From assembly GCA_963674945.2 (NCBI GenBank), contig CAXXWQ010000004.1, positions 32,001-96,000 on the forward strand: DNA of 64,000 nucleotides, written 5' to 3'. This stretch comes from an uncultured Desulfosarcina sp. Lineage in GTDB: Bacteria > Desulfobacterota > Desulfobacteria > Desulfobacterales > Desulfosarcinaceae. This document shows, piece after piece, positions 1-64,000 of the stretch (position 1 is its first letter; each line of letters begins with the position of its first letter). Made by a program: the position numbers and the translations under genes. The notes beneath the pieces were generated by a model. It worked only from the letters and a program-made list of their open reading frames with translations, ran no database searches and was not told the origin of the DNA.

Positions 1-533
1 AAACACCACTACCCCCGCGACGATTTACAGATGAAATCTGTACTCCGTACCCAAGCACAAAAAAAATAGTATCTATTGACAAGAATTGGCAAATATATTT
101 ATTTTGTAAAAAAGCTTTCATATAAAAACAAACAACTGAAATCGCACTCCCCGAATCAGAGGGCCTATGATGATAAGAACGTGCTTTTCAATTCATTGAT
201 TCCTTTAGTAAAATGATCGTAAGCGGTTTGCCCGTCGGCAGTGAATAAAGAGGATGCCTTGTAATTAAGGCACAGATACCTGTCGAAATACCCGGCAGGC
301 ACCCAGATCCAGACCCAAATTGTGTATTTCACCTAATCGATAAAGCGCTGCATCAAGAACAATTGAGGATAAGGAGAGAATAAATGCCAAACTGTATTCA
401 CGATATATACCAAGACCAAATCCTTTCATGTGAAAATAAAAACAGATAAAAATGGTGTCGCCAGAACAGGATGATGGAAAAGAAGAACGTGCTTTGGTGA
501 TCTTTCTGTGAAACGCGAGCGGAACACGTAAAA

Positions 534-1238
534 ATGACAGGATTCAAAACAATCGAGGGCGTTCAAAATACAGTGAAATGGGGAAATTGTTACGGATTTT
601 TGTCCTATGCGCATAGTGTACTGCCAACGAGCGAATTCATTGATGAAATGTCCAATGAGGCCAATTATGGGATATTCTACTCCTTGATTCGTGATGAAAC
701 GGTTTCATCGCAGATCCGTTACGAAATTGAATGCGGATTACAGTCTATAAAGGACTTCAACAAAAGAGATCATCGCAGACAAAATTTCCCGTCAATGAGG
801 ATTCAAACATTGGCTATCGAGCGGTCCCGCCTGTATCATGGGGTGACACCGACCTATGGGCCACTCCCACCGTATGAATCTGTTTACAGAGGACAACCCG
901 TAATGGGAAGTATTGCATTAGAAGTCAAAAGCCTTTATGAGGAATTTGATTACCACTTACCGGGAATTAACATAGAGCCGCCGGACTCGCTTGGTTCCGA
1001 GTTAGGATTCATGAACCATCTTTTTATGGGGAAAGCGAAAGCCATGCGGGAAGGTGATCAAAGGCGAATCATATATTATTTGGATGCAGAAAGCTGTTTT
1101 CTGAGTGAACATTTACTTCTTTGGGCGCCTGCGTTTTGTTCTGAGGTAATATATTGTTCCAATTTAAACCTTTACCAAGGGATATCTAAGCTTACAAAAG
1201 CGATTATCTTAATTCACGCAGAATTGCTTGAGATATGA
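534..1238 (+). CDS. TorD/DmsD-family redox enzyme maturation chaperone
   Basis: Motifs PPYESVY, EPPDSLGSELGFM (E-P-x-D-H-like) and HLLLWAPAF. Confidence 0.8.
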   Translation: MTGFKTIEGVQNTVKWGNCYGFLSYAHSVLPTSEFIDEMSNEANYGIFYSLIRDETVSSQIRYEIECGLQSIKDFNKRDHRRQNFPSMRIQTLAIERSRLYHGVTPTYGPLPPYESVYRGQPVMGSIALEVKSLYEEFDYHLPGINIEPPDSLGSELGFMNHLFMGKAKAMREGDQRRIIYYLDAESCFLSEHLLLWAPAFCSEVIYCSNLNLYQGISKLTKAIILIHAELLEI

Positions 1239-1386
1239 CATATTTTGGATAATGAGATAAGGTGAATGGAGTAGGCGCTGGTGGAAAAAACCGGATTCAA
1301 TAATGACAACCACTTCCGGGATCATTTTCCCTCCTTCAAGTTCAAAGGTCAATTTGTACGCATCTTTCGAACGTGGTTCACAACTC

Positions 1387-1902
1387 TCATCCAGCGGCGT
1401 CATTTTCGTCGGCTGACAAAAGTTTTTCCAGCAGCAGATTGATAATTATCTGCTCCTCTGGATTCAACCTGCCCAAAAAATCACCGATTCTCTTGTGCGT
1501 AATTTCTTTGGCCATTTCATGGAATGCCTTTCCCTCCTCAGTTATCCTTACCCGAACAAGGCGTTTGTCACTGGTATCAGGCAATCGTTCAGCCAGACCA
1601 TTCTTGATCCACCAGTTTACCAGGCGGGTTACGGTCGCTGGTGATACAAAAAGTTCACTTGAGATTTCCCCCATCGTTACACTCGATTTTTGATATATAT
1701 TATTGCAAAATATAAAGAAAGTGACGGGCCCCATGATCTTGCCAGGATTACGACCCTTCAGATGCTTTTTTAGCCTGTTTTCCGCTTCAATGGTATCTTC
1801 GGGTTTGTGAGTAGTTGTTTTAACAACCAATTTTCTGACAAGATGAAGGAACTTCTCGGCCCGTTCAAATTCTGACGAATCCTGCGTGATGTGATTGGCC
1901 AT
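1387..1902 (-). CDS. MarR-family transcriptional regulator
   Basis: wHTH TMGEISSELFVSPATVTRLV and wing DKRLVRVRITEEG; start chosen at ATG 1902 behind GGAG. Confidence 0.85.
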   Translation of the reverse strand: MANHITQDSSEFERAEKFLHLVRKLVVKTTTHKPEDTIEAENRLKKHLKGRNPGKIMGPVTFFIFCNNIYQKSSVTMGEISSELFVSPATVTRLVNWWIKNGLAERLPDTSDKRLVRVRITEEGKAFHEMAKEITHKRIGDFLGRLNPEEQIIINLLLEKLLSADENDAAG

Positions 1903-2089
1903 ACCTACTCCATAGTATTTTCTTGTATGAAAAAATTCACGATCCAATGCGATTGGAAACCTCTACAGGCGCCATATCTCTGTCGGAGTCACGTATCTCC
2001 CCCCCAAGTGGTCCACACTGCTTCTCTTTTGTCTTGAATATTTCGAGTTCGTCACATACATTCCGATCCAGTGATTGTAAATACAGTCT

Positions 2090-2911
2090 TTACCTGTCGA
2101 CCTCGGCGAGAAGGCGTCGGGTGGCGTCCACAGCGGTGGCAAGGTGCTCCGATGGTGTTATCCCTGCCTCGGCTTTCGATACACTGGGAATTTCCAGGCC
2201 TAAAATGACATCACGAGGCAACACAGATAGAATCTCTTTTAAGGGAAACTCCCCCTCTCCCGGTATCAACCGTTCAGAAGTTGCTTCCAAGAGGTAGTTT
2301 GGCATGGCGGGAGCAACTGTGGCATCACACAGGTGGACATAGCCGATCATGTTCGGATCGAGGGCTGCGATATCGGCTGCGGTGCCCCCGCTACGAACCA
2401 GATGCATCATATCGATGAGCAGGCGACAATTAGAACGCCCGACATAGTTTACGGCGGCGACTGCACTGGCAAGGTTGGGAAGTGCTGTTTCGGGGGCGAA
2501 TTCGACGACAGTATCGATGCCGACGGCACCGGCCATATCAACCAGTCTGGCAAGTTGGTCGAAAGCACGCTCTTGGTCGAACTCGAAACTAGCGGTGTTG
2601 ATGTTGGTCACACCGAGTTCTTTGGCAATTTCGAAGTCCTCGGCAAGATTTTCGACATCAGCCCCCGGTCTAAAGATCATGAAGCCGTCAATCAATGAAA
2701 TAGACAGATCTTTCTCCCTCATCGCTGCAATCATTTCTTTCCTGAGGGGGGCGTCTCTGAGCGATGTTTGCGGGTAGTTGTAAACGTTAATGGGGCCCGG
2801 TGAATTCATCCAGACGCTGACGTGGCGGCATCCCAGGTCAGCGACAAGATCGACCAACTGAAGCGGCGGTAACCCAAAGTGGCTGACAGGTTCAATCGCC
2901 ATTCTTTCCAT
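2090..2911 (-). CDS. Sugar-phosphate isomerase/epimerase (xylose-isomerase-like TIM barrel)
   Basis: VVEF, LLIDMMHLVR, YVHLCD, ERLIPGEGEFPL and LEIP metal-site motifs; GGAGG RBS. Confidence 0.85.
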   Translation of the reverse strand: MERMAIEPVSHFGLPPLQLVDLVADLGCRHVSVWMNSPGPINVYNYPQTSLRDAPLRKEMIAAMREKDLSISLIDGFMIFRPGADVENLAEDFEIAKELGVTNINTASFEFDQERAFDQLARLVDMAGAVGIDTVVEFAPETALPNLASAVAAVNYVGRSNCRLLIDMMHLVRSGGTAADIAALDPNMIGYVHLCDATVAPAMPNYLLEATSERLIPGEGEFPLKEILSVLPRDVILGLEIPSVSKAEAGITPSEHLATAVDATRRLLAEVDR

Positions 2912-3005
2912 TAGACGTTGCCTCCTTCAAATGACTCCTTTTGGCGCGTCGGAAGTAAAATACGTTGTCTCGAGAATATTTGGTACAATTGACAAGTCAA
3001 TCCCG

Positions 3006-3734
3006 CTACTTCTTGACTGCAACCGTCAAACCGTCTTCAAATGGGAGAATCAAGATGTCTGCCCGAGAATCTTTGCTAATTTTCTCATTGAACTCATGGG
3101 TGTGCGTTCCAAACATGACCATGGTATCCAGCATCTCTTCCGGCCAGATTCTTGCCAACCTCTCGCGCATTGCATCTTCACCCTTGGCCGCAACCGAACC
3201 TGAAAAGAGGGTATTATCATAGATGAGCATTCCCCCTGGCCGAGCCAGTTTCATCCCCAGTTCCCAATATGTCGGATAACTGGGTTTATCAGCGTCGATA
3301 AATATAAGATCAAATGTCTCGCCATGCCCTTCATCAACCAGGGCCTGCATGGTTTCGGCTGCCAGGCCGATACGCAATTCCATCCTGTCACTGAGTCCGG
3401 CCTTTTCCCAATACGTACGTGCTATCTTGGCATTGTTTTCATCGATTTCCATACCGACAAGCCATCCATCTTCCGGTATCGCCAGCGCCATGATCAGCGC
3501 GCTATATCCGGTGAAAGTCCCCACATCCAACACCCGCTTCGCTTTCGTTGCCTTTACCATAAGCTGCAAAAAGAGCCCTTGCCGGTGTGTCACCTGACAG
3601 ATGGCAAATGGATGATCCAGCGTTTCCTGGCGAAGTTCGGCCAGGATTTCAGGCTCAGAAGTAGAAAAAGAATCAACGTATGCAAGGAGATCCTCATCAA
3701 AGCCCAAGAAATTACGATCCGTACCAAGTTTCAT
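3006..3734 (-). CDS. Class I SAM-dependent O-methyltransferase (caffeoyl-CoA/catechol OMT family)
   Basis: VLDVGTFTGYSAL, FDLIFIDADK, DNTLFSG, DGLTVA; AAGGAG RBS. Confidence 0.9.
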   Translation of the reverse strand: MKLGTDRNFLGFDEDLLAYVDSFSTSEPEILAELRQETLDHPFAICQVTHRQGLFLQLMVKATKAKRVLDVGTFTGYSALIMALAIPEDGWLVGMEIDENNAKIARTYWEKAGLSDRMELRIGLAAETMQALVDEGHGETFDLIFIDADKPSYPTYWELGMKLARPGGMLIYDNTLFSGSVAAKGEDAMRERLARIWPEEMLDTMVMFGTHTHEFNEKISKDSRADILILPFEDGLTVAVKK

Positions 3735-4025
3735 ATCTTATCTCCTTCTTAATCTGAGTATGAAAGATTGCACTTCTTCAAAATGCCAGTCAACAAAACC
3801 ATACGGCTATTTCTTCTTGTTCAATCCTATCAACTCAATCACGTACAACGAGCCCTATATGATGGATTGGTGGCAACAGAAAGCTGCTTTCTTTTTTTAA
3901 CATCTTGAATTCCTCTTTCGATAAGAGATATTACGAATGTTATCAATTCTCCTATGTTGCGTTCGTACTAATGAATATTAGCAGGTATCACTTGATGAAA
4001 ATTCCTCAAATAGCTTATCTCGCTT

Positions 4026-4595
4026 TCAACGGAGCATGTCTTCGTTGTCGTCAAACCAATCCACTGGACCATTTTCAAACCTTAGCGTAAGCTTTTCCAT
4101 AAGCATGTTTAGTAAAACAATCTCTGCAGAAGTGAATTCAGCAAAATAGGACCGGATTCTTCTGATAGCGATTTTTTCGGTGATCTCATGAAATTTCCTG
4201 CCACGGTCGCTCATTCTCACCAGAACGACGCGTTTGTCGTTGGGATCAGATATCCGCTCGGCCAAATCATTATCAACCCACCAGGAGACCAAGCGATTGG
4301 TTGTTGTTGGGGGGAGCAGAAGTTCCTTCGTCAGTTCTCCCATACTGATGGTTTCCCGGTTATAGAGAATTTTCCCTATTGCATAAAAAGAAAGGTCACC
4401 TGCGATACGACCTGGATTACTGTCATTGATAAAATATTCTTCCAACATCCTTTTCGCCCCGGTGCTCTTCTGCGCTCCGGAGTTGGCAAGATGATGAGCC
4501 ACCTTTCTGAAATTACCAAGAAAACGTGCGATCCATTCTGGAGATACTATTTCTTGCAGACTGATAGTCGACATTTTTTCCGTATTTATTTCCAT
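4026..4595 (-). CDS. MarR-family transcriptional regulator (paralog of 1387-1902)
   Basis: SMGELTKELLLPPTTTNRLVSWW and DKRVVLVRMSDRG. Confidence 0.85.
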   Translation of the reverse strand: MEINTEKMSTISLQEIVSPEWIARFLGNFRKVAHHLANSGAQKSTGAKRMLEEYFINDSNPGRIAGDLSFYAIGKILYNRETISMGELTKELLLPPTTTNRLVSWWVDNDLAERISDPNDKRVVLVRMSDRGRKFHEITEKIAIRRIRSYFAEFTSAEIVLLNMLMEKLTLRFENGPVDWFDDNEDMLR

Positions 4596-4914
4596 ATGGT
4601 TATTTATATTTCTTTTGAATGACGATTGTCAACCCATTGGCATCCTTTTGCACAAAAAATCATATATCCATTTATTTCTTTATATTAAGACATTTATTTT
4701 GTTTATAGGCTAAATAGATCAATTTCCATCTCTTTTCGCTTTTGGATAAAATATTTCATACTTCGTTCCGTTCGGATCTATTTATCCATTTTCCGTCTGA
4801 ATTTTTTCCAATCGAAATCTGTTTGATAATTAAATCAAATTGACGTAAAGATGATAAGATGTGTTCTAGATTCCCTTCCTTACTTCTCCTGTTATCTACC
4901 GGATTCGAAGGCCT

Positions 4915-5799
4915 ATGACACGTCAACAAAAGGCATATGCATATGCCTTGGGTGCAGTCTTAATCTGGTCTACCGTGGCTTCCGCATTTAAGATTTCCCT
5001 ACGGCACATGGACCCGATCCAGCTTTTGCTTTGGGCCGACCTCTTTTCCATTTTTTGCCTGTTGGGTGTTTTGGCCGTCCAAAGGAAACTGCCTTTGCTA
5101 AAATCCCTTCCACGTCCCGCTCTCTGGCGGTGTTTGGCACTGGGCGGATTGAACCCCTTTCTTTATTACATCGTGTTATTTGCGGCCTATGACCGCCTGC
5201 CGGCCCAGGAGGCCCAACCCCTCAACTATACTTGGGCGATTACACTGACCGTGTTGTCCTGGCCCCTGCTTGGTCAACGGATCGGCCTTCGGGAAGCCGC
5301 AGCCATCGCAATCAGTTATACCGGCGTCGTAATGATTTCCACTCACGGGGATCCTTTTTCCCTGACTTTTTCCAACGGTCCAGGTGTGGTCCTTGCACTT
5401 GGCAGCACCATCATCTGGGCATTATTCTGGATCTTCAACGCAAAAGACAGTACGGACCCGGCAATCGGCCTGTTCTTGAATTTTTCAGCCGGCTTCCCAT
5501 TGATTCTCGCGGTTTGCCTGTTTTTTTCATCTCCATGGCCAAAAATGTGGCAGGGTTTTGCCGGCGCTGCCTACGTGGGTGTTTTTGAAATGGGCATTAC
5601 CTTCGTTCTATGGCTGAAGGCATTGCGTCTGACTTCCAGCACGGCAAAAATTTCCACGATGATCTTCTTCTCACCTTTTCTTTCCTTATTATTTATTCGT
5701 CTTTTTGTGGGAGAAGAGATACTGCTGTCCACAATGATCGGATTAGGCTTTATCATTGCTGGAAATACGCTCCAGCAAACCGGCAGCAAAACTGGCTGA
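4915..5799 (+). CDS. DMT/EamA-family transporter
   Basis: About 10 hydrophobic segments, two EamA repeats, AQEAQPLNYTW motif. Confidence 0.85.
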   Translation: MTRQQKAYAYALGAVLIWSTVASAFKISLRHMDPIQLLLWADLFSIFCLLGVLAVQRKLPLLKSLPRPALWRCLALGGLNPFLYYIVLFAAYDRLPAQEAQPLNYTWAITLTVLSWPLLGQRIGLREAAAIAISYTGVVMISTHGDPFSLTFSNGPGVVLALGSTIIWALFWIFNAKDSTDPAIGLFLNFSAGFPLILAVCLFFSSPWPKMWQGFAGAAYVGVFEMGITFVLWLKALRLTSSTAKISTMIFFSPFLSLLFIRLFVGEEILLSTMIGLGFIIAGNTLQQTGSKTG

Positions 5800-5970
5800 T
5801 GGGTATCCATCTTTATTTCAAAAACAGTGTCGGGCAGGCTTGTCGTTCTTTATATCCCATTATCAGTGTGTTGAAATTCGGGTTGACGCATGGCGCTGGA
5901 TAGGGGTATCAATAACTTTCATATGCGGTTTTCCCACCCCCACCCCCTCTTTTTTAGAAAGGAGTTCGGA

Positions 5971-7089
5971 ATGAAAAAAAATCTGTTTCTGATTGCGGCA
6001 CTGGTCTTTGTCATTGCAGCACCGAGCCTTGCGGCGGACACCATTAAAATCGGCCTTACGGCTCCCATTACCGGTTCCTGGGCCGCCGAAGGTCAGGATA
6101 TGAAGCAGATCTGTGAGCTGTTGGCGGATCAGGTCAACGCCGATGGCGGCCTTCTGGGTAAAAACGTCGAGGTGGTCGTGGCAGATGACGGCGGTAACGA
6201 ACAAACCGCCGCGCTGGCAGCGCAACGGTTGGTGACCAAAGGAATCGTTGCCGTGGTCGGAACCTACGGATCATCCGTGACCGAGGCTTCCCAGGGCATC
6301 TACAACGCGGCAAAAATTCCCCAGATCGCCAACGGCTCCACGGCGGTTCGCCTGACCGAAAAAGGCCTGAAGTACTTTTTCCGCACCAGCCCCCGTGATG
6401 ACGAACAGGGCCGTGTCGCTGCCAAGACCCTTGTTCGCATGGGCTACAAAAAAATCGCCATTTTGCATGACAACACGACCTACGCCAAGGGTCTGGCCGA
6501 AGAAACAAAGGCAATCTTGGATAAACAGCCGGTCGACATCGTTTTTTTTGACGCGCTGACCCCCAACGAACAGGATTACACCACCATTTTGACCACACTC
6601 AAAACCAAGGATGCAGAAGTGGTTTTCTTTACCGGTTACTACCCTGAAGCCGGCCTGATGCTGCGCCAGAAAAAGGAAATGGGCTATGACGTTCCCTTTA
6701 TCGGCGGCGACGCGACGAACAACCCGGACCTCGTCAAGATTGCCGGAAAGGATGCAGCCGAAGGGTTTTACTTTGTCTCTCCACCGGTTCCACAGGACCT
6801 GCCTGCAAAGGAAGCCAAAGACTTTCTGGCCGCCTACACCAAGAAATACGGCGCTGCTCCCGGATCCATCTGGGCGGTTCTTTCCGGTGACGGTTTCCGC
6901 GTCATGGTGGAGGCCATCAAGCAAACCAAATCCACCGACCCCGATAAAATTGCCGACTACCTGCACAATGACATGAAAGACTTTCCCGGACTCACCGGAC
7001 TCATTTCCTTCGACGGCAAAGGCGACCGGGTCGGCGATGTATACCGGGTTTACAAAGTGGATGCAAAAGGCCGGTTCATCCTCCAGTAG
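5971..7089 (+). CDS. livK: Branched-chain amino acid ABC transporter substrate-binding protein
   Basis: Signal peptide, TIKIGLTAPITG, YFFRTSPRDDEQG, FPGLTGLISFD; AAGGAG RBS before ATG 5971. Confidence 0.9.
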   Translation: MKKNLFLIAALVFVIAAPSLAADTIKIGLTAPITGSWAAEGQDMKQICELLADQVNADGGLLGKNVEVVVADDGGNEQTAALAAQRLVTKGIVAVVGTYGSSVTEASQGIYNAAKIPQIANGSTAVRLTEKGLKYFFRTSPRDDEQGRVAAKTLVRMGYKKIAILHDNTTYAKGLAEETKAILDKQPVDIVFFDALTPNEQDYTTILTTLKTKDAEVVFFTGYYPEAGLMLRQKKEMGYDVPFIGGDATNNPDLVKIAGKDAAEGFYFVSPPVPQDLPAKEAKDFLAAYTKKYGAAPGSIWAVLSGDGFRVMVEAIKQTKSTDPDKIADYLHNDMKDFPGLTGLISFDGKGDRVGDVYRVYKVDAKGRFILQ

Positions 7090-7143
7090 TGCACACTAGC
7101 AGCGTTTATTTTCGACATTACATTCTGATTTTGTTCAGTCCAG

Positions 7144-7170
7144 AAAGCCTGGTCCTCTGGGCCAGGCTTT
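7144..7170 (+). terminator. Hairpin after livK (terminator or mRNA stabiliser)
   Basis: AAAGCCTGG...CCAGGCTTT inverted repeat followed by GTACTTT. Confidence 0.55.
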
Positions 7171-7251
7171 GTACTTTCCCGTACCGCAGAAACCCATCTG
7201 CCCGTTTTTTCTATTTAGGGGCACCGCAAAACCTGTAAAGGCAGATAACCC

Positions 7252-8157
7252 ATGGAACAATTTTTCCAGCAACTGACCAACGGGCTGGCCATTGGAGGCA
7301 TCTACGCCCTCATCGCATTGGGCTATACCCTGGTATATGGGGTATTAAAGCTGATCAATTTTGCCCACGGCGACCTGTTCACCATCGGGGCCTTTCTGGG
7401 CCTTTCCCTTCTGGCATCTTTTTCCCTGACGGACAGACTCGGCTTTGCGCTGGGTGTCGGCACCCTGCTGTTTATCATTGTCTGTCTGGTGGGGCTCGTG
7501 GGCATCCTTTTGGATCAAGTGGCCTATAAACCGCTGCGCACCTCCCCTCGCCTGTCGGCGGTGGTCTCGGCACTTGGTATGTCCATCGTATTTTCCAACG
7601 CGATCATGCTGGTTTTCGGTCCCAACCCCCAGGTGTACCCCCATGGTATCCTGCCCTCGCACGTGCTGAGCATCTTCGGATTGCCCTTTCCGGTAAAACG
7701 GCTGCTTCTTTTGGGCGCATCGGTCATCCTCATGGTTGCGCTGTATGCATTCATCCAAAAGACCACCATTGGCGCTGCGATTCGCGCCGCAGCCATCGAC
7801 CAGGATGCCGCGCGGCTCATGGGTATCAATGTAAACCAGGTGATCATGTTGATTTTCTTCATCGGCCCGGCTTTAGGCGGTGCAGCCGGTGTCATGGTCG
7901 GTCTGTATTACGGTCAGATCAAATGGACCATGGGATGGCTCTATGGCCTTAAAGCCTTTACCGCAGCAATATTGGGAGGCATCGGTAACATCCCGGGTGC
8001 CATGGTCGGCGGGTTATTGCTGGGAGTCATCGAATCTTTGGGCGCGGCCTATATCTCCATGGCCTGGAAGGACGCCATCACTTTCGCGGTACTGATTGCA
8101 ATCCTGATTGTCCGTCCCACGGGCTTGTTGGGGGAAAGGGTGGCGGAGAAGATATGA
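7252..8157 (+). CDS. livH: Branched-chain amino acid ABC transporter permease
   Basis: QQLTNGLAIGGIYALIALGYTLVYG..INFAHG; KAFTAAILGGIG. Confidence 0.92.
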   Translation: MEQFFQQLTNGLAIGGIYALIALGYTLVYGVLKLINFAHGDLFTIGAFLGLSLLASFSLTDRLGFALGVGTLLFIIVCLVGLVGILLDQVAYKPLRTSPRLSAVVSALGMSIVFSNAIMLVFGPNPQVYPHGILPSHVLSIFGLPFPVKRLLLLGASVILMVALYAFIQKTTIGAAIRAAAIDQDAARLMGINVNQVIMLIFFIGPALGGAAGVMVGLYYGQIKWTMGWLYGLKAFTAAILGGIGNIPGAMVGGLLLGVIESLGAAYISMAWKDAITFAVLIAILIVRPTGLLGERVAEKI

Positions 8158-9218
8158 GCAACGCACCACGCTTTTCCAGACGGCAAATTATATATACCCT
8201 GGTAACCCTTGCCTGGATCATCTCTCCCATTTTCCTGGACAACTACCAGACCGACGTTCTGAACACCGTTGGGCTTTACGCCATCCTGGCCTTGTCTCTG
8301 AATGTGATTTTGGGCTATGGGGGCATGTTTCATATGGGGCATGCCGCTTTTTATGCCATCGGCGCTTACACAACGGCCATTTTATCCGTCCAGTTCCATA
8401 TGCCCACCTTGTGGACGATGCCGTTGGCGGGGTTTACGGCAGGATTTTTCGCCCTGGTCGTGGCCCGACCCATTATCCATCTGCGGGGTGATTATTTGTT
8501 GATCGTGACCATCGGCATGGTGGAAATCGTGCGCATCGCGATTATCAATGATGCGGTCTCCAGCGTGGCCAAATGGCTTAACAGCGGTTTTGTTATGGTG
8601 GGAATGCAGGACTGGGCACTGTGCAAGAAAATCACCATGGCCTCAACCGGCGGACCCAATGGTATTTTTGGGGTGGCACCGCCGTCAATCTTCGGTTTTA
8701 CGATCAACGGCATTGTAAACACCACCCACTACTTTTTCCTGATCACCGCTTTTTTGGCCGTTACCATCCTTCTTTTTTATCTGCTGGAACGTTCCCGGTA
8801 CGGTCGTGCCTTACGCTATTTATGCTCTGACGAGATCGCCGCAGAAGGAAGCGGCGTGAATACCGCCGGGTACAAGCTGAGCGCCTTTGTCATCGGTGCA
8901 ATCTGGGCTGGTATGGCCGGGACGCTGTTTGCCGGTAAAATCACCTTTATTTCGCCGAGCAGTTTTACTTTCAGTGAATCGGTAACCCTTTTCATGATCG
9001 TGATTCTGGGCGGCTCCGGTTACATTCCAGGGGTACTTTTGGGGGCTCTCCTTGTTGCCGGTCTTCCTGAAATTTTTCAGGATTTTCAGAAATACCGAAT
9101 GCTTGTATTCGGAATCGTGCTGGTGATAATGATGGTATTAAAACCCCAGGGGATTTTGCCGCCCAAGCCCCCCAAATATCCCATTCATAAAATCGATGAC
9201 GAGGAGGTGACCCTATGA
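8154..9218 (+). CDS. livM: Branched-chain amino acid ABC transporter permease
   Basis: GHAAFYAIGAY, LRGDYLLIVT; ATGA overlap with livH. Confidence 0.92.
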   Translation: MSNAPRFSRRQIIYTLVTLAWIISPIFLDNYQTDVLNTVGLYAILALSLNVILGYGGMFHMGHAAFYAIGAYTTAILSVQFHMPTLWTMPLAGFTAGFFALVVARPIIHLRGDYLLIVTIGMVEIVRIAIINDAVSSVAKWLNSGFVMVGMQDWALCKKITMASTGGPNGIFGVAPPSIFGFTINGIVNTTHYFFLITAFLAVTILLFYLLERSRYGRALRYLCSDEIAAEGSGVNTAGYKLSAFVIGAIWAGMAGTLFAGKITFISPSSFTFSESVTLFMIVILGGSGYIPGVLLGALLVAGLPEIFQDFQKYRMLVFGIVLVIMMVLKPQGILPPKPPKYPIHKIDDEEVTL

Positions 9219-9985
9219 GCCTCCTTGCACTGGATAACGTGACCAAAACATTCGGGGGCCTTACGGCCGTCGACGATGTCTCCTTCCAAGTGCCCCAGGG
9301 GGCCATCTTTGGTTTGATCGGCCCCAATGGTGCGGGCAAGACCACGGTGTTCAACCTCATCACCGGAAATTACAAGCCGGACCAGGGAAGCATTGTTTTT
9401 GATCGACAAAACATTACAGGCAAGATTACCCACAAAATCGTTGCGCTGGGGATCGCCCGGACATTTCAGACCATTCGGCTTTTCCAGAACATGTCTGTGC
9501 TGGAAAATGTACTGGCAGGTTGCCATTGCCGCATGACCGCAGGTCCCATATCCGCGATGTTTCGACTTCCCAAAGCGACACAGGAAGAGAAAAATAAATT
9601 GGGCAAGGCCCTGGCTGAATTGCGTTTCACGGGTCTGGAGGCCCAGGCGGAAAATCTGGCGAAAAATCTTTCCTATGGCAACCAGCGGCTTCTGGAAATC
9701 GCACGGGCCCTGGCCACGGATCCGCAACTGGTTATCCTTGACGAGCCTGCCGGCGGCATGAATGAACAGGAAACGGCAGCCCTCGTGAAATTGATTTTCC
9801 AGATTCAACAGCGCGGCATCACCGTGCTCTTGATCGAACATGACATGAGCCTGGTAATGAAGGCGTGTGAGTATCTCGTGGTCCTGGAATACGGGAAAAA
9901 AATCGCCGAAGGGACTCCGGATGAAGTCAAAAAAGACCCCCAGGTCATTGAAGCCTACCTGGGAAGCGATGAAAACGATTTTTAA
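9215..9985 (+). CDS. livG: Branched-chain amino acid ABC transporter ATPase
   Basis: GPNGAGKTT, IARTFQ, LSYGNQRLLEIARAL, VIEAYLG. Confidence 0.93.
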   Translation: MSLLALDNVTKTFGGLTAVDDVSFQVPQGAIFGLIGPNGAGKTTVFNLITGNYKPDQGSIVFDRQNITGKITHKIVALGIARTFQTIRLFQNMSVLENVLAGCHCRMTAGPISAMFRLPKATQEEKNKLGKALAELRFTGLEAQAENLAKNLSYGNQRLLEIARALATDPQLVILDEPAGGMNEQETAALVKLIFQIQQRGITVLLIEHDMSLVMKACEYLVVLEYGKKIAEGTPDEVKKDPQVIEAYLGSDENDF

Positions 9986-10031
9986 CGACTATGAAAAATT
10001 TGAAACGCAGTTTCGGTTGTAGGGAGCACGC

Positions 10032-10745
10032 ATGCTTTTGGACATTCAAAACCTGCACGTAAAATACGGAAACGTAGAGGCCCTGCACGGCGTCGACATC
10101 CAAGTGGAAGAAGGTGAGATCGTAACCCTGCTCGGTGCCAATGGTGCTGGGAAAACAACCACCCTGAATGCGATTTCCGGATTGGTCAAGGTTTCTCAAG
10201 GAGAAATTCGATTCAATGACGAGGCGCTTACCAAGCTGCCGGCCCATAAAGTGGTAACCCGAAAGATCACCCAGTCGCCCGAAGGGCGCCGTGTTTTCGG
10301 GACCCTGACCGTGCGGGAGAATCTGAATCTGGGCGCATTTACCGCAAAAAATCCGGAGCGGGTGGCAAAAAGCCTGGAGTGGATTTTTTCACTTTTCCCT
10401 CGTCTTGCCGAACGCAGGACGCAGCTGGCCGGCACCCTCTCCGGCGGCGAGCAGCAGATGCTTGCCATCGGCAGGGCGCTCATGTCAAATCCCAAACTCC
10501 TCTTGCTGGACGAGCCAAGCCTGGGCCTTGCACCTGTATTGGTAAACCAGATTTTTAGAACTGTTCGCCAAATCAATCAGGCTGGAGTGACGGTCATGCT
10601 GGTGGAGCAAAACGCCCGCATGGCGCTGAAGCTGGCTCATCGAGGGTACGTCATGGAGGTTGGAAACATCGTCGTGTCCGACACGTCCGATGCATTGTTG
10701 AAAAACCCTGATGTACTCCAAGCCTATTTGGGAGGATCCGAATGA
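10032..10745 (+). CDS. livF: Branched-chain amino acid ABC transporter ATPase
   Basis: GANGAGKTT, PEGRRVF, LSGGEQQMLAIGRAL, LDEPSLGLAP. Confidence 0.93.
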   Translation: MLLDIQNLHVKYGNVEALHGVDIQVEEGEIVTLLGANGAGKTTTLNAISGLVKVSQGEIRFNDEALTKLPAHKVVTRKITQSPEGRRVFGTLTVRENLNLGAFTAKNPERVAKSLEWIFSLFPRLAERRTQLAGTLSGGEQQMLAIGRALMSNPKLLLLDEPSLGLAPVLVNQIFRTVRQINQAGVTVMLVEQNARMALKLAHRGYVMEVGNIVVSDTSDALLKNPDVLQAYLGGSE

Positions 10746-10749
10746 TCTG

Positions 10750-10882
10750 AGAGCCTTGCTTGAAAACTCCGTCTAAGACCCGCTAACGGTGTTGGGAAAC
10801 GTCTCAAAATACTCACATATTAACTTATTTGCCGTCTCCCGCCTTGTTATCGAACCTGGTCCAGACCTTTCAAACAGGCTCT
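10750..10882. repeat. Possible MITE / IS-end-derived element
   Basis: Imperfect terminal inverted repeats AGAGCCTTGCTTGAAA (10750-10765) and TTTCAAACAGGCTCT (10868-10882) between livF and putA. Confidence 0.45.
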
Positions 10883-10908
10883 TATGGGTTGTCCGAAAGG
10901 AGAGAAAC

Positions 10909-13900
10909 ATGGTCGACATAGACGACGGGAAAATTAGGCAGGCCGCTGTGGACTTGGCAAAAAAATGGCAAGACCGGGCAAACCAACTTCTGACGCGTGA
11001 GGAAAAGGCCATTCAGGAGCAGATGCTTAAATTGCTGACCCACCCGGTTGACAAGGTGGTCCTCACGAAGATGATCGACCAGTCTTTTCGGTCTCACGAT
11101 AACGACCGCGTGGCCGACCAGGTCAACCATATCCTTCGGGATTTCGGTGTACCCGGTTTCTTTTCCAGGGTGGAAAAACTTCTCATCCAGATGTTCATGG
11201 GTCTGGGCAGGCACTTTACGGACGTAAGTGTTCCGCAAATGGTCAAACAGATGCGTCAATCCTCATCCCGCGCCATCATTCCCGGTGAAACCGGCCCTTT
11301 GCACAAACACCTGGAAAGACGAAAAAACCAGGGTGTGCGCATGAACATCAACCATCTGGGCGAAGCGGTTCTCGGGGAAGAGGAAGCCCATCACCGGCTG
11401 ACGACCTATATCCAGGATATGGCCGATCCACATGTTGAGTATATCTCGGTCAAAATCTCCACCCTCTACTCTCAAATTTCTTCGCTGGCGTTCGAGCACA
11501 CCGTAGAAATCCTGGTGGACCGTCTTTCCAAACTGTTCGCAAAGGCAAAACAGAACACATTCACCCGGCATGATGGGACCATCGTGCCCAAGGTCGTGCA
11601 CATGGACATGGAGGAGTATCGGGACCTTGCCATTACCTACGAGGCCTTTGTTCGCACCCTGGACAATCAGGCGTTCAAAGATTACTCGGCCGGTATCGTG
11701 CTTCAGGCGTACATCCCGGATTCCTGGCCCATGCAGCAGCGGTTGACCAAATGGGCAAAAAAAAGGGTGGCCGAAGGCGGCGCACCGATCAACCTGCGCA
11801 TCGTCAAGGGCGCCAATATGGAAATGGAGATGATCGAGGCGCACCATTTCAATTGGCCCCTGGCACCCTATGACAACAAGCGCGATGTGGACGCCAACTA
11901 CAAGCGCATGGTTCGGTTTGCCATGCAGCCGGGAAACATCGCCGCCGTACGTCTGGGCGTGGCATCCCACAACCTGTTCGAACTGGCCTACGCCCACGAA
12001 ACAGGCAAGGCCCTTGGTGTAACCGGCCGGTACTGGTTCGAAATGCTGGAAGGCATGGCCGATCATGTGCGAAGGGCCATTTGCGAAATGTCCGGCGACG
12101 TTCTTTTATATGCCCCGGTGGCCACCAAGGAGCAGTTCATCAACGCCATTGCCTATCTCATCCGCAGGCTGGACGAAAATACGGCACCGGAAAATTTTCT
12201 CCGGTATTCCCCGTCGCTGAAAACCGATTCGGAGGCCTGGAGATTTTTACGAGAGCAATTCCTTTTCTCCTGTGATCATATTGACATGGCACCGGCAGGC
12301 CCGAACCGCATCCAAGACAGGACCTCGGAAAACTTTGCCAGGGACATCGGCACCTGCCATACGAAACGATTTACCAACGAGCCGGATACGGACTGGTCCC
12401 TTCCTGCCAATGTCAACTGGGCGGAATCCATACGCGACAAATGGAAATTTACCCAAGGAAACGAACCGGCAATGATTCCCGTTGTGGTGGCGGGAAAGGA
12501 AATCGTTGACCGGGATCAAAGAGAGGTCATCGACGCGGCCCGGTACGATGAGAAAATCAACCAACGTATTGTATTCTCAAAATTTTGCATGGCGACGGAA
12601 CAGGATGTGGACAAAGCGGTGGAAACCGCCCAAGAAGACCCGGACGGCTGGCGTACCAAAAGTCTGGGAGAACGCCACGCGATCCTGGACCGGGTCGCCC
12701 ATGAGTTGCGAAAGGCCAGAGGAGATCTCATCGGCGCGGCTGCGGCAAACACGGGGAAGGTCTTTACCGAAGCGGACCCCGAAGTTACCGAAGCAATCGA
12801 TTTCACTGAATTCTATCCGCATTCTGCCAAAGCATTCGAGAATATGGCCGGCGTCAAAGCATCGCCCAGAGGTGTGGGCCTGGTGGTAACGCCATGGAAT
12901 TTTCCCATCGCCATCCCTTGCGGGGGCATGGTGGCGGCCCTTACTGCGGGAAACACGGTCATCTTCAAGCCGGCTTCCGACGCCGTTGTTACGGCATGGG
13001 AGCTGGTCCAGTGTTTTTATCGGGCCGGGGTTTCCAAAAACGTCTTGCAGTTTTTGCCCTGTTCCGGCGAAGCGGTTGGCTCCAGACTGGTCAACCATCG
13101 CGGAGTGGATTTCGTAATTCTTACCGGCGGAACAGACACGGGCATGAATATGATTAAAAATCGGCCCGATTTGTTTCTTGCCGCAGAAACGGGGGGCAAA
13201 AACGCAACCGTTGTCACGGCCATGTCGGATCGGGAACAGGCCATTAAAAATATCCTTCACTCGGCATTTTCCAATTGCGGTCAGAAATGCAGTGCGACCT
13301 CTTTGGTCATCCTGGAAAAGGAAGTCTACGAAGATGAACTGTTCCGCAAACAACTGATGGACGCCGCCAAGAGCTATAAAGTGGGCTCGTGTTGGGAATT
13401 TCAAAATAAAGTCGGCCCCTTGATCCATCCTCCGGGCAAAGACCTGAAGAGGGCACTCACCACCCTTGAACCCGGTGAAACGTGGCTGCTTACGCCGAAG
13501 CAAGTGGGGTCCAATCCGTACCTTTGGACGCCGGGTATCAAATGGGGGGTCACACCGGATTCATACACGCACATGACCGAATTTTTCGGCCCGCTCATCG
13601 GTGTCATGGAAGCCAAAACCCTGGACCACGCCATCGAACTGGTCAATCAAACCGGATACGGCCTTACCTCGGGGTTGGAGAGCCTGGATCATCGGGAGCA
13701 GGTAAAATGGAAAGAGGCCATCAAGGCCGGAAACCTGTACATCAATCGGGGTACCACCGGCGCAATCGTCCTTCGCCAGCCTTTCGGCGGCATGGGAAAA
13801 TCCGCCCTGGGTGCGGGCATCAAGGCAGGAAGTCCCAATTATGTCTATCAATTTATGAATTTTACGGAGGTGGACTGGCCGAAAGCAGGACCCATCGCCG

Positions 13901-14523
13901 AAGAATCCTTCCTGCTGCGCATTGCGCAAAACTGGGAGATTGATTTGAAGTGGGGTCGCTTTCCCGAAGATATTGCCGGTGACGTATGGAAAACCGTTCG
14001 GGCGGTCAAGAGCTACCTGTATTGGTTCGAACAGGAATTTGGCCGGGAACACGACTACTTCAATCTTCGCGGCCAGGACAACCTGTTCCGATACCTGCCC
14101 AAAGGAAGGGTCGTCATTCGGCTAACGCCCGAAGATACCCTGTTTGAAACCCTGGGCCGCATCGCAGGGGCCATTACCACCCGATGCATCCCCATGCTCA
14201 GCATCCCACCGGGCCTTATTAATCCGGTGACCGCGTTTCTGGATACCCGACGAGGGAGAAAGTTTTGCAAGGATGTGGCCATCGCCCGACAGACCGACGA
14301 GGAATTGTGCGAATTCATACCCAAAGTGCAGCGGATCCGGTATGCCGGGGCCGACCGCGTTCCCATGATGGTGTTTTCCGAAGCCGCCAAAACCGGTTTT
14401 TATATCGCGCGCACACCGGTCAGCATGGAAGGCCGAATCGAACTGCTCCAATATATCCAGGAGCAGTCAATCAGCATCAATTACCACCGCTACGGCAACC
14501 TGGCCGACCGTGCGGTGGAGTAA
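10909..14523 (+). CDS. putA: Bifunctional proline dehydrogenase / P5C dehydrogenase
   Basis: PRODH motifs (NHLGE, DMEEYR, RIVKGAN, AYLIRRLDEN) and ALDH motifs (PWNFPIAI, AETGGKN, GQKCSA, EFFGP, QPFGG); AAGGAG RBS before ATG 10909. Confidence 0.95.
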   Translation: MVDIDDGKIRQAAVDLAKKWQDRANQLLTREEKAIQEQMLKLLTHPVDKVVLTKMIDQSFRSHDNDRVADQVNHILRDFGVPGFFSRVEKLLIQMFMGLGRHFTDVSVPQMVKQMRQSSSRAIIPGETGPLHKHLERRKNQGVRMNINHLGEAVLGEEEAHHRLTTYIQDMADPHVEYISVKISTLYSQISSLAFEHTVEILVDRLSKLFAKAKQNTFTRHDGTIVPKVVHMDMEEYRDLAITYEAFVRTLDNQAFKDYSAGIVLQAYIPDSWPMQQRLTKWAKKRVAEGGAPINLRIVKGANMEMEMIEAHHFNWPLAPYDNKRDVDANYKRMVRFAMQPGNIAAVRLGVASHNLFELAYAHETGKALGVTGRYWFEMLEGMADHVRRAICEMSGDVLLYAPVATKEQFINAIAYLIRRLDENTAPENFLRYSPSLKTDSEAWRFLREQFLFSCDHIDMAPAGPNRIQDRTSENFARDIGTCHTKRFTNEPDTDWSLPANVNWAESIRDKWKFTQGNEPAMIPVVVAGKEIVDRDQREVIDAARYDEKINQRIVFSKFCMATEQDVDKAVETAQEDPDGWRTKSLGERHAILDRVAHELRKARGDLIGAAAANTGKVFTEADPEVTEAIDFTEFYPHSAKAFENMAGVKASPRGVGLVVTPWNFPIAIPCGGMVAALTAGNTVIFKPASDAVVTAWELVQCFYRAGVSKNVLQFLPCSGEAVGSRLVNHRGVDFVILTGGTDTGMNMIKNRPDLFLAAETGGKNATVVTAMSDREQAIKNILHSAFSNCGQKCSATSLVILEKEVYEDELFRKQLMDAAKSYKVGSCWEFQNKVGPLIHPPGKDLKRALTTLEPGETWLLTPKQVGSNPYLWTPGIKWGVTPDSYTHMTEFFGPLIGVMEAKTLDHAIELVNQTGYGLTSGLESLDHREQVKWKEAIKAGNLYINRGTTGAIVLRQPFGGMGKSALGAGIKAGSPNYVYQFMNFTEVDWPKAGPIAEESFLLRIAQNWEIDLKWGRFPEDIAGDVWKTVRAVKSYLYWFEQEFGREHDYFNLRGQDNLFRYLPKGRVVIRLTPEDTLFETLGRIAGAITTRCIPMLSIPPGLINPVTAFLDTRRGRKFCKDVAIARQTDEELCEFIPKVQRIRYAGADRVPMMVFSEAAKTGFYIARTPVSMEGRIELLQYIQEQSISINYHRYGNLADRAVE

Positions 14524-14588
14524 TGCAGACCAATCAACATTACGCTAACAACCTGTAATCAAATATCAATATTGGATTTTGTATTCGT

Positions 14589-15494
14589 TTGGGATTTGAT
14601 TGCTGTAATTTAAGTTTGAATGCAATTCGGGATTTGAATTTGAGGGGATACCTGTTCATCATGGCAGCCGCGGTCTTGTGGGGCATCATCGGACCATTTT
14701 CACGTTTGGCGTTTTCCGAAGGCCTCGGTCCCATGGAAGTCGCCTTCTGGCGTGCGTCCCTGGCATGGATTTTTTTCGGAATCCATGCCGTGCTGACCAA
14801 AAGCTTCAGAATTTCCGTGAGAGATATGCCGGTGGTCGTGCTCTTTGCTCTGACGGGAATCACGCTCTTCTATAGTGTTTATCAGCTTGCCATCCGCACC
14901 GGCGGTGCCGCCATGGCATCGGTCCTGCTCTATACCGCACCTGCATGGGTGGTGGTTATCGCCCGTTTTACGTTCAAGGAAATGCTCACCCCAATAAAAT
15001 TAACGGCTCTGATACTGACATTGGCCGGCGTAGTCTGTGTGGCGAGCGGTGGTGGCAGCATTACCGTATCAGGCATGGCCGTATTTTACGGTCTGGCTTC
15101 GGGATTGAGCTATTCGTTGTACTTTATTTTCGGCAAATATTTTTCGAGCAGATATTCATCACCGAATCTTTTTTTCTATCTTCTGCCCATCGGTGCAATG
15201 ACACTGCTCCCCTGGGTCGAATTCAGCCCCAAAAGCCCTACGGCCTGGACGGCGTTGATTTGTATTGCCATTTTGTCTACCTATGGCGGCTATTTCCTGT
15301 ACTATATCGGTCTCAAGCACCTTGAGGCCTCCAAGGCGGCGATCATCGCCACCATCGAACCTGTCATAGCCTCGGTTGTCGCTTTCTTCTGGTGGCATGA
15401 ATCCTTCGGCCTGCTGGGGTATGTGGGCAGCGCAGCAGTACTCACTGCCGTTATCATAATGGTTCAAGAGAGCCGCCGCATCAACTCCCGATAA
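14589..15494 (+). CDS. DMT/EamA-family transporter (start uncertain)
   Basis: AAVLWGIIG, ASVLLYTAP, ATIEPVIA; about 10 TM segments. Confidence 0.85.
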   Translation: MGFDCCNLSLNAIRDLNLRGYLFIMAAAVLWGIIGPFSRLAFSEGLGPMEVAFWRASLAWIFFGIHAVLTKSFRISVRDMPVVVLFALTGITLFYSVYQLAIRTGGAAMASVLLYTAPAWVVVIARFTFKEMLTPIKLTALILTLAGVVCVASGGGSITVSGMAVFYGLASGLSYSLYFIFGKYFSSRYSSPNLFFYLLPIGAMTLLPWVEFSPKSPTAWTALICIAILSTYGGYFLYYIGLKHLEASKAAIIATIEPVIASVVAFFWWHESFGLLGYVGSAAVLTAVIIMVQESRRINSR

Positions 15495-16506
15495 AATAAA
15501 CGGAATATCTGCCGGCCATCTTTTTAAAGAATTGGATGATGACCAGGCTTAGTACGACCGCCGCCGTCCAACTCATAACGGTGGACAGGAAAAGATAGCT
15601 CACCGAATAAGCGGCAAGGGAGGCTTGAGCAGATTTTACAATTGGAAAATGAACAAGATAGATGCCAAATGTATTGTCGCTGAAATATCTGACGACGGCC
15701 GTAGACTTGGAAATCTTGATGCCGACACAAAAAAACAGACAGATCTTCAGGTAGATCGTTGTTTGGTCGATTACGGGAAATTCTCTCAAACCTTCGCCAA
15801 ATACATTCGAACAAAGATGAAATATAACAATGAAAGAAGCTGAGATGAAGATTGCCAAGATCGCGTTCGCATCCACAAACGTGCAGATATTCTTATAATA
15901 GAGCGAAATCATCCAGCCGGTCATATACGGAAAAAACCAATAGAAGGGGTGCCTCATGAGAAAACCAAATATGTTGTCGGGAATAATGTAGTTGAGCCCC
16001 AAGCTTGGAATATATATCCTCTCAACGAAAAGCCACAAACACAATAATGAAATCAACCATACTGCCCAGACCCATTTGACGGGAAGTTTTCTGAAGACCA
16101 GCGAAAATGCATAAAGGTAAAAAAGAACAAAAATGAAATAATATATGCCGATTGTATTGCCCGCCACCAAATTGAGGGCGAACTGCTTCATTGACAACTG
16201 CCCGAGCGGTATACTCGTTTTCGGCAGATCGAGGAACTGAATACAAACGGAGCAGAAAAGATAAGGCGGCAGGATACGCCATAGCTTCTTCTTGATGATT
16301 TGCCATGTTGTCCGGTTTCCTTTATCAAAAAGAAACCCTGATGTGAAAAACAGAGCGGGCACCGCGAATCTTCCCATATCCCTGGCCAGGGATATGTACC
16401 AGACCTTCGATGGCGCAAACGATGTCGTAACGGCATGTGCGTAAACGACGAGCAAAATGGATATGCACTTTAACAAATCAATTTCATGATAACGGTGTTT
16501 TGGCAT
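15481..16506 (-). CDS. Acyltransferase family 3 (OafA-like) membrane protein
   Basis: RYHEIDLLKCISILLVVYAH, FAVPALFFTSG, TFGIYLVH. Confidence 0.85.
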   Translation of the reverse strand: MPKHRYHEIDLLKCISILLVVYAHAVTTSFAPSKVWYISLARDMGRFAVPALFFTSGFLFDKGNRTTWQIIKKKLWRILPPYLFCSVCIQFLDLPKTSIPLGQLSMKQFALNLVAGNTIGIYYFIFVLFYLYAFSLVFRKLPVKWVWAVWLISLLCLWLFVERIYIPSLGLNYIIPDNIFGFLMRHPFYWFFPYMTGWMISLYYKNICTFVDANAILAIFISASFIVIFHLCSNVFGEGLREFPVIDQTTIYLKICLFFCVGIKISKSTAVVRYFSDNTFGIYLVHFPIVKSAQASLAAYSVSYLFLSTVMSWTAAVVLSLVIIQFFKKMAGRYSVYFIGS

Positions 16507-16938
16507 CGATTATGTTCGTCCTTTACCTGTCATCACTTCAATTGGGTGTTGCTTTTTGTAAAGCGTACTCTTTTATCAAAGCAATCCATCTTTCAAAATT
16601 TTTCACTCATTTGAAGCGGTAGCCGCCTTATGGGTAAAAAGGGGTTGCGAGACCAAACACGTAACAAGAAAAAACGGCTGTTTTATTTGACACAATACCC
16701 GAAAATCTCTCTAAAGTCATTAAGATCCATGAGAATCGGATTCAACGGCAATTGGGAAAGCCGGTTCGTGGAAAGAAGGAAAAAAGTTGGACGTGTTGTT
16801 ATTTTGTGTTGAAAGGACCAGTTATACAATGCCGTCCGTTATGATGCGGAGGGGACAGAAGCTGGGCGCGGCGGATGAACACATTCTTCCGTTGTTTCAG
16901 GGCCTGTCGAATTGCGATGCGAAAGACGGTGGGAGGGC

Positions 16939-16984
16939 AAAATAAAGCGGCTTCTTGCACGCGTTGGGCGCGCCAGAAGCCGCT
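16939..16984 (-). terminator. Rho-independent terminator of 17052-18344
   Basis: 10-bp stem AGCGGCTTCT/AGAAGCCGCT followed on the minus strand by TTATTTT. Confidence 0.6.
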
Positions 16985-17051
16985 GGCGTGTATCCTGTGA
17001 TTTTGGATCCACCGCATCACCCCGTTTTCCGGTGTGGTGCGATTTACACCG

Positions 17052-18344
17052 TTAGTCGGTAGGCCATGGCACTGCGTCTGGATCTGTGGGTGCCTTGTAC
17101 TGCTCCAACATGGCCTCACCCCAGACACGCTTTCCTTCAAGGGTTCCGACGACATCGGCACCGCCCTCCCAAAGACCGTTGATGGCGATGGTCGCTTTAT
17201 ACACCTCCTGGTCTTCGGCCCGGGCCGTGATGACGAGATCCGCACCGCGCGAAGGAGCGGTCAGACGTACCTTGGTGGCAAACTCAATCCCGGTGCGAGG
17301 CGAAGTCCAGAATTCCAATGGCTCCAACGTCCAGTCCTCTTGTTCTGTGAGAGTGAAGTCTGCGCAATAAGGTGGCGGTCCCACTTCACTCCAGTAGTGT
17401 TGCGGGTGGCCGCTGATGTTGTAGAAGTTATCCCACGCATTAATGGTCGTTGTCGTTAGATTGCACGGAATCTTTCTGCCGCGTTTGTCGAGACAGCCCT
17501 TGATCTGGATGGCCGTCCAGTGCCAACGCTGGTTATGCAGCAGTGCCGGTTTGTCAAAAAGCCATTCACGATCGTCCCATGCGCTGCCATATACATCGTA
17601 TGTGGTACCTTTGTATGTCACCGTTCCCCACGAGGCGAGATAGGAGCGCGCCCAGTAGTACTTCAGGACATCATCGTAGCCGTCAATGCCGGGATAGTTC
17701 GGCCGTTTGAGCGACTCTTCCTGGGTGTGAATTTCGATCTGCCCATCCGTCGAAACGAAGTCGGTGGACATATTCGTTCCGCCGGCACCCACGGTTTTGC
17801 CGATGAACGGAAGGTTCGGCGCGTAAAAAAATTCTCTGCCACCATCAACAATCTCGACAATGTATGGTGATTGTTCTTCGGATCCGCCCAAACCGAGATC
17901 GTAACAATTTTCGCACGGGCTAAACTCTCCGGGAGCGGCGTAAAAGTAATGGAGATAGTCGTTATCCGGCCCCAGGATTGAAACCCACAGCATTTTATTC
18001 CAACCCCCGCCATCTTCCTGAATGGCGGCATATGTCTGGAATCCGTCGATCCGAACCGGTTTGCACCGGCCCTTTCCTTTGCCGAGAGGAATGGCCGTCC
18101 AGTGCCACACTTTGTAGGTCGATTCCTGGCCGTTCCCGCGTGAATTCAAGTTCACCTTGTCGGGGTCGCCGGTCCACTGACCGGGATAGTGGTAGGCATC
18201 GTCGGTGGGCAACGAGATATTTGCCGACTCTGGGTTGCGATTGAATATGCACATATTGAATTCATCCGAGGCATATCCTGACACCGCCAACAAGATGCTC
18301 ACTGCCACCAAGGACACGATCCTGCTGTAATGCTTACTTCCCAT
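17052..18344 (-). CDS. Secreted AttH/CrtC-like (lipocalin-like) protein
   Basis: Signal peptide; AWDDREW, WHWTAIQ, FWTSPRTG, DQEV, LWEG and terminal G-x-A-M-L-E resemble the AttH/CrtC family; AGGAGG RBS. Confidence 0.65.
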   Translation of the reverse strand: MGSKHYSRIVSLVAVSILLAVSGYASDEFNMCIFNRNPESANISLPTDDAYHYPGQWTGDPDKVNLNSRGNGQESTYKVWHWTAIPLGKGKGRCKPVRIDGFQTYAAIQEDGGGWNKMLWVSILGPDNDYLHYFYAAPGEFSPCENCYDLGLGGSEEQSPYIVEIVDGGREFFYAPNLPFIGKTVGAGGTNMSTDFVSTDGQIEIHTQEESLKRPNYPGIDGYDDVLKYYWARSYLASWGTVTYKGTTYDVYGSAWDDREWLFDKPALLHNQRWHWTAIQIKGCLDKRGRKIPCNLTTTTINAWDNFYNISGHPQHYWSEVGPPPYCADFTLTEQEDWTLEPLEFWTSPRTGIEFATKVRLTAPSRGADLVITARAEDQEVYKATIAINGLWEGGADVVGTLEGKRVWGEAMLEQYKAPTDPDAVPWPTD

Positions 18345-19092
18345 AATATCCTCCTTTATATGAAAGTAATAAAAACCAGACCACGAGTTGCTGCTTGGAA
18401 TCTGGGCTGGCTGGTATCACAAAGTTATGTTTTGCAGATTTCGTTCTTTTTCCACTGCAAGGCTGTTAACGTCTGTACGGATTTTTCGAACATCCAGACT
18501 ATGTATCGGGCCATATTACAACAAAAAAGTACTTTCGCGACAGTACGAACCCGCATCTCAGTTTGAAATCCTCATACTTTCACATAAAAGAACACGAGCA
18601 TTCGGCCAAATCAAAAATAACCAAATTATCTCACTACTCTTGAAACACTAGCGTATTTTTTAAGAATTCTTAAATCAGATAGGTTTAAGTGTCAATATTA
18701 AAAAAGCGCAATTCTATGAGAGGACAATGCTTATGAGCAAATCCTTATTCTGTATAACCAATTGTTAATTAAGTGTATTTTTAGAAAAAAACAATTACCA
18801 AATCATCTCACTGTTAGAAAGAGAAAAAAATAACAAAGTTATGAGATTTTTGGATGGAGTATGAGCATCTCGATATATAACAGACTCGTTATAATCGTAA
18901 CATATTTGAATTGTAATAGAAAACTGCCTGAGATTTTACCCGCAACCTTTCTATTTCTCAAAAAAATCTTGTTGGTTCCACGATCAACCATCGCACTATC
19001 ACATGAGTCACGAACGGGTATCACCACATAAACATGTTCGCCTGCAATCCCTCGGTCCGCACCCGATCCTCCAGGGATTCAGCATGTACGAC

Positions 19093-22317
<3,225 letters not shown>

Positions 22318-22725
22318 TTTCCCTCCTGGTAAGGTCGTTGGCGACGATGGTCTCTATGCTGTAGGATGTCACTGAAAGATAAATTTTGTTAGATAAATTA
22401 AGTTAAAATGAAAAACAAGCCCAAAATTTAAATCCACCTGCATAACAGATGAAACCTGTCATGTATCTGGAAGATGAATCGTTCATACAATCCAATTCCT
22501 GGAGACGCTTTTTTTTCAATTCAATTCTGTTCATTCTTGACGTGAAGATCTGCCCGATCGTGACGAACCGGCTATCCTCCATGACCTGCGCCCCACATTC
22601 CATGTGTGGAAGCCTTGCGCAAAGTTTTTTTCTACGCTATTCATTTTATCATATCATCGATTGGAAAGGCGACCCCTTCGTACTTTGATGTTACAATCAA
22701 CGTACGGTGAGCAGACGAATACCCC

Positions 22726-23553
22726 ATGGGGGCAACAAACCTTTCCCAAAAGCAAAACCGGACAGAAAAAATGAAGGCCCAACTCCGATTATCTGCATTG
22801 AAGTCATGGTTTAACGATTATGTCAGCCACTTTATTTCCGAAGATCCGGTCGTTCAGGAAAATTTCGATCTGAAGGCGGAGCACACCCGCAGGGTTTGTG
22901 AGATCACAAGAGACATCGGGAACAGTCTGAACTTATCCGCTGAAGATATCTGCCTGGCCGAGATGAATGCCCTGTTACACGACATCGGCCGTTTTGAGCA
23001 ATACCGTCAATACCGGACTTTTTTTGATTACCGCTCTGAAAATCATGCATCCCTTGGCGTAAAAATCCTCCGGGACGAACGCCCTTTGGAGAAAATTGCA
23101 CCAGACCTCGCCGAAATGATTCTGAAGGTAGTGGGATACCATAATCGGGTGGATCTTCCATCGGGAGAAGATGAGCGCTGCCTCTTCTTCCTCAAGCTTC
23201 TCAGAGATGCGGACAAGGTTGATATCTGGCATGTCGTCACGGAATATTACCAGAAATCCGACAAAAACCGTAACCCGGGCATTGAGCTTGATCTGCCCGA
23301 TGAGGACCGTATCTCGGATTCGGTCCATGACGCTTTGATGAACGGGAAATTGGTCCGGTCCTCCGAGCTTACTACCTTAAATGATTTTAAATTACTACAG
23401 CTCGGATGGATCTATGATCTGAATTTTCCCCGGACATTTCAGATCGTCCGGGAGCGAAGGTACCTGGAAAAAATCCGAAAGGCCCTCCCCCGAAACGCCC
23501 GACGTGTGTCGGAGGTCTATGACCGGGTCAGTAAATACCTGACGGCTTCGTAA
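22726..23553 (+). CDS. HD-domain metal-dependent phosphohydrolase
   Basis: HTRRV, LLHDIGRFEQ, NHA, YHN, RDADK; start may be ATG 22771. Confidence 0.85.
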   Translation: MGATNLSQKQNRTEKMKAQLRLSALKSWFNDYVSHFISEDPVVQENFDLKAEHTRRVCEITRDIGNSLNLSAEDICLAEMNALLHDIGRFEQYRQYRTFFDYRSENHASLGVKILRDERPLEKIAPDLAEMILKVVGYHNRVDLPSGEDERCLFFLKLLRDADKVDIWHVVTEYYQKSDKNRNPGIELDLPDEDRISDSVHDALMNGKLVRSSELTTLNDFKLLQLGWIYDLNFPRTFQIVRERRYLEKIRKALPRNARRVSEVYDRVSKYLTAS

Positions 23554-23663
23554 AAAGTCTGATATCCGCGTTACGCTTCTCCCTCGTCACTGCGGCGTGC
23601 TCTATGTACGCCTCATTCCTCGAAACTCGCAAGCCTCGATCTCGAACTTTTTACGAAGCCGTC
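23541..23663. repeat. 123-bp MITE-like element with perfect 18-bp terminal inverted repeats
   Basis: GACGGCTTCGTAAAAAGT (23541-23558) and ACTTTTTACGAAGCCGTC (23646-23663). Confidence 0.8.
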
Positions 23664-23682
23664 CCACCCATCTGACGGTTTT

Positions 23683-24903
23683 TCAGTAGGATCCTTTTTG
23701 CGTCAATATCTCTAAAAAGGCATCTACTTTGTTGTTGATATCCGATTCAGAGTACAGTCTCTGGTCGCAACTGTCGCCTTCGAGAACGGTCGCCGGTATC
23801 CCCCTCTTTTTCTTGACAGCGCGTATCATGTCTTCTTGCCCCATATTGGACGCATGGCAAAATCGCGTTCTTTGCATCAGCATTCCATCCAGCGCGTATT
23901 CCTCTGCAAGTCCGTTCAACCATTCTGTTTTCCACCGCAGGCTTCGGTTTCCCGGAATAAAGAACATACTCTCGACAATGGTTTCCAGGGGTCTTTCGGG
24001 ATCCAGTTCCGGATATCCACGGTTGAAGAAAGCCCCGGAAATCACCGGAACCACCCCCTCGGCGGCAAGCCGATCGGCCACCGCCGCAAAAGGAGCATTG
24101 TCCCAGTACAGTCGGTATTTTTCTTCGGCGATCGCTCCAATTTTACGATCTATCCTGTCGCTGAGTTCATCCTTCAACGCCTGATAATAGGCCGCGGATT
24201 CGTGAGATCCTCTGTCCAGATAGAAAGGATAAATTTGTGAGATTCCATCGAAGGCGGACATGGGAGTGGGAATGTTCCGGCACATCTCCACTGCATCCCG
24301 CCAGAGTTGTGAGACCTTTTTTTCGAGAGCGATGTTTTCCTGGAGTCGTTCATAGTTGAAGGGCCTTCCGGTGAATTTCTCCAGAAAAACAATTATTTCT
24401 TGCAGTTCTTCAACACCCCCCTGAACCAGATATCCGATCTCGTCACCTTCGAGTTCGTCGTGGTATCGCGGTTTCTCCATGACCAGCATGGGGGCATCGT
24501 AATAGCGGCTCATCCGGTCGTATGCATTCACGATGGAAGGACAAGAAGGCATAGTAAAGACAATATCCGGTTTGGGCAGGCCGCCCATGGGAAGCCCATC
24601 GGGAACGGAATCTCCAAAGACGATCCCCAGTGAGCCTTTGAGCGTGGAACAAAGGTCCAAGGAATAACCACAGGATTCAGCCTGTTTGCATAACTCCGTG
24701 CCAAAGCCCATGCCGCCACACACGGCCCCATATGATTCGACAAAAAAGGTTTCCATGTCCATGGCTTTGAAGATTGCGGAAGGCGCCAGCGAGGAACACC
24801 AGACAACCGGTTTTCCTTCCTTGCGCTCCTCAAGGACACGCTGAATATAGTTGATCATAAACTCAGGCAGTTTCGCATTCATCTGTAGTGCTTGCGTTGT
24901 CAT
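23683..24903 (-). CDS. 2-hydroxyacyl-CoA dehydratase / class I benzoyl-CoA reductase-like subunit (HgdA/BcrB/BzdO-like)
   Basis: GYSLDLCS, GGLPKPD, EKYRLYWD, FCH, LEGDSCDQR. Confidence 0.8.
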   Translation of the reverse strand: MTTQALQMNAKLPEFMINYIQRVLEERKEGKPVVWCSSLAPSAIFKAMDMETFFVESYGAVCGGMGFGTELCKQAESCGYSLDLCSTLKGSLGIVFGDSVPDGLPMGGLPKPDIVFTMPSCPSIVNAYDRMSRYYDAPMLVMEKPRYHDELEGDEIGYLVQGGVEELQEIIVFLEKFTGRPFNYERLQENIALEKKVSQLWRDAVEMCRNIPTPMSAFDGISQIYPFYLDRGSHESAAYYQALKDELSDRIDRKIGAIAEEKYRLYWDNAPFAAVADRLAAEGVVPVISGAFFNRGYPELDPERPLETIVESMFFIPGNRSLRWKTEWLNGLAEEYALDGMLMQRTRFCHASNMGQEDMIRAVKKKRGIPATVLEGDSCDQRLYSESDINNKVDAFLEILTQKGSY

Positions 24904-24905
24904 TC

Positions 24906-26048
24906 CTACCCCCTCAGCATTTCAAGAAACGCCTCGATTCTGGTTCTCACCTGCCCGGTTATACCGGTATAATCCGTTTCGATAACGAGATGCGCAATAC
25001 CTTTTTCCGAAAGCAGGCAGGTCAGGTCGGGAAGCATCATGTTCTGGTGATGACACCATTTCATCGCTACGATGATCACACCCTCGGCGTTGGCAGTCTC
25101 CGCGAGGGTTGAAACATACATGGCCCAATTGTTCTTTGCGGAGTATTTGGTCGGGCACGGGATATCGGTCAAGTACCGCTCAACCAGAGCGTTCATCGGG
25201 CTGAGGCTTTCGTCGACAGGTGTCGAAAAATATCTTTTTCCGACATATAAATCGTCATCGATCACCTCCGCTCCGGCATCTTCCAACAGGTCCAGAAGGT
25301 CTTTTTCCGGAATATCACAGAAATATCCGGACATGATCAGCCTGGATTTATCGTTCGGCGAAGAAGGAATCGCTTCTAGACGATCGATAAACTGTGACAA
25401 AAGCCGGCAGTGTTCTTCCTTGGGCATCAACATGCCTGCGGCGACGATTGTAGCGACATCCCATGCCCGCAGGTGTTGTGGCTTCGTCTTTCTGAGCTCA
25501 TAGAGCCTGTGGAGCAATTTCCGATGAATGTTGTAAAGTGATATGCTCTTTTGCAGCGATTCGTCATCGATATCCCGGCCGGCCAGTCTTTCCAGTGCCG
25601 ATTTGAGTCGATCGAACCCATGGGAGAGGTATTTCCTGGCGTTGACACCGTCCATGTTCGTAGGCACCAGAAAATGGTGATGTGAGCCCGAGGGTTCGTT
25701 CAATGACCATGAGTCGGATACCGCATCCCACGTATAGCAACAGTCCGAGAAGACGAGCAGGTCCATGAAATCGAATCTGCCCTGAAGGCCCATATCGAAA
25801 TTGCTACGCGTCGAATGGCAAAAGTAGGGGTGATTGTGTTTGTCGGCCTGAAGAATATCTTCGTTGCCGCCCAAAAGCACGACCGGTAACATACCGGCCG
25901 CGTCGATGATCTCCTCAGGCACATACATCGGCGTACAACCGACCACCTTTTTACCGGTCTTTTTCTTCCACTCGGCCAAATGTACATAAGGGTTTTCAAC
26001 GATCGACGCAAACTGATGCAGTATTTTTTGCATACTCCTCCTTACCAT
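24906..26048 (-). CDS. 2-hydroxyacyl-CoA dehydratase / class I benzoyl-CoA reductase-like subunit (HgdB/BcrC/BzdN-like)
   Basis: VGCTPMYVPEEIIDAAG, DDDLYVGKRYF, PCPTK, KWC, QVRTRIEAFLEM. Confidence 0.8.
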   Translation of the reverse strand: MVRRSMQKILHQFASIVENPYVHLAEWKKKTGKKVVGCTPMYVPEEIIDAAGMLPVVLLGGNEDILQADKHNHPYFCHSTRSNFDMGLQGRFDFMDLLVFSDCCYTWDAVSDSWSLNEPSGSHHHFLVPTNMDGVNARKYLSHGFDRLKSALERLAGRDIDDESLQKSISLYNIHRKLLHRLYELRKTKPQHLRAWDVATIVAAGMLMPKEEHCRLLSQFIDRLEAIPSSPNDKSRLIMSGYFCDIPEKDLLDLLEDAGAEVIDDDLYVGKRYFSTPVDESLSPMNALVERYLTDIPCPTKYSAKNNWAMYVSTLAETANAEGVIIVAMKWCHHQNMMLPDLTCLLSEKGIAHLVIETDYTGITGQVRTRIEAFLEMLRG

Positions 26049-26078
26049 GACAGAATGCTTGAAAAAACTGAGAAAAAA

Positions 26079-26861
26079 TCATTTTGCCGCATTCACTCTA
26101 TCCCTGGCGAGAAATGCCGCTCCAAGGGCCGCCGTGATTTGAGATGCTTCCGGTACAGACAGTTGAAAGCCCAACCGATCTTCAACACTTTTTACCAGAC
26201 CGATATCCTTCGCCACACCGCCGGTAATGACAAACTCCGGCTCTTTGCCGACCCTGTCTACGAGATTGAGCACTTTTGCCGCTATGGCCGCATGAACACC
26301 TGCCAGTATATCCTCTTTTCGCTCACCTTCGGCAATTCGGGAAATCACTTCCGACTCCGTAAAGACCGCACAACCCGTGGTGAATTGGACAACTTTGTTC
26401 GACCGCAGCGAATGCGGGCCCAATTCCGAAAAGGGTAGATCCAGCACCCGCGCGATGATCTGCAGAAACCTGCCGCTACCCGCAGCGCACCGTTCGCTGA
26501 CCGCAAAATCGCAAACGATTCCTTTTGCATCCAGTTTCGTTACATTGGTCGATTGACCACCCATATCGATTATCGTTCGGACGCAAGGAAAGAGATGACG
26601 TACACCCCTTGCCTGACAGGTGATTTCAGTTACAGGTTTTGAGGCGCCCGATACATTTTCGGCCCCGCAACCGGTTGGCAGTATCAGAGAAATATCCTGC
26701 CTCGTAAGACCGGACTTTTGAAGGGTTTCATTCAATACCGTCTTTGCGGTATCCCGATAATTTTTTCCCGAAGGCATGATCGCATAGGAGATAACGGTAT
26801 CTCCGAGGATCAGGGCTTTGGAAAACACGGATCCGATATCTATCCCGATCACATAATTCAT
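26079..26861 (-). CDS. ASKHA ATPase electron-transfer activase (HgdC/BcrD-like)
   Basis: GIDIGS, DMGGQ, CAAGSGRF, GCAVFTESE, TGGVAK. Confidence 0.88.
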   Translation of the reverse strand: MNYVIGIDIGSVFSKALILGDTVISYAIMPSGKNYRDTAKTVLNETLQKSGLTRQDISLILPTGCGAENVSGASKPVTEITCQARGVRHLFPCVRTIIDMGGQSTNVTKLDAKGIVCDFAVSERCAAGSGRFLQIIARVLDLPFSELGPHSLRSNKVVQFTTGCAVFTESEVISRIAEGERKEDILAGVHAAIAAKVLNLVDRVGKEPEFVITGGVAKDIGLVKSVEDRLGFQLSVPEASQITAALGAAFLARDRVNAAK

Positions 26862-26898
26862 TCGTTTTCTCGAAGAATGTTCTGAAATCAGTTGTATA

Positions 26899-27741
26899 TT
26901 ACATGAAAAAGGTCACCTCTTCTAAACGTCGCTCACTCGATTCAAGCGGTTTTCCCTTCTCAATTGCTCTTTGCACCAGTTCACGCCCCAAAAGAGCAGC
27001 ACCAACGGCTCCTGTCAGCAGTGGTTCGGAAGGTATCAGCGGTTGAACGCCCAACCTATCCGCGAAGGCTTTGGCCAGGCCTTTGCTTTTTGCGCCACCA
27101 CCGGTGAGTACGATGTCTTTCTCAATCCGAAGCCTCTCGGCCATTCCCATGATCCGGTTGGCGCTGGCTTCGAATATCCCGGAAGCGACATCTTCGATGG
27201 CCGCGCCCCTTGTAAGATGGGTGACGATCTCCTGCTCGGCGAACACGGTGCAAACGCTGCTGACACGGACCTTACTGGTTGACTTCATCGCCAGTTCCGA
27301 CATCTCATCAATGCTCAATTCGAGTGTGTCCGCAATGACCTCCAGGAACCGGCCGGTACCGGCAGCACACTTATCGTTCATAACGAAGTCGATCACCTTT
27401 CCATTGGCCAGCTTCATTGCCTTTGCGTCTTGGCCCCCCACTTCGATGATCGTGCGGACCGAAGGAAAAAGGCTGTACACCCCACGGCTATGGCAGGTGA
27501 TCTCTGTTATCTGTTTATCCGCAAACGGCACATTGATGCGACCATATCCGGTGGCAACCACATAAGCCACCTCCTTAAAGGATATCTTTGCCTGATCCAG
27601 AGCCTTCTTCATCACCACATTGGCAAGACGACGATGCTCCGCTCCGGTAGGGCCGATAACATAAGTCATGACGGCATCATCCATGAGAACAACTTTGGTC
27701 ATGGTTGATCCGATATCCACACCTGCAGTGATGTGTTTCAT
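26899..27741 (-). CDS. ASKHA ATPase electron-transfer activase (HgdC/BcrA-like)
   Basis: GVDIGSTMTK, ATGYGR, MNDKCAAGTGRF, SSVCTVFAE. Confidence 0.9.
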   Translation of the reverse strand: MKHITAGVDIGSTMTKVVLMDDAVMTYVIGPTGAEHRRLANVVMKKALDQAKISFKEVAYVVATGYGRINVPFADKQITEITCHSRGVYSLFPSVRTIIEVGGQDAKAMKLANGKVIDFVMNDKCAAGTGRFLEVIADTLELSIDEMSELAMKSTSKVRVSSVCTVFAEQEIVTHLTRGAAIEDVASGIFEASANRIMGMAERLRIEKDIVLTGGGAKSKGLAKAFADRLGVQPLIPSEPLLTGAVGAALLGRELVQRAIEKGKPLESSERRLEEVTFFM

Positions 27742-28044
27742 TCTACTGCATGTCCATGCTTTTGCTTTTCATAATTTTTAAATAGGCAAGCCGTCATGCG
27801 TTCCCACGAATCCCGAATTTTTAATATCAAATCTAAATATTGCAATCAACCCACTCCCGTCACAGTAATTAGGAAACATATCACATCGAAGCAATTGTTT
27901 ACCGAACCATTCATCATCCGCGAGCATGGCTCGGGAACCCTTACATCCATTCGGATGGGCATTTCCGAAAATTGAAATTATCTATAGTGTTTTTTTTGAT
28001 TCATCCAAATTACAAATTGGACTTTTTATATATTCCGTGAAATA

Positions 28045-28063
28045 TGAAATGATACTCATTATT
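28045..28063. promoter_or_regulatory. Candidate Fur/PerR-family operator upstream of the peroxiredoxin
   Basis: TGAAATGATACTCATTATT matches 14/19 of the Fur consensus GATAATGATAATCATTATC; palindromic core AATGA-TAC-TCATT. Confidence 0.45.
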
Positions 28064-28220
28064 ATATCATGTCACCCAAGGAGAGTAGAAGGAACCAACC
28101 AATTTCCCTGGGCGGTGCTGGTCTTTCATTACTTGTAACCGGACGCGGATTGGCATAAACGTGTTCTGTTTGCCATCGAAAGGCCTATATCGATTACAAA
28201 CCCAAAAAAGGAGAGGAAAA

Positions 28221-28871
28221 ATGGAAGAGACAAAAAATAGTCTGCCATTGCTTGGAGACAAATTTCCTGATTTGAAGGTTCAAACAACCCATGGGCCGAT
28301 GAATATTCCCGGCGACCTAAAAGGCAAGTGGTTTGTGTTTTTCAGCCACCCCGCTGACTTTACGCCGGTTTGCACCACGGAATTTGTCGCCTTTCAAAAA
28401 CGGTACGAGCAGTTTGAAGCGCTCGGTTGCCAGTTGATTGGAATGTCCATCGATCAGGTATTTTCGCACATCAAATGGGTCCAATGGATTAAAGCGGAAC
28501 TGGACATAGAGATAAAATTTCCCATTGTCGCCGCTAACGATGCTGTGGCCATGAAGCTCGGAATGCTGCATCCCGGTAAAGGTACGAACACTGTACGGGC
28601 CGTATTCATCGGAGACCCGGCAGGGAAAATTCGTTTGATCATGTACTATCCACAGGAAATCGGACGCAACATGGATGAAATTGTCCGCGTGGTCAAAGCG
28701 CTTCAAATCGCGGACAAACAGGGCGCTGTGGCGGCAGGATGGCCGAATAACGAGCTCATCGGAGACCGGATCATTGTGCCTCCACCAACCAATGAGGCGG
28801 ATGCCGCAAAACGATCGGGTCAATACGAGTGCTATGACTGGTGGTTTTGCCACAAGCCGCTGGAAAAATAA
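28221..28871 (+). CDS. Peroxiredoxin (Prx6 subfamily)
   Basis: [25 protein letters not shown]-terminal CYDWWFC; AGGAGAGG RBS. Confidence 0.93.
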
Positions 28872-28873
28872 GG

Positions 28874-30472
28874 ATGGGACATTCCTTACGAAACAAGGTG
28901 TTTCCCATCAATGCGCTCCCCTCTTTTCAAATGGTTGAGGCCGGGATCGACGACATTTCCTGGAATGCCGATATCAAATTTGAGGCCGTAAAAAAGTATT
29001 ATCAGCAGGTGGATGCCGATATCCTGTTCTACTTCAGCGATATCGCCATTCAGGCGGAGGCCATGGGTGCGAAGGTGTGTTTTTCACCCGATGCCATGCC
29101 GTCCGTGGAGATGCCCGGCAGTTCCGTTAATGTTGTCCCACCTGCAACGGTTCCCAGGATGGCGGTCAATGCCCAGGTCCTGAAGCGTATGGCAAAGGAG
29201 TTTCCGGACAGGACCCTGTCCACCATGGTGTACGGCCCCTTCACCGTGGCCGGGCAATTGGCCGGGGAACAGGAACTTCTTCGGGGAATTGTGGAAAGGC
29301 CGGGAGAAGTCCTTGATCTGATGGAAAAATGCCTGGCCTGCGCCCGGGATTACGGCCGCTATCTTCTGGACGCGGGGGCCGAGGTCTTCTGGATTTCAGA
29401 CCCCCTGGCGGCCCTGCTGCCGCCCGACAGCTTCTGGCGGTTTGCAGGAGAATTTTTGGCCCGTCTTTATGACATCCATCCAACGGAACCCACGGTCCTT
29501 CATATCTGTGGGGACACCTCACAGATCCTCAAGGACATGGTCAAGACCGGAGTCCGGGCCATCAGTTTTGATCAGTGTATGGACCTTCTGGCCTATGAAG
29601 ACATTGTTCCGGAATCGGTGGGCATTGTCGGCAATATCGATCCAGTGGAGATCATCGAACTGGCCCCGCCCGAAGAGGTGGCGGCAAGTACGAAGGACCT
29701 GGTGGCCACCATGGGCGTAAAGGATAATTTTATCTTGAGCACCGGTTGTGCCCTTCCGCCGGGAACCCCCATTGCAAATGTAGTGCGTTTCATTGAGACG
29801 GGCAAAAGGGCCTTGTCCGAACTTACGCCCCATGCCCAAACCCTTTCCCGGCTGTCCGACGCGGTCCACCGGGGAAAACGCGAAACCGTGTCGGCGTTGG
29901 TCTCAACGTCCCTGAAAGAAGAGACAGACCCTCTCATGATCGTCAATTCAGCCCTGATGCGGGCGGTGCGCAAAGGCAGTGCCTGTTATGAGTCACGGCA
30001 GTCCTTCCTGCCGGAGATTCTTTTGATGGTGGATGCCTTTTACCAGGGATTCCGCACATTGGAACCGCACCTGGGCGCCGCGGGAGACCGGCCGCCCCAG
30101 GTGATTCTCGGAACGGTCAAGGGGGATTTCCACGAGATCGGCAAGAATCTGGTCAGGATCATTCTGGAAACCAATGGTGTAAAGGTGCTTGACCTGGGCG
30201 TCAATGTCCCGGCCGGGGACTTTCTTGCGGCCGTCAACACTTATGAGGCACCTGTGGTAGGATTATCCGCTTTTATCACCGGCGCCCGCAAGCAATTGGT
30301 CGAGATTGTCAACAACTTCAACCGGTCCGATGTCCGTCCGGTTTCCATTATTGTGGGCGGGGCAGCGGTCAACCCGCAGATCGCCGCTTCCATCGGAACG
30401 CAGGGGTATGCCCGCGATGCCGTGGGGGCCGTAAAACTGGTCAAGGACATCTTGGGAAAAACCAACGGGTAA
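28874..30472 (+). CDS. Fused MT2/UroD-like methyltransferase and corrinoid-binding protein
   Basis: N-terminal GPFTVAG, LHICG and STGC (H-x-C...C Zn site); C-terminal cap domain (FLPEILL) and GTVKGDFHEIGKNLV (DxHxxG), VGLSA, VGGAAV. Confidence 0.88.
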   Translation: MGHSLRNKVFPINALPSFQMVEAGIDDISWNADIKFEAVKKYYQQVDADILFYFSDIAIQAEAMGAKVCFSPDAMPSVEMPGSSVNVVPPATVPRMAVNAQVLKRMAKEFPDRTLSTMVYGPFTVAGQLAGEQELLRGIVERPGEVLDLMEKCLACARDYGRYLLDAGAEVFWISDPLAALLPPDSFWRFAGEFLARLYDIHPTEPTVLHICGDTSQILKDMVKTGVRAISFDQCMDLLAYEDIVPESVGIVGNIDPVEIIELAPPEEVAASTKDLVATMGVKDNFILSTGCALPPGTPIANVVRFIETGKRALSELTPHAQTLSRLSDAVHRGKRETVSALVSTSLKEETDPLMIVNSALMRAVRKGSACYESRQSFLPEILLMVDAFYQGFRTLEPHLGAAGDRPPQVILGTVKGDFHEIGKNLVRIILETNGVKVLDLGVNVPAGDFLAAVNTYEAPVVGLSAFITGARKQLVEIVNNFNRSDVRPVSIIVGGAAVNPQIAASIGTQGYARDAVGAVKLVKDILGKTNG

Positions 30473-30481
30473 GAGGGCGTC

Positions 30482-30844
30482 ATGGCAGGAGAGATACCGC
30501 GACTCACGGAAAAAGTCCTGAAATATCTTCAGATTGAAAAGGACTCTCTCGCCATGGAACAGACCGCACGACTCTGGAACGAGGCCCATCAGCTGCTGGA
30601 TGTGCGGCGTTGGCGCCATCTGCTTCCCGTGAATGAATTTTTTCTCCTTTTTCATTCACACGCCCGGCAAAACAAGGCCATTACCCGGCTGCTGGCCGAG
30701 GCCCATCAGGTTTGGCTCATGGCCGTGAGCCTGGGGGATGACCTGGAACGACGTTCCCGGGATTATTTTGCACAAAACGAGACGTTCTCCGGGTACATTC
30801 TGGACCGCATGGGAAGCTATCTCGTGGAAGGGGAGATGATGTAA
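30482..30844 (+). pseudogene. Probably truncated B12 methyltransferase reactivation (MetH C-terminal-like) domain
   Basis: LMAVSLGDDLE...GYILDRMGSYLVE resembles the N-terminal half of stand-alone reactivation domains; the expected R-x-SPGY region is absent. Confidence 0.55.
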
Positions 30845-30987
30845 GATACATGGACGGAGGATGCGAGAAGTTCGTGGCAGGCGGATTTGACGGTGAAACG
30901 ACGGCGAACGACCCGACAGCTGCCACTATGGATTATGTTGCTGCTCACTATACAGAGTATATCTCCTGTATTATAGTGAACAAATGA
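30835..30987 (+). pseudogene. Rhodanese/sulfurtransferase gene fragment
   Basis: Startless frame DDVRYMDGGCEKFVAGGFDGETTANDPT resembles DVRILNGGYQAWTEAGYSVETGP of the rhodanese at 57603-58673. Confidence 0.5.
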
Positions 30988-31015
30988 GAATCGGGGTGGA
31001 AATTATTGTTATTCT

Positions 31016-31912
31016 TTACCTTCTTTTTTTCATCATCTGATCCCACTCTTCCGTGCCGCCTTCAAAATTTTTGACAACGCCCAATCCTGCAAGTTCGTGG
31101 ACCATCCAGGTGAATCCCGACCTGATGCCGCCGGTACAATAATATACCACCGGTTTGGTAAGATCCACTCCCTTATCGCGTAGCATCGTTCTCAATGCAT
31201 CTGCAGAAAGAAACTGCCGATGATCACCGTAGTAAAATTTCTCCCATGGAATATGGACGGCGCCGGGAAGATGCCCGGGCAACCATTCCGTGAAATAATT
31301 TCGGGTGTCTACCAGGTTGATGGTGTCACCGGCTTTGGCAATCTCAACGGCACTGATATGTTGATCCGGCTGTAGATCGATTCGGTAATTTTTGGCCGGA
31401 ACGTCGAATTTGTCATTTTTTTCTACCGGATATCCCTTTGACCGCCATAATGAAATCCCTCCGTCCAAAGCATATACCGGTCCACGATGCCCCAGCCAGG
31501 CAAATACCCAGGCAACCCAGCCTTCCCCGCCCCAACTGGTGTCCGCATCCCCATAAACGACCAAGGCATCGGTATGGCTGATCCCCATTTTGCCCAGCGC
31601 GTCGACCAATTCCTCTGGAGGAAATGTCCGGTATTTAACGCCGCCGGTATCCTCACGGGTGTAGGACTCCCAGGAAAAGGAACGGGCAGTTGGAATATGG
31701 CCCTTTTGCCAGATGGCGACGGGGCGGGCATCCATAAATATCAATCGATCCATATCCGCGGCCGCATCATCAACCCTTATTTTCTTGAGTTCAATACCTG
31801 TTGCCGGCGTGCACAATAGTAAAACGCCGATCAATGATACAATCGCCAACCGTATCGATAAGGTAAATGGCAGATGACTCACTGTTGAAAGGATGGAGTG
31901 TTCAGGATTCAA
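31016..31912 (-). CDS. Exported tandem-domain sulfurtransferase (rhodanese, SseA-like)
   Basis: Hydrophobic leader, GHIPTA, LDGG..W, GHLPGA, catalytic YCTGGIRS, FEGGTEEW. Confidence 0.9.
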   Translation of the reverse strand: MNPEHSILSTVSHLPFTLSIRLAIVSLIGVLLLCTPATGIELKKIRVDDAAADMDRLIFMDARPVAIWQKGHIPTARSFSWESYTREDTGGVKYRTFPPEELVDALGKMGISHTDALVVYGDADTSWGGEGWVAWVFAWLGHRGPVYALDGGISLWRSKGYPVEKNDKFDVPAKNYRIDLQPDQHISAVEIAKAGDTINLVDTRNYFTEWLPGHLPGAVHIPWEKFYYGDHRQFLSADALRTMLRDKGVDLTKPVVYYCTGGIRSGFTWMVHELAGLGVVKNFEGGTEEWDQMMKKRR

Positions 31913-31973
31913 TGATTTTCTTTCAACTGACGATGCGAAAAGACAGTAAACAGGATTGTTATATCAATCCACG

Positions 31974-32819
31974 CTATTTGCCGTGCTGAAATGAAATTGC
32001 AATCGTCCAGGTGGTGCCTTTTGCCGTATTTTCTCCCCATACGGCCGGCGTACAGCCCAGTTCAAGACCCAGGGCGGTGGTTAGCCGGAAACCCAGCGTC
32101 ATGTCGAGCTTGGCCAGGTCATATTCTAGCGTACTTGTCGGATTTCCGAATGCATCTGTTTGATTATCCGCATTGTCCATGCTCACCAGGGCGTCGAGTT
32201 TGGCCCGGACATAAAACTTTTTTCCCAGATCCGAACCAATCTCCACCAGATACCGGAATTCATCACTCGGGTCTTTATCGCGCCAGCGATACCCCGCTTC
32301 CAGATTCATATAGCCCGGAATCAAAGGCCACAGGGACCGACCGTACATCAGACGCAGTTCATAATCATACTGGCCGTTTCCCAGGGGCATGGCATCTTCG
32401 TCATCATAGAACTCAGGTATTTTGATCAATCCCTGCAAGGAAAAAACGCCTGGTTTTCCTGAGTATAACTGATACCGAAGACCAAGATCCATGTCTCCGA
32501 TACCAGTTGTCTGGTAATTCCAGTAATCGTCATCCCGCTCGATATCCTTGTAATAAAAAGAACCGAAAACGGTCAAGGTATTCAGGATGCCGTACTCGCC
32601 GTAATAATTTATGCTGTATTCGGTGAATTCCCCGTTATCCGCCATGGACTGACTGTCTCCGTCAGTGTTGAACTCTTTATCGGCAAAATAATAATTCCCC
32701 GCCAATCGATGATAACTCTTACCCTGCTCCTGGGTCCATGCACCCGCAGACACAATTTCTGCACCCCAAAATACCATGCATACGGTAATCAAAATCCCGA
32801 TGAACCATTTTATTTTCAT
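31974..32819 (-). CDS. Putative outer-membrane beta-barrel protein
   Basis: Signal peptide followed by GAWTQEQG, alternating aromatic beta-strands, GIGDMDLGLRY, PLGNGQYD; GGAG RBS before ATG 32819. Confidence 0.65.
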   Translation of the reverse strand: MKIKWFIGILITVCMVFWGAEIVSAGAWTQEQGKSYHRLAGNYYFADKEFNTDGDSQSMADNGEFTEYSINYYGEYGILNTLTVFGSFYYKDIERDDDYWNYQTTGIGDMDLGLRYQLYSGKPGVFSLQGLIKIPEFYDDEDAMPLGNGQYDYELRLMYGRSLWPLIPGYMNLEAGYRWRDKDPSDEFRYLVEIGSDLGKKFYVRAKLDALVSMDNADNQTDAFGNPTSTLEYDLAKLDMTLGFRLTTALGLELGCTPAVWGENTAKGTTWTIAISFQHGK

Positions 32820-32865
32820 TTTTTGCTCCCACGTTCGGTGATAAAAAGTACGTCTTTGAATCCAC

Positions 32866-34788
32866 CTATTTTGACAAACCGAGTTCGTTTTCCCCTCCAC
32901 GCTTCAACTTGCGCATGAGGAGAGGAATCATCGAAACCAAAGCGATCAGCAGCACACCAATGAGAAATGCAGGAGATACTTTCCCCTTGAACAGATCCAT
33001 CAGGGAACTCGAAAATACGATGAATGCGATACAAGCCGGCAGCATACAGATAAAGGACGTAACCGCATAAGGCAAAAACCGGATGGGGGTCAGGCCAAAG
33101 GCATAGTTCAGCAGATTAAACGGAAACAGTGGGACAAGACGGGTAAAAGCGACGATTTTCCAGCCGTTTTTCGCAACGCTTTCGTCCAGTTGTTTCCAGC
33201 GAGGACCGGTAAGTTTCGTGGCAACCCAGTCCCGCGCAATATAACGTGACACGAAAAATGAAAGGCTGGCCCCGGCAGTGGCACCGACAATGCTGTATAC
33301 GACACCCCAAAAGGGGCCGAACAAAATACCACCTGCAATTGTCAGGGGAAGGCCCGGCAGAAATAAGGCAGGGGTGATTGTATATAGCAAGACAAACGCC
33401 AGTGGTGCCAACGGGCCGAGAGATGCAACCCATTGCTGCAAGGTCTCGGAATCAAAGTTTCCAACGATTCCTGAATAACGAAGTCCCACAATGGCAGCAA
33501 TGATAATGAGCAAAACGATGAGTTTTGCTTTTCCTGCCTTGGCGGGTGCGCCGTTGACCGTCTCTTTTGTATCGAAAAGATAGGTCCGTTCCCTGAAAAC
33601 AGGGGCTGGATGATGCTTCTGCAGATACCGTTTCAATCGGATTCGGTTGAAATAGGTCAAGGGGGCTTTTGCGAACTTTCGTTTCCCTGCGGCAACGTCC
33701 TGGGGGAAGAAGACTGCATCCAGAATGTGATCCGTGGGCGTTTTTCTGTTTAAGAAACCCGCGCAACCCGCACAATAGGTGAGCAAGCGGTAACTTCCCG
33801 CCTCTTTTTTACGCCGTTCACTCCATTTGTCGGAAAATTCAGGCGCAACGAATCCCACCGCCCCCCCCTCACCGCAACACATGGCTTTTTTGCGGCTGTG
33901 TGGCATTTCGTCAATAACGTAGACACTGTTTGCAGCAAGTTTCCGTACCGCATCCTGGATCCCCTTCTCATTTCTCAGGACACAGGGATCATGGATGGCC
34001 ATGATCGGAGTGTTGCTTGCGGTATTCGGGCGAACGGCACGATCGTCCTGGGTTTCTGTCGTGTCATCAACGGAAAGGAGTTCGTATGCCGAAATTACGT
34101 GAAGGGTCTGGCCGTATGTTTTAAATACTTTATAACAATTGGGACAGACCACGATGACGGTTGTAACGCCATTATATGTCAGATAACCGCGCATTTCCGT
34201 GAACATGTCCTGGAAAAAATCTGTGCACCCCAGATCGTGAGATGACTTGCAGCAGCAGTCCAGAACAATGCCCAGTTTCGGTCGTGATTGTTTTAAATGC
34301 TCATAGAGGGCAATGGTTGTATCCATACGGGTTCCGGCAAATGTACAACCGGGAAACAGCACCGTGTCGCATCCGTCCGGCAAACTATACCACGAGTATT
34401 TTTTGGATACCCCACGTTGTTCATAGGCCATGATCCCCTTATGATTCGGTAGCGGTGCGATCCCACGTGCCACCGCTTCCCGACGCATTTCAAGAAACAT
34501 CTCCTCCGGAGATAGGCCCACAGGACAGGATGCACTGCAAAGACCGCACAGGCTGCAGTCGAAGGCCATCATCAGCCATGATGGATTGTCAGGGTCGAAA
34601 TTCTCGGCAATACATCCAGGAGACCCATTTTTTTGTAAAAAAGCACATTCCGCCGTACATTTTGGACATTTCACGCATTTTTCCGCGACGAGCGAAACCT
34701 GTGCGCTAAGGCGGTTGTGGGAAAAATTCTGCTGATCTGCAAGCCCATTCTCCATGCATTTTGCCGTAGAACTGGATTGAGTGTTCAT
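32866..34788 (-). CDS. HdrC/D-like Fe-S (CCG-domain) protein fused to a DedA/VTT (TVP38) membrane domain
   Basis: Two CxxCxxCxxxC motifs, FPGC, CCC, CPNC, HDPC, CCGEGG, YCAGC; C-terminal LPGLPLTIAGG and RLVPLFPFNLLNYAFG. Confidence 0.85.
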   Translation of the reverse strand: MNTQSSSTAKCMENGLADQQNFSHNRLSAQVSLVAEKCVKCPKCTAECAFLQKNGSPGCIAENFDPDNPSWLMMAFDCSLCGLCSASCPVGLSPEEMFLEMRREAVARGIAPLPNHKGIMAYEQRGVSKKYSWYSLPDGCDTVLFPGCTFAGTRMDTTIALYEHLKQSRPKLGIVLDCCCKSSHDLGCTDFFQDMFTEMRGYLTYNGVTTVIVVCPNCYKVFKTYGQTLHVISAYELLSVDDTTETQDDRAVRPNTASNTPIMAIHDPCVLRNEKGIQDAVRKLAANSVYVIDEMPHSRKKAMCCGEGGAVGFVAPEFSDKWSERRKKEAGSYRLLTYCAGCAGFLNRKTPTDHILDAVFFPQDVAAGKRKFAKAPLTYFNRIRLKRYLQKHHPAPVFRERTYLFDTKETVNGAPAKAGKAKLIVLLIIIAAIVGLRYSGIVGNFDSETLQQWVASLGPLAPLAFVLLYTITPALFLPGLPLTIAGGILFGPFWGVVYSIVGATAGASLSFFVSRYIARDWVATKLTGPRWKQLDESVAKNGWKIVAFTRLVPLFPFNLLNYAFGLTPIRFLPYAVTSFICMLPACIAFIVFSSSLMDLFKGKVSPAFLIGVLLIALVSMIPLLMRKLKRGGENELGLSK

Positions 34789-35005
34789 AAGAAGATTCCT
34801 GGATGATTTTCGACAGTAATTTGCAAATGCTCTAAAAATGGTTTTGATTATGAAGATATCGTCGATTTGTCAAATTGATTGTTTCGATCCATCGTTGGTC
34901 AACAATTGAAAAAGCCCATCTGGAAAGAAAGCAGCCCAATGAGCGAAGCGCTTTTGCGGATATCTGACATTGGTAATTTCGATTGTTTTGATTTTCTATA
35001 TATAT

Positions 35006-36661
35006 CCTGAATCAGTGGCCTAATTTTTGCTGTTAGGATTGGCGCGGGGCGATTGCCTCACACACCATCATTTGTTGATAATTTTTCTCACTATTTTCAA
35101 ATTTCGAAGGAATTTTGCTCCTGTTTCTCATTCTTTAGCCATAGCAAATCACCAAGCAAATGCCTGTAAAATTGTTCTTTTAAAAATTATAGCTACTTCA
35201 TAGCGGAAAGCAAATTCAGACGAAGATAAATCCGATCCATCAGTTTGGAAAATGGATTGAGTTGGCCAAAGGATATGTACCATTTTCTACTTCTGGTTAC
35301 TAATCGACCGGCCATATACATCAAGTCCTGCATGACTGTCCGGATTCGACGCCGGGTAACTTTCTTCCGGCGTATACCGGGCAATTCAGTCGGATCACTC
35401 TCTTCGATGCTGATTTGTCCGATAATCCGTAGCATGTTGTACGTCAGCATCGCCAAATGAAGAATCAAGCTATTGGTGGAAAAATGACCGCTCGGCAAGC
35501 GCTCCAGGCCCATGTCGGATTTGAGTTCGGAGTGAAACTGCTCGCTGGTACCGTGATCGTGATAAAGTCGAATCACCTCATCCGGTGGCAACTGTGCGAG
35601 GCTGCACCAATAGGTATCGATCTGATACTCGGGGAACAGCAGTACTTGGCCCTTTTTGGTATGCCTTTCGGTAACCTCAAAGATGATTGGGTAGCGCAAT
35701 GGATTGCCGTTGATGTCTTCAATCGTCTTTCCGATCCATACACATTTTCCTGAGCGGCAATGCTGTTGCTTGCCGGATTTTTTTGCCAGATCAACCCACT
35801 TTTGAACAGATTCTCTACGCAAATTGCGTTTGATGATAAAGTGGACATTCTTTCGTGAATCGTCAGGAAAGTTGTCTTGACTGTCGTTTCCTGAATCCAA
35901 CCTCATCAAAATAGGCTGATCGGTAATTTGCCTGGCATAATCCAAGGTGGCGTTGATAAATTCGGGGGTGTTTTTCTGGCAGTGTTGTTTTCCTTCTCTG
36001 AACTCAAGATTCACCAGATACCCCTCGGTGCCCAGGTAGGCAAAGATCGGAGCGAAGCCATCCGTGCCTTTGTAGGTTCTGGAAACGCCTTCCTTTTGAG
36101 TCTTTGAGTTGTCAAACGGACTCACATCCATATCCAAAGGAAGGAAATCACCCGCACTGGTTTGGATGGGTGAAATCGCCGGAGCGCAGGATCGAACCAA
36201 ATCAACGCCTGCATCCTTAATCAGCTTATCGGCTTGGTTGCCGATCAAATCGATTCGCTGACGCAATGTCGGGCTTGACGGGCATGCACGATTGCCAATG
36301 GCCTTGTTGAAAAATTCTTGCTTCTCACGAAAAATCTCGATCGCATCGTAATCAGGTTTACCAATACTCATGAGAGCAATCATCGAAGCTAAAATGTCAC
36401 CATGAGAAATTTTCGGGTCTACACAATGGACGCCGTTGATCTTTTCGAAACGGAACCTGAAATTTATCGCATCAAGTAATGCGCCGATATTGATCAATCC
36501 GCTATGACTGGCAAGTTTTTCCATCTCGTGTTTTATGGTGATCGGACGCCGCATTGATTTCACCTCCGAAGTGAGCGTTTAGTGCCCTAATATTACCATA
36601 ATATATATGTTTTATCAATTGGTTATAGTGTTTTAATCAGGTTTTGTGCCACGGAAACAGG
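35006..36661 (-). mobile_element. IS1380-family insertion sequence (1656 bp)
   Basis: Imperfect 14-bp inverted repeats CCTGAATCAGTGGC (35006-35019) and GCCACGGAAACAGG (36648-36661); TATAT direct repeat on both sides; intact transposase inside. Confidence 0.88.
35193..36563 (-). CDS. IS1380-family DDE transposase
   Basis: LDMDVSPFDNS, EGVSRTYKG, RLDSGND, YHDHGTSEQFHSELKSD. Confidence 0.93.
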   Translation of the reverse strand: MKSMRRPITIKHEMEKLASHSGLINIGALLDAINFRFRFEKINGVHCVDPKISHGDILASMIALMSIGKPDYDAIEIFREKQEFFNKAIGNRACPSSPTLRQRIDLIGNQADKLIKDAGVDLVRSCAPAISPIQTSAGDFLPLDMDVSPFDNSKTQKEGVSRTYKGTDGFAPIFAYLGTEGYLVNLEFREGKQHCQKNTPEFINATLDYARQITDQPILMRLDSGNDSQDNFPDDSRKNVHFIIKRNLRRESVQKWVDLAKKSGKQQHCRSGKCVWIGKTIEDINGNPLRYPIIFEVTERHTKKGQVLLFPEYQIDTYWCSLAQLPPDEVIRLYHDHGTSEQFHSELKSDMGLERLPSGHFSTNSLILHLAMLTYNMLRIIGQISIEESDPTELPGIRRKKVTRRRIRTVMQDLMYMAGRLVTRSRKWYISFGQLNPFSKLMDRIYLRLNLLSAMK

Positions 36662-37005
36662 TATATATTAACGATTGGACTTTCTGGAACCTGCATCCTA
36701 TAAATTTTGCCTTGTATTTTATAAGGAGGATTGCGCCGCAACCGCACTCTCCGATGATTCCGTCGCATTGACGGGAACCCACAGATGCACAGTGATCTTT
36801 GTTGCGGATGAAACGCATGAAACCGAACGAATTTCACCCGGTGGCGACGGAGACATCCTGTGGGGCCGTTAAAGAAAATAGAAATGCCCCTACCCCGAAC
36901 ATATCGTGAGATTATTCGGAGATCGTAGTGGGTCGAAAATCGAGTCCATCGCCAGAGATGGTGGGACAAAATGTGTTTGACGAAAAAATTTCGCTAATCA
37001 TGCAT

Positions 37006-37060
37006 AGGTTCTTCCTCCCTTGTGCCGTTAAGAGGCTTTTCTGGAGGAAGAACCTTTTTT
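37006..37060 (+). terminator. Terminator-like hairpin with no evident upstream gene
   Basis: 13-bp perfect stem AGGTTCTTCCTCC/GGAGGAAGAACCT followed by a T run. Confidence 0.55.
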
Positions 37061-37136
37061 ATTACTCGCAGAAAGATATGGATTTATTATAAAATTAGAG
37101 ATTTTTACATTTATTTGTATTTTTGCTGTTTTCCTT

Positions 37137-37265
37137 ATGAGGATTGAATTTTTTGATATGGGACTCGCTAAGGCAAAAGGAGGAATCGATGCCTTTCTTT
37201 CGGGAGAACCTTTCCCAAAAGGTTGCCCATACACAGGGTTAATGCAAGCATTCCTTGGTCATTGA
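37137..37265 (+). pseudogene. Fragment of an SsuA/NrtA-type ABC substrate-binding protein
   Basis: Frame reads MRIEFFDMGLAKAKGGIDAFLSGEPFP, matching the ALxxGxIDAxxxxEPF segment of this family, then degenerates. Confidence 0.45.
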
Positions 37266-37350
37266 GAATATCACCCTGATGCCAGAGGCAAGATCAAAAC
37301 CTTGTTCTAAGAAATTGAAGTTGTAAAACAGGTGTGGTAAGGCTTCACTC

Positions 37351-38844
37351 ATGCATAAGCAAATTCTCATTTTCTTTACTGTGGTTCACTTTGTGTCCAT
37401 GGCGGGATTAGCGGCGTACGGTCTTCATCGGCTCTGGATGATGTGGTGCCGGTTCCGGATCTCACCGGCTTCGCCCCCGGTTTTGAATCTGCCGCAAGCT
37501 ACGAGTCCCCTTGTTACGGTTCAGATTCCGCTATACAATGAGCCAAGAGTGGCGAGACGTATCATCGATGCGGTAGCAGCCCTGGACTGGCCCGAAGAGA
37601 AACTTCAGATCCAGGTACTGGATGATTCCAATGATGAGACACGTACCATCACAAGGCAACGAGCAGCGTTTTGGCGGCGAAAAGGAAAATGTATATCCGT
37701 AATTTGCCGGCACCATCGCATCGGATATAAGGCCGGTGCCCTTTCCGAAGGATTGAAACGGGCATCCGGTGAGTTTATTGCGGTCTTTGACGCGGATTTT
37801 GTACCGACGCCGGATTTTTTAAAAAAAACGATCCCTTACTTTGAGCGATCGAATATCGGGATGGTACAGGCCCGGTGGGCGTTTCTCAATGCGAACTACT
37901 CCTGGCTCACCCGACTCCAGGCCCTTTTGTTGTCGGCCCATTTTGGTATCGAACATCGTGTTCGCTGCCATCGCAGGCTATTTTTCAATTTCAACGGCAC
38001 TGCGGGAATCTGGCGAAAAAGAGCCATTGAATCCGCCGGCGGTTGGCAGTCGGATACCGTCACCGAAGATCTTGATCTGAGTTATCGGGCACAACTCATG
38101 GGATGGCGGTTTGTGTATGTCCATGATGTTCTTGTTCCTTCGGAACTTCCGGTAACTTTGGCGGATTTTCGCAGCCAGCAGGAAAGATGGAGCAAGGGGG
38201 CCATACAAACCGCAAGAAAACTCTTGCCCCGGGTGCTGTCCGCTTCCCTTCCCTTATCCGTTAAGTTGGAGGCGGTTGCCCATCTTCTGGCAAATTGTTG
38301 CTGGATATTCGGCTTCTCCGCCACGTTGACGCTTTACCCGGTACTGCTTCACCGCATCGGCATCGGCGTGCATCAGGTGTTGTGGATTGATCTCCCCTTA
38401 TTTGCATTTACGGGCGGTGTGGTACTATTTTATTATCTGGCGTATGGCCTAAAATCCGGGTTGCGGTCATCCCTTTTTGCCCTGCCGTTGTTACCGGCAG
38501 CCAGTATCGGCCTGGCCCCTTTTTTCTCACTCGCTGTGATAAAGGGAGTGATCCAAAAAGGCGGTGTGTTCACTCGCACCCCAAAGTTCGGAATTGTAGA
38601 AAACACGAACAGGCGATCATTTTATTTTTCCGGCCCCGAAAAATCTTTTTCCCATCTTCTTACGAATCTTTCCCTATTTACCTACATGCTGGCCCCGGTC
38701 TTTTTTTCATTTAACCGGGGGACCTGGCCGGCGGTGCCTTTTTTGTGCCTGTTTCCGGCCGGATTTCTTTTGATGATCGTTTGTGATCTTCAGGAATATG
38801 TTTCCGGGCGGCGAAAAAGAGTGAGCACCGGTTTATTAGATTAG
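37351..38844 (+). CDS. Processive GT2 glycosyltransferase (cellulose-synthase-like)
   Basis: QIPLYNE, VLDDS, GYKAGAL, FDADF, TEDLDLS, QQERW (QxxRW), C-terminal TM helices. Confidence 0.92.
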   Translation: MHKQILIFFTVVHFVSMAGLAAYGLHRLWMMWCRFRISPASPPVLNLPQATSPLVTVQIPLYNEPRVARRIIDAVAALDWPEEKLQIQVLDDSNDETRTITRQRAAFWRRKGKCISVICRHHRIGYKAGALSEGLKRASGEFIAVFDADFVPTPDFLKKTIPYFERSNIGMVQARWAFLNANYSWLTRLQALLLSAHFGIEHRVRCHRRLFFNFNGTAGIWRKRAIESAGGWQSDTVTEDLDLSYRAQLMGWRFVYVHDVLVPSELPVTLADFRSQQERWSKGAIQTARKLLPRVLSASLPLSVKLEAVAHLLANCCWIFGFSATLTLYPVLLHRIGIGVHQVLWIDLPLFAFTGGVVLFYYLAYGLKSGLRSSLFALPLLPAASIGLAPFFSLAVIKGVIQKGGVFTRTPKFGIVENTNRRSFYFSGPEKSFSHLLTNLSLFTYMLAPVFFSFNRGTWPAVPFLCLFPAGFLLMIVCDLQEYVSGRRKRVSTGLLD

Positions 38845-38975
38845 AATGATAGCTTATTCACTATTTGTAACAAACTGGTAAAAAAATAACATCTTCTAAA
38901 GTATATGCCAAAAGATATTGATTCAACTTTCGCAAAACGTTTTCGCCAGCATGCTGTGCAGCTTATCTGTAATCG

Positions 38976-39851
38976 ATGAAATTACCCGATAATCTGAAAA
39001 ATATTTCTCCGGGACTTCCCGTTTGGGCGCAAATAATGGCAAGATTTTTGTTCTCGTTGCTCTATGTCTATGAACGATGCCGATCACGATTGCATTCCGG
39101 AGAGATGAAGAAAACCTTCTCTTCCCTGTCTGTGTCGGTGATCATACCGACCCTCAACGAAGAGAAAAATATCATCAAATGCATCCGCTCGGTTTCCGGC
39201 AACGGGCATGTTCTCGAAATCATCGTGGTGGATGCCGGCTCAAAGGATCAGACCCGCTTGTTTTCACGTGAGGCCGGCGCCCGTGTAATGATTCATGATC
39301 ACCCCATCGAAAACGGCGGTGGCCGGGGCGGGCAGATCAAAGCCGGAATACATTCCGCCAGAGGCGATGTGGTGGTGATCCTGCATGCCGATGCCATATT
39401 GCCGGATGCGGAAATCAATCGAATAATACAAAATCTCAACGAACATCCTTCCGTGATCGGCGGATCGGTAGGGTGTCGATTTACCTCGTCCAAACCTCAA
39501 TTTCGACTCATCGAGTTGGCCAATGATTTTAGGGCCGCCTTTCTTAAAATCAGTTTTGGCGATCAGGTACAGTTCTTTCGCAGACAGCCCGTGGTCGACC
39601 ATGATCTTTTTCCGGTAATTCCGTTAATGGAAGATGTCGAATTTTCCATAAGACTTCATCGTCTGGGACGGCAACTGCATCTGTTTGGCAATGTGATGGT
39701 TTCGAACAGGCGGTGGGAGAATGTCGGATTTAAAAACGCGCGGTGGATTTTTATGCAGGTTCTCAAATATCTGATAACGCGTCTGTGGTCAGTGCCGGAC
39801 ACGGCAAACCTGTATAAAAAATATTATAATACCGAACCATCTAAATCCTGA
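38976..39851 (+). CDS. GT2 glycosyltransferase, TIGR04283-like (arsenosugar / rSAM-selenodomain-associated)
   Basis: SVIIPTLNEE, VVDAGSKD, LHADA, FGDQVQF, PLMEDVEFS, SNRRW. Confidence 0.8.
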   Translation: MKLPDNLKNISPGLPVWAQIMARFLFSLLYVYERCRSRLHSGEMKKTFSSLSVSVIIPTLNEEKNIIKCIRSVSGNGHVLEIIVVDAGSKDQTRLFSREAGARVMIHDHPIENGGGRGGQIKAGIHSARGDVVVILHADAILPDAEINRIIQNLNEHPSVIGGSVGCRFTSSKPQFRLIELANDFRAAFLKISFGDQVQFFRRQPVVDHDLFPVIPLMEDVEFSIRLHRLGRQLHLFGNVMVSNRRWENVGFKNARWIFMQVLKYLITRLWSVPDTANLYKKYYNTEPSKS

Positions 39852-39900
39852 TCCGTTTTACCCGGTCTGCGAACGGCCATTCCAACCGAAACTGATCGTT

Positions 39901-41334
39901 TCAAATTTTCTTGTACCTGCGGCAAGCTCGACAATCGCTCAACGCAGGTCCAATGATGGTGCCGATGGCAAGGGCACTGGCCGGTGCGATGACAACCAGA
40001 AGCGGGACCAGGTCGTCTTCCATCCATTGCCCTGTCAGGCCGTATAAAATTACCACACGGTAGGCAAGAAAGATGGACCAGGAAAAGACGATTCCGGCAG
40101 GTCCGGCGGCAAACGGGAGAAATGCGACCATATATAAGACATACCAGGGATGAAGCGTCGGCGTCAAAAATAGAAATGCCATGGCAGACAGGTAAAAACA
40201 CTTAGATATCTCTTGCATTCGGAAAAGAGAAGACGAATGGTCTGTTTTACAATGACGAACATAAATGATGACCAACGCGGTAACAAAGACGACGACAATG
40301 ACAAGGCGTGCCGCAACGCCCGATCCTGTCGCCACCCTCAGCCATCGGAAGAGGAACCCTGAAAACTCCCAGTTGGCAGCATATATGAATAAGGTATGAA
40401 AAGATGTTCGCACTTCCGGCCAGAAAAGGACGAACATTGCTGTTGAACTGATCAGAAATCCGAACACCATGTGCTTCCTGCTGCCTGAACCGGTTATCAG
40501 CAGAATTCCCGGCAAAAAAATCAGAGGGATCCATTTGGTTAACACCGCCAGGGAAAGAAAGATTCCCGCGGCACACCCCGGTAGCCACGCCCAATTGGAT
40601 ACAAAAATACCCCATGGTTTCCTTTTCGACCGATATACGGTGGGTTGGCTGGGTGCTTCATTGGAGAGCAGAATAAGAAGGGTCACGAGTAAAAAGAAAA
40701 TTGCCGCCGCGTCGACATGGCCGGATGCGGCAACTTCAATAACCGGCAGGGGATGCCAGGCATAAAGGATGGCGTTGGCGCGTGGCAGGCGAATCTTGTC
40801 GAGTATCCCGATAATAACAACACAACTGGATAGGTCAACCATGACAAGGCATAATTTCATTCCGGTAACATTGCCGATGAATGCACCAACGGCAAACACG
40901 AACTGTGCCGCAGGAGGATAAATGGTAAAAAGTTCCGCGTGATTGATCCGGCTGATGAGCAAAGCCATTGCCCGATTGTCGGTCAGCATTTCAGCGGGAG
41001 GGGCCGCATAGGGGTTGTGACCATCGAGAAACATCAGGCCGTCGAACAGATAGCGGTATATATCATCGGACAGCTCCGGTGCGCGAAATAAGAACAGGAA
41101 GCGCACGGTGGCGGCGATAAGAAGAATAAAACCGGCGGACCATTCAATTTGAATCCGCTGGCTGAGAAACAACGCCAGCGAAATAAGAATGATAATGACG
41201 GCGCTCACGGCAACAAGCTCCGGCACAAAATTTCGCAGATCAGGCAGTAACGCCAACAGTAGATATAAAAGGAAAATAACGAGGGGGAGGCTTTTAATAA
41301 CGAGTTGATTCCGGAATCGAAGGAAATTCGTCAT
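39901..41334 (-). CDS. GT-C membrane glycosyltransferase (GT87-like)
   Basis: LSDDIYRYLFDG, NPY, TIYPP, YAWHPL, SGHVD, LHPWY; polytopic. Confidence 0.78.
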   Translation of the reverse strand: MTNFLRFRNQLVIKSLPLVIFLLYLLLALLPDLRNFVPELVAVSAVIIILISLALFLSQRIQIEWSAGFILLIAATVRFLFLFRAPELSDDIYRYLFDGLMFLDGHNPYAAPPAEMLTDNRAMALLISRINHAELFTIYPPAAQFVFAVGAFIGNVTGMKLCLVMVDLSSCVVIIGILDKIRLPRANAILYAWHPLPVIEVAASGHVDAAAIFFLLVTLLILLSNEAPSQPTVYRSKRKPWGIFVSNWAWLPGCAAGIFLSLAVLTKWIPLIFLPGILLITGSGSRKHMVFGFLISSTAMFVLFWPEVRTSFHTLFIYAANWEFSGFLFRWLRVATGSGVAARLVIVVVFVTALVIIYVRHCKTDHSSSLFRMQEISKCFYLSAMAFLFLTPTLHPWYVLYMVAFLPFAAGPAGIVFSWSIFLAYRVVILYGLTGQWMEDDLVPLLVVIAPASALAIGTIIGPALSDCRACRRYKKI

Positions 41335-41342
41335 TGTCAATC

Positions 41343-42242
41343 TTAATTTGCATAAAAATTCTTTACGCCATGTAGAACATGATAATTGATGGCTTGCCTG
41401 GGGCACCGGTCGACACATAGCCCGCAATTATCGCATAATGCCCAATTAAATTCTGATGGATTGCTTTTTAGTAAACTCGGATCAAGCCCCACGGGGCATA
41501 TTTTTGCACATTCTCTGCATTGAATGCATTTTTCGTTTTCAAGACCGATTCTTACGATGCGCCCCCTTCCAAGAAGGGAAAGACCTCCCCCGGAAGGACA
41601 GAAATACCTGCACCATCCGCGTCGAAGCGCAAATAGATCCAGTAACAATACGAGTGTTAATAATCCTGCACCCGCAATGCTGAGGCGATGATGACTAAAC
41701 AGGTTGATCAATTCACGTCCCAAGGCATGAGGAGGATCGAAGACAGAAATTAAAGCCATTTTCCCAAAAAAACCGACGGCCAGAAGCCCCCCTAAGGCGA
41801 TAAAACGAAAATCCTTTATTTCCAAGGCCTTTTTCCAGACAGCACCTCTCCACCGATCGGGTATCTTCATCAGCAGTTCGAGCAAAAATCCCATGGGACA
41901 AAGCCATGAACAGAACACGCGGCCAAACAAAATCGTAATTCCCAGAGGAAGCAATGCCGCTATGAAAAAAGGCATAATCACTCTTCTATATGACGACACG
42001 GATTCTATAAAGGCAATTGGATGACAAATAAAAAACCCATTGATGGATAAACACCATGTGTCGCCACTTATCGGGAAAATTGTTGGTGGCGGCAGATGTC
42101 CCATGACGATGGACGACGGTGACCAATCAGAAGGATTTTGAGAGAAAAAAGGAACAGCGATAATCGTCAGCAGCATCAGAAGCTGAGTCGTTCGCCTGAT
42201 ATGCGTTATTGTGAGGCCTTTCTTTTTCCTTCTATTTTTCAC
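41343..42242 (-). CDS. NapH/MauN-type membrane ferredoxin
   Basis: GRVFCSWLCPMG, RGWCRYFCPSG and two CxxCxxCxxxCP; GTG start at 42242 overlaps the upstream stop (GTGA). Confidence 0.85.
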   Translation of the reverse strand: MKNRRKKKGLTITHIRRTTQLLMLLTIIAVPFFSQNPSDWSPSSIVMGHLPPPTIFPISGDTWCLSINGFFICHPIAFIESVSSYRRVIMPFFIAALLPLGITILFGRVFCSWLCPMGFLLELLMKIPDRWRGAVWKKALEIKDFRFIALGGLLAVGFFGKMALISVFDPPHALGRELINLFSHHRLSIAGAGLLTLVLLLDLFALRRGWCRYFCPSGGGLSLLGRGRIVRIGLENEKCIQCRECAKICPVGLDPSLLKSNPSEFNWALCDNCGLCVDRCPRQAINYHVLHGVKNFYAN

Positions 42243-42979
42243 TTTTGTTGTTTTCTTTTTATGACGGCAACCGCTGGAAGTGTGGATGTAACAGATCGTT
42301 TGTCGAGGAGTTTTTTGACAAATCCGCCATATCGTTTCTCGTAATAGCCGGATCCGTCTTCTAATGCCGCCGTATCTTCTCTTACGGGACAGATGAAGGT
42401 ACAAACCCCGCATCCGATACAATAGGAAGCATCAATATATGGCGCAAGGTCCCCAATCCCTCCTTCCGGCGGATTTCTCAATAATGCCTTGTCTTTCATG
42501 GGGCAATTAAAGTAGCATTCACCGCAGAATCCAAACTGCCAAGCCACGCATATTTTGCTGTCCAGATCAGCTACCCCGATTTTCAGGTCGTCGGAAAGAT
42601 TTTCGAGTGTTTCTCTATCGTTTCTGATCAGCTTCAGTGCGCCGGTGGGACATGCTTCGCCGCAGCGAAGAAAACGCCCCAGTGTTTTGTTCTCACCATC
42701 TTTCGATACTTCCCGGCATAGGTAGCAGGGTGTCTGCAACGGATCAATAAAAGGCGTATGCACGAGAGCACCGTGTGTTATGTCCAACAAGCGAATGCTG
42801 TCAAAAGGACAAGCCTCGACACACTTGCCGCACCGTATGCATCTTTCCAAAAAGTCGTGGCTCGCTCCGGGAGGTCGTAACACTTCGCAAGCCCCTTTTT
42901 TCGGAATGAAAGCAGCAAACCCGATGATGCCGGTCTGAATCAAAAAGGTTCTCCTGCTTATCACGGGGCGCTTCATCAT
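42239..42979 (-). CDS. NapG/MauM-type Tat-exported polyferredoxin
   Basis: SRRTFL Tat motif, LRPPGA, CIRCGKCVEACP and further 4Fe-4S motifs. Confidence 0.85.
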   Translation of the reverse strand: MMKRPVISRRTFLIQTGIIGFAAFIPKKGACEVLRPPGASHDFLERCIRCGKCVEACPFDSIRLLDITHGALVHTPFIDPLQTPCYLCREVSKDGENKTLGRFLRCGEACPTGALKLIRNDRETLENLSDDLKIGVADLDSKICVAWQFGFCGECYFNCPMKDKALLRNPPEGGIGDLAPYIDASYCIGCGVCTFICPVREDTAALEDGSGYYEKRYGGFVKKLLDKRSVTSTLPAVAVIKRKQQK

Positions 42980-43028
42980 TTGTACTTCACTTACTTTCCG
43001 GGCGTTGCGAAACATCGTCATGGGGTAT

Positions 43029-43069
43029 ATTCCGAATTCACCGCTGATCCAATGCGGTGAATTCGGAAT
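43029..43069. terminator. Intra-operon 16-bp perfect hairpin
   Basis: ATTCCGAATTCACCGC / GCGGTGAATTCGGAAT directly downstream of the receptor stop; no clear U tract. Confidence 0.6.
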
Positions 43070-43085
43070 TAGGGGATGGGACCAG

Positions 43086-45200
43086 TTAGAAAGTGTATTT
43101 TATCTGAGCCCCGATCGTCTGTTTGGGCATGGGATACCCGTACACTTCCTGGTAGTTTTCACCAAAGAGGTTGTTAACATAAACCAAAAGTTTGGCCTTG
43201 TCTGATAAAAACGTATATTGCATCCCGACATCGGTAATAAAATAGCTATCCATGTCGTACCCGCCTTCACTCTTTCGGACACCAACATAACGCATATCAC
43301 ATGTCGCCATGAGATCTTTCATCAAGTCGTACCGAACACCGAGATTTGCCTTGTGTTTCGGTGGGACATCCACCCAAAACGAATCCGGCAGATCGGTTTC
43401 ATCGACTTTGTTTTCAAGATAGGTGTAGTTGCCGAAGATATTGATTGTATCAAACCTTGCGTCAAACTCAAACTCCATGCCATAAAAACCAACGCTATCG
43501 ATATTATAGGCAAACGCATTTGGATTATAGGCACTCGGCCTGTCGAGGGCGACATAATCGGAGACGTCCGAGTAGTAGACCACAAATCGAACATCGATGT
43601 TTTCCCTGATACGATGATACACCCCAGTGTCATAATGCCAGCTTGACTCATATTCCAATTTTTGCTGCAGCGCACCCGTGCGCATGTAGTAAGCCTCATC
43701 TCAACATCCCGGAACATGATAGTCCCTGTTTACCGATATGAATACGCTTGTCGCGGGCTGTAACTGGTGTGTCATGGTCACCTTCGGCAACCAAAATGTG
43801 TCGGTATAATGGTGCCTGTATTTAGGCACATCGGGATCGAGGGTATAGGGATAGGTTCGCTGATCGATCACGGACATCCGCAACCCGGTTTTCAGCGTCC
43901 ACTTGGGTAAAAACGCCCACACATCTTCGAAATATCCCGAGTTTATTTCGAATATTTTCGGCATCTCCTCCGCCCCGGTTTTTTTGTAGGAATATCCGAC
44001 ATCCAATGAATTGTTTTCCCAAAGATCGGCGTTCAGCTCAATGCCGCCGCCGATATGCTTTTCGATATACCCATCTCCACCACTAAAACTTTGTTCCTTG
44101 TTGCCGTCGTCGTCTAAGGTAATGTACCAACTGTTCTCCTCTCCCTCGGTATTGTAAAAATGCAACTTTAATAGAAATTTTTTAATTTGCTGCTCATAGG
44201 CGACATCGTAATGGTCCGCACTCTTTTCCTTATAATTCTTTTGCCCCGGGTCTTCGGGATAGGAAATGGAAGCCATTTTCAAGGTGTCCGCGTCTTTGGT
44301 CACCGTCGGATAATCGGGATCGTAATCGTCACGCGATGGATCGTTTACAACCGGATTATCCCGGGTAAACTCGGATCCTTTGTAGGACAGTGTAAGAAGG
44401 CCCTCAAAAGGAAACCGATAGCTCAACCTGGCAGAATAATTGTCTGAATCCCATTCGTTGTTTCTGAGGTAGCCGTCCGACTCCTGATGTCCGTATGATA
44501 AAAAATAGGTCAGGTCGCCGACACCGCCGTTCATCGTCGCATTTCCGGAAAAGGCCTGGGGATTATCATACTCGGGGATGATGGTATAATCTCCTCGAAC
44601 CGTGATCTTTGGTTTTAAAGTATCTTGTTTCTCCCCTTTTTTCATGATGATGTTAATGACGCCGCCTGCTGAATTCTCATACTTGGCTGAGGCGCCGCCC
44701 CGTATTATTTCTATTTTCTCGATGTCCGACAGGTTCAAACTCGACCAATCGATGGGCGTCATCGCCTTTCCGGACGAGCCGGTCACCGGCCTACCGTCGA
44801 TGGCAACCGTATAACGACTGTCCTCGAAACCGCGAAACATAATCACCTGTTGTGGATCGGGAATCGTTGAGCTGCGCATGACATCGATTCCCGCCATGTT
44901 CATCAGAATGTCCTCAACGCGATCGACAGAGCCGCTTTTCACATATTTATCGACGTCAACGATTGTGCTTGTGGGCGTGAATTTGATGGCGCCGCCATGG
45001 AAGGCGTGCACAAAGACATCCCCTAATTCGACAGGTTCTTCATCTTCCACCAGATCTACCGGTTCCTCAACTTCCGGCGGGCATGTCGGGCAGTCAGCAT
45101 TACCACTATTCGAGGTCTGGGACAACGCGACATTCGGTAGTAGCAGCAGTTTCACACAGCATCCGACCAGAAACAACTTCAACGTCCTTTTCAAAAACAT
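43086..45200 (-). CDS. TonB-dependent receptor, putative selenoprotein (Cys-Sec), 704 aa with UGA read-through at 43701-43703
   Basis: ORFs 43701-45200 (signal, plug, IEKIEIIRGG) and 43086-43685 (barrel end VNNLF...IKYTF) are in one frame separated by one TGA: HVPGC-TGA-DEAYYMRTG. Confidence 0.85.
43665..43689 (-). promoter_or_regulatory. SECIS-like hairpin of the TonB-dependent receptor
   Basis: mRNA CUACA(U)GCGCA-CGGG-UGCGC-UGCAG; bulged U and G-rich loop beginning 22 nt after the UGA. Confidence 0.65.
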
Positions 45201-45240
45201 CCTTCTTTTCCTTTCTTCACCATGGTTGTTCTGTTACAAA

Positions 45241-47421
45241 TCACACTTTTTCAATATTGCACAAAAATCCCCTGTAAGCGGGAAATGCGCTGATGGGATC
45301 CAATACCCCATCGTCTGTCAGTTCATTGGCACTGCTTTTATCCCAGCCGTGGGTCATCGCCACTTGGCCTTTGCCTAATCCTTTGATCAAGATCGCCTTT
45401 GCTGTTATGCTGCCCCTTGGAGAAATAATTCTCACCGCATCCCCATTTGAAATTCCTTTCGACGCAGCATCCTCCGGATTGATTTCGACCATCGGCTCAG
45501 GAGATTTTTTTAGAAGCGACGGGATATTATGATATTGAGAATGGTAAAAATATTTAATTCTACCACCGGTGTTCATTATGAAGGGATATGCTGACTGCAA
45601 TTCTTTGTTCCCGTAATTCTCATATGGATTCACGTAGACAGGCAGCGGGTCATACCCGAATTTTTTGAGTGTCGGGGATGAGAATTCTATTTTTTTCGAA
45701 GGCGTGTCAAGGCCTCTTTTTTCATATTTTCTGTATTGCGTAGTCTCGGATGGATGAACACCATTGAAGTTTTTCCTCAATTGGGCCGCAGTCAGATTCA
45801 CCGGTTTTAAATGCTCGTCGATCGCTTCATCGAGATTTTGCCATGGAAATTCTTTCGTGTATCCCATTGTTTTTGCCAATTCGAACCAGAATTTCCATGT
45901 GGGCCATGCTTTTCCCTGCTCCGGTATGACTTTGGGGGTCATAAAAATACTGTTTCGCGCCTTAAAGCCGTCACACTCCATAAATGTCGCCGCCGGCAAC
46001 ACGATATCGGCCATTTTTGCTGTCTCGGTCATAAAAAGATCCATGACGACCATGAGATCAAGCTTTTTAAAAGCTTCTCGCTGATGGGACACATTGGGCC
46101 CGGTCGAAAGGGGATTGCCGCCGACCACCAAAAGTGCTTTGATCGGATAAGGCTTGCCGGTCAAGATCGTCTCCGGCAATTTGTTTGCGCTTACCATATC
46201 ATGGTATTTCCACAAGAGTGGATAGCTCTCTTCCGTGATTCCGGGAACAGCCCTGTTTCTTATTTCTTTCAGATCCATGGGGGCAAGCTCGGTTTTTCGT
46301 TCCGACATCATGTTGCCCCCCTTAATATCGATATTGCCCGTAAGCGCCTGCAGAAGCTGTATGGAACGAATGGTCTGTACACCGTTTAGATGGAGTTCAA
46401 GGGCATTTCCCGTTGAAATACAGGCAGGACCGCTAGTGGCATATTCTACCGCAAATTTTTGAATATCGTCGGCCGGAATGCCTGTAATGGCCGCCGCTTT
46501 TTCGACCGGATACGCAGAAGCGAGTTTTTTGTATTCATCAAACCCGAGTCCATAGCTTTTCACGAACTTTTCGGCATACAGTTTCTTTTGGATAATGATA
46601 TTTGCCACGGCAAGGGCAAGTGCCCCGTCCGTTCCGGGTTTCGGACTGAGGTGACGATCCGCGACTCTGGTCATGGCGCCGGGTCGTGGATCGATGCATA
46701 CGAGTTTTGCACCCGATTCTTTCGCAGGAAGAACCCGGTTTAACCACGTCGGAATACTCGAGGTGGCAGGATTACAACCCCACTGGACGATATAGCGGGA
46801 ATTCTCATAATCCGACCATAGGGAGCCGATACTATACTTTTTGGCAACGGCACCTGCGACATGACACTGGCTGCCGCATCCCGTGAAATTGGGGGAGCCA
46901 TACACATCGCAAAAACGCCTTATAAAGTTCCTGTAGAAACCATCTCGCACCTGACTCACACCATAATGGAATACGACGGATTCAGGTCCCGGGGATGATT
47001 TGTATTCACCGAGCTTTTCTGCAATCTCTGCGAGAGCTTCATCCCAGCCGATCTCGACAAATTTGCCACCCTTTCTTTTCAGAGGACTCAATATCCTGTC
47101 CGGTGCATGGACAATCTCCGGGGTCGCAAGCCCCATATCACATAAAAATCCTTTGGATATCGGATCCTCTTCCCATGGCCCAACCGCCTTGATGATGTTA
47201 TCCTTAACATACGCCTTCATACCGCAGTCTTTGCCGCAAAGACCGCATCTTGTTATAATTTCTTTGGTTCCCGCCAATTGATTCTTGCTATTCTGACTCG
47301 CGGAAAGAACGCCTGCTCCACTAAACGCTACAGAAATGCCCGCAATTTCGAGAAACTTTAAAAATTCCCGCCGTGTGTATCCATTTGATGCCGTTTTCGG
47401 AACGATGATTTTCTTTTGCAA
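45241..47421 (-). CDS. Tat-exported Mo/W-bisPGD oxidoreductase (DMSO reductase superfamily), substrate unknown
   Basis: TRREFLK Tat motif, CGLCGKDC...C 4Fe-4S, candidate Cys ligand GSQCH, PGTDGALAL, TETAKMADIVLPA, VEINPEDA. Confidence 0.9.
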   Translation of the reverse strand: MQKKIIVPKTASNGYTRREFLKFLEIAGISVAFSGAGVLSASQNSKNQLAGTKEIITRCGLCGKDCGMKAYVKDNIIKAVGPWEEDPISKGFLCDMGLATPEIVHAPDRILSPLKRKGGKFVEIGWDEALAEIAEKLGEYKSSPGPESVVFHYGVSQVRDGFYRNFIRRFCDVYGSPNFTGCGSQCHVAGAVAKKYSIGSLWSDYENSRYIVQWGCNPATSSIPTWLNRVLPAKESGAKLVCIDPRPGAMTRVADRHLSPKPGTDGALALAVANIIIQKKLYAEKFVKSYGLGFDEYKKLASAYPVEKAAAITGIPADDIQKFAVEYATSGPACISTGNALELHLNGVQTIRSIQLLQALTGNIDIKGGNMMSERKTELAPMDLKEIRNRAVPGITEESYPLLWKYHDMVSANKLPETILTGKPYPIKALLVVGGNPLSTGPNVSHQREAFKKLDLMVVMDLFMTETAKMADIVLPAATFMECDGFKARNSIFMTPKVIPEQGKAWPTWKFWFELAKTMGYTKEFPWQNLDEAIDEHLKPVNLTAAQLRKNFNGVHPSETTQYRKYEKRGLDTPSKKIEFSSPTLKKFGYDPLPVYVNPYENYGNKELQSAYPFIMNTGGRIKYFYHSQYHNIPSLLKKSPEPMVEINPEDAASKGISNGDAVRIISPRGSITAKAILIKGLGKGQVAMTHGWDKSSANELTDDGVLDPISAFPAYRGFLCNIEKV

Positions 47422-47438
47422 TGCTGTGTCTCCTCATC

Positions 47439-47846
47439 TTATATGTTTTTCTCAGTGGCAAGGCAGAGTCTCCCGGCGCCGGCCGCCTTGGCCAGATCCA
47501 TTACGCGAACCACCTTGTTTAAAACGGTGCCACGATCGGCCTTGATGACGACAAGCCTGTCAGGGTCTGTGCCGATCTGCCCTTTGAGCTCTGTAAACAG
47601 TTTGTCCAGGGAGATTTCCGTATCGGCCAGATAGGCCCGTCCCTCGCGGTCCACGTATACGGTAATCTCCTGTTGGGTCTGGGGTGCGGCTGCCTTGGCT
47701 TGGGGAAGCTTGATCTTAATTCCCTCATCGACCATGAAATTGGTGGTCAATAAAAAGTAGATCAGCAGCATGAATACAATGTCGATCAGAGAAGTCAGGG
47801 GTGCCTGAATCTGATACCGGTCTTTTTTTTTTCTCTCGGTGAACAT
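47439..47846 (-). CDS. exbD: Biopolymer transport protein ExbD
   Basis: LTSLIDIVFMLLIYFLLTT, IKADR, VMDLAKAAG. Confidence 0.9.
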   Translation of the reverse strand: MFTERKKKDRYQIQAPLTSLIDIVFMLLIYFLLTTNFMVDEGIKIKLPQAKAAAPQTQQEITVYVDREGRAYLADTEISLDKLFTELKGQIGTDPDRLVVIKADRGTVLNKVVRVMDLAKAAGAGRLCLATEKNI

Positions 47847-47867
47847 AAAAAGTTCCTATATACATGA

Positions 47868-48482
47868 TTATACGGGTTGATTCTTGTTGATGGCCTTCAT
47901 GAAAGACACGGCCCCACCTTGCAATCTGGCCTCATATTTATCCACTCTGGCAATCAGATAACTGTGCGCCACCATGGTGGGCAACGCAACCGCCAAACCA
48001 AACGCCGTCGTCAGCATGGCTTCCCATATACCGCCGGCGAGAACGGCTGCGTTCACCTTGCCGCCCATCTGCTGAATGACCATGAAGGCCTTGATCATTC
48101 CCACAACGGTTCCCAGAAGTCCCAGCAAAGGGGCAATATTTCCGATGGTGGCCAGTGTCTGGAGGTAGGACGACAGGTTCCTGACCTCTTCTTCCGTTGC
48201 GTGGACCAATACGGTTTCAATGGTTTCGCGGTCCTGGTCCCTCACATCGATTGCCTGGGCCAACACCCGGCCCATGGGTGAATTGCTTTCGGAAGCTAGC
48301 TGCAGCGCCTCTTTCTCTTTTCCCTCTTTAAGAAATGAAACAGTCTTTTTCGCCAGACCGGCGCCGCGACTTCGCATCCGGCTGAACCGAATCAACCGTT
48401 CCACAAAAATTGCCAGTGCAAAAACAGAACAAAGCAGTATGGGAACGACGAGAACGCCCCCTTTGGATAAAAATTCGAGCAT
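47868..48482 (-). CDS. exbB: Biopolymer transport protein ExbB (MotA/TolQ/ExbB)
   Basis: IAPLLGLLGTVVGMIKAF, LAGGIWEAMLTTAFGL. Confidence 0.9.
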   Translation of the reverse strand: MLEFLSKGGVLVVPILLCSVFALAIFVERLIRFSRMRSRGAGLAKKTVSFLKEGKEKEALQLASESNSPMGRVLAQAIDVRDQDRETIETVLVHATEEEVRNLSSYLQTLATIGNIAPLLGLLGTVVGMIKAFMVIQQMGGKVNAAVLAGGIWEAMLTTAFGLAVALPTMVAHSYLIARVDKYEARLQGGAVSFMKAINKNQPV

Positions 48483-48497
48483 TGTTTTTTCCTTACG

Positions 48498-50327
48498 TTA
48501 TGATTTACTCTGGTTCGGACGTTCAGATGTTTGTTGATTTTGCGGTTCTTCCACAATATCCGCGATACCATCGAAGTCCATATCCCTTGACCGCTTGATT
48601 AATGCCTCGGCATCATCATAATATTCCCACAGATCGGTTTTGCCGTCCGCGTTGGTATCCTCTTCCAGCTTATTCAACATGCCTTGGCGATAAAAATACC
48701 AGATGTCGGGCCGACCATCGCCGTTCTTGTCATGCTCGGCATGGGTGGCTTTTTCATTTGTGTCGTAATACCAAGTGATATTCAGTCGACCGGTGTCGCC
48801 TTCATCCGCCTGGCTTTTAATCAGTTTGCCGGCGTCGCTGTAATACTCTCTTTGATCGATCGCGCCGTTACTGTCCTCGTCTATCTCTTTGACGACAAGG
48901 GCTTTGTTCTTATAGAAGGATCGAAGCTCTGGGTTCTCATCCTGATCCGTGTCGATTTCCATCACCATGGACCACTCCGGCTTGTCGAACCACTGGGTCG
49001 TTTCGAAATGCGAATCAAAATCCGCATCTTTTATGATCCTTTGTTTCTTGCCCCCGACATAGTAGATTTTCAGATCGATGGCGCCGTCGTTGTTTTCATC
49101 TCTCTCCGATCGTACCAACAGGTCTTTTGCATAGTAATGAAAGGTATCGAAGGTTTCATTAAAATCCGTATCGCTTTCGGCCTTTTCGCGTTGTTCCTTG
49201 CCATTGAAATAGATGATGGTATCGATCTTTTTATCGCCGTTGTCATCTTTGGTCTGGCGGATCATCTTGTTTTTTTCAAACCAGGAAACTGTTTCAAGAT
49301 AGGTATCGTTGTTTTCATCAAAGGAGACTTTGACCGGCTCACCATTTTTAAAAATGCGGATTCGATCGATGCTGCCGTCAAACTTGGAGTCCTCTTTGAT
49401 CAGCGAAGGATTTTGATCGTTGTCAAATGTGACAAAATAATCCGGTTCATCATCGTAATTGGTATCTTTTTCCTGGGTAACGGGTTTGCCGTCTGCAAAT
49501 TTGGTAAACACATCGAACCGGCCGTCCAGGTTGGTGTCCTTCTCCTGTCGTTTTGGCAGCTCTTTTTCGAAAAAGGTCACGGTATCGAACCGGCCGTCCA
49601 GGTCCACATCTTTGCGCTGTTCTTTGATGGTACCGGCTTCATACAAACAGAAGGTTTCCATCTTTCCATCTTTGTCGTGATCGTGGTCGCTCTCTTTGGG
49701 CCTGGCCTGATCATCGAACCGTACAAATCTCTCCAGCCGTCCATCCCCGTCATCGTCTACCCTTCTTTCAACGGGCATATCGTTTTTATAGGTCGTCCAG
49801 ATGTTCACCTCGCCGTCGCCGTCCGTATCTTTGGTACTGGAGAGAACAACGCCTTCCTTGTAATTGAACACCGTGTCAAACCGCTGATCGGATGTGGTGT
49901 CCTTTTTGACAACCAGGGGCCTTTCCATGGCATCGAAAGTGATCATTTGGGTCATATGCCCCTGTGGATCGAACCGTTCATGGCGAATGCGCTTTTCCTT
50001 TTCAAAATAGTCTTTGGTATCGATGTGGCGATCATGATCCAGATCCCGCTCAACCCGCGTCAGCACTTCATTTTCATAATACTGAAAACTATCCATCACC
50101 TCATCGCCATTGCTGTCGATTTCCAGTTTCTCTACCATCCGCTTGCTGTTGAAATGAATGATCCGATCGATTTTCCCGTCCTCATCCATGTCTTTTTCGA
50201 TCCTGCTCGAATCTGCCGATAACGGACCGGGTAGCCACATCGAAAGGACCATGAGAAAGGCAATAACCACCAAAGAGATAATCTTTGGATGCGATTTTTT
50301 GTTTTCAATAGACTTCATTACATCCAC
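48498..50327 (-). CDS. Exported protein built of ~22 DxDxDG-like repeats
   Basis: Signal peptide, then ~22-23-aa units such as DMDEDGKID, DVDLDGRFD, DKNGDGRPD, each followed by a short beta-strand. Confidence 0.8.
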   Translation of the reverse strand: MDVMKSIENKKSHPKIISLVVIAFLMVLSMWLPGPLSADSSRIEKDMDEDGKIDRIIHFNSKRMVEKLEIDSNGDEVMDSFQYYENEVLTRVERDLDHDRHIDTKDYFEKEKRIRHERFDPQGHMTQMITFDAMERPLVVKKDTTSDQRFDTVFNYKEGVVLSSTKDTDGDGEVNIWTTYKNDMPVERRVDDDGDGRLERFVRFDDQARPKESDHDHDKDGKMETFCLYEAGTIKEQRKDVDLDGRFDTVTFFEKELPKRQEKDTNLDGRFDVFTKFADGKPVTQEKDTNYDDEPDYFVTFDNDQNPSLIKEDSKFDGSIDRIRIFKNGEPVKVSFDENNDTYLETVSWFEKNKMIRQTKDDNGDKKIDTIIYFNGKEQREKAESDTDFNETFDTFHYYAKDLLVRSERDENNDGAIDLKIYYVGGKKQRIIKDADFDSHFETTQWFDKPEWSMVMEIDTDQDENPELRSFYKNKALVVKEIDEDSNGAIDQREYYSDAGKLIKSQADEGDTGRLNITWYYDTNEKATHAEHDKNGDGRPDIWYFYRQGMLNKLEEDTNADGKTDLWEYYDDAEALIKRSRDMDFDGIADIVEEPQNQQTSERPNQSKS

Positions 50328-50344
50328 CTTGCTTTCCGAAAGCT

Positions 50345-51046
50345 TCAGGTTGTCTCGAAAATAATATTCAATTCCATGGGGATATCTTTTTTAAAAAATC
50401 GGTGCGGAGGTCTTGGAAACGGGGCCGCTCCCTTTACCGCCTCGATGGCGGCCTGGTTGAGTATGGCATGGGGACACGATTGAACGACCTGAACGTTGCG
50501 CACCCCTCCCTGGCGGGTCACCACAAACCGCACGGTGATACGCCCCTCTTGTTGCATACTCTTGGCCGATTCCGGATATTTTTTGCTCGATTCGATTTTG
50601 AGTATCACCATCTCATAGTAGCTTTTTGCAGTGGTGAATGCAGCCGATGTGTCCAGGATTTCGCCGATCTGGTAATTACTCCGGCCGGCATTCAAATCGG
50701 ACGGCAGGTCCGGAACGGAAATCTGGGCCATTAGATTCTTGGAAACGGAGTTGTCAACCGGGTCGATTTTCATGGGCTGGATACGCGGAACACGCATGCG
50801 TTTCACACGGACCTGTTTGACATCTTCGGGTTGCTCGAGCTGTTTGGGACGCATCACCGGTCGCGGAATGGTCCTTGCAAAAGATTTTGAAAGATCTTGC
50901 ATGGAAAGCTCGATATAGCTGATGGCCTGGGATTGGTAGATACCCGCCACATGCAGCAATATGAAAATATGAAGTACAATGGATACCATAATCAGGTATC
51001 GCAGTAGCTTATTGGGACCTTGATTCGGGTGTTGTAATGCTTCCAT
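50345..51046 (-). CDS. tonB: Energy transducer TonB
   Basis: TM helix with SIVLH, C-terminal YPESAKSMQQEGRITVRF...LNQAAIEAV..AAPFP. Confidence 0.88.
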   Translation of the reverse strand: MEALQHPNQGPNKLLRYLIMVSIVLHIFILLHVAGIYQSQAISYIELSMQDLSKSFARTIPRPVMRPKQLEQPEDVKQVRVKRMRVPRIQPMKIDPVDNSVSKNLMAQISVPDLPSDLNAGRSNYQIGEILDTSAAFTTAKSYYEMVILKIESSKKYPESAKSMQQEGRITVRFVVTRQGGVRNVQVVQSCPHAILNQAAIEAVKGAAPFPRPPHRFFKKDIPMELNIIFETT

Positions 51047-51210
51047 AGTAAAAATCGTCCGGGCGGTTATAATGTTACGTAATCACTAACGCCGGCAACC
51101 GGCCGGCCCCACTTACCTGTTCTCGACCCTTTTGCTAGAAAAGAATCACTTGTGAAAATCTCTCACATCCACTGTTGTGAAAGCATCCAAGATGCAACCG
51201 TGTCCCCTGT

Positions 51211-52218
51211 CTATGTATTCCCTCTTCTATTTTCTTCCGGCGACTCGTGTACCGGCAAATAATTGTAATCAACAATCTTTTCGATGGGGACACTTTTAGG
51301 CAACTTACCGATATTGATCATGATTTCCTGCTGTTTGTAAATTTGCCGTTCCGGTTCCCTTCCATCTTCAAATTCTCGGAGCGCGGACTTCATCGCCACT
51401 TTCATCTCCACTCCGGTGTATTTGGGAATCCATCTTCTCGCACTCATTTCATTATGTTTGATATAGTCAAAAGCCTTGACCAGCCCACGAAGAAAAGCCC
51501 TGACTTTTTGCGGATGCTCTTTCAAGTACTTGTCCGTAAAGAACAGTCCGCTGAATATGTATCCTGGAATCGCATCGTTGAACGATACCAACAGTCGGCT
51601 CGCACCATGCATCTCCAGCATGGTCGCGGTTGGATCTCATGCCAGAATGACATCAACTCCCTTGGACTTTAAGGCCGCCTCATGTTTCATGGAGTCATCC
51701 AGCTTGATCCCTTTAATGGCCCGTATGTCGTCCTTTGTCAGCCCGGCCATTTTCAATGTCTCCGACAGAATCATGGCCGTTGTAATGGACCCGGATTCAG
51801 CCACCCGGCTCCCCCTTAAATCGTTTACCGAATGGATCTCGCTTTTTTGATCCACGTGCAGTCCGCACCGTGTACCGGTGTGGGCATGCCCCAGCCAGGC
51901 CACTATCTTTATGGGGATATTTCTAAGACCCGCATGAAAGACCCCGCCCAGATCGAGTTGGCCGGCATCGATATCCCCATGAAGGGCGGTGGCAATGATA
52001 TTGTGCTCACCCACCAGGCGGATCAGGTGTACATCCAACCCTTCCTGCTTCCAAAGGCCCTGCTCCAGGCCGACGTACAGTGGCAGATCGTCAATACTGC
52101 GGCTGTACGTGATGGTCATTTCCTCCAAGGCTGGTTCCGCGGCTGTGCCATGGTTCACCATAAAAAAGGAAAGAGCGGTTACGGTTGTCAATACGGTTAA
52201 CACGATCCGTCTGTTCAT
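51211..52218 (-). CDS. SsuA/THI5-like ABC substrate-binding protein, putative selenoprotein, 335 aa with UGA read-through at 51637-51639
   Basis: ORFs 51637-52218 and 51211-51621 are in one frame separated by one TGA: GVDVILA-TGA-DPTATMLE; the halves together give a normal-sized binding protein. Confidence 0.85.
51601..51628 (-). promoter_or_regulatory. SECIS-like hairpin of the ABC binding protein
   Basis: mRNA CGC(G)ACCAUGC-UGGAGAU-GCAUGGU-GCG; loop GG 20 nt after the UGA. Confidence 0.7.
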
Positions 52219-52376
52219 AATGTCTCTTTTTTAGTGTCCGTCCGGAAATCGGCAAATTTGGTCGAGATCAAGGCGCGTGAAAATTTTTCCGCAGGCATAT
52301 GGTTGATATTCCGAGGATAAAATTTTGAGCGCAACGCCGATATCGGGCAAATTGGCCATTTCTGGATGGACACTTT

Positions 52377-53174
52377 TTAGTTGCCTCCGGCCAGGGATGT
52401 CTCTGTATGCCATACGAGAATATGCCCCTGGATAAAGCGTGCCAGACGATCCAGTGAGAACCCCATGAGAGAAATCACGAGGATCCCGGCAAACATTCTG
52501 TCCGTCGCAAATGTCCGTTGGGCATCGATCACCAGGAAACCGATTCCGGAATCCGCCGCCAGCATTTCAACGCCGACGATGGCCAGCATGGACATGGCCG
52601 TTGAAATACGCATGCCGGTGATAATCATCGGAAGCGCCGAAGGAATGAGAACCTTTGTCCACATCTGCAAACCGTCGGCCCCCAGTGCCCGCGCCGCCTG
52701 AATCAAACGGACATCGACGCCTTTGATGCCGGCAATCGTATTGAGCACGATGGGGAAAAAGCATGCCTTGACAATGATGGCGATCTTCGAGCCGTTTCCG
52801 ATACCGAACCACACAAACATCACCGGAACGAGGGCAAAGGTTGAAATGGGACGAATCAGCTCAATCAACGGATCGAAAATATTTTCGAATAGTCTCGACC
52901 AGGCCACCAGAATACCGATACTCAGTCCCATCGCCGCAGCAATCAGATATCCGGCCACAGCCCGCAAAATGCTGACCCCGATATGGGGAAACACTTCTCC
53001 GGATATGGTCATGTCATAAAGCGCTGCCAGTATGGAACTGGGGGCCGGGAAAAAAAATGGATCGATCAGGCCGCTTTGACCGATCACTTCGCACACGATC
53101 AGAATGAAAAGTGGCGAAATCATTTTTTTCCAGCTGCCCTCCATTATTCCTGCGAATCCTGTATCTCTTCCCAA
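52377..53174 (-). CDS. ABC transporter permease (SsuC/TauC type)
   Basis: FPAPS, IRPIS, WFGIG, EAA loop QAARALGA, EMLAADSGIG; start may be a later ATG. Confidence 0.9.
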   Translation of the reverse strand: MGRDTGFAGIMEGSWKKMISPLFILIVCEVIGQSGLIDPFFFPAPSSILAALYDMTISGEVFPHIGVSILRAVAGYLIAAAMGLSIGILVAWSRLFENIFDPLIELIRPISTFALVPVMFVWFGIGNGSKIAIIVKACFFPIVLNTIAGIKGVDVRLIQAARALGADGLQMWTKVLIPSALPMIITGMRISTAMSMLAIVGVEMLAADSGIGFLVIDAQRTFATDRMFAGILVISLMGFSLDRLARFIQGHILVWHTETSLAGGN

Positions 53175-53914
53175 ATCATTCCCCGCAGAGCCTGTTCATA
53201 CATGACGAATTGCGGTGTCGTCAGGTCGGCTCTTGTTCGCGGCCTCGGGATATCGATGGTCAGTGTGGCCATGATCCGGCCCGGCCGCCTGCTCATCACG
53301 ACGACGCGATCGGAAAGATAAATCGCTTCACCGATACTGTGGGTGACAAACAACACCGTACATTTCGTCTCTTGCCATATCCGCAACAGCTCTTGCTGAA
53401 GCAATTCCCGCGTCAGGGCGTCCAGCGCCCCGAAGGGTTCATCCATGAGCATCACTTTGGGCTCATTGGCCAGGGCCCTGGCAATGGCGACCCGCTGTTT
53501 CATCCCACCGCTGAGTTCATGGGGATAACGGTTTTCAAACTTGTTCAATCCTACCAGATCGATATATTTTGCGCTGATGTCGCGCCGTTTTGTTTTCGCG
53601 ACCCCGCGTACTTCCGGGCCGAACTCCACATTGCCTCTCACCGTTTTCCAGGGGAACAAAAGGTACTCCTGAAAAACGATGGCCCTTTTGGGGTCGGGAC
53701 CGTTGACTGAATGACCGTCAATCATGATCCTGCCCCTCGTCGCCTTCTCAAGCCCGGCCACTAGGAGCAAGAAGGTTGATTTGCCGCATCCGCTGGGACC
53801 CAGTATGGAGACAAACTCCTTTTCCCGGACCTGCAGGTTGAACTCATCGATGGCCACAACCTGCCTGTTTTTACAATCAGAGAAAACCTTGCATACGCCT
53901 TGGGCCCGGACCAT
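53144..53914 (-). CDS. ABC transporter ATPase (SsuB/TauB type)
   Basis: GPSGCGKST, VFQEYLLFPW, LSGGMKQR, MDEPFGALDALTR. Confidence 0.93.
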   Translation of the reverse strand: MVRAQGVCKVFSDCKNRQVVAIDEFNLQVREKEFVSILGPSGCGKSTFLLLVAGLEKATRGRIMIDGHSVNGPDPKRAIVFQEYLLFPWKTVRGNVEFGPEVRGVAKTKRRDISAKYIDLVGLNKFENRYPHELSGGMKQRVAIARALANEPKVMLMDEPFGALDALTRELLQQELLRIWQETKCTVLFVTHSIGEAIYLSDRVVVMSRRPGRIMATLTIDIPRPRTRADLTTPQFVMYEQALRGMIWEEIQDSQE

Positions 53915-55075
53915 TTACCTTGTCGATCCGGCCATGATCTGTTCAATAAATCCCTCGATGCGGACTCTGAGCTGCCCCACATCCGAATGGGAGTAATCCG
54001 TCACCACATGTAGGTAAGGAAGGCCATGTTTTTCTTTCACTACTTCTCCCACACGGTAGGACTCGATATTGAACGCATGGCAGGACTGCCAGGTCAGGTC
54101 GATGACACCCTGGATGTTGTATTCGGTGATCAGTCGGTCGATCTGTTCGAATCGCGTGTCGTTGGGTGTCATACAGGCGCAGGTTACCTTTAAATAGCGC
54201 CGCGCGATGCCTTCAATGGGATCATCACCCGGATCGATCCGATCATCCAGCCGCGTGACCCCACCGCACCCTTCCTGACACACCACTACGCCACCGCTCT
54301 CTTCCACCAGGCGCAGCACCTTGTCACACCCCAGCGAGTTTCCAAGGCCGGTCCATAAGATTCGCGGCCTGTTTTCGCTGCAGGCGAACTGCTTTTTACG
54401 GATCCTGTCTTGAAGCGTTTCCAGCATTGATTCCAATTTTCTAAGGTATTGTTTGCGGTCTACGGTGTACGACATGCCTGTGGAAAGGGCCACCAGATCC
54501 AGACCCATAATGGGCACTGGATTGGACTTCCTGCATTGATGGATCCGTTTCAATAATGCTCTCTCCACGTTTCCCTGTTCGATGGCATCCATCAATGCAT
54601 CGTCCGTAATCCGGGTATCCAATTGGTCTTCAAGAAAGGATTTGAGCTTTCTCACCTCATCGATCCAGTAAACCAGTGCCCCCGCATTTTCCGGCTTTTG
54701 CGGCAGATCCATCACATGCATGGGTTTTTCACGGCCCAACAGCTCGTACATTTTCTTGCGGCCGTCGCATGTGGTCTCGCCAACGAGACAATCAGCAAGA
54801 GGAAAAATCGGGCAGGTATTGTTGATGGCCCGTCCATAGGTGGCTTTCACCATGGGGCACTGGTCGACCGGAAGTACTCGTTCCGCCGCATCGATGGGTC
54901 CTGGTGTCGTTCCGCAAAGCCCGACGGTGATGGCCCCGGCGGCCCATGCCACCTCTCGCGGAAAATAGGAGCACAGGCAACCCACCACTTTTCTCCCCTC
55001 GTCTTTCGCCATCTCCAGGTCCAGTGCGAAGGAGGTTTTTACTTCATCGATTTTTTTGGTGTTTCTCAAATCCAC
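53915..55075 (-). CDS. Double-cubane [8Fe-9S] cluster protein (DCCP)-like reductase
   Basis: Cys pattern of DCCP: VGCLC, GLCG, CPMVKATYG, CP, GETTCDGRKKMYE, EGCGG, CACMTPN, CHAFNIES, TDYS..DVGQL. Confidence 0.82.
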   Translation of the reverse strand: MDLRNTKKIDEVKTSFALDLEMAKDEGRKVVGCLCSYFPREVAWAAGAITVGLCGTTPGPIDAAERVLPVDQCPMVKATYGRAINNTCPIFPLADCLVGETTCDGRKKMYELLGREKPMHVMDLPQKPENAGALVYWIDEVRKLKSFLEDQLDTRITDDALMDAIEQGNVERALLKRIHQCRKSNPVPIMGLDLVALSTGMSYTVDRKQYLRKLESMLETLQDRIRKKQFACSENRPRILWTGLGNSLGCDKVLRLVEESGGVVVCQEGCGGVTRLDDRIDPGDDPIEGIARRYLKVTCACMTPNDTRFEQIDRLITEYNIQGVIDLTWQSCHAFNIESYRVGEVVKEKHGLPYLHVVTDYSHSDVGQLRVRIEGFIEQIMAGSTR

Positions 55076-55094
55076 GACATCTATCCTCGAGCAC

Positions 55095-55898
55095 CTAACG
55101 GCATTTCAGATACACTTGCTCTTTTGCAAAGACCGCAGCCCCCAAGGCCCCGGTGATCTGCGCATCCGCGTTAATGGGGATGAATCCGAACCCAAAGTAT
55201 TTTTCCAGGGCCAAGCGCAAACCCTGGTTTTTGGCACCCCCCCCTACAAAAGCAACATTTCTAAATGGATTTAAACGTTTGGCCATATTTCCAACTCGCC
55301 GGGCAATACTTTGGTGTAAGCCGGCGGCAATATCGTTTTTCGTGTTGCCCGCGGCCAGCAGGGAAATCACTTCCGATTCCGCAAACACGATGCACGTGCT
55401 GTTGATTTGGCAAGGCGTACCGGTTTCCATGGACATATGGCTGAAATGATCCATTGGTACTTCCAGTGAACGCGCCATCATTTCCAGAAACCGTCCGGTT
55501 CCGGCTGCACATCGGTCATTCATGACAAAATCGGCGACACTTCCATCCTTGTTCAATGTGATGGCCTTAGCGTCCTGACCGCCGATGTCGATCAGTGCTT
55601 CCACATCGGGATTCAGATAATGCACCCCCTTGGCATGGCATGAAATCTCCGTAAGGGCTTTATCCGCAAAAGGAAGAGAAATCCTACCATAACCTGTTGC
55701 CACGATACGTTTCACATCCTTTTGTTTGCGATTGGCATGATCCAGCACCTTTTGGAAAACAGTTTCACCGGCCTTTTGCGGTTCTGCACCAGTTCGCAAG
55801 ATTTGTGCGGCGACAATTCCCGCATCGTCGATGACAACCGATTTTGCCGTCAAAGAGCCGACATCAACCCCGGCATACAGTCCATTTTCTACCGTCAT
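55095..55898 (-). CDS. ASKHA ATPase activator (DCCP reductase-like)
   Basis: GVDVGS, ATGYGR, DIGGQD, MNDRCAAGTGRF, STCIVFAESE; adjacent to the DCCP-like gene. Confidence 0.9.
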   Translation of the reverse strand: MTVENGLYAGVDVGSLTAKSVVIDDAGIVAAQILRTGAEPQKAGETVFQKVLDHANRKQKDVKRIVATGYGRISLPFADKALTEISCHAKGVHYLNPDVEALIDIGGQDAKAITLNKDGSVADFVMNDRCAAGTGRFLEMMARSLEVPMDHFSHMSMETGTPCQINSTCIVFAESEVISLLAAGNTKNDIAAGLHQSIARRVGNMAKRLNPFRNVAFVGGGAKNQGLRLALEKYFGFGFIPINADAQITGALGAAVFAKEQVYLKCR

Positions 55899-56347
55899 CG
55901 TTCACATTCCCAAAAAGACCTGATACTTGCCGGATGCTTCATTTTAGTAAAAACCGGCTCAAATGGTGAGAAAAGACGCACCGCACCATCCGTAAAACCT
56001 GATGAGCCAATGAGACGTTGGATCACCAAGTCGCCGAGGAAGAATGCTTGTGAAAGTTACTGGGATAGAAAGGTGAAATACCTAACAATCGGAGGTCCCG
56101 TCACAACAGCTATTCCAATGGCAACCACCCGGGCAGCCAGCACCGAGTCTCTCATGTAAATCCTGCATGACGGTAAAGTGCGAACATAAGTGATATTGAA
56201 TATCATATTTCCGTTAAAAAGTGGCTTCTCATAGTATAAAGGGCGAAAAAATACAATGAGATTTTACCTATACGTCCGACAACTGAGATTGAATATCCAA
56301 ATACCACTATGAGAACAAAAATCCTCAAGGAATTATGCAACAATTTT

Positions 56348-56367
56348 TATTATACAGTTGTATAATA
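56348..56367. promoter_or_regulatory. Palindromic candidate operator upstream of the large operon
   Basis: TATTATACA-GT-TGTATAATA, 9-bp perfect arms, in an AT-rich intergenic region. Confidence 0.35.
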
Positions 56368-56465
56368 CTATTTTTATTGATAAATTCTACCTATCAGCAA
56401 TACATGACAAACGATAAGATCATTCTGTTTTCACCATGTTGGCAGCGTTCTCACTTTCCCCCATA

Positions 56466-57494
56466 TCATTTACCTAGAGGGCAGACGGGAAAATTGCAGG
56501 TCGTACAGTTCAGGCACAATCCGCCGTGACCGAGCATCGCGATTTCCCTTCTTGTGATTTTTTCGCCGGCCAGTACACGGGGGAGAATCAAATCCAATAT
56601 GGTGCGCGCCGCATACATCCCGCATGCCGGTATTCCAAGGACCGGGATTTCATTCAGATAGGCCACCATAAACATGGCACCGGGCAGTACGGGAGAGCCA
56701 TAGACCATGTCTATGACCCCCGCCTTTTCAAGGGCATGGCGGCTTCGGTCATCCGGGTCGACGGACATGCCCCCCGTGCTGATGAGCAGGTTGATCCCTT
56801 TGCCCGCCAATTCTTTTGCGGCACCGGCAATCTTATCATCCTCGTCCGGAAGGAAAATCACATCCACGATCTCTCCATCCATTTCTGCGATCTTTTTCCG
56901 AACGATCGATTCAAATTTGTCCTTGATACGGCCATAATACACCTCGTTCCCGGTGATCATGACGCCGGCCTTGGCCTTTTTCATGGGAACGACGGAAAGT
57001 ACCCCCGATGTTGCGGTGTTGGCGGCGTTCACGGCACAAGAAACGATGTGTCGGGGCACCAGCAGCGGGATGGCCCGCGTTGCGGCAACCTGCTGGCCCT
57101 TTCGTACGATGGTGTTTGTGTGGCGGGTGGCGCACATCACCTCTCCGAACATGTTGAACCGGAAAAGGGCTTCTACATCCACTTTCAACAACCCGTCGCA
57201 GGTGGCATGCAAGCTGAGTTTCCCCTCCCGGGGGGCATCCTTCCAGCCGACGCCGCTGCCGCACAAGGCACTGGCGAGTTCAACGGCGGCTTCGTCCTCA
57301 TGCATTTCGTCGATTTCCGGCTTGATTATGTAAAGATGCTGTTTTCCCAGGCGGCGCAGATGATCCAAATCCTTGTCTTTCAGAATATATCCTTTTAGGA
57401 AGGCAGGGCCTTTGAACTCGCCGGGCCTGATCTCCGTTATGTCATGAGCCAGTGGATGACCGATAGCCTCTTCGATTTCAACGACTTGGATCAT
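56466..57494 (-). CDS. MoeA-like molybdopterin-binding protein
   Basis: LAHDITEI, TGNEVYYGRIKD, TGGMSVDPDD, YGSPVLPGAM, C-terminal GGLCLNC..C.FPVC. Confidence 0.85.
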   Translation of the reverse strand: MIQVVEIEEAIGHPLAHDITEIRPGEFKGPAFLKGYILKDKDLDHLRRLGKQHLYIIKPEIDEMHEDEAAVELASALCGSGVGWKDAPREGKLSLHATCDGLLKVDVEALFRFNMFGEVMCATRHTNTIVRKGQQVAATRAIPLLVPRHIVSCAVNAANTATSGVLSVVPMKKAKAGVMITGNEVYYGRIKDKFESIVRKKIAEMDGEIVDVIFLPDEDDKIAGAAKELAGKGINLLISTGGMSVDPDDRSRHALEKAGVIDMVYGSPVLPGAMFMVAYLNEIPVLGIPACGMYAARTILDLILPRVLAGEKITRREIAMLGHGGLCLNCTTCNFPVCPLGK

Positions 57495-57602
57495 GTTCTC
57501 TCTTCCTTACTCTCTAAATTTCAATGAGCGCTTTCTCAATCTGCAGCCGATGATACTCTCGATACTATCGGTGGATCCTTATTATGTGCTACTTGTTAAC
57601 GG

Positions 57603-58673
57603 CTATTCAGGAATTCCTATTTCCCTGTCATTCGCGTCATTCGTGGACCAAAGGAACCATCCTCCCTCGTAGTTTGCGGCAGGCCATCCCATCATGTACG
57701 CATAGAAGGTATACATGGCCGACCGCGCGCCGCCGCCGCAATAAAAATACATCTTCTTATCGGATGTAAACCCTTTCTGGGTCCAATTGTAATTTGCCTG
57801 ATCAAAGGAAATAAAGTATTGGTGATCCTGACTTGCAATATCAACCCAGTCTCCGATCCATCGTGCCGTGGGGATACGGCCATATTCTTCAAACCACCAA
57901 TAGTATGAATTCGATTCGCCGGTGAACTCTGTCCACTCACGGTCATCGACGATGACGGAATCAGGATCAATGCCATCGATGACATCCTGAACATCTTCGG
58001 TAGTGGCAATATACTCCGGGTGCCCGGAGGATTCGCCAAAACTATCCACGGGGGTCCATGAGGTTGGACCCGTCTCCACGGAGTATCCGGCTTCCGTCCA
58101 TGCTTGATAGCCCCCATTAAGGATACGGACATCGTTGACCCCTGCATAGAGTAACGCCCAGGCGATACGCCCTGCTGTCATCATGGAGATATCATCATTG
58201 GCGTATACGATTACCGTTTTATTCATGGTGATTCCCATGCTTGCAAAAAATGCCTGCAGGACGGGAAGATCCTTGACATAGGAGTGGCTCGGACTCTCAT
58301 ACCCCTCATATTCTGAAGTCGGACCGGTCTCTACCGAATAGGTATCCAGAAATATGGCACCGGGTACGTGCCCTTCTGTCGCAAAAGGAGTTCCGTCCCC
58401 CGTAGTGGAGATCTCATTTGTCTCCCATCGGGGCCACCAGGATGTAAATACAATTACGTATCCATTGCCGGGATAGGTTTCGGGATTGTTGCCGTCAATC
58501 AGATCTTTGACCCATTCGGCAGACACCAACGCCTCAGGATGTGGGGTGAGTGAACCGTCATCGTCATCCGTGATGGTATTACCAGTATTATTGGAGCTGT
58601 CGCTGCACCCGGTCAAAAGCAAGATACACAGTATCGAAAAAATGAAACAGGATTTTATAGTTCTTCCTAACAT
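57603..58673 (-). CDS. Lipoprotein tandem-domain sulfurtransferase (rhodanese)
   Basis: Lipobox LLTGC, GHVPGA, LNGG..AW, GRIPTA, catalytic YCGGGARS, YEGGW; GGAGG RBS. Confidence 0.9.
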   Translation of the reverse strand: MLGRTIKSCFIFSILCILLLTGCSDSSNNTGNTITDDDDGSLTPHPEALVSAEWVKDLIDGNNPETYPGNGYVIVFTSWWPRWETNEISTTGDGTPFATEGHVPGAIFLDTYSVETGPTSEYEGYESPSHSYVKDLPVLQAFFASMGITMNKTVIVYANDDISMMTAGRIAWALLYAGVNDVRILNGGYQAWTEAGYSVETGPTSWTPVDSFGESSGHPEYIATTEDVQDVIDGIDPDSVIVDDREWTEFTGESNSYYWWFEEYGRIPTARWIGDWVDIASQDHQYFISFDQANYNWTQKGFTSDKKMYFYCGGGARSAMYTFYAYMMGWPAANYEGGWFLWSTNDANDREIGIPE

Positions 58674-59043
58674 ATGTCTCCTCCGTTGATAATTTTTCTA
58701 CCGTTTGCAGTATCCATCCTCAGCCTCAGCCATTTACATGAAAGAAATGTCTATCCGTCATCAATTCTTTTCATGCGATATAACTTCTCGATACTGATAT
58801 TTTTTATCAATACCGTAGGTTGGCAATAAGTAGAACCGTTCGCAGGAGAAAGTCAAATTCATAATACCTATCTATCAATGCATTATTATTTAAAAAGAAA
58901 ATCAACATGTGGGGGTGGGAAAAAGGTATCGGTTTACCGAGGGAATACAACCGGGTGACATGGGTCTTCATACCAACGGACATGGCAATAAAGATCCAAT
59001 AGGAGAAACAGACAGCCTCTCTTCTCCGTCACTCCACTGGTTG

Positions 59044-60915
59044 TCATAAAATGCAGTCGTGAAACAGCTTATCCAAAGGCGTCGGGGTGATATGCTGTCC
59101 GATGACAATGATAAAATGTTCTTCTTCCCAATTTTCTCCCGCCGATTCGCTGAATTCGGAGATTTCGTAACGGCCGGACACATATTGGACCACCATGGGG
59201 GTGGCGTGGTCGGTGAAAGTGATGATACCTTTGATGCGAAAAATCGCAGGTGGCAGGCGTTCTTCAAGGGTTTGGATGAATCGGGAACGATTCAGCGGCC
59301 CGGTGAACACGATTTTGTGGCTCTGGATATTGTCGTGGGTGTGGTTGTGGTGGCCGTTTTGACCCCTTGGTATGATGTTCGGGGTATGTGGCGTATCCCT
59401 CGGATCGGGACTGTAGAGCAGGGACGGGTTGACCTCACCCCGGGTGGCGGCGATGATGGGGGCGCGCGGATTCCATTGGCGCAGGTGGGCCATGGCCGCT
59501 TCCTTTTGCCGGTCGGTCATGAGGTCCACCTTGTTGAGCATCAGGATATCGGCGGCTTTGATCTGGTCCACGGCAATGTGGGAGGCCTTGCAGGCATCCA
59601 GGTACATGGGACCGTCCACCATTGTGGTGACGGAATCCAGGCGCACAAGGTCGTCCAGGGTCTCCAGTTCTTCCACGAAATTCATGGGATTGGCCAAGCC
59701 GGTGGTCTCCAGGACCACGAAATCGGGCTGGAACCGGGTGCAAAGCTGGTGCAGTGCCGGTTTGAGGTGCCCGCTCAGGGTGCAGCAGACACACCCTTCA
59801 TCGATCTCGGTGACCACCAGGTTGTCGCTGCCCAGCAGTTTGCCGTCCAGGCCGGTCTGGCCGATCTCGTTCTGCACCACGGCAACGAAGCGGTCCCGCT
59901 GAATCTGATAGGCCACGAAGTTTTGCAGAAAAGAGGTTTTGCCCGAACCCAGAAAACCGGTAAGGACGATCATGGCGGGCCGGTCGTCGATGCCCAGCAA
60001 CTTCTTATCCAGACTCTTGAAATCGCCGATCTTGTGGGACTGCCACCACAGGGCCTTTTCCCATGTGTCGGGAATGGGCAGACCGGGCCGCCAACGGATG
60101 GCGTCCGCCTCGTTGACGCCGGCTGGCGAAGAAGTTGGATTCGGTATTTCACCGCCGAATACCAGGCGACAGAGATGTCGCTGCGTCTTCTCGTCCGGTT
60201 CTTGTAATTGTTTTCCATCGGACCAGTAGCGGGTGATATGACCCGGGCTTTGTCGGTGCGTAAAAGCGGACGGAGGCAGTTCGAGACTGAATCCCGCCGA
60301 AGCGCCGATCACTTCGTAAATGGCCCGGGCGATGGCAAAGGCCGGCAGGTGCTGATCCCATCCGCCGGGCGGCACAAGTGTGACCGGACCATCGGGGGTG
60401 TCCACCCGCACGCCGTCCGCTGCCCTGCTGGCCAGCCAGTTGTCGGCCAGCAGGGTAAGCGCAACGGTGCCATGGTCCAGATCGATGGTCAACTCCAGAT
60501 CCCCGATGTAAAAGAGCGAACACAGATCGGCGTGTCGGGAGAACTGCCGAAGGCACGAGAGATATTGATCCTGCTGGGTCCATGCCGCTGCCGGCAGTGA
60601 AAACTGTTCCACCGTCTCCTCGTCCGGCGAGGGAAAGTAGTTGAGTTGAAAGCGACCCGCAAGTTGTCGTCCCGACCGTCCGGCTCCCATCCAGACCCAG
60701 GCGAATACTCCTGGCCAGCCGGCGATCTTGACGGTCCATGCCTCGGTATCGGTGGCGCATTGGTTTACCCCCCGCCACCCCAGGTGATGACGCACCGCCG
60801 GTACGAAATTGGCGCGCACCACCATGGCGCGCAAAATGCCCGGCAGGGCCGTTTCCGGGGAAGCCTCGATGTCGCCGGGGTAGAGTTTGCGCAGCGATTG
60901 AAGACAAGATGCCAT
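59044..60915 (-). CDS. COG0523/CobW-family metallochaperone GTPase with long N-terminal extension
   Basis: LTGFLGSGKT, QNEIG, GCVCC, LETTGLANP, NKVD, His-rich linker, FRIKG CobW_C; start ATG 60915 behind AGGAG. Confidence 0.9.
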   Translation of the reverse strand: MASCLQSLRKLYPGDIEASPETALPGILRAMVVRANFVPAVRHHLGWRGVNQCATDTEAWTVKIAGWPGVFAWVWMGAGRSGRQLAGRFQLNYFPSPDEETVEQFSLPAAAWTQQDQYLSCLRQFSRHADLCSLFYIGDLELTIDLDHGTVALTLLADNWLASRAADGVRVDTPDGPVTLVPPGGWDQHLPAFAIARAIYEVIGASAGFSLELPPSAFTHRQSPGHITRYWSDGKQLQEPDEKTQRHLCRLVFGGEIPNPTSSPAGVNEADAIRWRPGLPIPDTWEKALWWQSHKIGDFKSLDKKLLGIDDRPAMIVLTGFLGSGKTSFLQNFVAYQIQRDRFVAVVQNEIGQTGLDGKLLGSDNLVVTEIDEGCVCCTLSGHLKPALHQLCTRFQPDFVVLETTGLANPMNFVEELETLDDLVRLDSVTTMVDGPMYLDACKASHIAVDQIKAADILMLNKVDLMTDRQKEAAMAHLRQWNPRAPIIAATRGEVNPSLLYSPDPRDTPHTPNIIPRGQNGHHNHTHDNIQSHKIVFTGPLNRSRFIQTLEERLPPAIFRIKGIITFTDHATPMVVQYVSGRYEISEFSESAGENWEEEHFIIVIGQHITPTPLDKLFHDCIL

Positions 60916-60993
60916 GCGTCGATGTTCTCTCCTTTTCATGGGGTGCGGCCGGGCCACAATTACGACCCGGCCGCTTGCTCGGGGTCCGGGGGG

Positions 60994-62160
60994 TCAGACG
61001 CCGAAGCTGATGGTATCGCCGTTGCCAAGATAGGCCGGATCCTTGGAGCGGTGGCGGGCCGTTCCCTTGATGACCGGATAGCCCGCGGCAATGAATTTCT
61101 TGGCGCACACAATGCCGGTGCAGTGGTTGCAGCCAATTTTCTCAAAGCCGTATTTTCCCAGGGAGATCACCAGGTCGTCATACTTGGGGTCCCAGTCGTC
61201 AAAGGGGGAGATGTGCAGCCCCCCGTAGATGCCGTGGAAGTTGTCGCCATCGTATTTGATCTCCCGGTAGGCGGTCTCGGCGAACTGGATGATGCTCTGG
61301 TGGCAGCATCCGGTCACGCTTACCAGTCCCTTGTCCTTGACGTTGAAGTAAAGGGATTGCTCGCCGTAGACACGGCAGATGATGGGAATGGCGAAAACGA
61401 ACCCGGCCATGCCCGGAACCACCTTGTTCAGGCCTGCTTTGACCACGTGCAACGGGCCCTTGTGGCCGGCGTCCTTGATGTACTGCAGTCCTTCCTCGTA
61501 AAACCCTTCGGGAATGTAGATGGGGATGGTCGGGTCGTACTTCAACGTAACCGGCAGTCCCCAGAAGTGATCGAAATGCTCGTGGGAGATAAACAGGGCC
61601 TTGATTTCCCGGTTTCGCAGCATCTGGTCGATGCCTTCGCGACGGAAGCACTCGTCCGTCCACTGGTAGGACCACCCGCTGTCCAGAAGGTATTTGGTTT
61701 TTTGGCCGTCCAGTGCCTCCACCTCCACTAATGCCGCATACCCGCCGGCATTTTCCGGATGCACCGAGAGCTTTTCCGTGATCGCCCACGCCTCGTCAAT
61801 GCGGTCGGGCAGCAGGTGCTTGATTTTGGCGATGCCATTGGCATAGGACCCTTTTCCCAAACCGGTACCATCGCCGAAGGGCGGCCAGTTATAGTCGTAC
61901 TGGTTTACCAGCAGGCCGCCGGCACCCTTGATGTCGCTCATCAGGTCGGCATTTTTGAACCAGCTGGTTTCGGTAATATTGGTAATTTTGACGCTCTTGC
62001 AGGCACCGATATCGGTCAGCTTGCGCTTTACTTCGGCAAATTGGCGTTTTCGCCAGGGCGAGTAGGAATAAATGCCCATGGATGCCAGCATTCCACCCAT
62101 GACGCCCACGGCCGCCCCCTTGAAAAAATCGCGCCGGCTGATATTTGATTTTTCCGACAT
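60994..62160 (-). CDS. Tat-exported metallo-beta-lactamase-fold protein (COG1237-like)
   Basis: SRRDFFK Tat motif, SHEHFDH (HxHxDH), TGCCH, GGLH, HCTG. Confidence 0.85.
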   Translation of the reverse strand: MSEKSNISRRDFFKGAAVGVMGGMLASMGIYSYSPWRKRQFAEVKRKLTDIGACKSVKITNITETSWFKNADLMSDIKGAGGLLVNQYDYNWPPFGDGTGLGKGSYANGIAKIKHLLPDRIDEAWAITEKLSVHPENAGGYAALVEVEALDGQKTKYLLDSGWSYQWTDECFRREGIDQMLRNREIKALFISHEHFDHFWGLPVTLKYDPTIPIYIPEGFYEEGLQYIKDAGHKGPLHVVKAGLNKVVPGMAGFVFAIPIICRVYGEQSLYFNVKDKGLVSVTGCCHQSIIQFAETAYREIKYDGDNFHGIYGGLHISPFDDWDPKYDDLVISLGKYGFEKIGCNHCTGIVCAKKFIAAGYPVIKGTARHRSKDPAYLGNGDTISFGV

Positions 62161-62190
62161 GATCGACTCCTTTTCTAAATGGCTTGTGCG

Positions 62191-63603
62191 TTACTTGATA
62201 ATATCGATGGCACGATAAAACGCCGGCAGCAAAGCAACGGAGATAAAGTAGATGGCCACACCGGCCAGCACTCCGCCGCCCAGGCCCCATCCGAACGATG
62301 TTCCCCATCGCACTTCGGCGATGGCCTGTTGCCGGGCCTGGTGGTCCGCTGCGATCTCTTCCGCGGTTTTGGGCACCGCCTTCCACGCCGGCCAGTTGTC
62401 CATGAACCAGTGATGCACCAGCCAGATATCGATCAGCCAGATGGTGGGGATCATGGGAAACTGCTGGGGATGAGAAAAACCCTTCTGGGTCCCTAAGAAA
62501 AGATGGGAGATGCGGTAGTAGAAGATGTAGAGCAGCACGGCCGCCACGATGGTCACGGTGGTGCGGATCAGGACATTGACCGGCATGCTGAACTTTTTGG
62601 GCCAGTTGCCGCAGTAGAAGGTGACGAACAGCGCCGGTACCAGGAAGAACACCGCCATTTCACCCACATGCAGCCAGCGCCAGTCGGGCGCGAAATCCCG
62701 CCGCGTGCCGCGGATGGCCGGCCCGTACGTCAGTTCCTGAACGAAGTAGAGAAAAAAGTGCATGGCAAAGGCGATGGCGATGATTCCGAAAAAGGCAACC
62801 ACCCGGCGGCGCCAGGGTGTGCGGATCATATTGAAGGGAAACCGTTCCCAGATGGTCTCCACCAACCAGACGGTGACCGTACAGCACATGATCCAGGAGA
62901 CGTGGAAGTTTCCTGAAACCGTATCGGCGAATTTTTCCCAGTACGGGGGCGTGATTCCGGTAAAGGCCTGCCAGGGATCGTACAGAATCGCCATGTGTGA
63001 ATGCATGGTCGTAAAATAGACAAGGGTACTCAGGAAAAAGGTCATGATCAACATGCTGAAACCTTTGGCCGGCTGTTTCAGTCCCTGCCAGGGGGCCTCT
63101 TCACAGGCAACCACCCAGGCCGGGCTCAGCCAGGATGCGATGGCGGCGAACATCAAACATGCCAGGGAGGCATATTCGATGGCAAAAAACTCGGTGATGC
63201 CGGGCAGCCGGGTCAGGCGCTCGGGATTGAAATAGGCGAGACCGAAGTTGCCCAGAATGCCTTCGAAAAAGCCTTTGATCAAAATCAGCAGGATACCCAC
63301 CGATACGGCGGTAAGAATGATCCCCTTCACCAGCGGGTGGGTTTCGCGAACCCATTTCTGGCTGAAGGGCCAGTAATTGAAGAGGTAAACCATCCAGATG
63401 AGCACAATCAGCCACCAGCGGGTATACATATAACCCACATAGGGCGTGTACATGCGCATTATCCCCCGGGGATCCTGAAAGATCCACCATGTCAGATAGA
63501 ATACCGCCACGGTCAAGACCAGACTGACCAGGGCCGGAATGGGGCCCTTCCAGCGCTTTTCCAACCGGCGGCTCTCCAGGTAATTCATGGATTGCCCTTC
63601 CAT
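62191..63603 (-). CDS. Polytopic membrane protein of unknown function (possible transporter)
   Basis: Roughly 11-12 hydrophobic segments, recurring (W/F)P(F/W) loop motif; AAGGAG RBS. Confidence 0.7.
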   Translation of the reverse strand: MEGQSMNYLESRRLEKRWKGPIPALVSLVLTVAVFYLTWWIFQDPRGIMRMYTPYVGYMYTRWWLIVLIWMVYLFNYWPFSQKWVRETHPLVKGIILTAVSVGILLILIKGFFEGILGNFGLAYFNPERLTRLPGITEFFAIEYASLACLMFAAIASWLSPAWVVACEEAPWQGLKQPAKGFSMLIMTFFLSTLVYFTTMHSHMAILYDPWQAFTGITPPYWEKFADTVSGNFHVSWIMCCTVTVWLVETIWERFPFNMIRTPWRRRVVAFFGIIAIAFAMHFFLYFVQELTYGPAIRGTRRDFAPDWRWLHVGEMAVFFLVPALFVTFYCGNWPKKFSMPVNVLIRTTVTIVAAVLLYIFYYRISHLFLGTQKGFSHPQQFPMIPTIWLIDIWLVHHWFMDNWPAWKAVPKTAEEIAADHQARQQAIAEVRWGTSFGWGLGGGVLAGVAIYFISVALLPAFYRAIDIIK

Positions 63604-64000
63604 AATGTCACTCCTTTGTTAAACAGTCCTTAGTGTAAGCCAGCAGATAAAATGTTGCCCGATAGAATCGTTGAAACGAGGCCACCTCCTTTCCATCATG
63701 GATTTCCTTGGATCTATATCGACGGTGCGATGGTTTATGGATTTGCGTATCTTTTGATGGTTGATAGAGAGAGCTGAGATGGGTCGGTTACCCGGCTGAA
63801 GGCGTGTGGGCGGATCCTGAAGCGATCTCTCTTTTGGGAGCATTGACCGGCAACAGCCGGGCTTTATGGACCCGAGACGCCTCTTCGCCCTGAAATCGTG
63901 ATATGGGGAAGGTGGTTTGGTACCTTGGGTCTTACACGATGAAATTGTCAGGCGGTCCGTCATCTTTCGGACTCCTGTCCAGGTGCTGCAATGCCTCCAC

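Follow-up and report, generated by a model that had tools for sequence, protein, structure and literature searches.

A modular cassette of putative selenoprotein import genes and a double-cubane cluster protein that may serve selenium scavenging

The 64,000-nt stretch of DNA analysed here (the window) contains 14 ORFs in one direction at positions 39901-55898, as the first-pass annotation had stated; all are on the minus strand. With the start codons chosen in our analysis, the intergenic gaps across the cluster range from -4 to 164 bp. Family scans agreed with the earlier labels for the activase, the double-cubane cluster protein (DCCP), the ABC transporter, TonB/ExbB/ExbD, the molybdoenzyme, the receptor and NapGH, the exception being the polytopic membrane protein labelled GT-C (39901-41331), which had no Pfam or NCBIfam match. 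The upstream end is formed by an ATP-dependent activase of the DCCP-reductase type (55095-55898; TIGR00241 above cut-off), a DCCP of a clade tied to the ABC transporter (53915-55075; NF040772, 465 against a cut-off of 350), a NitT/TauT-type ABC ATPase (53144-53914) and a permease without in-frame TGA (52377-53147). The best matches of the last two were SaoA and SaoP, respectively, both below cut-off. The 158-bp gap between the permease and binding-protein genes contains a palindromic dispersed repeat (52271-52380, no strand assigned), which has 73 BLAST matches in the genome and very high depth in metagenome contigs and is not specific to this system. The periplasmic binding protein (51211-52218; 335 aa) is followed by TonB (50345-51046; family scans), an exported Asp-rich protein with DxDxDG-like repeats (48498-50318; no Pfam match), ExbB (47868-48482; PF01618) and ExbD (47439-47846; PF02472). 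The remaining genes encode a Tat-exported Mo/W-bisPGD enzyme (45241-47421), a TonB-dependent receptor (43086-45200), a NapG/MauM-like polyferredoxin (42239-43021) and a NapH/MauN-like quinol dehydrogenase subunit of the membrane (41343-42242; start codon inferred), the last two below cut-off. Upstream of the cluster and also on the minus strand lie genes for a MoeA-like molybdopterin-binding protein (56466-57494; PF00994), which was present in 0/16 well-flanked loci, and, beyond the span annotated earlier, a two-domain ExtH/SseA-like rhodanese lipoprotein (57603-58673; below cut-offs).

The import machinery and the double-cubane reductase are tightly and reciprocally linked. Among non-self loci with enough flank, the permease was found in 42/42, the ATPase in 36/37, the DCCP in 30/31 and the activase in 20/24. 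In the reverse test, all 10 non-self DCCPs with at least 60% identity were followed by this ABC ATPase, which bears out the earlier claim that import is coupled to this reductase. Two of six more distant DCCPs also preceded the same ATPase; the transporter's partners thus come from more than one DCCP clade. The cysteines of the cassette DCCP aligned with those of the solved Carboxydothermus hydrogenoformans protein (PDB 7yyl/6eno, E 2e-80; PMC7317905), which likewise has a cognate activase. However, the cassette DCCPs form a separate clade (29 rows; a quick tree gave SH-aLRT 100) with a TGLG(N/S)SLGC signature, and the window protein lacks most of the N-terminal extension, its alignment with the solved chain beginning at residue 61 of the latter; the accessible text of PMC7317905 suggests that a missing extension leaves room for a larger substrate. 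The cassette DCCP is also bound to an importer, unlike the C. hydrogenoformans protein as that text describes it.

The binding-protein gene has an in-frame TGA at 51637-51639 (codon 194, A-U-D-P). Fifty-seven of 61 homolog matches ended one residue before this codon (56/60 excluding the window's own fragment), and the four full-length homologs among the 60 all had Cys there; TGA was present in every fetched locus covering the position. Fold prediction placed a SECIS-like hairpin with a CCATGC/GCATGG stem and a G in the loop at 51601-51627 (minus strand), and the synonymous sites of the stem were invariant in 48/48 loci, compared with 0/106 other conserved positions. The structure model (pLDDT 81.4) had an SsuA/TauA/Thi5 fold, and the protein also contains Cys118. 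The protein thus likely represents an uncurated selenoprotein family.

In the receptor gene, the in-frame TGA is located at 43701-43703 (codon 500, P-G-C-U-D), next to Cys499. Of the 18 non-self loci left after de-duplication, 17 have TGA at this codon and one has TGC. A codon-level SECIS constraint was looked for across the receptor loci and not found, and the hairpin was weak. Contigs of metagenome run X1, probably the source sample, spanned both TGA codons with no alternative letter. These data suggest that both UGA codons are likely, above chance, read as selenocysteine, as the earlier annotation had proposed for the two substrate-recognition proteins. The receptor scored 972 against a cut-off of 700 for NF049946, 'TonB-dependent receptor, CU motif-type', and has an N-terminal CxxC ahead of the presumed TonB box. 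The published example, the Sec TonB receptor of deep-Sep (PMC12013277), is listed as the FCYXU type NF049945 in the accessible part of PMC13188914, whereas our receptor reached only 273 against the 825 required for that type. Our literature search found no paper assigning a gene context or substrate to a CU-type receptor. The Asp-rich repeat protein appears to be the receptor's companion, being found in 7/8 well-flanked receptor loci; its Atlas look-alikes were VCBS/DUF6802 proteins of low recognition.

Comparison of 16 well-flanked loci showed that the cluster is a modular set rather than one fixed 14-gene unit, contrary to the first-pass annotation. The binding protein, the ABC transporter and the DCCP nearly always occur together. 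The TonB arm was optional (receptor 8/16, TonB 7/16), and the Mo/W enzyme with NapGH was rarer still (3-4/16): NapG occurred in three loci, NapH in four, and the enzyme in three within 16 kb, plus genome G387 slightly past that limit. The GT-C gene, which forms the downstream flank, occurred in 0/16 and does not travel with the cassette; it lay once near a decayed cassette copy, on the opposite strand, and one low-depth metagenome contig joined 41139 to 57602, skipping the cassette. The Mo/W enzyme was below every named cut-off and belongs to an unnamed clade of its own (approximately 20 sequences, 57-80% identity) nearest to FdhF and acetylene hydratase (PDB 2e7z), its best solved matches (E ~1e-75). 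Its [4Fe-4S] motif and the Cys at the metal-ligand position (TGCGSQC) align with these enzymes; however, it has a Tat leader, and where the hydratase has Asp following its second cluster Cys, this enzyme has a Gly or Asn-type context (C-G-L-C-G).

This modularity raises the possibility that the ABC-DCCP core, the TonB arm and the Mo/W-NapGH set are two or three independent selenium-regulated modules that share a regulator and form no single relay. Gene order was shuffled between loci, four core-bearing genomes had no CU receptor above cut-off, and genome G466 (97% complete) had the Mo enzyme, receptor, NapGH and TonB arm and no binding-protein match at E<=1e-25. Nevertheless, the receptor shared a locus with the core in 19/47 loci, often as the gene immediately following that for the binding protein and in one case inserted between permease and binding protein, and three further genomes, representing two lineages, had all 13 genes together. 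We consider independent modules very improbable.

Our literature search turned up no description of this cluster, which agrees with the earlier view of an undescribed combination; that view needs qualifying, however, as the receptor family is already curated (NF049946) and the pairing of a double-cubane enzyme with a Sec-bearing ABC transporter of the NitT/TauT type is the theme already published for SAO. In the accessible text of Haft and Gwadz (10.1101/2022.07.06.499078), the double-cubane protein and activase are often adjacent to SAO (21/52 species), and SAO, a system of anaerobes, has Sec in its binding protein. Our Sec194 aligned with the conserved Cys/Sec position of SaoX (T-C-D-P). On the other hand, all window proteins fell below the SAO cut-offs, the binding protein was only 17-18% identical to SaoX and has its own Cys118 in place of the CC pair, the permease lacks Sec, and SaoL/C/T/D/E/B are missing from the cluster. 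The cassette adds the Sec receptor, TonB/ExbBD, the repeat protein and the Mo/W-NapGH module, and DCCP is a fixed member here versus a frequent neighbour as SAO is presented there. Judged on sequence, the cassette is SAO-like yet distinct from SAO.

Its SAO-like features allow a reading in which the cassette handles a soft metal or organometal(loid) such as Hg, methylmercury or organoarsenic: the Cys-Sec and Cys/Sec sites would be metal ligands, the double-cubane enzyme would reduce or dealkylate the imported compound, and the selenium links would reflect only the need for Sec. The Sec194-SaoX alignment, the SaoA and SaoP best matches and the N-terminal CxxC of the receptor are consistent with this, as is the interpretation of CU motifs as heavy-metal ligands in the text of Haft and Gwadz available to us. 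ArsP/SaoE-like efflux permeases, in ArsR-ArsP clusters, were near 2/50 loci. However, no MerB/SaoL-, SaoT-, SaoC- or efflux-type gene recurred among the clustered neighbours, and selenium-handling genes were more frequent than ArsP-type ones, being near 11/50 loci. We therefore regard metal handling as unlikely.

The selenium genes yedE, yedF, selD or selB were present in the fetched flank of 10/47 cassette loci and absent from that of the other 37, compared with 0/20 control NitT/TauT loci and 1.2% of 20-kb windows drawn at random from this genome, where related loci are not independent and the control genomes are unmatched for selenium use. In locus L146 the order is yedE, tusA-like, Se/S carrier, kinase-like, DCCP, ABC and Sec binding-protein genes, with LysR_Sec_metab divergent; LysR_Sec_metab immediately precedes DCCP in L043 and L047. 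YedE, YedF, DUF3343 and LysR_Se are candidate selenium genes (PMC5322559); they, HrsM (PMC11267900) and selC*/selB* (PMC5389517, PMC7609411) lie beside the cassette or have the same motif upstream. The accessible text of these papers names no importer of the cassette type, although an activase and 'hydroxyglutaryl-CoA dehydratase' genes already appear among the partners in the STRING table of the 2015 paper (PMC5322559). A Sec requirement for selenium scavenging would be a paradox that UGA-to-Cys back-up would ease; a cysS*-type gene for such back-up was searched for and not found. A second CysRS match was rejected as cysS* because it is a CysK fusion.

The LysR-like motif upstream of the cassettes is new in this analysis. 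The literature search returned no binding motif or regulon for bacterial LysR_Se. In the window it is a dyad abutting TTGAC, a -35-like word, at 58846-58875 (minus strand; 18.3 bits), 172 bp before the rhodanese gene, and is a candidate site for control of the cassette. The EM score was 415, versus 244-259 in five shuffles with fewer restarts. In leave-one-out scoring at >=12 bits, 15/22 upstream regions of relatives' cassettes were recovered and seven training regions failed, against 0/110 non-coding control stretches and 13/687 in this genome. When the matrix was trained on other genomes alone, with this one excluded, it gave 11 sites of at least 18 bits in this genome (7.08 Mb; null ~2.7). 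These included the window's site before the rhodanese gene and sites before a selC*-selB*-like pair (23.4 bits), the second DCCP (19.6 bits), a multi-rhodanese gene, a TtrBA-like operon and a PstS-type ABC gene; three of the 11 lay ahead of unrelated genes or within coding DNA. The third DCCP (16.3 bits) and yedE (13.2 bits) scored lower, and the motif was absent before selA, selB1, selC, selD and the LysR gene of this genome. In five other genomes, all with LysR_Sec_metab above cut-off, the consensus pattern matched 51 times versus 22 for a reversed control, with yedE, DCCP, ExtI-like porin and cystine-like ABC genes downstream. A TudS-related desulfidase also belongs to the motif regulon. 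We infer that the LysR protein binds the motif. The best score directly before the activase gene was -1.2 bits and the gap between this gene and the moeA-like gene is 567 bp; control of the cassette from the site at 58875 would therefore need read-through.

The motif counts against the metal reading, since it also precedes genes free of Sec codons, such as yedE and selB*, and it bears on two further readings. In the first, a sulfur compound (polysulfide, thiosulfate, disulfide or organosulfonate) would be imported for sulfur or energy metabolism, Sec merely accelerating thiol exchange. The modelled SsuA/TauA fold, PhsA as second-best NCBIfam match of the Mo/W enzyme (310 vs 694), and the rhodanese, TtrBA-like, cystine-like ABC and TudS-related members of the regulon fit this reading. 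It is nonetheless distinctly unlikely: the named relatives belong mostly to sulfate-reducer lineages, for which reduced sulfur would hardly be scarce enough for TonB uptake, and the selC*-selB*-like pair, yedE/yedF and LysR_Sec_metab are selenium-specific markers. In the second, the transporter would supply selenium for the DCCP's own cofactor, a Se-bridged 8Fe cluster raised as a formal possibility in the available text of Haft and Gwadz (10.1101/2022.07.06.499078), and the enzyme's substrate would be unrelated. DCCP-SelD co-occurrence is near-absolute, and all three DCCP genes here have the motif upstream or lie inside a motif-led stretch. However, co-regulation would be equally compatible with scavenging, a TonB/ABC system for one bridging atom would be a costly design, and the solved DCCP is reported with an 8Fe-9S cluster in the accessible part of PMC7317905; we rate this the least probable of the readings weighed.

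Instead, the way the genes are linked, the conservation of the UGA/Cys sites together with SECIS-type constraint on codons, the selenium neighbours and the shared motif point to a cassette that scavenges selenium and frees it reductively through the double-cubane enzyme; we give this reading about an even chance. The neighbours and the motif narrow the soft-ligand substrate guessed earlier toward selenium and away from heavy metal. A reduced or organic form (diselenide, methylselenide or polysulfide-bound Se) is more likely than a bare oxyanion. In approximately half of the loci, the vicinal Cys-Sec pair of a TonB receptor would capture the compound outside; selenol/thiol exchange is the probable mechanism and could select selenium from a large excess of sulfide. 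The compound would then be held between Cys118 and Sec194 of the binding protein and passed to the permease, and the activase-driven double-cubane enzyme would cleave a C-Se or Se-Se/Se-S bond in the cytoplasm, yielding selenide for SelD. Where present, the periplasmic Mo/W enzyme may adjust the oxidation state of the compound before import with electrons that NapGH would draw from the quinone pool, and the selenium-associated LysR may couple expression to selenium status by binding the motif. If so, the double-cubane enzyme family would gain its first natural job. Rhodaneses also flank related modules in genome G294, one of them with TGA at the catalytic Cys.

All 14 co-directional, mostly closely spaced ORFs that the first-pass annotation placed at window positions 39901..55898 were found on the minus strand; the gaps between them range from -4 to 164 bp. 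NCBIfam and Pfam agreed with its gene labels except for GT-C, which had no match. The activase scored above the curated cut-off of TIGR00241; the ABC subunits, binding protein, Mo/W enzyme, and NapG/NapH-like proteins were below every named NCBIfam cut-off. A scan for sigma-70 promoters and terminators gave chance-level counts (25 vs. 24.2; 25 vs. 21.7). No Rfam family was present in window 30000-64000, and therefore no riboswitch was available to name the substrate. The genome (G000; 7.08 Mb, 98.7% complete) carries selA, two selB genes, a Sec-containing selD, and two tRNAs with a UCA anticodon, tRNA-Sec among them.

The in-frame UGAs reported for the binding protein (codon 194) and the TonB receptor (codon 500) were confirmed: TGA was kept across relatives and the remaining homologues had Cys, and on these grounds a pseudogene or a sequencing error was rejected. 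For the binding protein we followed Haft and Gwadz, who call for at least 10 examples with TGA at the same site and 100% TGA. Codon 194 was TGA in every fetched locus that spans it (48 de-duplicated loci, including the window's own), and 57 of 61 database matches stopped exactly before it (56/60 without the window's own fragment), so that databases now store the family as truncated fragments. The other four matches were full length with Cys at this site, and homology ran past the codon. Cys118 was invariant in a 23-row alignment. Downstream of the UGA, SECIS-stem codons were fixed at synonymous sites (Leu CTG, 48/48; His CAT, 48/48), as was the third-base G of a variable stem codon (48/48); none of 106 other conserved positions reached 95% synonymous-site fixation in the same loci. 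Folding of three binding-protein genes revealed no compensatory changes in the SECIS element. Since TGA conservation, Cys homologues, and a hairpin with Sec machinery were all found, the latter including selA above its cut-off in 5/5 other carrier genomes tested, the binding protein is predicted to be a selenoprotein.

At the sequence level, it represents a new selenoprotein family that is small and distinct, with nine representatives, mostly fragments, at E<=1e-30 among 1.84 billion sequences. Ordinary NitT/TauT proteins shared about a third identity or less with it, and in 131 of them Cys was outside the eight commonest residues at both sites. The predicted model (pLDDT 81.4) has an SsuA/TauA/Thi5 fold.

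Gene linkage was counted at 47 non-self binding-protein loci, each gene being scored where the flank sufficed. Near-identical or re-fetched loci (L051, L054, L059, L027 or L055, L045, L035, L064, L066, L046, L047, L067, and L068) were dropped beforehand, as were L019, L022, L034, and L053 wherever a longer stretch of that region had been fetched and was used instead. The core was linked to the binding protein as follows: permease, 42/42; ATPase, 36/37; DCCP, 30/31; and activase, 20/24 loci. At the 16 loci with at least 5 kb on each side, the receptor was present at 8; the repeat protein, TonB, ExbB, and ExbD at 7 each; the Mo/W enzyme at 3 (a fourth lay just past the 16-kb limit); NapG at 3; and NapH at 4. 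GT-C and the moeA-like gene were found at none of the 16 and were rejected as conserved members. Thus, the 14 genes do not form one fixed unit, as the first-pass annotation had proposed; the arms separate between loci, with the Mo/W enzyme at 3/16 and GT-C at 0/16. All 13 genes except GT-C nevertheless occur together, in other orders, in three other genomes (G387, G746, and that of L023), G746 and L023 belonging to one genus. Genome G466 has the order Mo enzyme-receptor-NapGH-TonB-repeat-ExbBD with no binding-protein match, and four core-bearing genomes have no CU receptor above the cut-off. The spread is patchy, the binding protein being present in 2/61 close relatives, this genome included. 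One low-depth contig of metagenome run X1, probably the source sample, joins 41139 to 57602, which places GT-C beside the rhodanese gene with the cassette absent. The G294 copy of GT-C is on the opposite strand, surrounded by rhodanese and VTT genes; GT-C is therefore a flank gene. It is very unlikely that the cassette consists of independent, co-regulated modules; the separating arms speak for this reading and the 13-gene loci against it. The cassette is real, modular, and uncharacterised; a literature search that took in few subscription journals found no paper on the cluster or on the upstream motif described below, in keeping with the earlier view that the combination is not a described system.

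At eleven loci (L030, L031, L032, L033, L037, L039, L042, L043, L044, L045, and L063) a conserved exported protein of ~155 aa directly follows the binding protein; it had no Pfam or NCBIfam match, and its loci are without the TonB arm.

The DCCP scored 465 against NF040772 (cut-off 350), its cognate activase is present, and Cys 35, 54, 73, 103, 270, 301, and 332 align with those of 7yyl. A regular expression taken literally from the published 7-Cys spacing gave no match, the spacings being off by 1-2 residues. On this sequence evidence, the protein is assigned to the NF040772 double-cubane family. A role as a 2-hydroxyacyl-CoA dehydratase or benzoyl-CoA reductase was rejected, all such families being below cut-off. 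In the reverse test, the ABC ATPase followed 10/10 non-self DCCPs with at least 60% identity and 2/6 at 42-46%, and both of the latter loci carry a Sec binding protein. The ABC-linked DCCPs formed one clade (29 rows) in a quick tree search that raised a long-branch warning. Double-cubane enzymes carry a nitrogenase-like, ATP-driven metal cluster. With the binding protein fixed beside one DCCP clade, the substrate question can be approached by screening ligands against a single soluble protein. The accessible text of PMC7317905 gives DCCP no known physiological substrate, and that of PMC10418091 notes DCCP genes in methyl-selenium-linked clusters. That the importer supplies selenium for the DCCP cofactor is regarded as very unlikely.

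Two further observations concern neighbouring genes. A protein of 170-190 aa with no family match is encoded repeatedly in between or next to activase/DCCP genes, and also close to the selC*-like locus (L022, L025, L057, L063, L146, and G000:C3:574925). Outside the cassette, window 23683-27741 (minus strand) holds a separate HadB/HadC-like pair of the 2-hydroxyacyl-CoA dehydratase or benzoyl-CoA reductase type, with two activase-like genes, all below cut-offs.

The receptor scored 972 against NF049946 (TonB_dep_CU; cut-off 700), its CU motif being P-G-C-U-D. P-G-C-TGA was retained in 17 of 18 non-self receptor loci; the other had TGC, and this Cys-Cys form was also without the N-terminal CxxC. 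Only a weak hairpin (about -8 kcal/mol) follows the UGA, and no codon constraint was seen. Alignment to CirA alone placed the CU pair directly after the barrel strand ending F-K-A-P, presumably in an extracellular loop above the plug. CU receptors above the cut-off were present in 4/401 genomes of the phylum. For the repeat protein, the Atlas search gave only low-recognition look-alikes. As far as their accessible text goes, deep-Sep reported Sec TonB receptors (PMC12013277) and a 2026 review lists the FCYXU type only (PMC13188914). Related receptors of the P-C-P-U type adjoin tetrapyrrole methyltransferase-like genes at L009-L014, unlike the CU type, and several with an internal TGA were seen in genome G009.

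The Mo/W enzyme, a Tat-type protein with the metal-ligand motif TGCGSQC, falls in an unnamed clade of ~20 sequences (57-80% identity). Among solved structures, it is closest to an FdhF and to acetylene hydratase. Acetylene hydratase is a cytoplasmic enzyme in which the Asp by the second cluster Cys is catalytic; the cassette enzyme has Gly at this position and a twin-arginine leader, and its identification as an acetylene hydratase was rejected. Most simply, the enzyme and its NapGH-like partners form a periplasmic oxidoreductase tied to the quinone pool. In a fragment of the Mo/W enzyme at L025:12175-12444, TGA replaces the third [4Fe-4S] cysteine; this gene appears broken, and the codon may mark either Sec or decay.

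The closest system is SAO (10.1101/2022.07.06.499078), which, according to its accessible text, has the theme of a Sec transporter with a double-cubane protein in common with the cassette. In alignments with two true SaoX proteins (17-18% identity), Sec194 fell on their conserved T-C-D-P Cys; the SaoX CC pair is missing from the cassette binding protein. The cassette proteins scored 54 against 300 for SaoX, 268 against 360 for SaoA, and 169 against 295 for SaoP, and SaoX was above cut-off nowhere in G000. SaoL, SaoC, SaoT, SaoD, and SaoE had no match among the 24 window proteins scanned, and the permease alignments had no internal TGA, unlike the SAO permease with its gate Sec. SAO membership is excluded by these cut-offs, the missing genes, and the lack of a permease Sec. 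SAO-like handling of soft metals is rather unlikely; ArsP-type permeases were found at 2/50 loci.

Genes for selenium metabolism (yedE, yedF, selD, or selB) were present within the fetched flanks of 10/47 loci, compared with 0/20 control NitT/TauT loci; when 20-kb windows of G000 were drawn at random, 1.2% contained one. The yedF query was taken from L031 and confirmed as TIGR03527. Adding three loci and further markers brought the count to 11/50, while the 20 controls gave one weak (26%) selD-like match. We claim no p-value because the loci are related. At L146, yedE, tusA-like, Se/S-carrier, and kinase-like genes run into the DCCP-ABC-Sec binding protein genes, with LysR_Sec_metab divergent; the same regulator directly precedes DCCP in L043 and L047.

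An EM search on 22 upstream regions, all from other genomes, yielded the motif AT(C/T/A)G(A/G)(A/T)ATTA(T/C)C(A/T)AT followed by TTGAC (score 415 vs. 244-259 in five shuffles, run with fewer restarts). It was resolved by EM alone, exact palindrome counts upstream being barely above shuffles. In leave-one-out scoring without close kin, 15/22 regions reached at least 12 bits, as did 0/110 control non-coding stretches and 13/687 from G000. In G000, ~26 identical 17.6-bit matches were discarded as one repeated element beside a transposase. Sites of at least 18 bits numbered 11, against a null of about 2.7 (one block-shuffled contig). They lie ahead of a multi-rhodanese lipoprotein, the selC*-selB*-like pair, a three-gene stretch that includes TtrB/TtrA-like genes, a PstS-type ABC system, the second DCCP, a VTT-domain gene (window 34892), a peroxiredoxin (window 27999), and the rhodanese gene (window 58875); three of the 11 look unrelated. 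The 58875 site, before the rhodanese gene that precedes the cassette, lies three genes upstream of DCCP, with a 567-bp gap between. The third DCCP (16.3 bits) and yedE (13.2 bits) scored lower, and the motif was absent before selA, selB1, selC, selD, and the LysR gene of G000.

In five other genomes, the consensus pattern gave 51 matches, versus 22 for the reversed control. Among 30 matches fetched, several lay before yedE, other-clade DCCPs, VTT-rhodanese, PstS-type and cystine-like ABC genes, an ExtI-like porin, and related Mo enzymes; others preceded unrelated genes or none. LysR_Sec_metab was above cut-off in G000 and 5/5 of those genomes. A LysR box has the form T-N11-A, and the motif dyad resembles such a box; from this dyad only, we infer that LysR_Sec_metab may bind the motif. 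With the motif, control by selenium can be tested directly, and the genes behind it can be listed as candidates for selenium acquisition.

Little is known of the way in which anaerobes acquire trace selenium where sulfide is plentiful. The Sec-armed importer fixed to DCCP, the selenium-gene flanks, and the apparent co-regulation suggest, with about an even chance of being right, that the cassette serves selenium acquisition. A selenium compound would be captured via Cys/Sec exchange and imported through the ABC transporter, and DCCP would release selenide reductively, driven by ATP, for SelD. A sulfur substrate, with which the rhodanese and cystine-like ABC genes behind the motif would fit, is unlikely, given the yedE and yedF flanks. 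With somewhat less than an even chance, selenium acquisition may proceed by a dedicated high-affinity pathway in which Sec would do the capturing at two consecutive steps of transport and ATP-driven reductive selenide release would be the physiological role of DCCPs. The pathway would belong to a LysR_Se regulon not described before, by which a UGA-to-Cys back-up tRNA would be induced as well. The candidate regulon and the new selenoprotein family make the DCCP substrate question testable. Spending Sec to obtain selenium is a paradox and a weak point of the selenium-acquisition reading. The back-up tRNA could ease it; the selC* tRNA-Cys(UCA) features in the accessible text of PMC5389517 were all found (UCA anticodon, A1:U72, U73, and a selB copy directly downstream). 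A cysS* without the anticodon-binding domain was not found beside it or elsewhere in G000, where the two CysRS matches were an ordinary enzyme and a CysK fusion.

At this selC*-like locus (G000:C3:567978-572793), yedE, tusA-like, Se/S-carrier-like, and kinase-like genes face the second selB, which is preceded by the tRNA; the motif occurs on both sides (13.2 and 23.4 bits). The CysK-CysRS fusion is encoded by a 763-aa frame at G000:C1:208745-211033. L046 also holds a tRNA-selB pair like that of the selC*-like locus, close to a truncated copy of the binding protein. In multi-domain rhodaneses adjoining related modules (L101:16708-18546 and L103), the last domain has TGA in place of its catalytic Cys (F-Y-U-G-T-G-W; F-Y-stop-G-G-G-W), a position held by Cys in the window's rhodanese.

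Several other motif-led or neighbouring stretches were noted. At G000:C4:606168-613360, the motif leads into the second DCCP, after which come a NitT/TauT binding protein of Tat type and a permease; judged by eye, nearby genes resemble a corrinoid methyltransferase pair, and the arrangement is reminiscent of type 1 mlp clusters. At G000:C4:1049375-1054140 (L153), likewise behind the motif, an exported protein without an NCBIfam match precedes TtrB-like and TtrA-like genes, a candidate selenate/tetrathionate-type reductase. Window 31016-34892 (minus strand) has the motif (22.3 bits) before a VTT/CCG-domain protein, which resembles NF045663 'diclust_near_Sec' below cut-off, an unlabelled membrane protein, and a rhodanese; in G294 (L102/L103) the same trio flanks a decayed receptor-NapGH-Mo enzyme copy. 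At window 27999-30472 (plus strand), the motif (19.1 bits) precedes genes for a peroxiredoxin and for a fusion of an MtaA-like methyltransferase with a corrinoid domain. A transposase-like ORF whose end is repeated ~26 times in the genome occupies window 35193-36601, and GT2 genes at window 37351-39851 (plus strand), one of them near TIGR04283 (161 vs. 182), converge on GT-C.

Follow-up and report, generated by a model that had tools for sequence, protein, structure and literature searches.

A gene in the window, the whole 64,000-nucleotide stretch analysed here from an uncultured Desulfosarcina sp., very likely makes a full-length periplasmic selenoprotein with selenocysteine (Sec) at residue 194, because an in-frame UGA and a downstream hairpin are both conserved across its family. 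The protein is the binding subunit of a conserved cassette that also encodes a permease, an ATPase and a double-cubane cluster reductase (DCCP), usually beside a TonB receptor with a CU motif. The best explanation overall, to which we assign a probability of about one half, is that the Sec194 protein captures a selenium- or sulfur-bearing compound that is imported for the adjoining double-cubane reductase. The features of the gene are as follows.

51211..52218, minus strand: binding-protein gene, ABC substrate-binding protein of the SsuA/TauA/NMT1 fold, 335 aa with Sec194
51637..51639, minus strand: in-frame UGA, codon 194 of 335 (U-D-P), TGA in all family loci
51601..51628, minus strand: SECIS-like hairpin, 7-bp core, loop UGGAGAU, three more pairs beyond a bulged G
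51865..51882, minus strand: H113-x-G-T-x-C118 motif, Cys118 aligning with TauA Glu106

The frame that runs from 52218 to 51211 on the minus strand reads GVDVILA-TGA-DPTATMLEMHG. It holds a single TGA, at 51639-51637, followed by 141 sense codons and a TAG, and the length of 335 residues presupposes read-through of that TGA. The preliminary description had pointed to this in-frame UGA (U-D-P) and to a Cys in AHTGTRCG; both readings were confirmed, and the Cys is Cys118. The N-terminus likely forms a signal peptide of about residues 1-27, to judge from its sequence. Profile searches matched the protein to NMT1/THI5 (PF09084, E 1.5e-21) and to SsuA-type models. Four sequencing runs from one study show the UGA without an alternative letter, although their contigs may be the source sample and not an independent one.

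The UGA is conserved throughout the family. In tblastn searches the codon was TGA in 43 of the 43 family rows that cover the column, at 41-100% identity, and down to 41% identity it was never TAA or TAG. Two of these rows come from the window's own genome, one of them a partial copy, and two additional family rows that stop short of the column lie outside the 43. Removal of the partial copy and of duplicates leaves 32 non-redundant loci, which are related to one another, so that the counts are not independent events. All six further loci from a class-wide search, some of which may duplicate earlier loci, also have TGA. One locus (L055) has one extra stop besides the UGA. A protein search gave 61 matches. 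Fifty-six end exactly before the UGA column (these are protein records, and the stop codons themselves lie outside the data), one is the window's own 193-aa fragment, and four are full-length. At the protein level the four full-length homologs (P0004-P0007; 326 aa, about 51% identity) carry T-C-D-P, with Cys at the column, as do the members of their clusters. Neither the genome samples searched nor a metagenome scan yielded DNA encoding the Cys homologs. The family is patchily distributed, being present in 13/401 genomes of the order and 5/401 of the phylum with the window's own included, and its named records are Desulfobacterales and deltaproteobacterial MAGs. A quick tree was built from 27 Sec loci plus the window, four Cys proteins, SaoX and 17 outgroups, with four partial or broken loci left out. 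The family formed one group with a support of 95, and SaoX sat on a long branch. Since the Cys proteins form a single clade nested within the TGA loci, this tree suggests that Sec is ancestral in the family and that one reversion to Cys occurred.

The preliminary description had equated the column with the W-E-P position of SsuA/THI5-type proteins and had kept a TGG>TGA nonsense mutation as the alternative. The first part holds, as the column matches Trp176 of TauA. The second is not a live alternative, because Trp is present in only 5 of 135 distant full-length representatives (Cys in none) and never in the family. The proposed alignment of homologs gave TGA or Cys throughout, with Trp or TGG in 0/43 family rows, 0/6 further loci and none of the full-length homologs. 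TGG does occur in 11 of 13 distant loci at 21-29% identity, mostly relatives of Xanthobacter. The pattern named beforehand as contrary to recoding, TGG in all the closest homologs and no conserved hairpin, is the reverse of what was found: TGG is absent and the hairpin is conserved. More broadly, the UGA could have arisen by nonsense mutation, from TGG or TGC, or could be a genuine stop that splits the gene into proteins of 193 aa and 136 aa. Such a reading can draw on an ATG downstream of the UGA (Met200), where gene callers give a second ORF, and on the Trp of distant SsuA/TauA proteins. It is nearly excluded by the retention of the same TGA across the 43 rows and by the nesting of full-length Cys homologs inside the TGA clade. 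The downstream half is also as conserved as the upstream half, the mean amino-acid identity being 0.58 before and 0.57 after the UGA (28 full-length loci). In the predicted model a stop at this point would cut through the second lobe, the C-terminal half would have no signal peptide, and no Shine-Dalgarno-like stretch is evident 5' of Met200.

Recoding at codon 194 is further supported by the hairpin. Its core stem, ACCAUGC/GCAUGGU, pairs 51624-51618 with 51610-51604, and CGC/GCG past one bulged G lengthens the stem to 10 bp (-14.4 kcal/mol), so that the perfect 7-bp stem, its extension to 10 bp and the loop GG described earlier were all recovered. The loop begins 19 nt after the UGA, with GG at +21/+22. 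The earlier figure of 20 nt was thus right within 1-2 nt; in the receptor gene, whose spacing had been described as close, the loop starts after 22 nt. As a single structure the hairpin exceeds chance only modestly (z -1.5 and -1.9 relative to shuffled sequences), and a perfect stem of >=7 bp follows 46 of 4249 TGA ORF ends in the genome, about 1%, and 124 of 17670 internal codons. The case beyond chance therefore comes from the homologs. The consensus bSECIS rules, as given in the available part of a review (PMC13188914), ask for a loop of 3-9 nt with G in the first two places, 16-37 nt from the UGA, and an MFE <= -7.5; 31 of the 32 loci agree with them. Synonymous identity, calculated over 252 informative codons in the 32 loci, is highest at codons 198-206, where it reaches 0.74; the gene mean is 0.41 and the best of 233 other codon windows gives 0.58. 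His204 is CAT in 32/32 loci (other His 0.49-0.73), Leu201 is CTG in 31/32 (0.94; other Leu 0.16-0.39), and codon 203 ends in G in every one of the 32 loci, though its residue varies. The constrained bases are those that pair in the stem or make the loop GG, a pattern of sequence conservation that indicates that the hairpin is under selection as RNA. Covariation, which had been suggested as a check, gave no signal above shuffles in the 32 loci (0.055 vs 0.069 shuffled, one double change), and the pairs are nearly invariant. Pairing is preserved in 97.6% of cells and 5 of 9 pairs do not vary at all; the outer A-U pair is broken in 6/32 loci. A search of Rfam found no family in window positions 28000-64000.

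The Sec machinery of the genome comprises selA, two selB, selD and two tRNA-Sec genes, and the selD itself contains an in-frame TGA. The selA gene is present in 22/22 other carrier genomes. This co-occurrence does not discriminate, because 98/101 genomes of the order pass the cut-off, and the presence of selA is necessary rather than telling. As the first step of the proposed mechanism, SelB would almost certainly read the hairpin and insert Sec at position 194. The preference for recoding expressed in the preliminary description is supported by the family-wide TGA, the Cys of the full-length homologs and the constrained hairpin. For genome-wide reassignment of UGA (to Trp or Gly) or non-specific read-through we found no supporting point, and the probability of either is negligible. 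TGA is the ordinary stop of the TonB, molybdopterin enzyme and NapG genes in the same operon, which contradicts reassignment; the sole tRNAs with a TCA anticodon are called tRNA-Sec; and the UGA column alternates with Cys. Other TGA-plus-hairpin read-through candidates in the genome include the contexts HCART-U-H, which we take to be formate-dehydrogenase-like, and NNF-U-ISIT, presumably multiheme-like. The second selB and a tRNA-Sec lie at G000:C3:567981-585446 within a cluster of yedE, tusA-like and Se/S-carrier genes. About 11 kb from this cluster is a distant TonB receptor paralog (24.7%) with no internal stop in the stretch translated.

The structure of the protein was predicted with AlphaFold from a 34-row alignment, with Cys in place of Sec. 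The model (mean pLDDT 90.7) has the two-lobed SsuA/TauA/THI5 fold, with structural matches at Foldseek E values of ~1e-17 to 1e-19 and VIA Z scores of 24-28. The matches to SsuA (2x26; Z 28.0, rmsd 5.7, 285 aligned) and TauA (Z 24.7, rmsd 3.3, 278 aligned) are those of a class II periplasmic binding fold. Only two Cys/Sec columns, 118 and 194, are conserved among the 34 aligned proteins. His113, Cys118, Asp43, Met177 and Glu180 are invariant (34/34), and the residue 194 column is likewise conserved. A profile alignment, at low identity, places Cys118 on TauA Glu106 and residue 194 on TauA Trp176. According to the available part of the TauA study, Glu106 is essential and forms a bond to the taurine amine, and the MES ring makes contact with Glu106 as well as Trp176 (PMC6906117). 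Because they align with TauA residues that contact the ligand, Cys118 and residue 194 likely face one ligand pocket. The likeness to TauA, SsuA and THI5 (NMT1) lies in the fold and in the TauC/SsuC-type permease and ATPase. Identity is only 16-20%, the score is below the TIGR01728 cut-off (96 vs 163.5 bits), and TauA Gln30 and Gly79 are not kept, in addition to the replacement of Glu106 and Trp176 by Cys and Sec. In the second step of the mechanism, Sec194, Cys118 and His113, together with the acidic D43/D44, would probably substitute for the residues that bind sulfonate, with the ligand held by soft selenol/thiol contacts or by a transient Se-S/Se-Se bond.

DszB and THI5 use cleft residues catalytically. 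Both turned up as structural matches, and a Cys/Sec pair commonly signals redox function, as would be expected if the protein were a periplasmic enzyme or redox partner like these two, with Cys118 and Sec194 catalytic before transport. The structural matches, however, are tied at the fold level, and the protein is the sole binding protein beside the permease (23/24 loci) and the ATPase (22/24), so a carrier role is needed. An enzymatic function is thus improbable.

The capture of a ligand for import is consistent with the genes around the binding protein. From the activase (55898) through NapH (41343) all genes lie on one strand.

55095..55898, minus strand: ATP-dependent activase/reductase of DCCP, TIGR00241, over cut-off
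53915..55075, minus strand: double-cubane cluster reductase DCCP, NF040772, 465 vs 350 bits, over cut-off
53144..53914, minus strand: ABC ATPase, SaoA model 268 vs 360 bits
52377..53144, minus strand: ABC permease of TauC/SsuC type, SaoP model 169 vs 295 bits, Gly at the SaoP Cys/Sec column
50345..51046, minus strand: TonB
48498..50327, minus strand: 609-aa acidic repeat protein, DUF6802/VCBS-like lead
47868-48482, minus strand: ExbB
47439-47846, minus strand: ExbD
45241..47421, minus strand: molybdopterin oxidoreductase, accessory, with close homologs in few related loci
43086..45200, minus strand: TonB-dependent receptor of CU-motif type, NF049946, 972 vs 700 bits, C499-U500
41343..43021, minus strand: NapG-like and NapH-like ferredoxin proteins, accessory

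Among 24 non-redundant long loci (31 long loci minus 7 duplicates), the permease is present in 23, the ATPase in 22, DCCP in 20, the receptor in 16, the activase in 15 and TonB in 9. Three of the four loci that lack DCCP are cut by contig ends, and 8/24 are without a receptor in the stretch examined. The strict published seven-Cys spacing is unmatched in the DCCP, in which Cys 35, 54, 73, 103, 266, 299 and 332 form a near match. No close permease homolog contains an internal stop. The receptor UGA, at 43703-43701, is TGA in 21/22 rows (CU) and TGC in one, and is followed by a weaker 5-bp hairpin at 43683-43670. The upstream rhodanese and MoeA-like genes are not counted as cassette parts, because neither is matched in the 31 long loci. 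Selenium genes occur in the stretch examined in 8/24 loci, as yedE (4), selD with yedF (3) or yedF (1). The other 16/24 have none there, and the window has none nearby; selD, yedE and yedF of this genome are located elsewhere than the cassette. A promoter and terminator scan gave results at chance level.

Several other observations concern the same region. The 609-aa protein with D-x-D-x-D-G repeats accompanies the receptor and TonB/ExbBD in 9/24 loci, and its DUF6802/VCBS lead scores 0.96, though recognition is low. Between the permease and binding-protein genes, at 52233-52374, is a repeat of ~142 nt with 86 blastn rows in the genome and a very high contig depth in the sequencing runs, which resembles a MITE or REP-like element lodged within the operon. 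An orphan copy of the final 155 nt of the binding-protein gene (51213-51367), 84.5% identical, is found at G000:C3:1963810-1963964, with no other cassette gene within ~4 kb. Genome G396 contains a similar partial copy (L026). Elsewhere in the window, an MtaA/CmuA-like methyltransferase fused to a corrinoid-binding domain (28841-30472) lies beside a peroxiredoxin and a sulfurtransferase. None of the related loci showed this fusion; the accessible part of PMC10418091 connects related proteins with the metabolism of methyl selenide. A separate alpha/beta pair resembling 2-hydroxyacyl-CoA dehydratase or benzoyl-CoA reductase, with two activases, is found at 23683-27741, and an IS1380-family transposase at 35193-36563. 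The interval 59044-63603 encodes a 470-aa membrane protein without a Pfam or NCBIfam match and a CobW fusion. A recent duplication has placed near-identical second copies of the membrane protein and of residues 1-340 of the fusion at G000:C4:1006337-1010001.

The Sec site itself is already known from SaoX. The statement in the preliminary description that Sec-containing ABC binding proteins had been reported proved right, as SaoX rarely has Sec in the same column. The portion of the preprint available reports Sec for two binding proteins, SaoB and, in rare cases, SaoX; of 52 SaoX genomes a single one had it, in two proteins (Haft and Gwadz, bioRxiv 10.1101/2022.07.06.499078). A published Sec-SaoX has T-U-D-P (PMC12013277, a row of the supplement). 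A true SaoX from this phylum aligns its T-C-D-P with A-U-D-P of the binding protein (hhalign 97%, 23% identity). The likeness to SaoX (NF040735) comprises the fold class, the Cys/Sec column (SaoX position 192, UxP) followed by D-P, a SaoX His that aligns with His113, and the occurrence of both with DCCP genes. The differences are larger. The score on NF040735 is 53.7 vs 300 bits, and the best E among the 34 members is 5.9e-21. SaoX C50 corresponds to Ser41 and the SaoX CC (224-225) to Ser223-Gly224, with no conserved Cys at these positions in the 34 aligned rows, whereas Cys118 is specific to the present family. Sec is the rule in this family and rare in SaoX. SaoX is also nearly always a lipoprotein, and is an extra binding protein in a nine-gene operon. 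Assignment of the protein to SaoX was therefore rejected on its score, on the missing SaoX cysteines and on the lack of a SaoP-type gate. It passes no NCBIfam cut-off, and no closer model was found for any of the 34 aligned members.

The available text of a 2026 review (PMC13188914) mentions ABC transporter selenoproteins five times, all of them SaoX, SaoB or SaoP. BtuF is listed there as well, and the present family has no entry. The accessible parts of PMC13326102 and PMC10418091 contain nothing on the binding protein. Sec-containing TonB receptors were reported by deep-Sep, according to the part of PMC12013277 available. The neighbouring receptor at 43086-45200 is a member of the CU motif type (NF049946). 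That model covers the receptor only, and its periplasmic partner and the cassette are not described in the literature examined, in so far as those sources were accessible. No description of the binding-protein family was found in the literature searched, although work from 2025-2026 could contain one. The binding protein thus apparently represents an unmodelled subfamily in which Sec is almost always present.

The whole importer resembles that of SAO (SaoTECXLBPAD) in pairing Sec-bearing uptake proteins with DCCP, and it is not an SAO member. Both are ABC importers with Sec in a binding protein and an adjoining DCCP and activase, in anaerobes with Sec machinery. Here, however, Gly occupies the permease column that forms the Cys/Sec gate in SaoP, DCCP lies inside the operon, and the cassette usually comes with an outer-membrane CU receptor and TonB/ExbBD. 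SaoL, SaoT, SaoE, SaoC and SaoD are absent from the annotated operon genes of the window.

In the third step of the mechanism, the ligand would probably pass from the CU receptor with TonB/ExbBD to the binding protein and then to the permease and ATPase, and would serve ATP-driven low-potential reduction by DCCP and its activase. The fourth step is less certain: with about even odds, the ligand would be a Se/S species (for example an organic selenide, a diselenide or thiol-bound selenium) whose reductive cleavage would feed selenide to SelD. Selenium-handling genes are the ones that recur among the neighbours, and 955/970 high-scoring DCCPs are in SelD genomes in the part of the preprint available (Haft and Gwadz, bioRxiv 10.1101/2022.07.06.499078). 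The selenium link may, on the other hand, belong to DCCP rather than to the transporter. Selenium shortage would also hamper the synthesis of a Sec-dependent importer, an awkward property in a scavenger.

The main rival accepts the Sec protein and has the cassette import a soft metal or organometal(loid), in line with the proposal for SAO; Sec, Cys and His would bind the metal directly, and DCCP would reduce the adduct. The invariant His113, Cys118, Met177 and U194 would suit a metal site, the same column holds the proposed metal-site Cys/Sec of SaoX, CU motifs are taken as metal-binding in SAO and the receptor has a CU dipeptide, and SAO loci also adjoin DCCP. Against this, no SaoB match was found in the genome (in a search run without a positive control), no MerB-like lyase or efflux pump recurs among the neighbours, SaoX C50 and CC are missing, the permease gate is Gly, and the neighbours that do recur are selenium-handling genes. 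A metal cargo is therefore rather unlikely, and a catalytic role is less likely than a metal cargo.

These findings bear on annotation and on biochemistry. In databases at least 56 members of the family carry annotations as truncated halves; current annotation therefore misses the family, which calls for a dedicated model. Transport proteins seldom contain Sec, and here two consecutive uptake steps, the outer-membrane receptor and the periplasmic binding protein, carry it. Since the cassette is tied to DCCP, the ligand of the soluble binding protein offers a direct way to the question of the natural substrate of DCCP (Haft and Gwadz). A more specific and speculative possibility, which we consider doubtful, is a dedicated relay in sulfate-reducer-type bacteria, in which the Sec-armed receptor passes an organoselenium or Se-S compound to the Sec-armed binding protein by selenol/thiol exchange, and DCCP cleaves it after ABC import to selenide for SelD. 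If such a relay exists, double-cubane enzymes would gain their missing physiological substrate, and the cassette would represent a transport chain that moves its ligand by covalent selenium chemistry.
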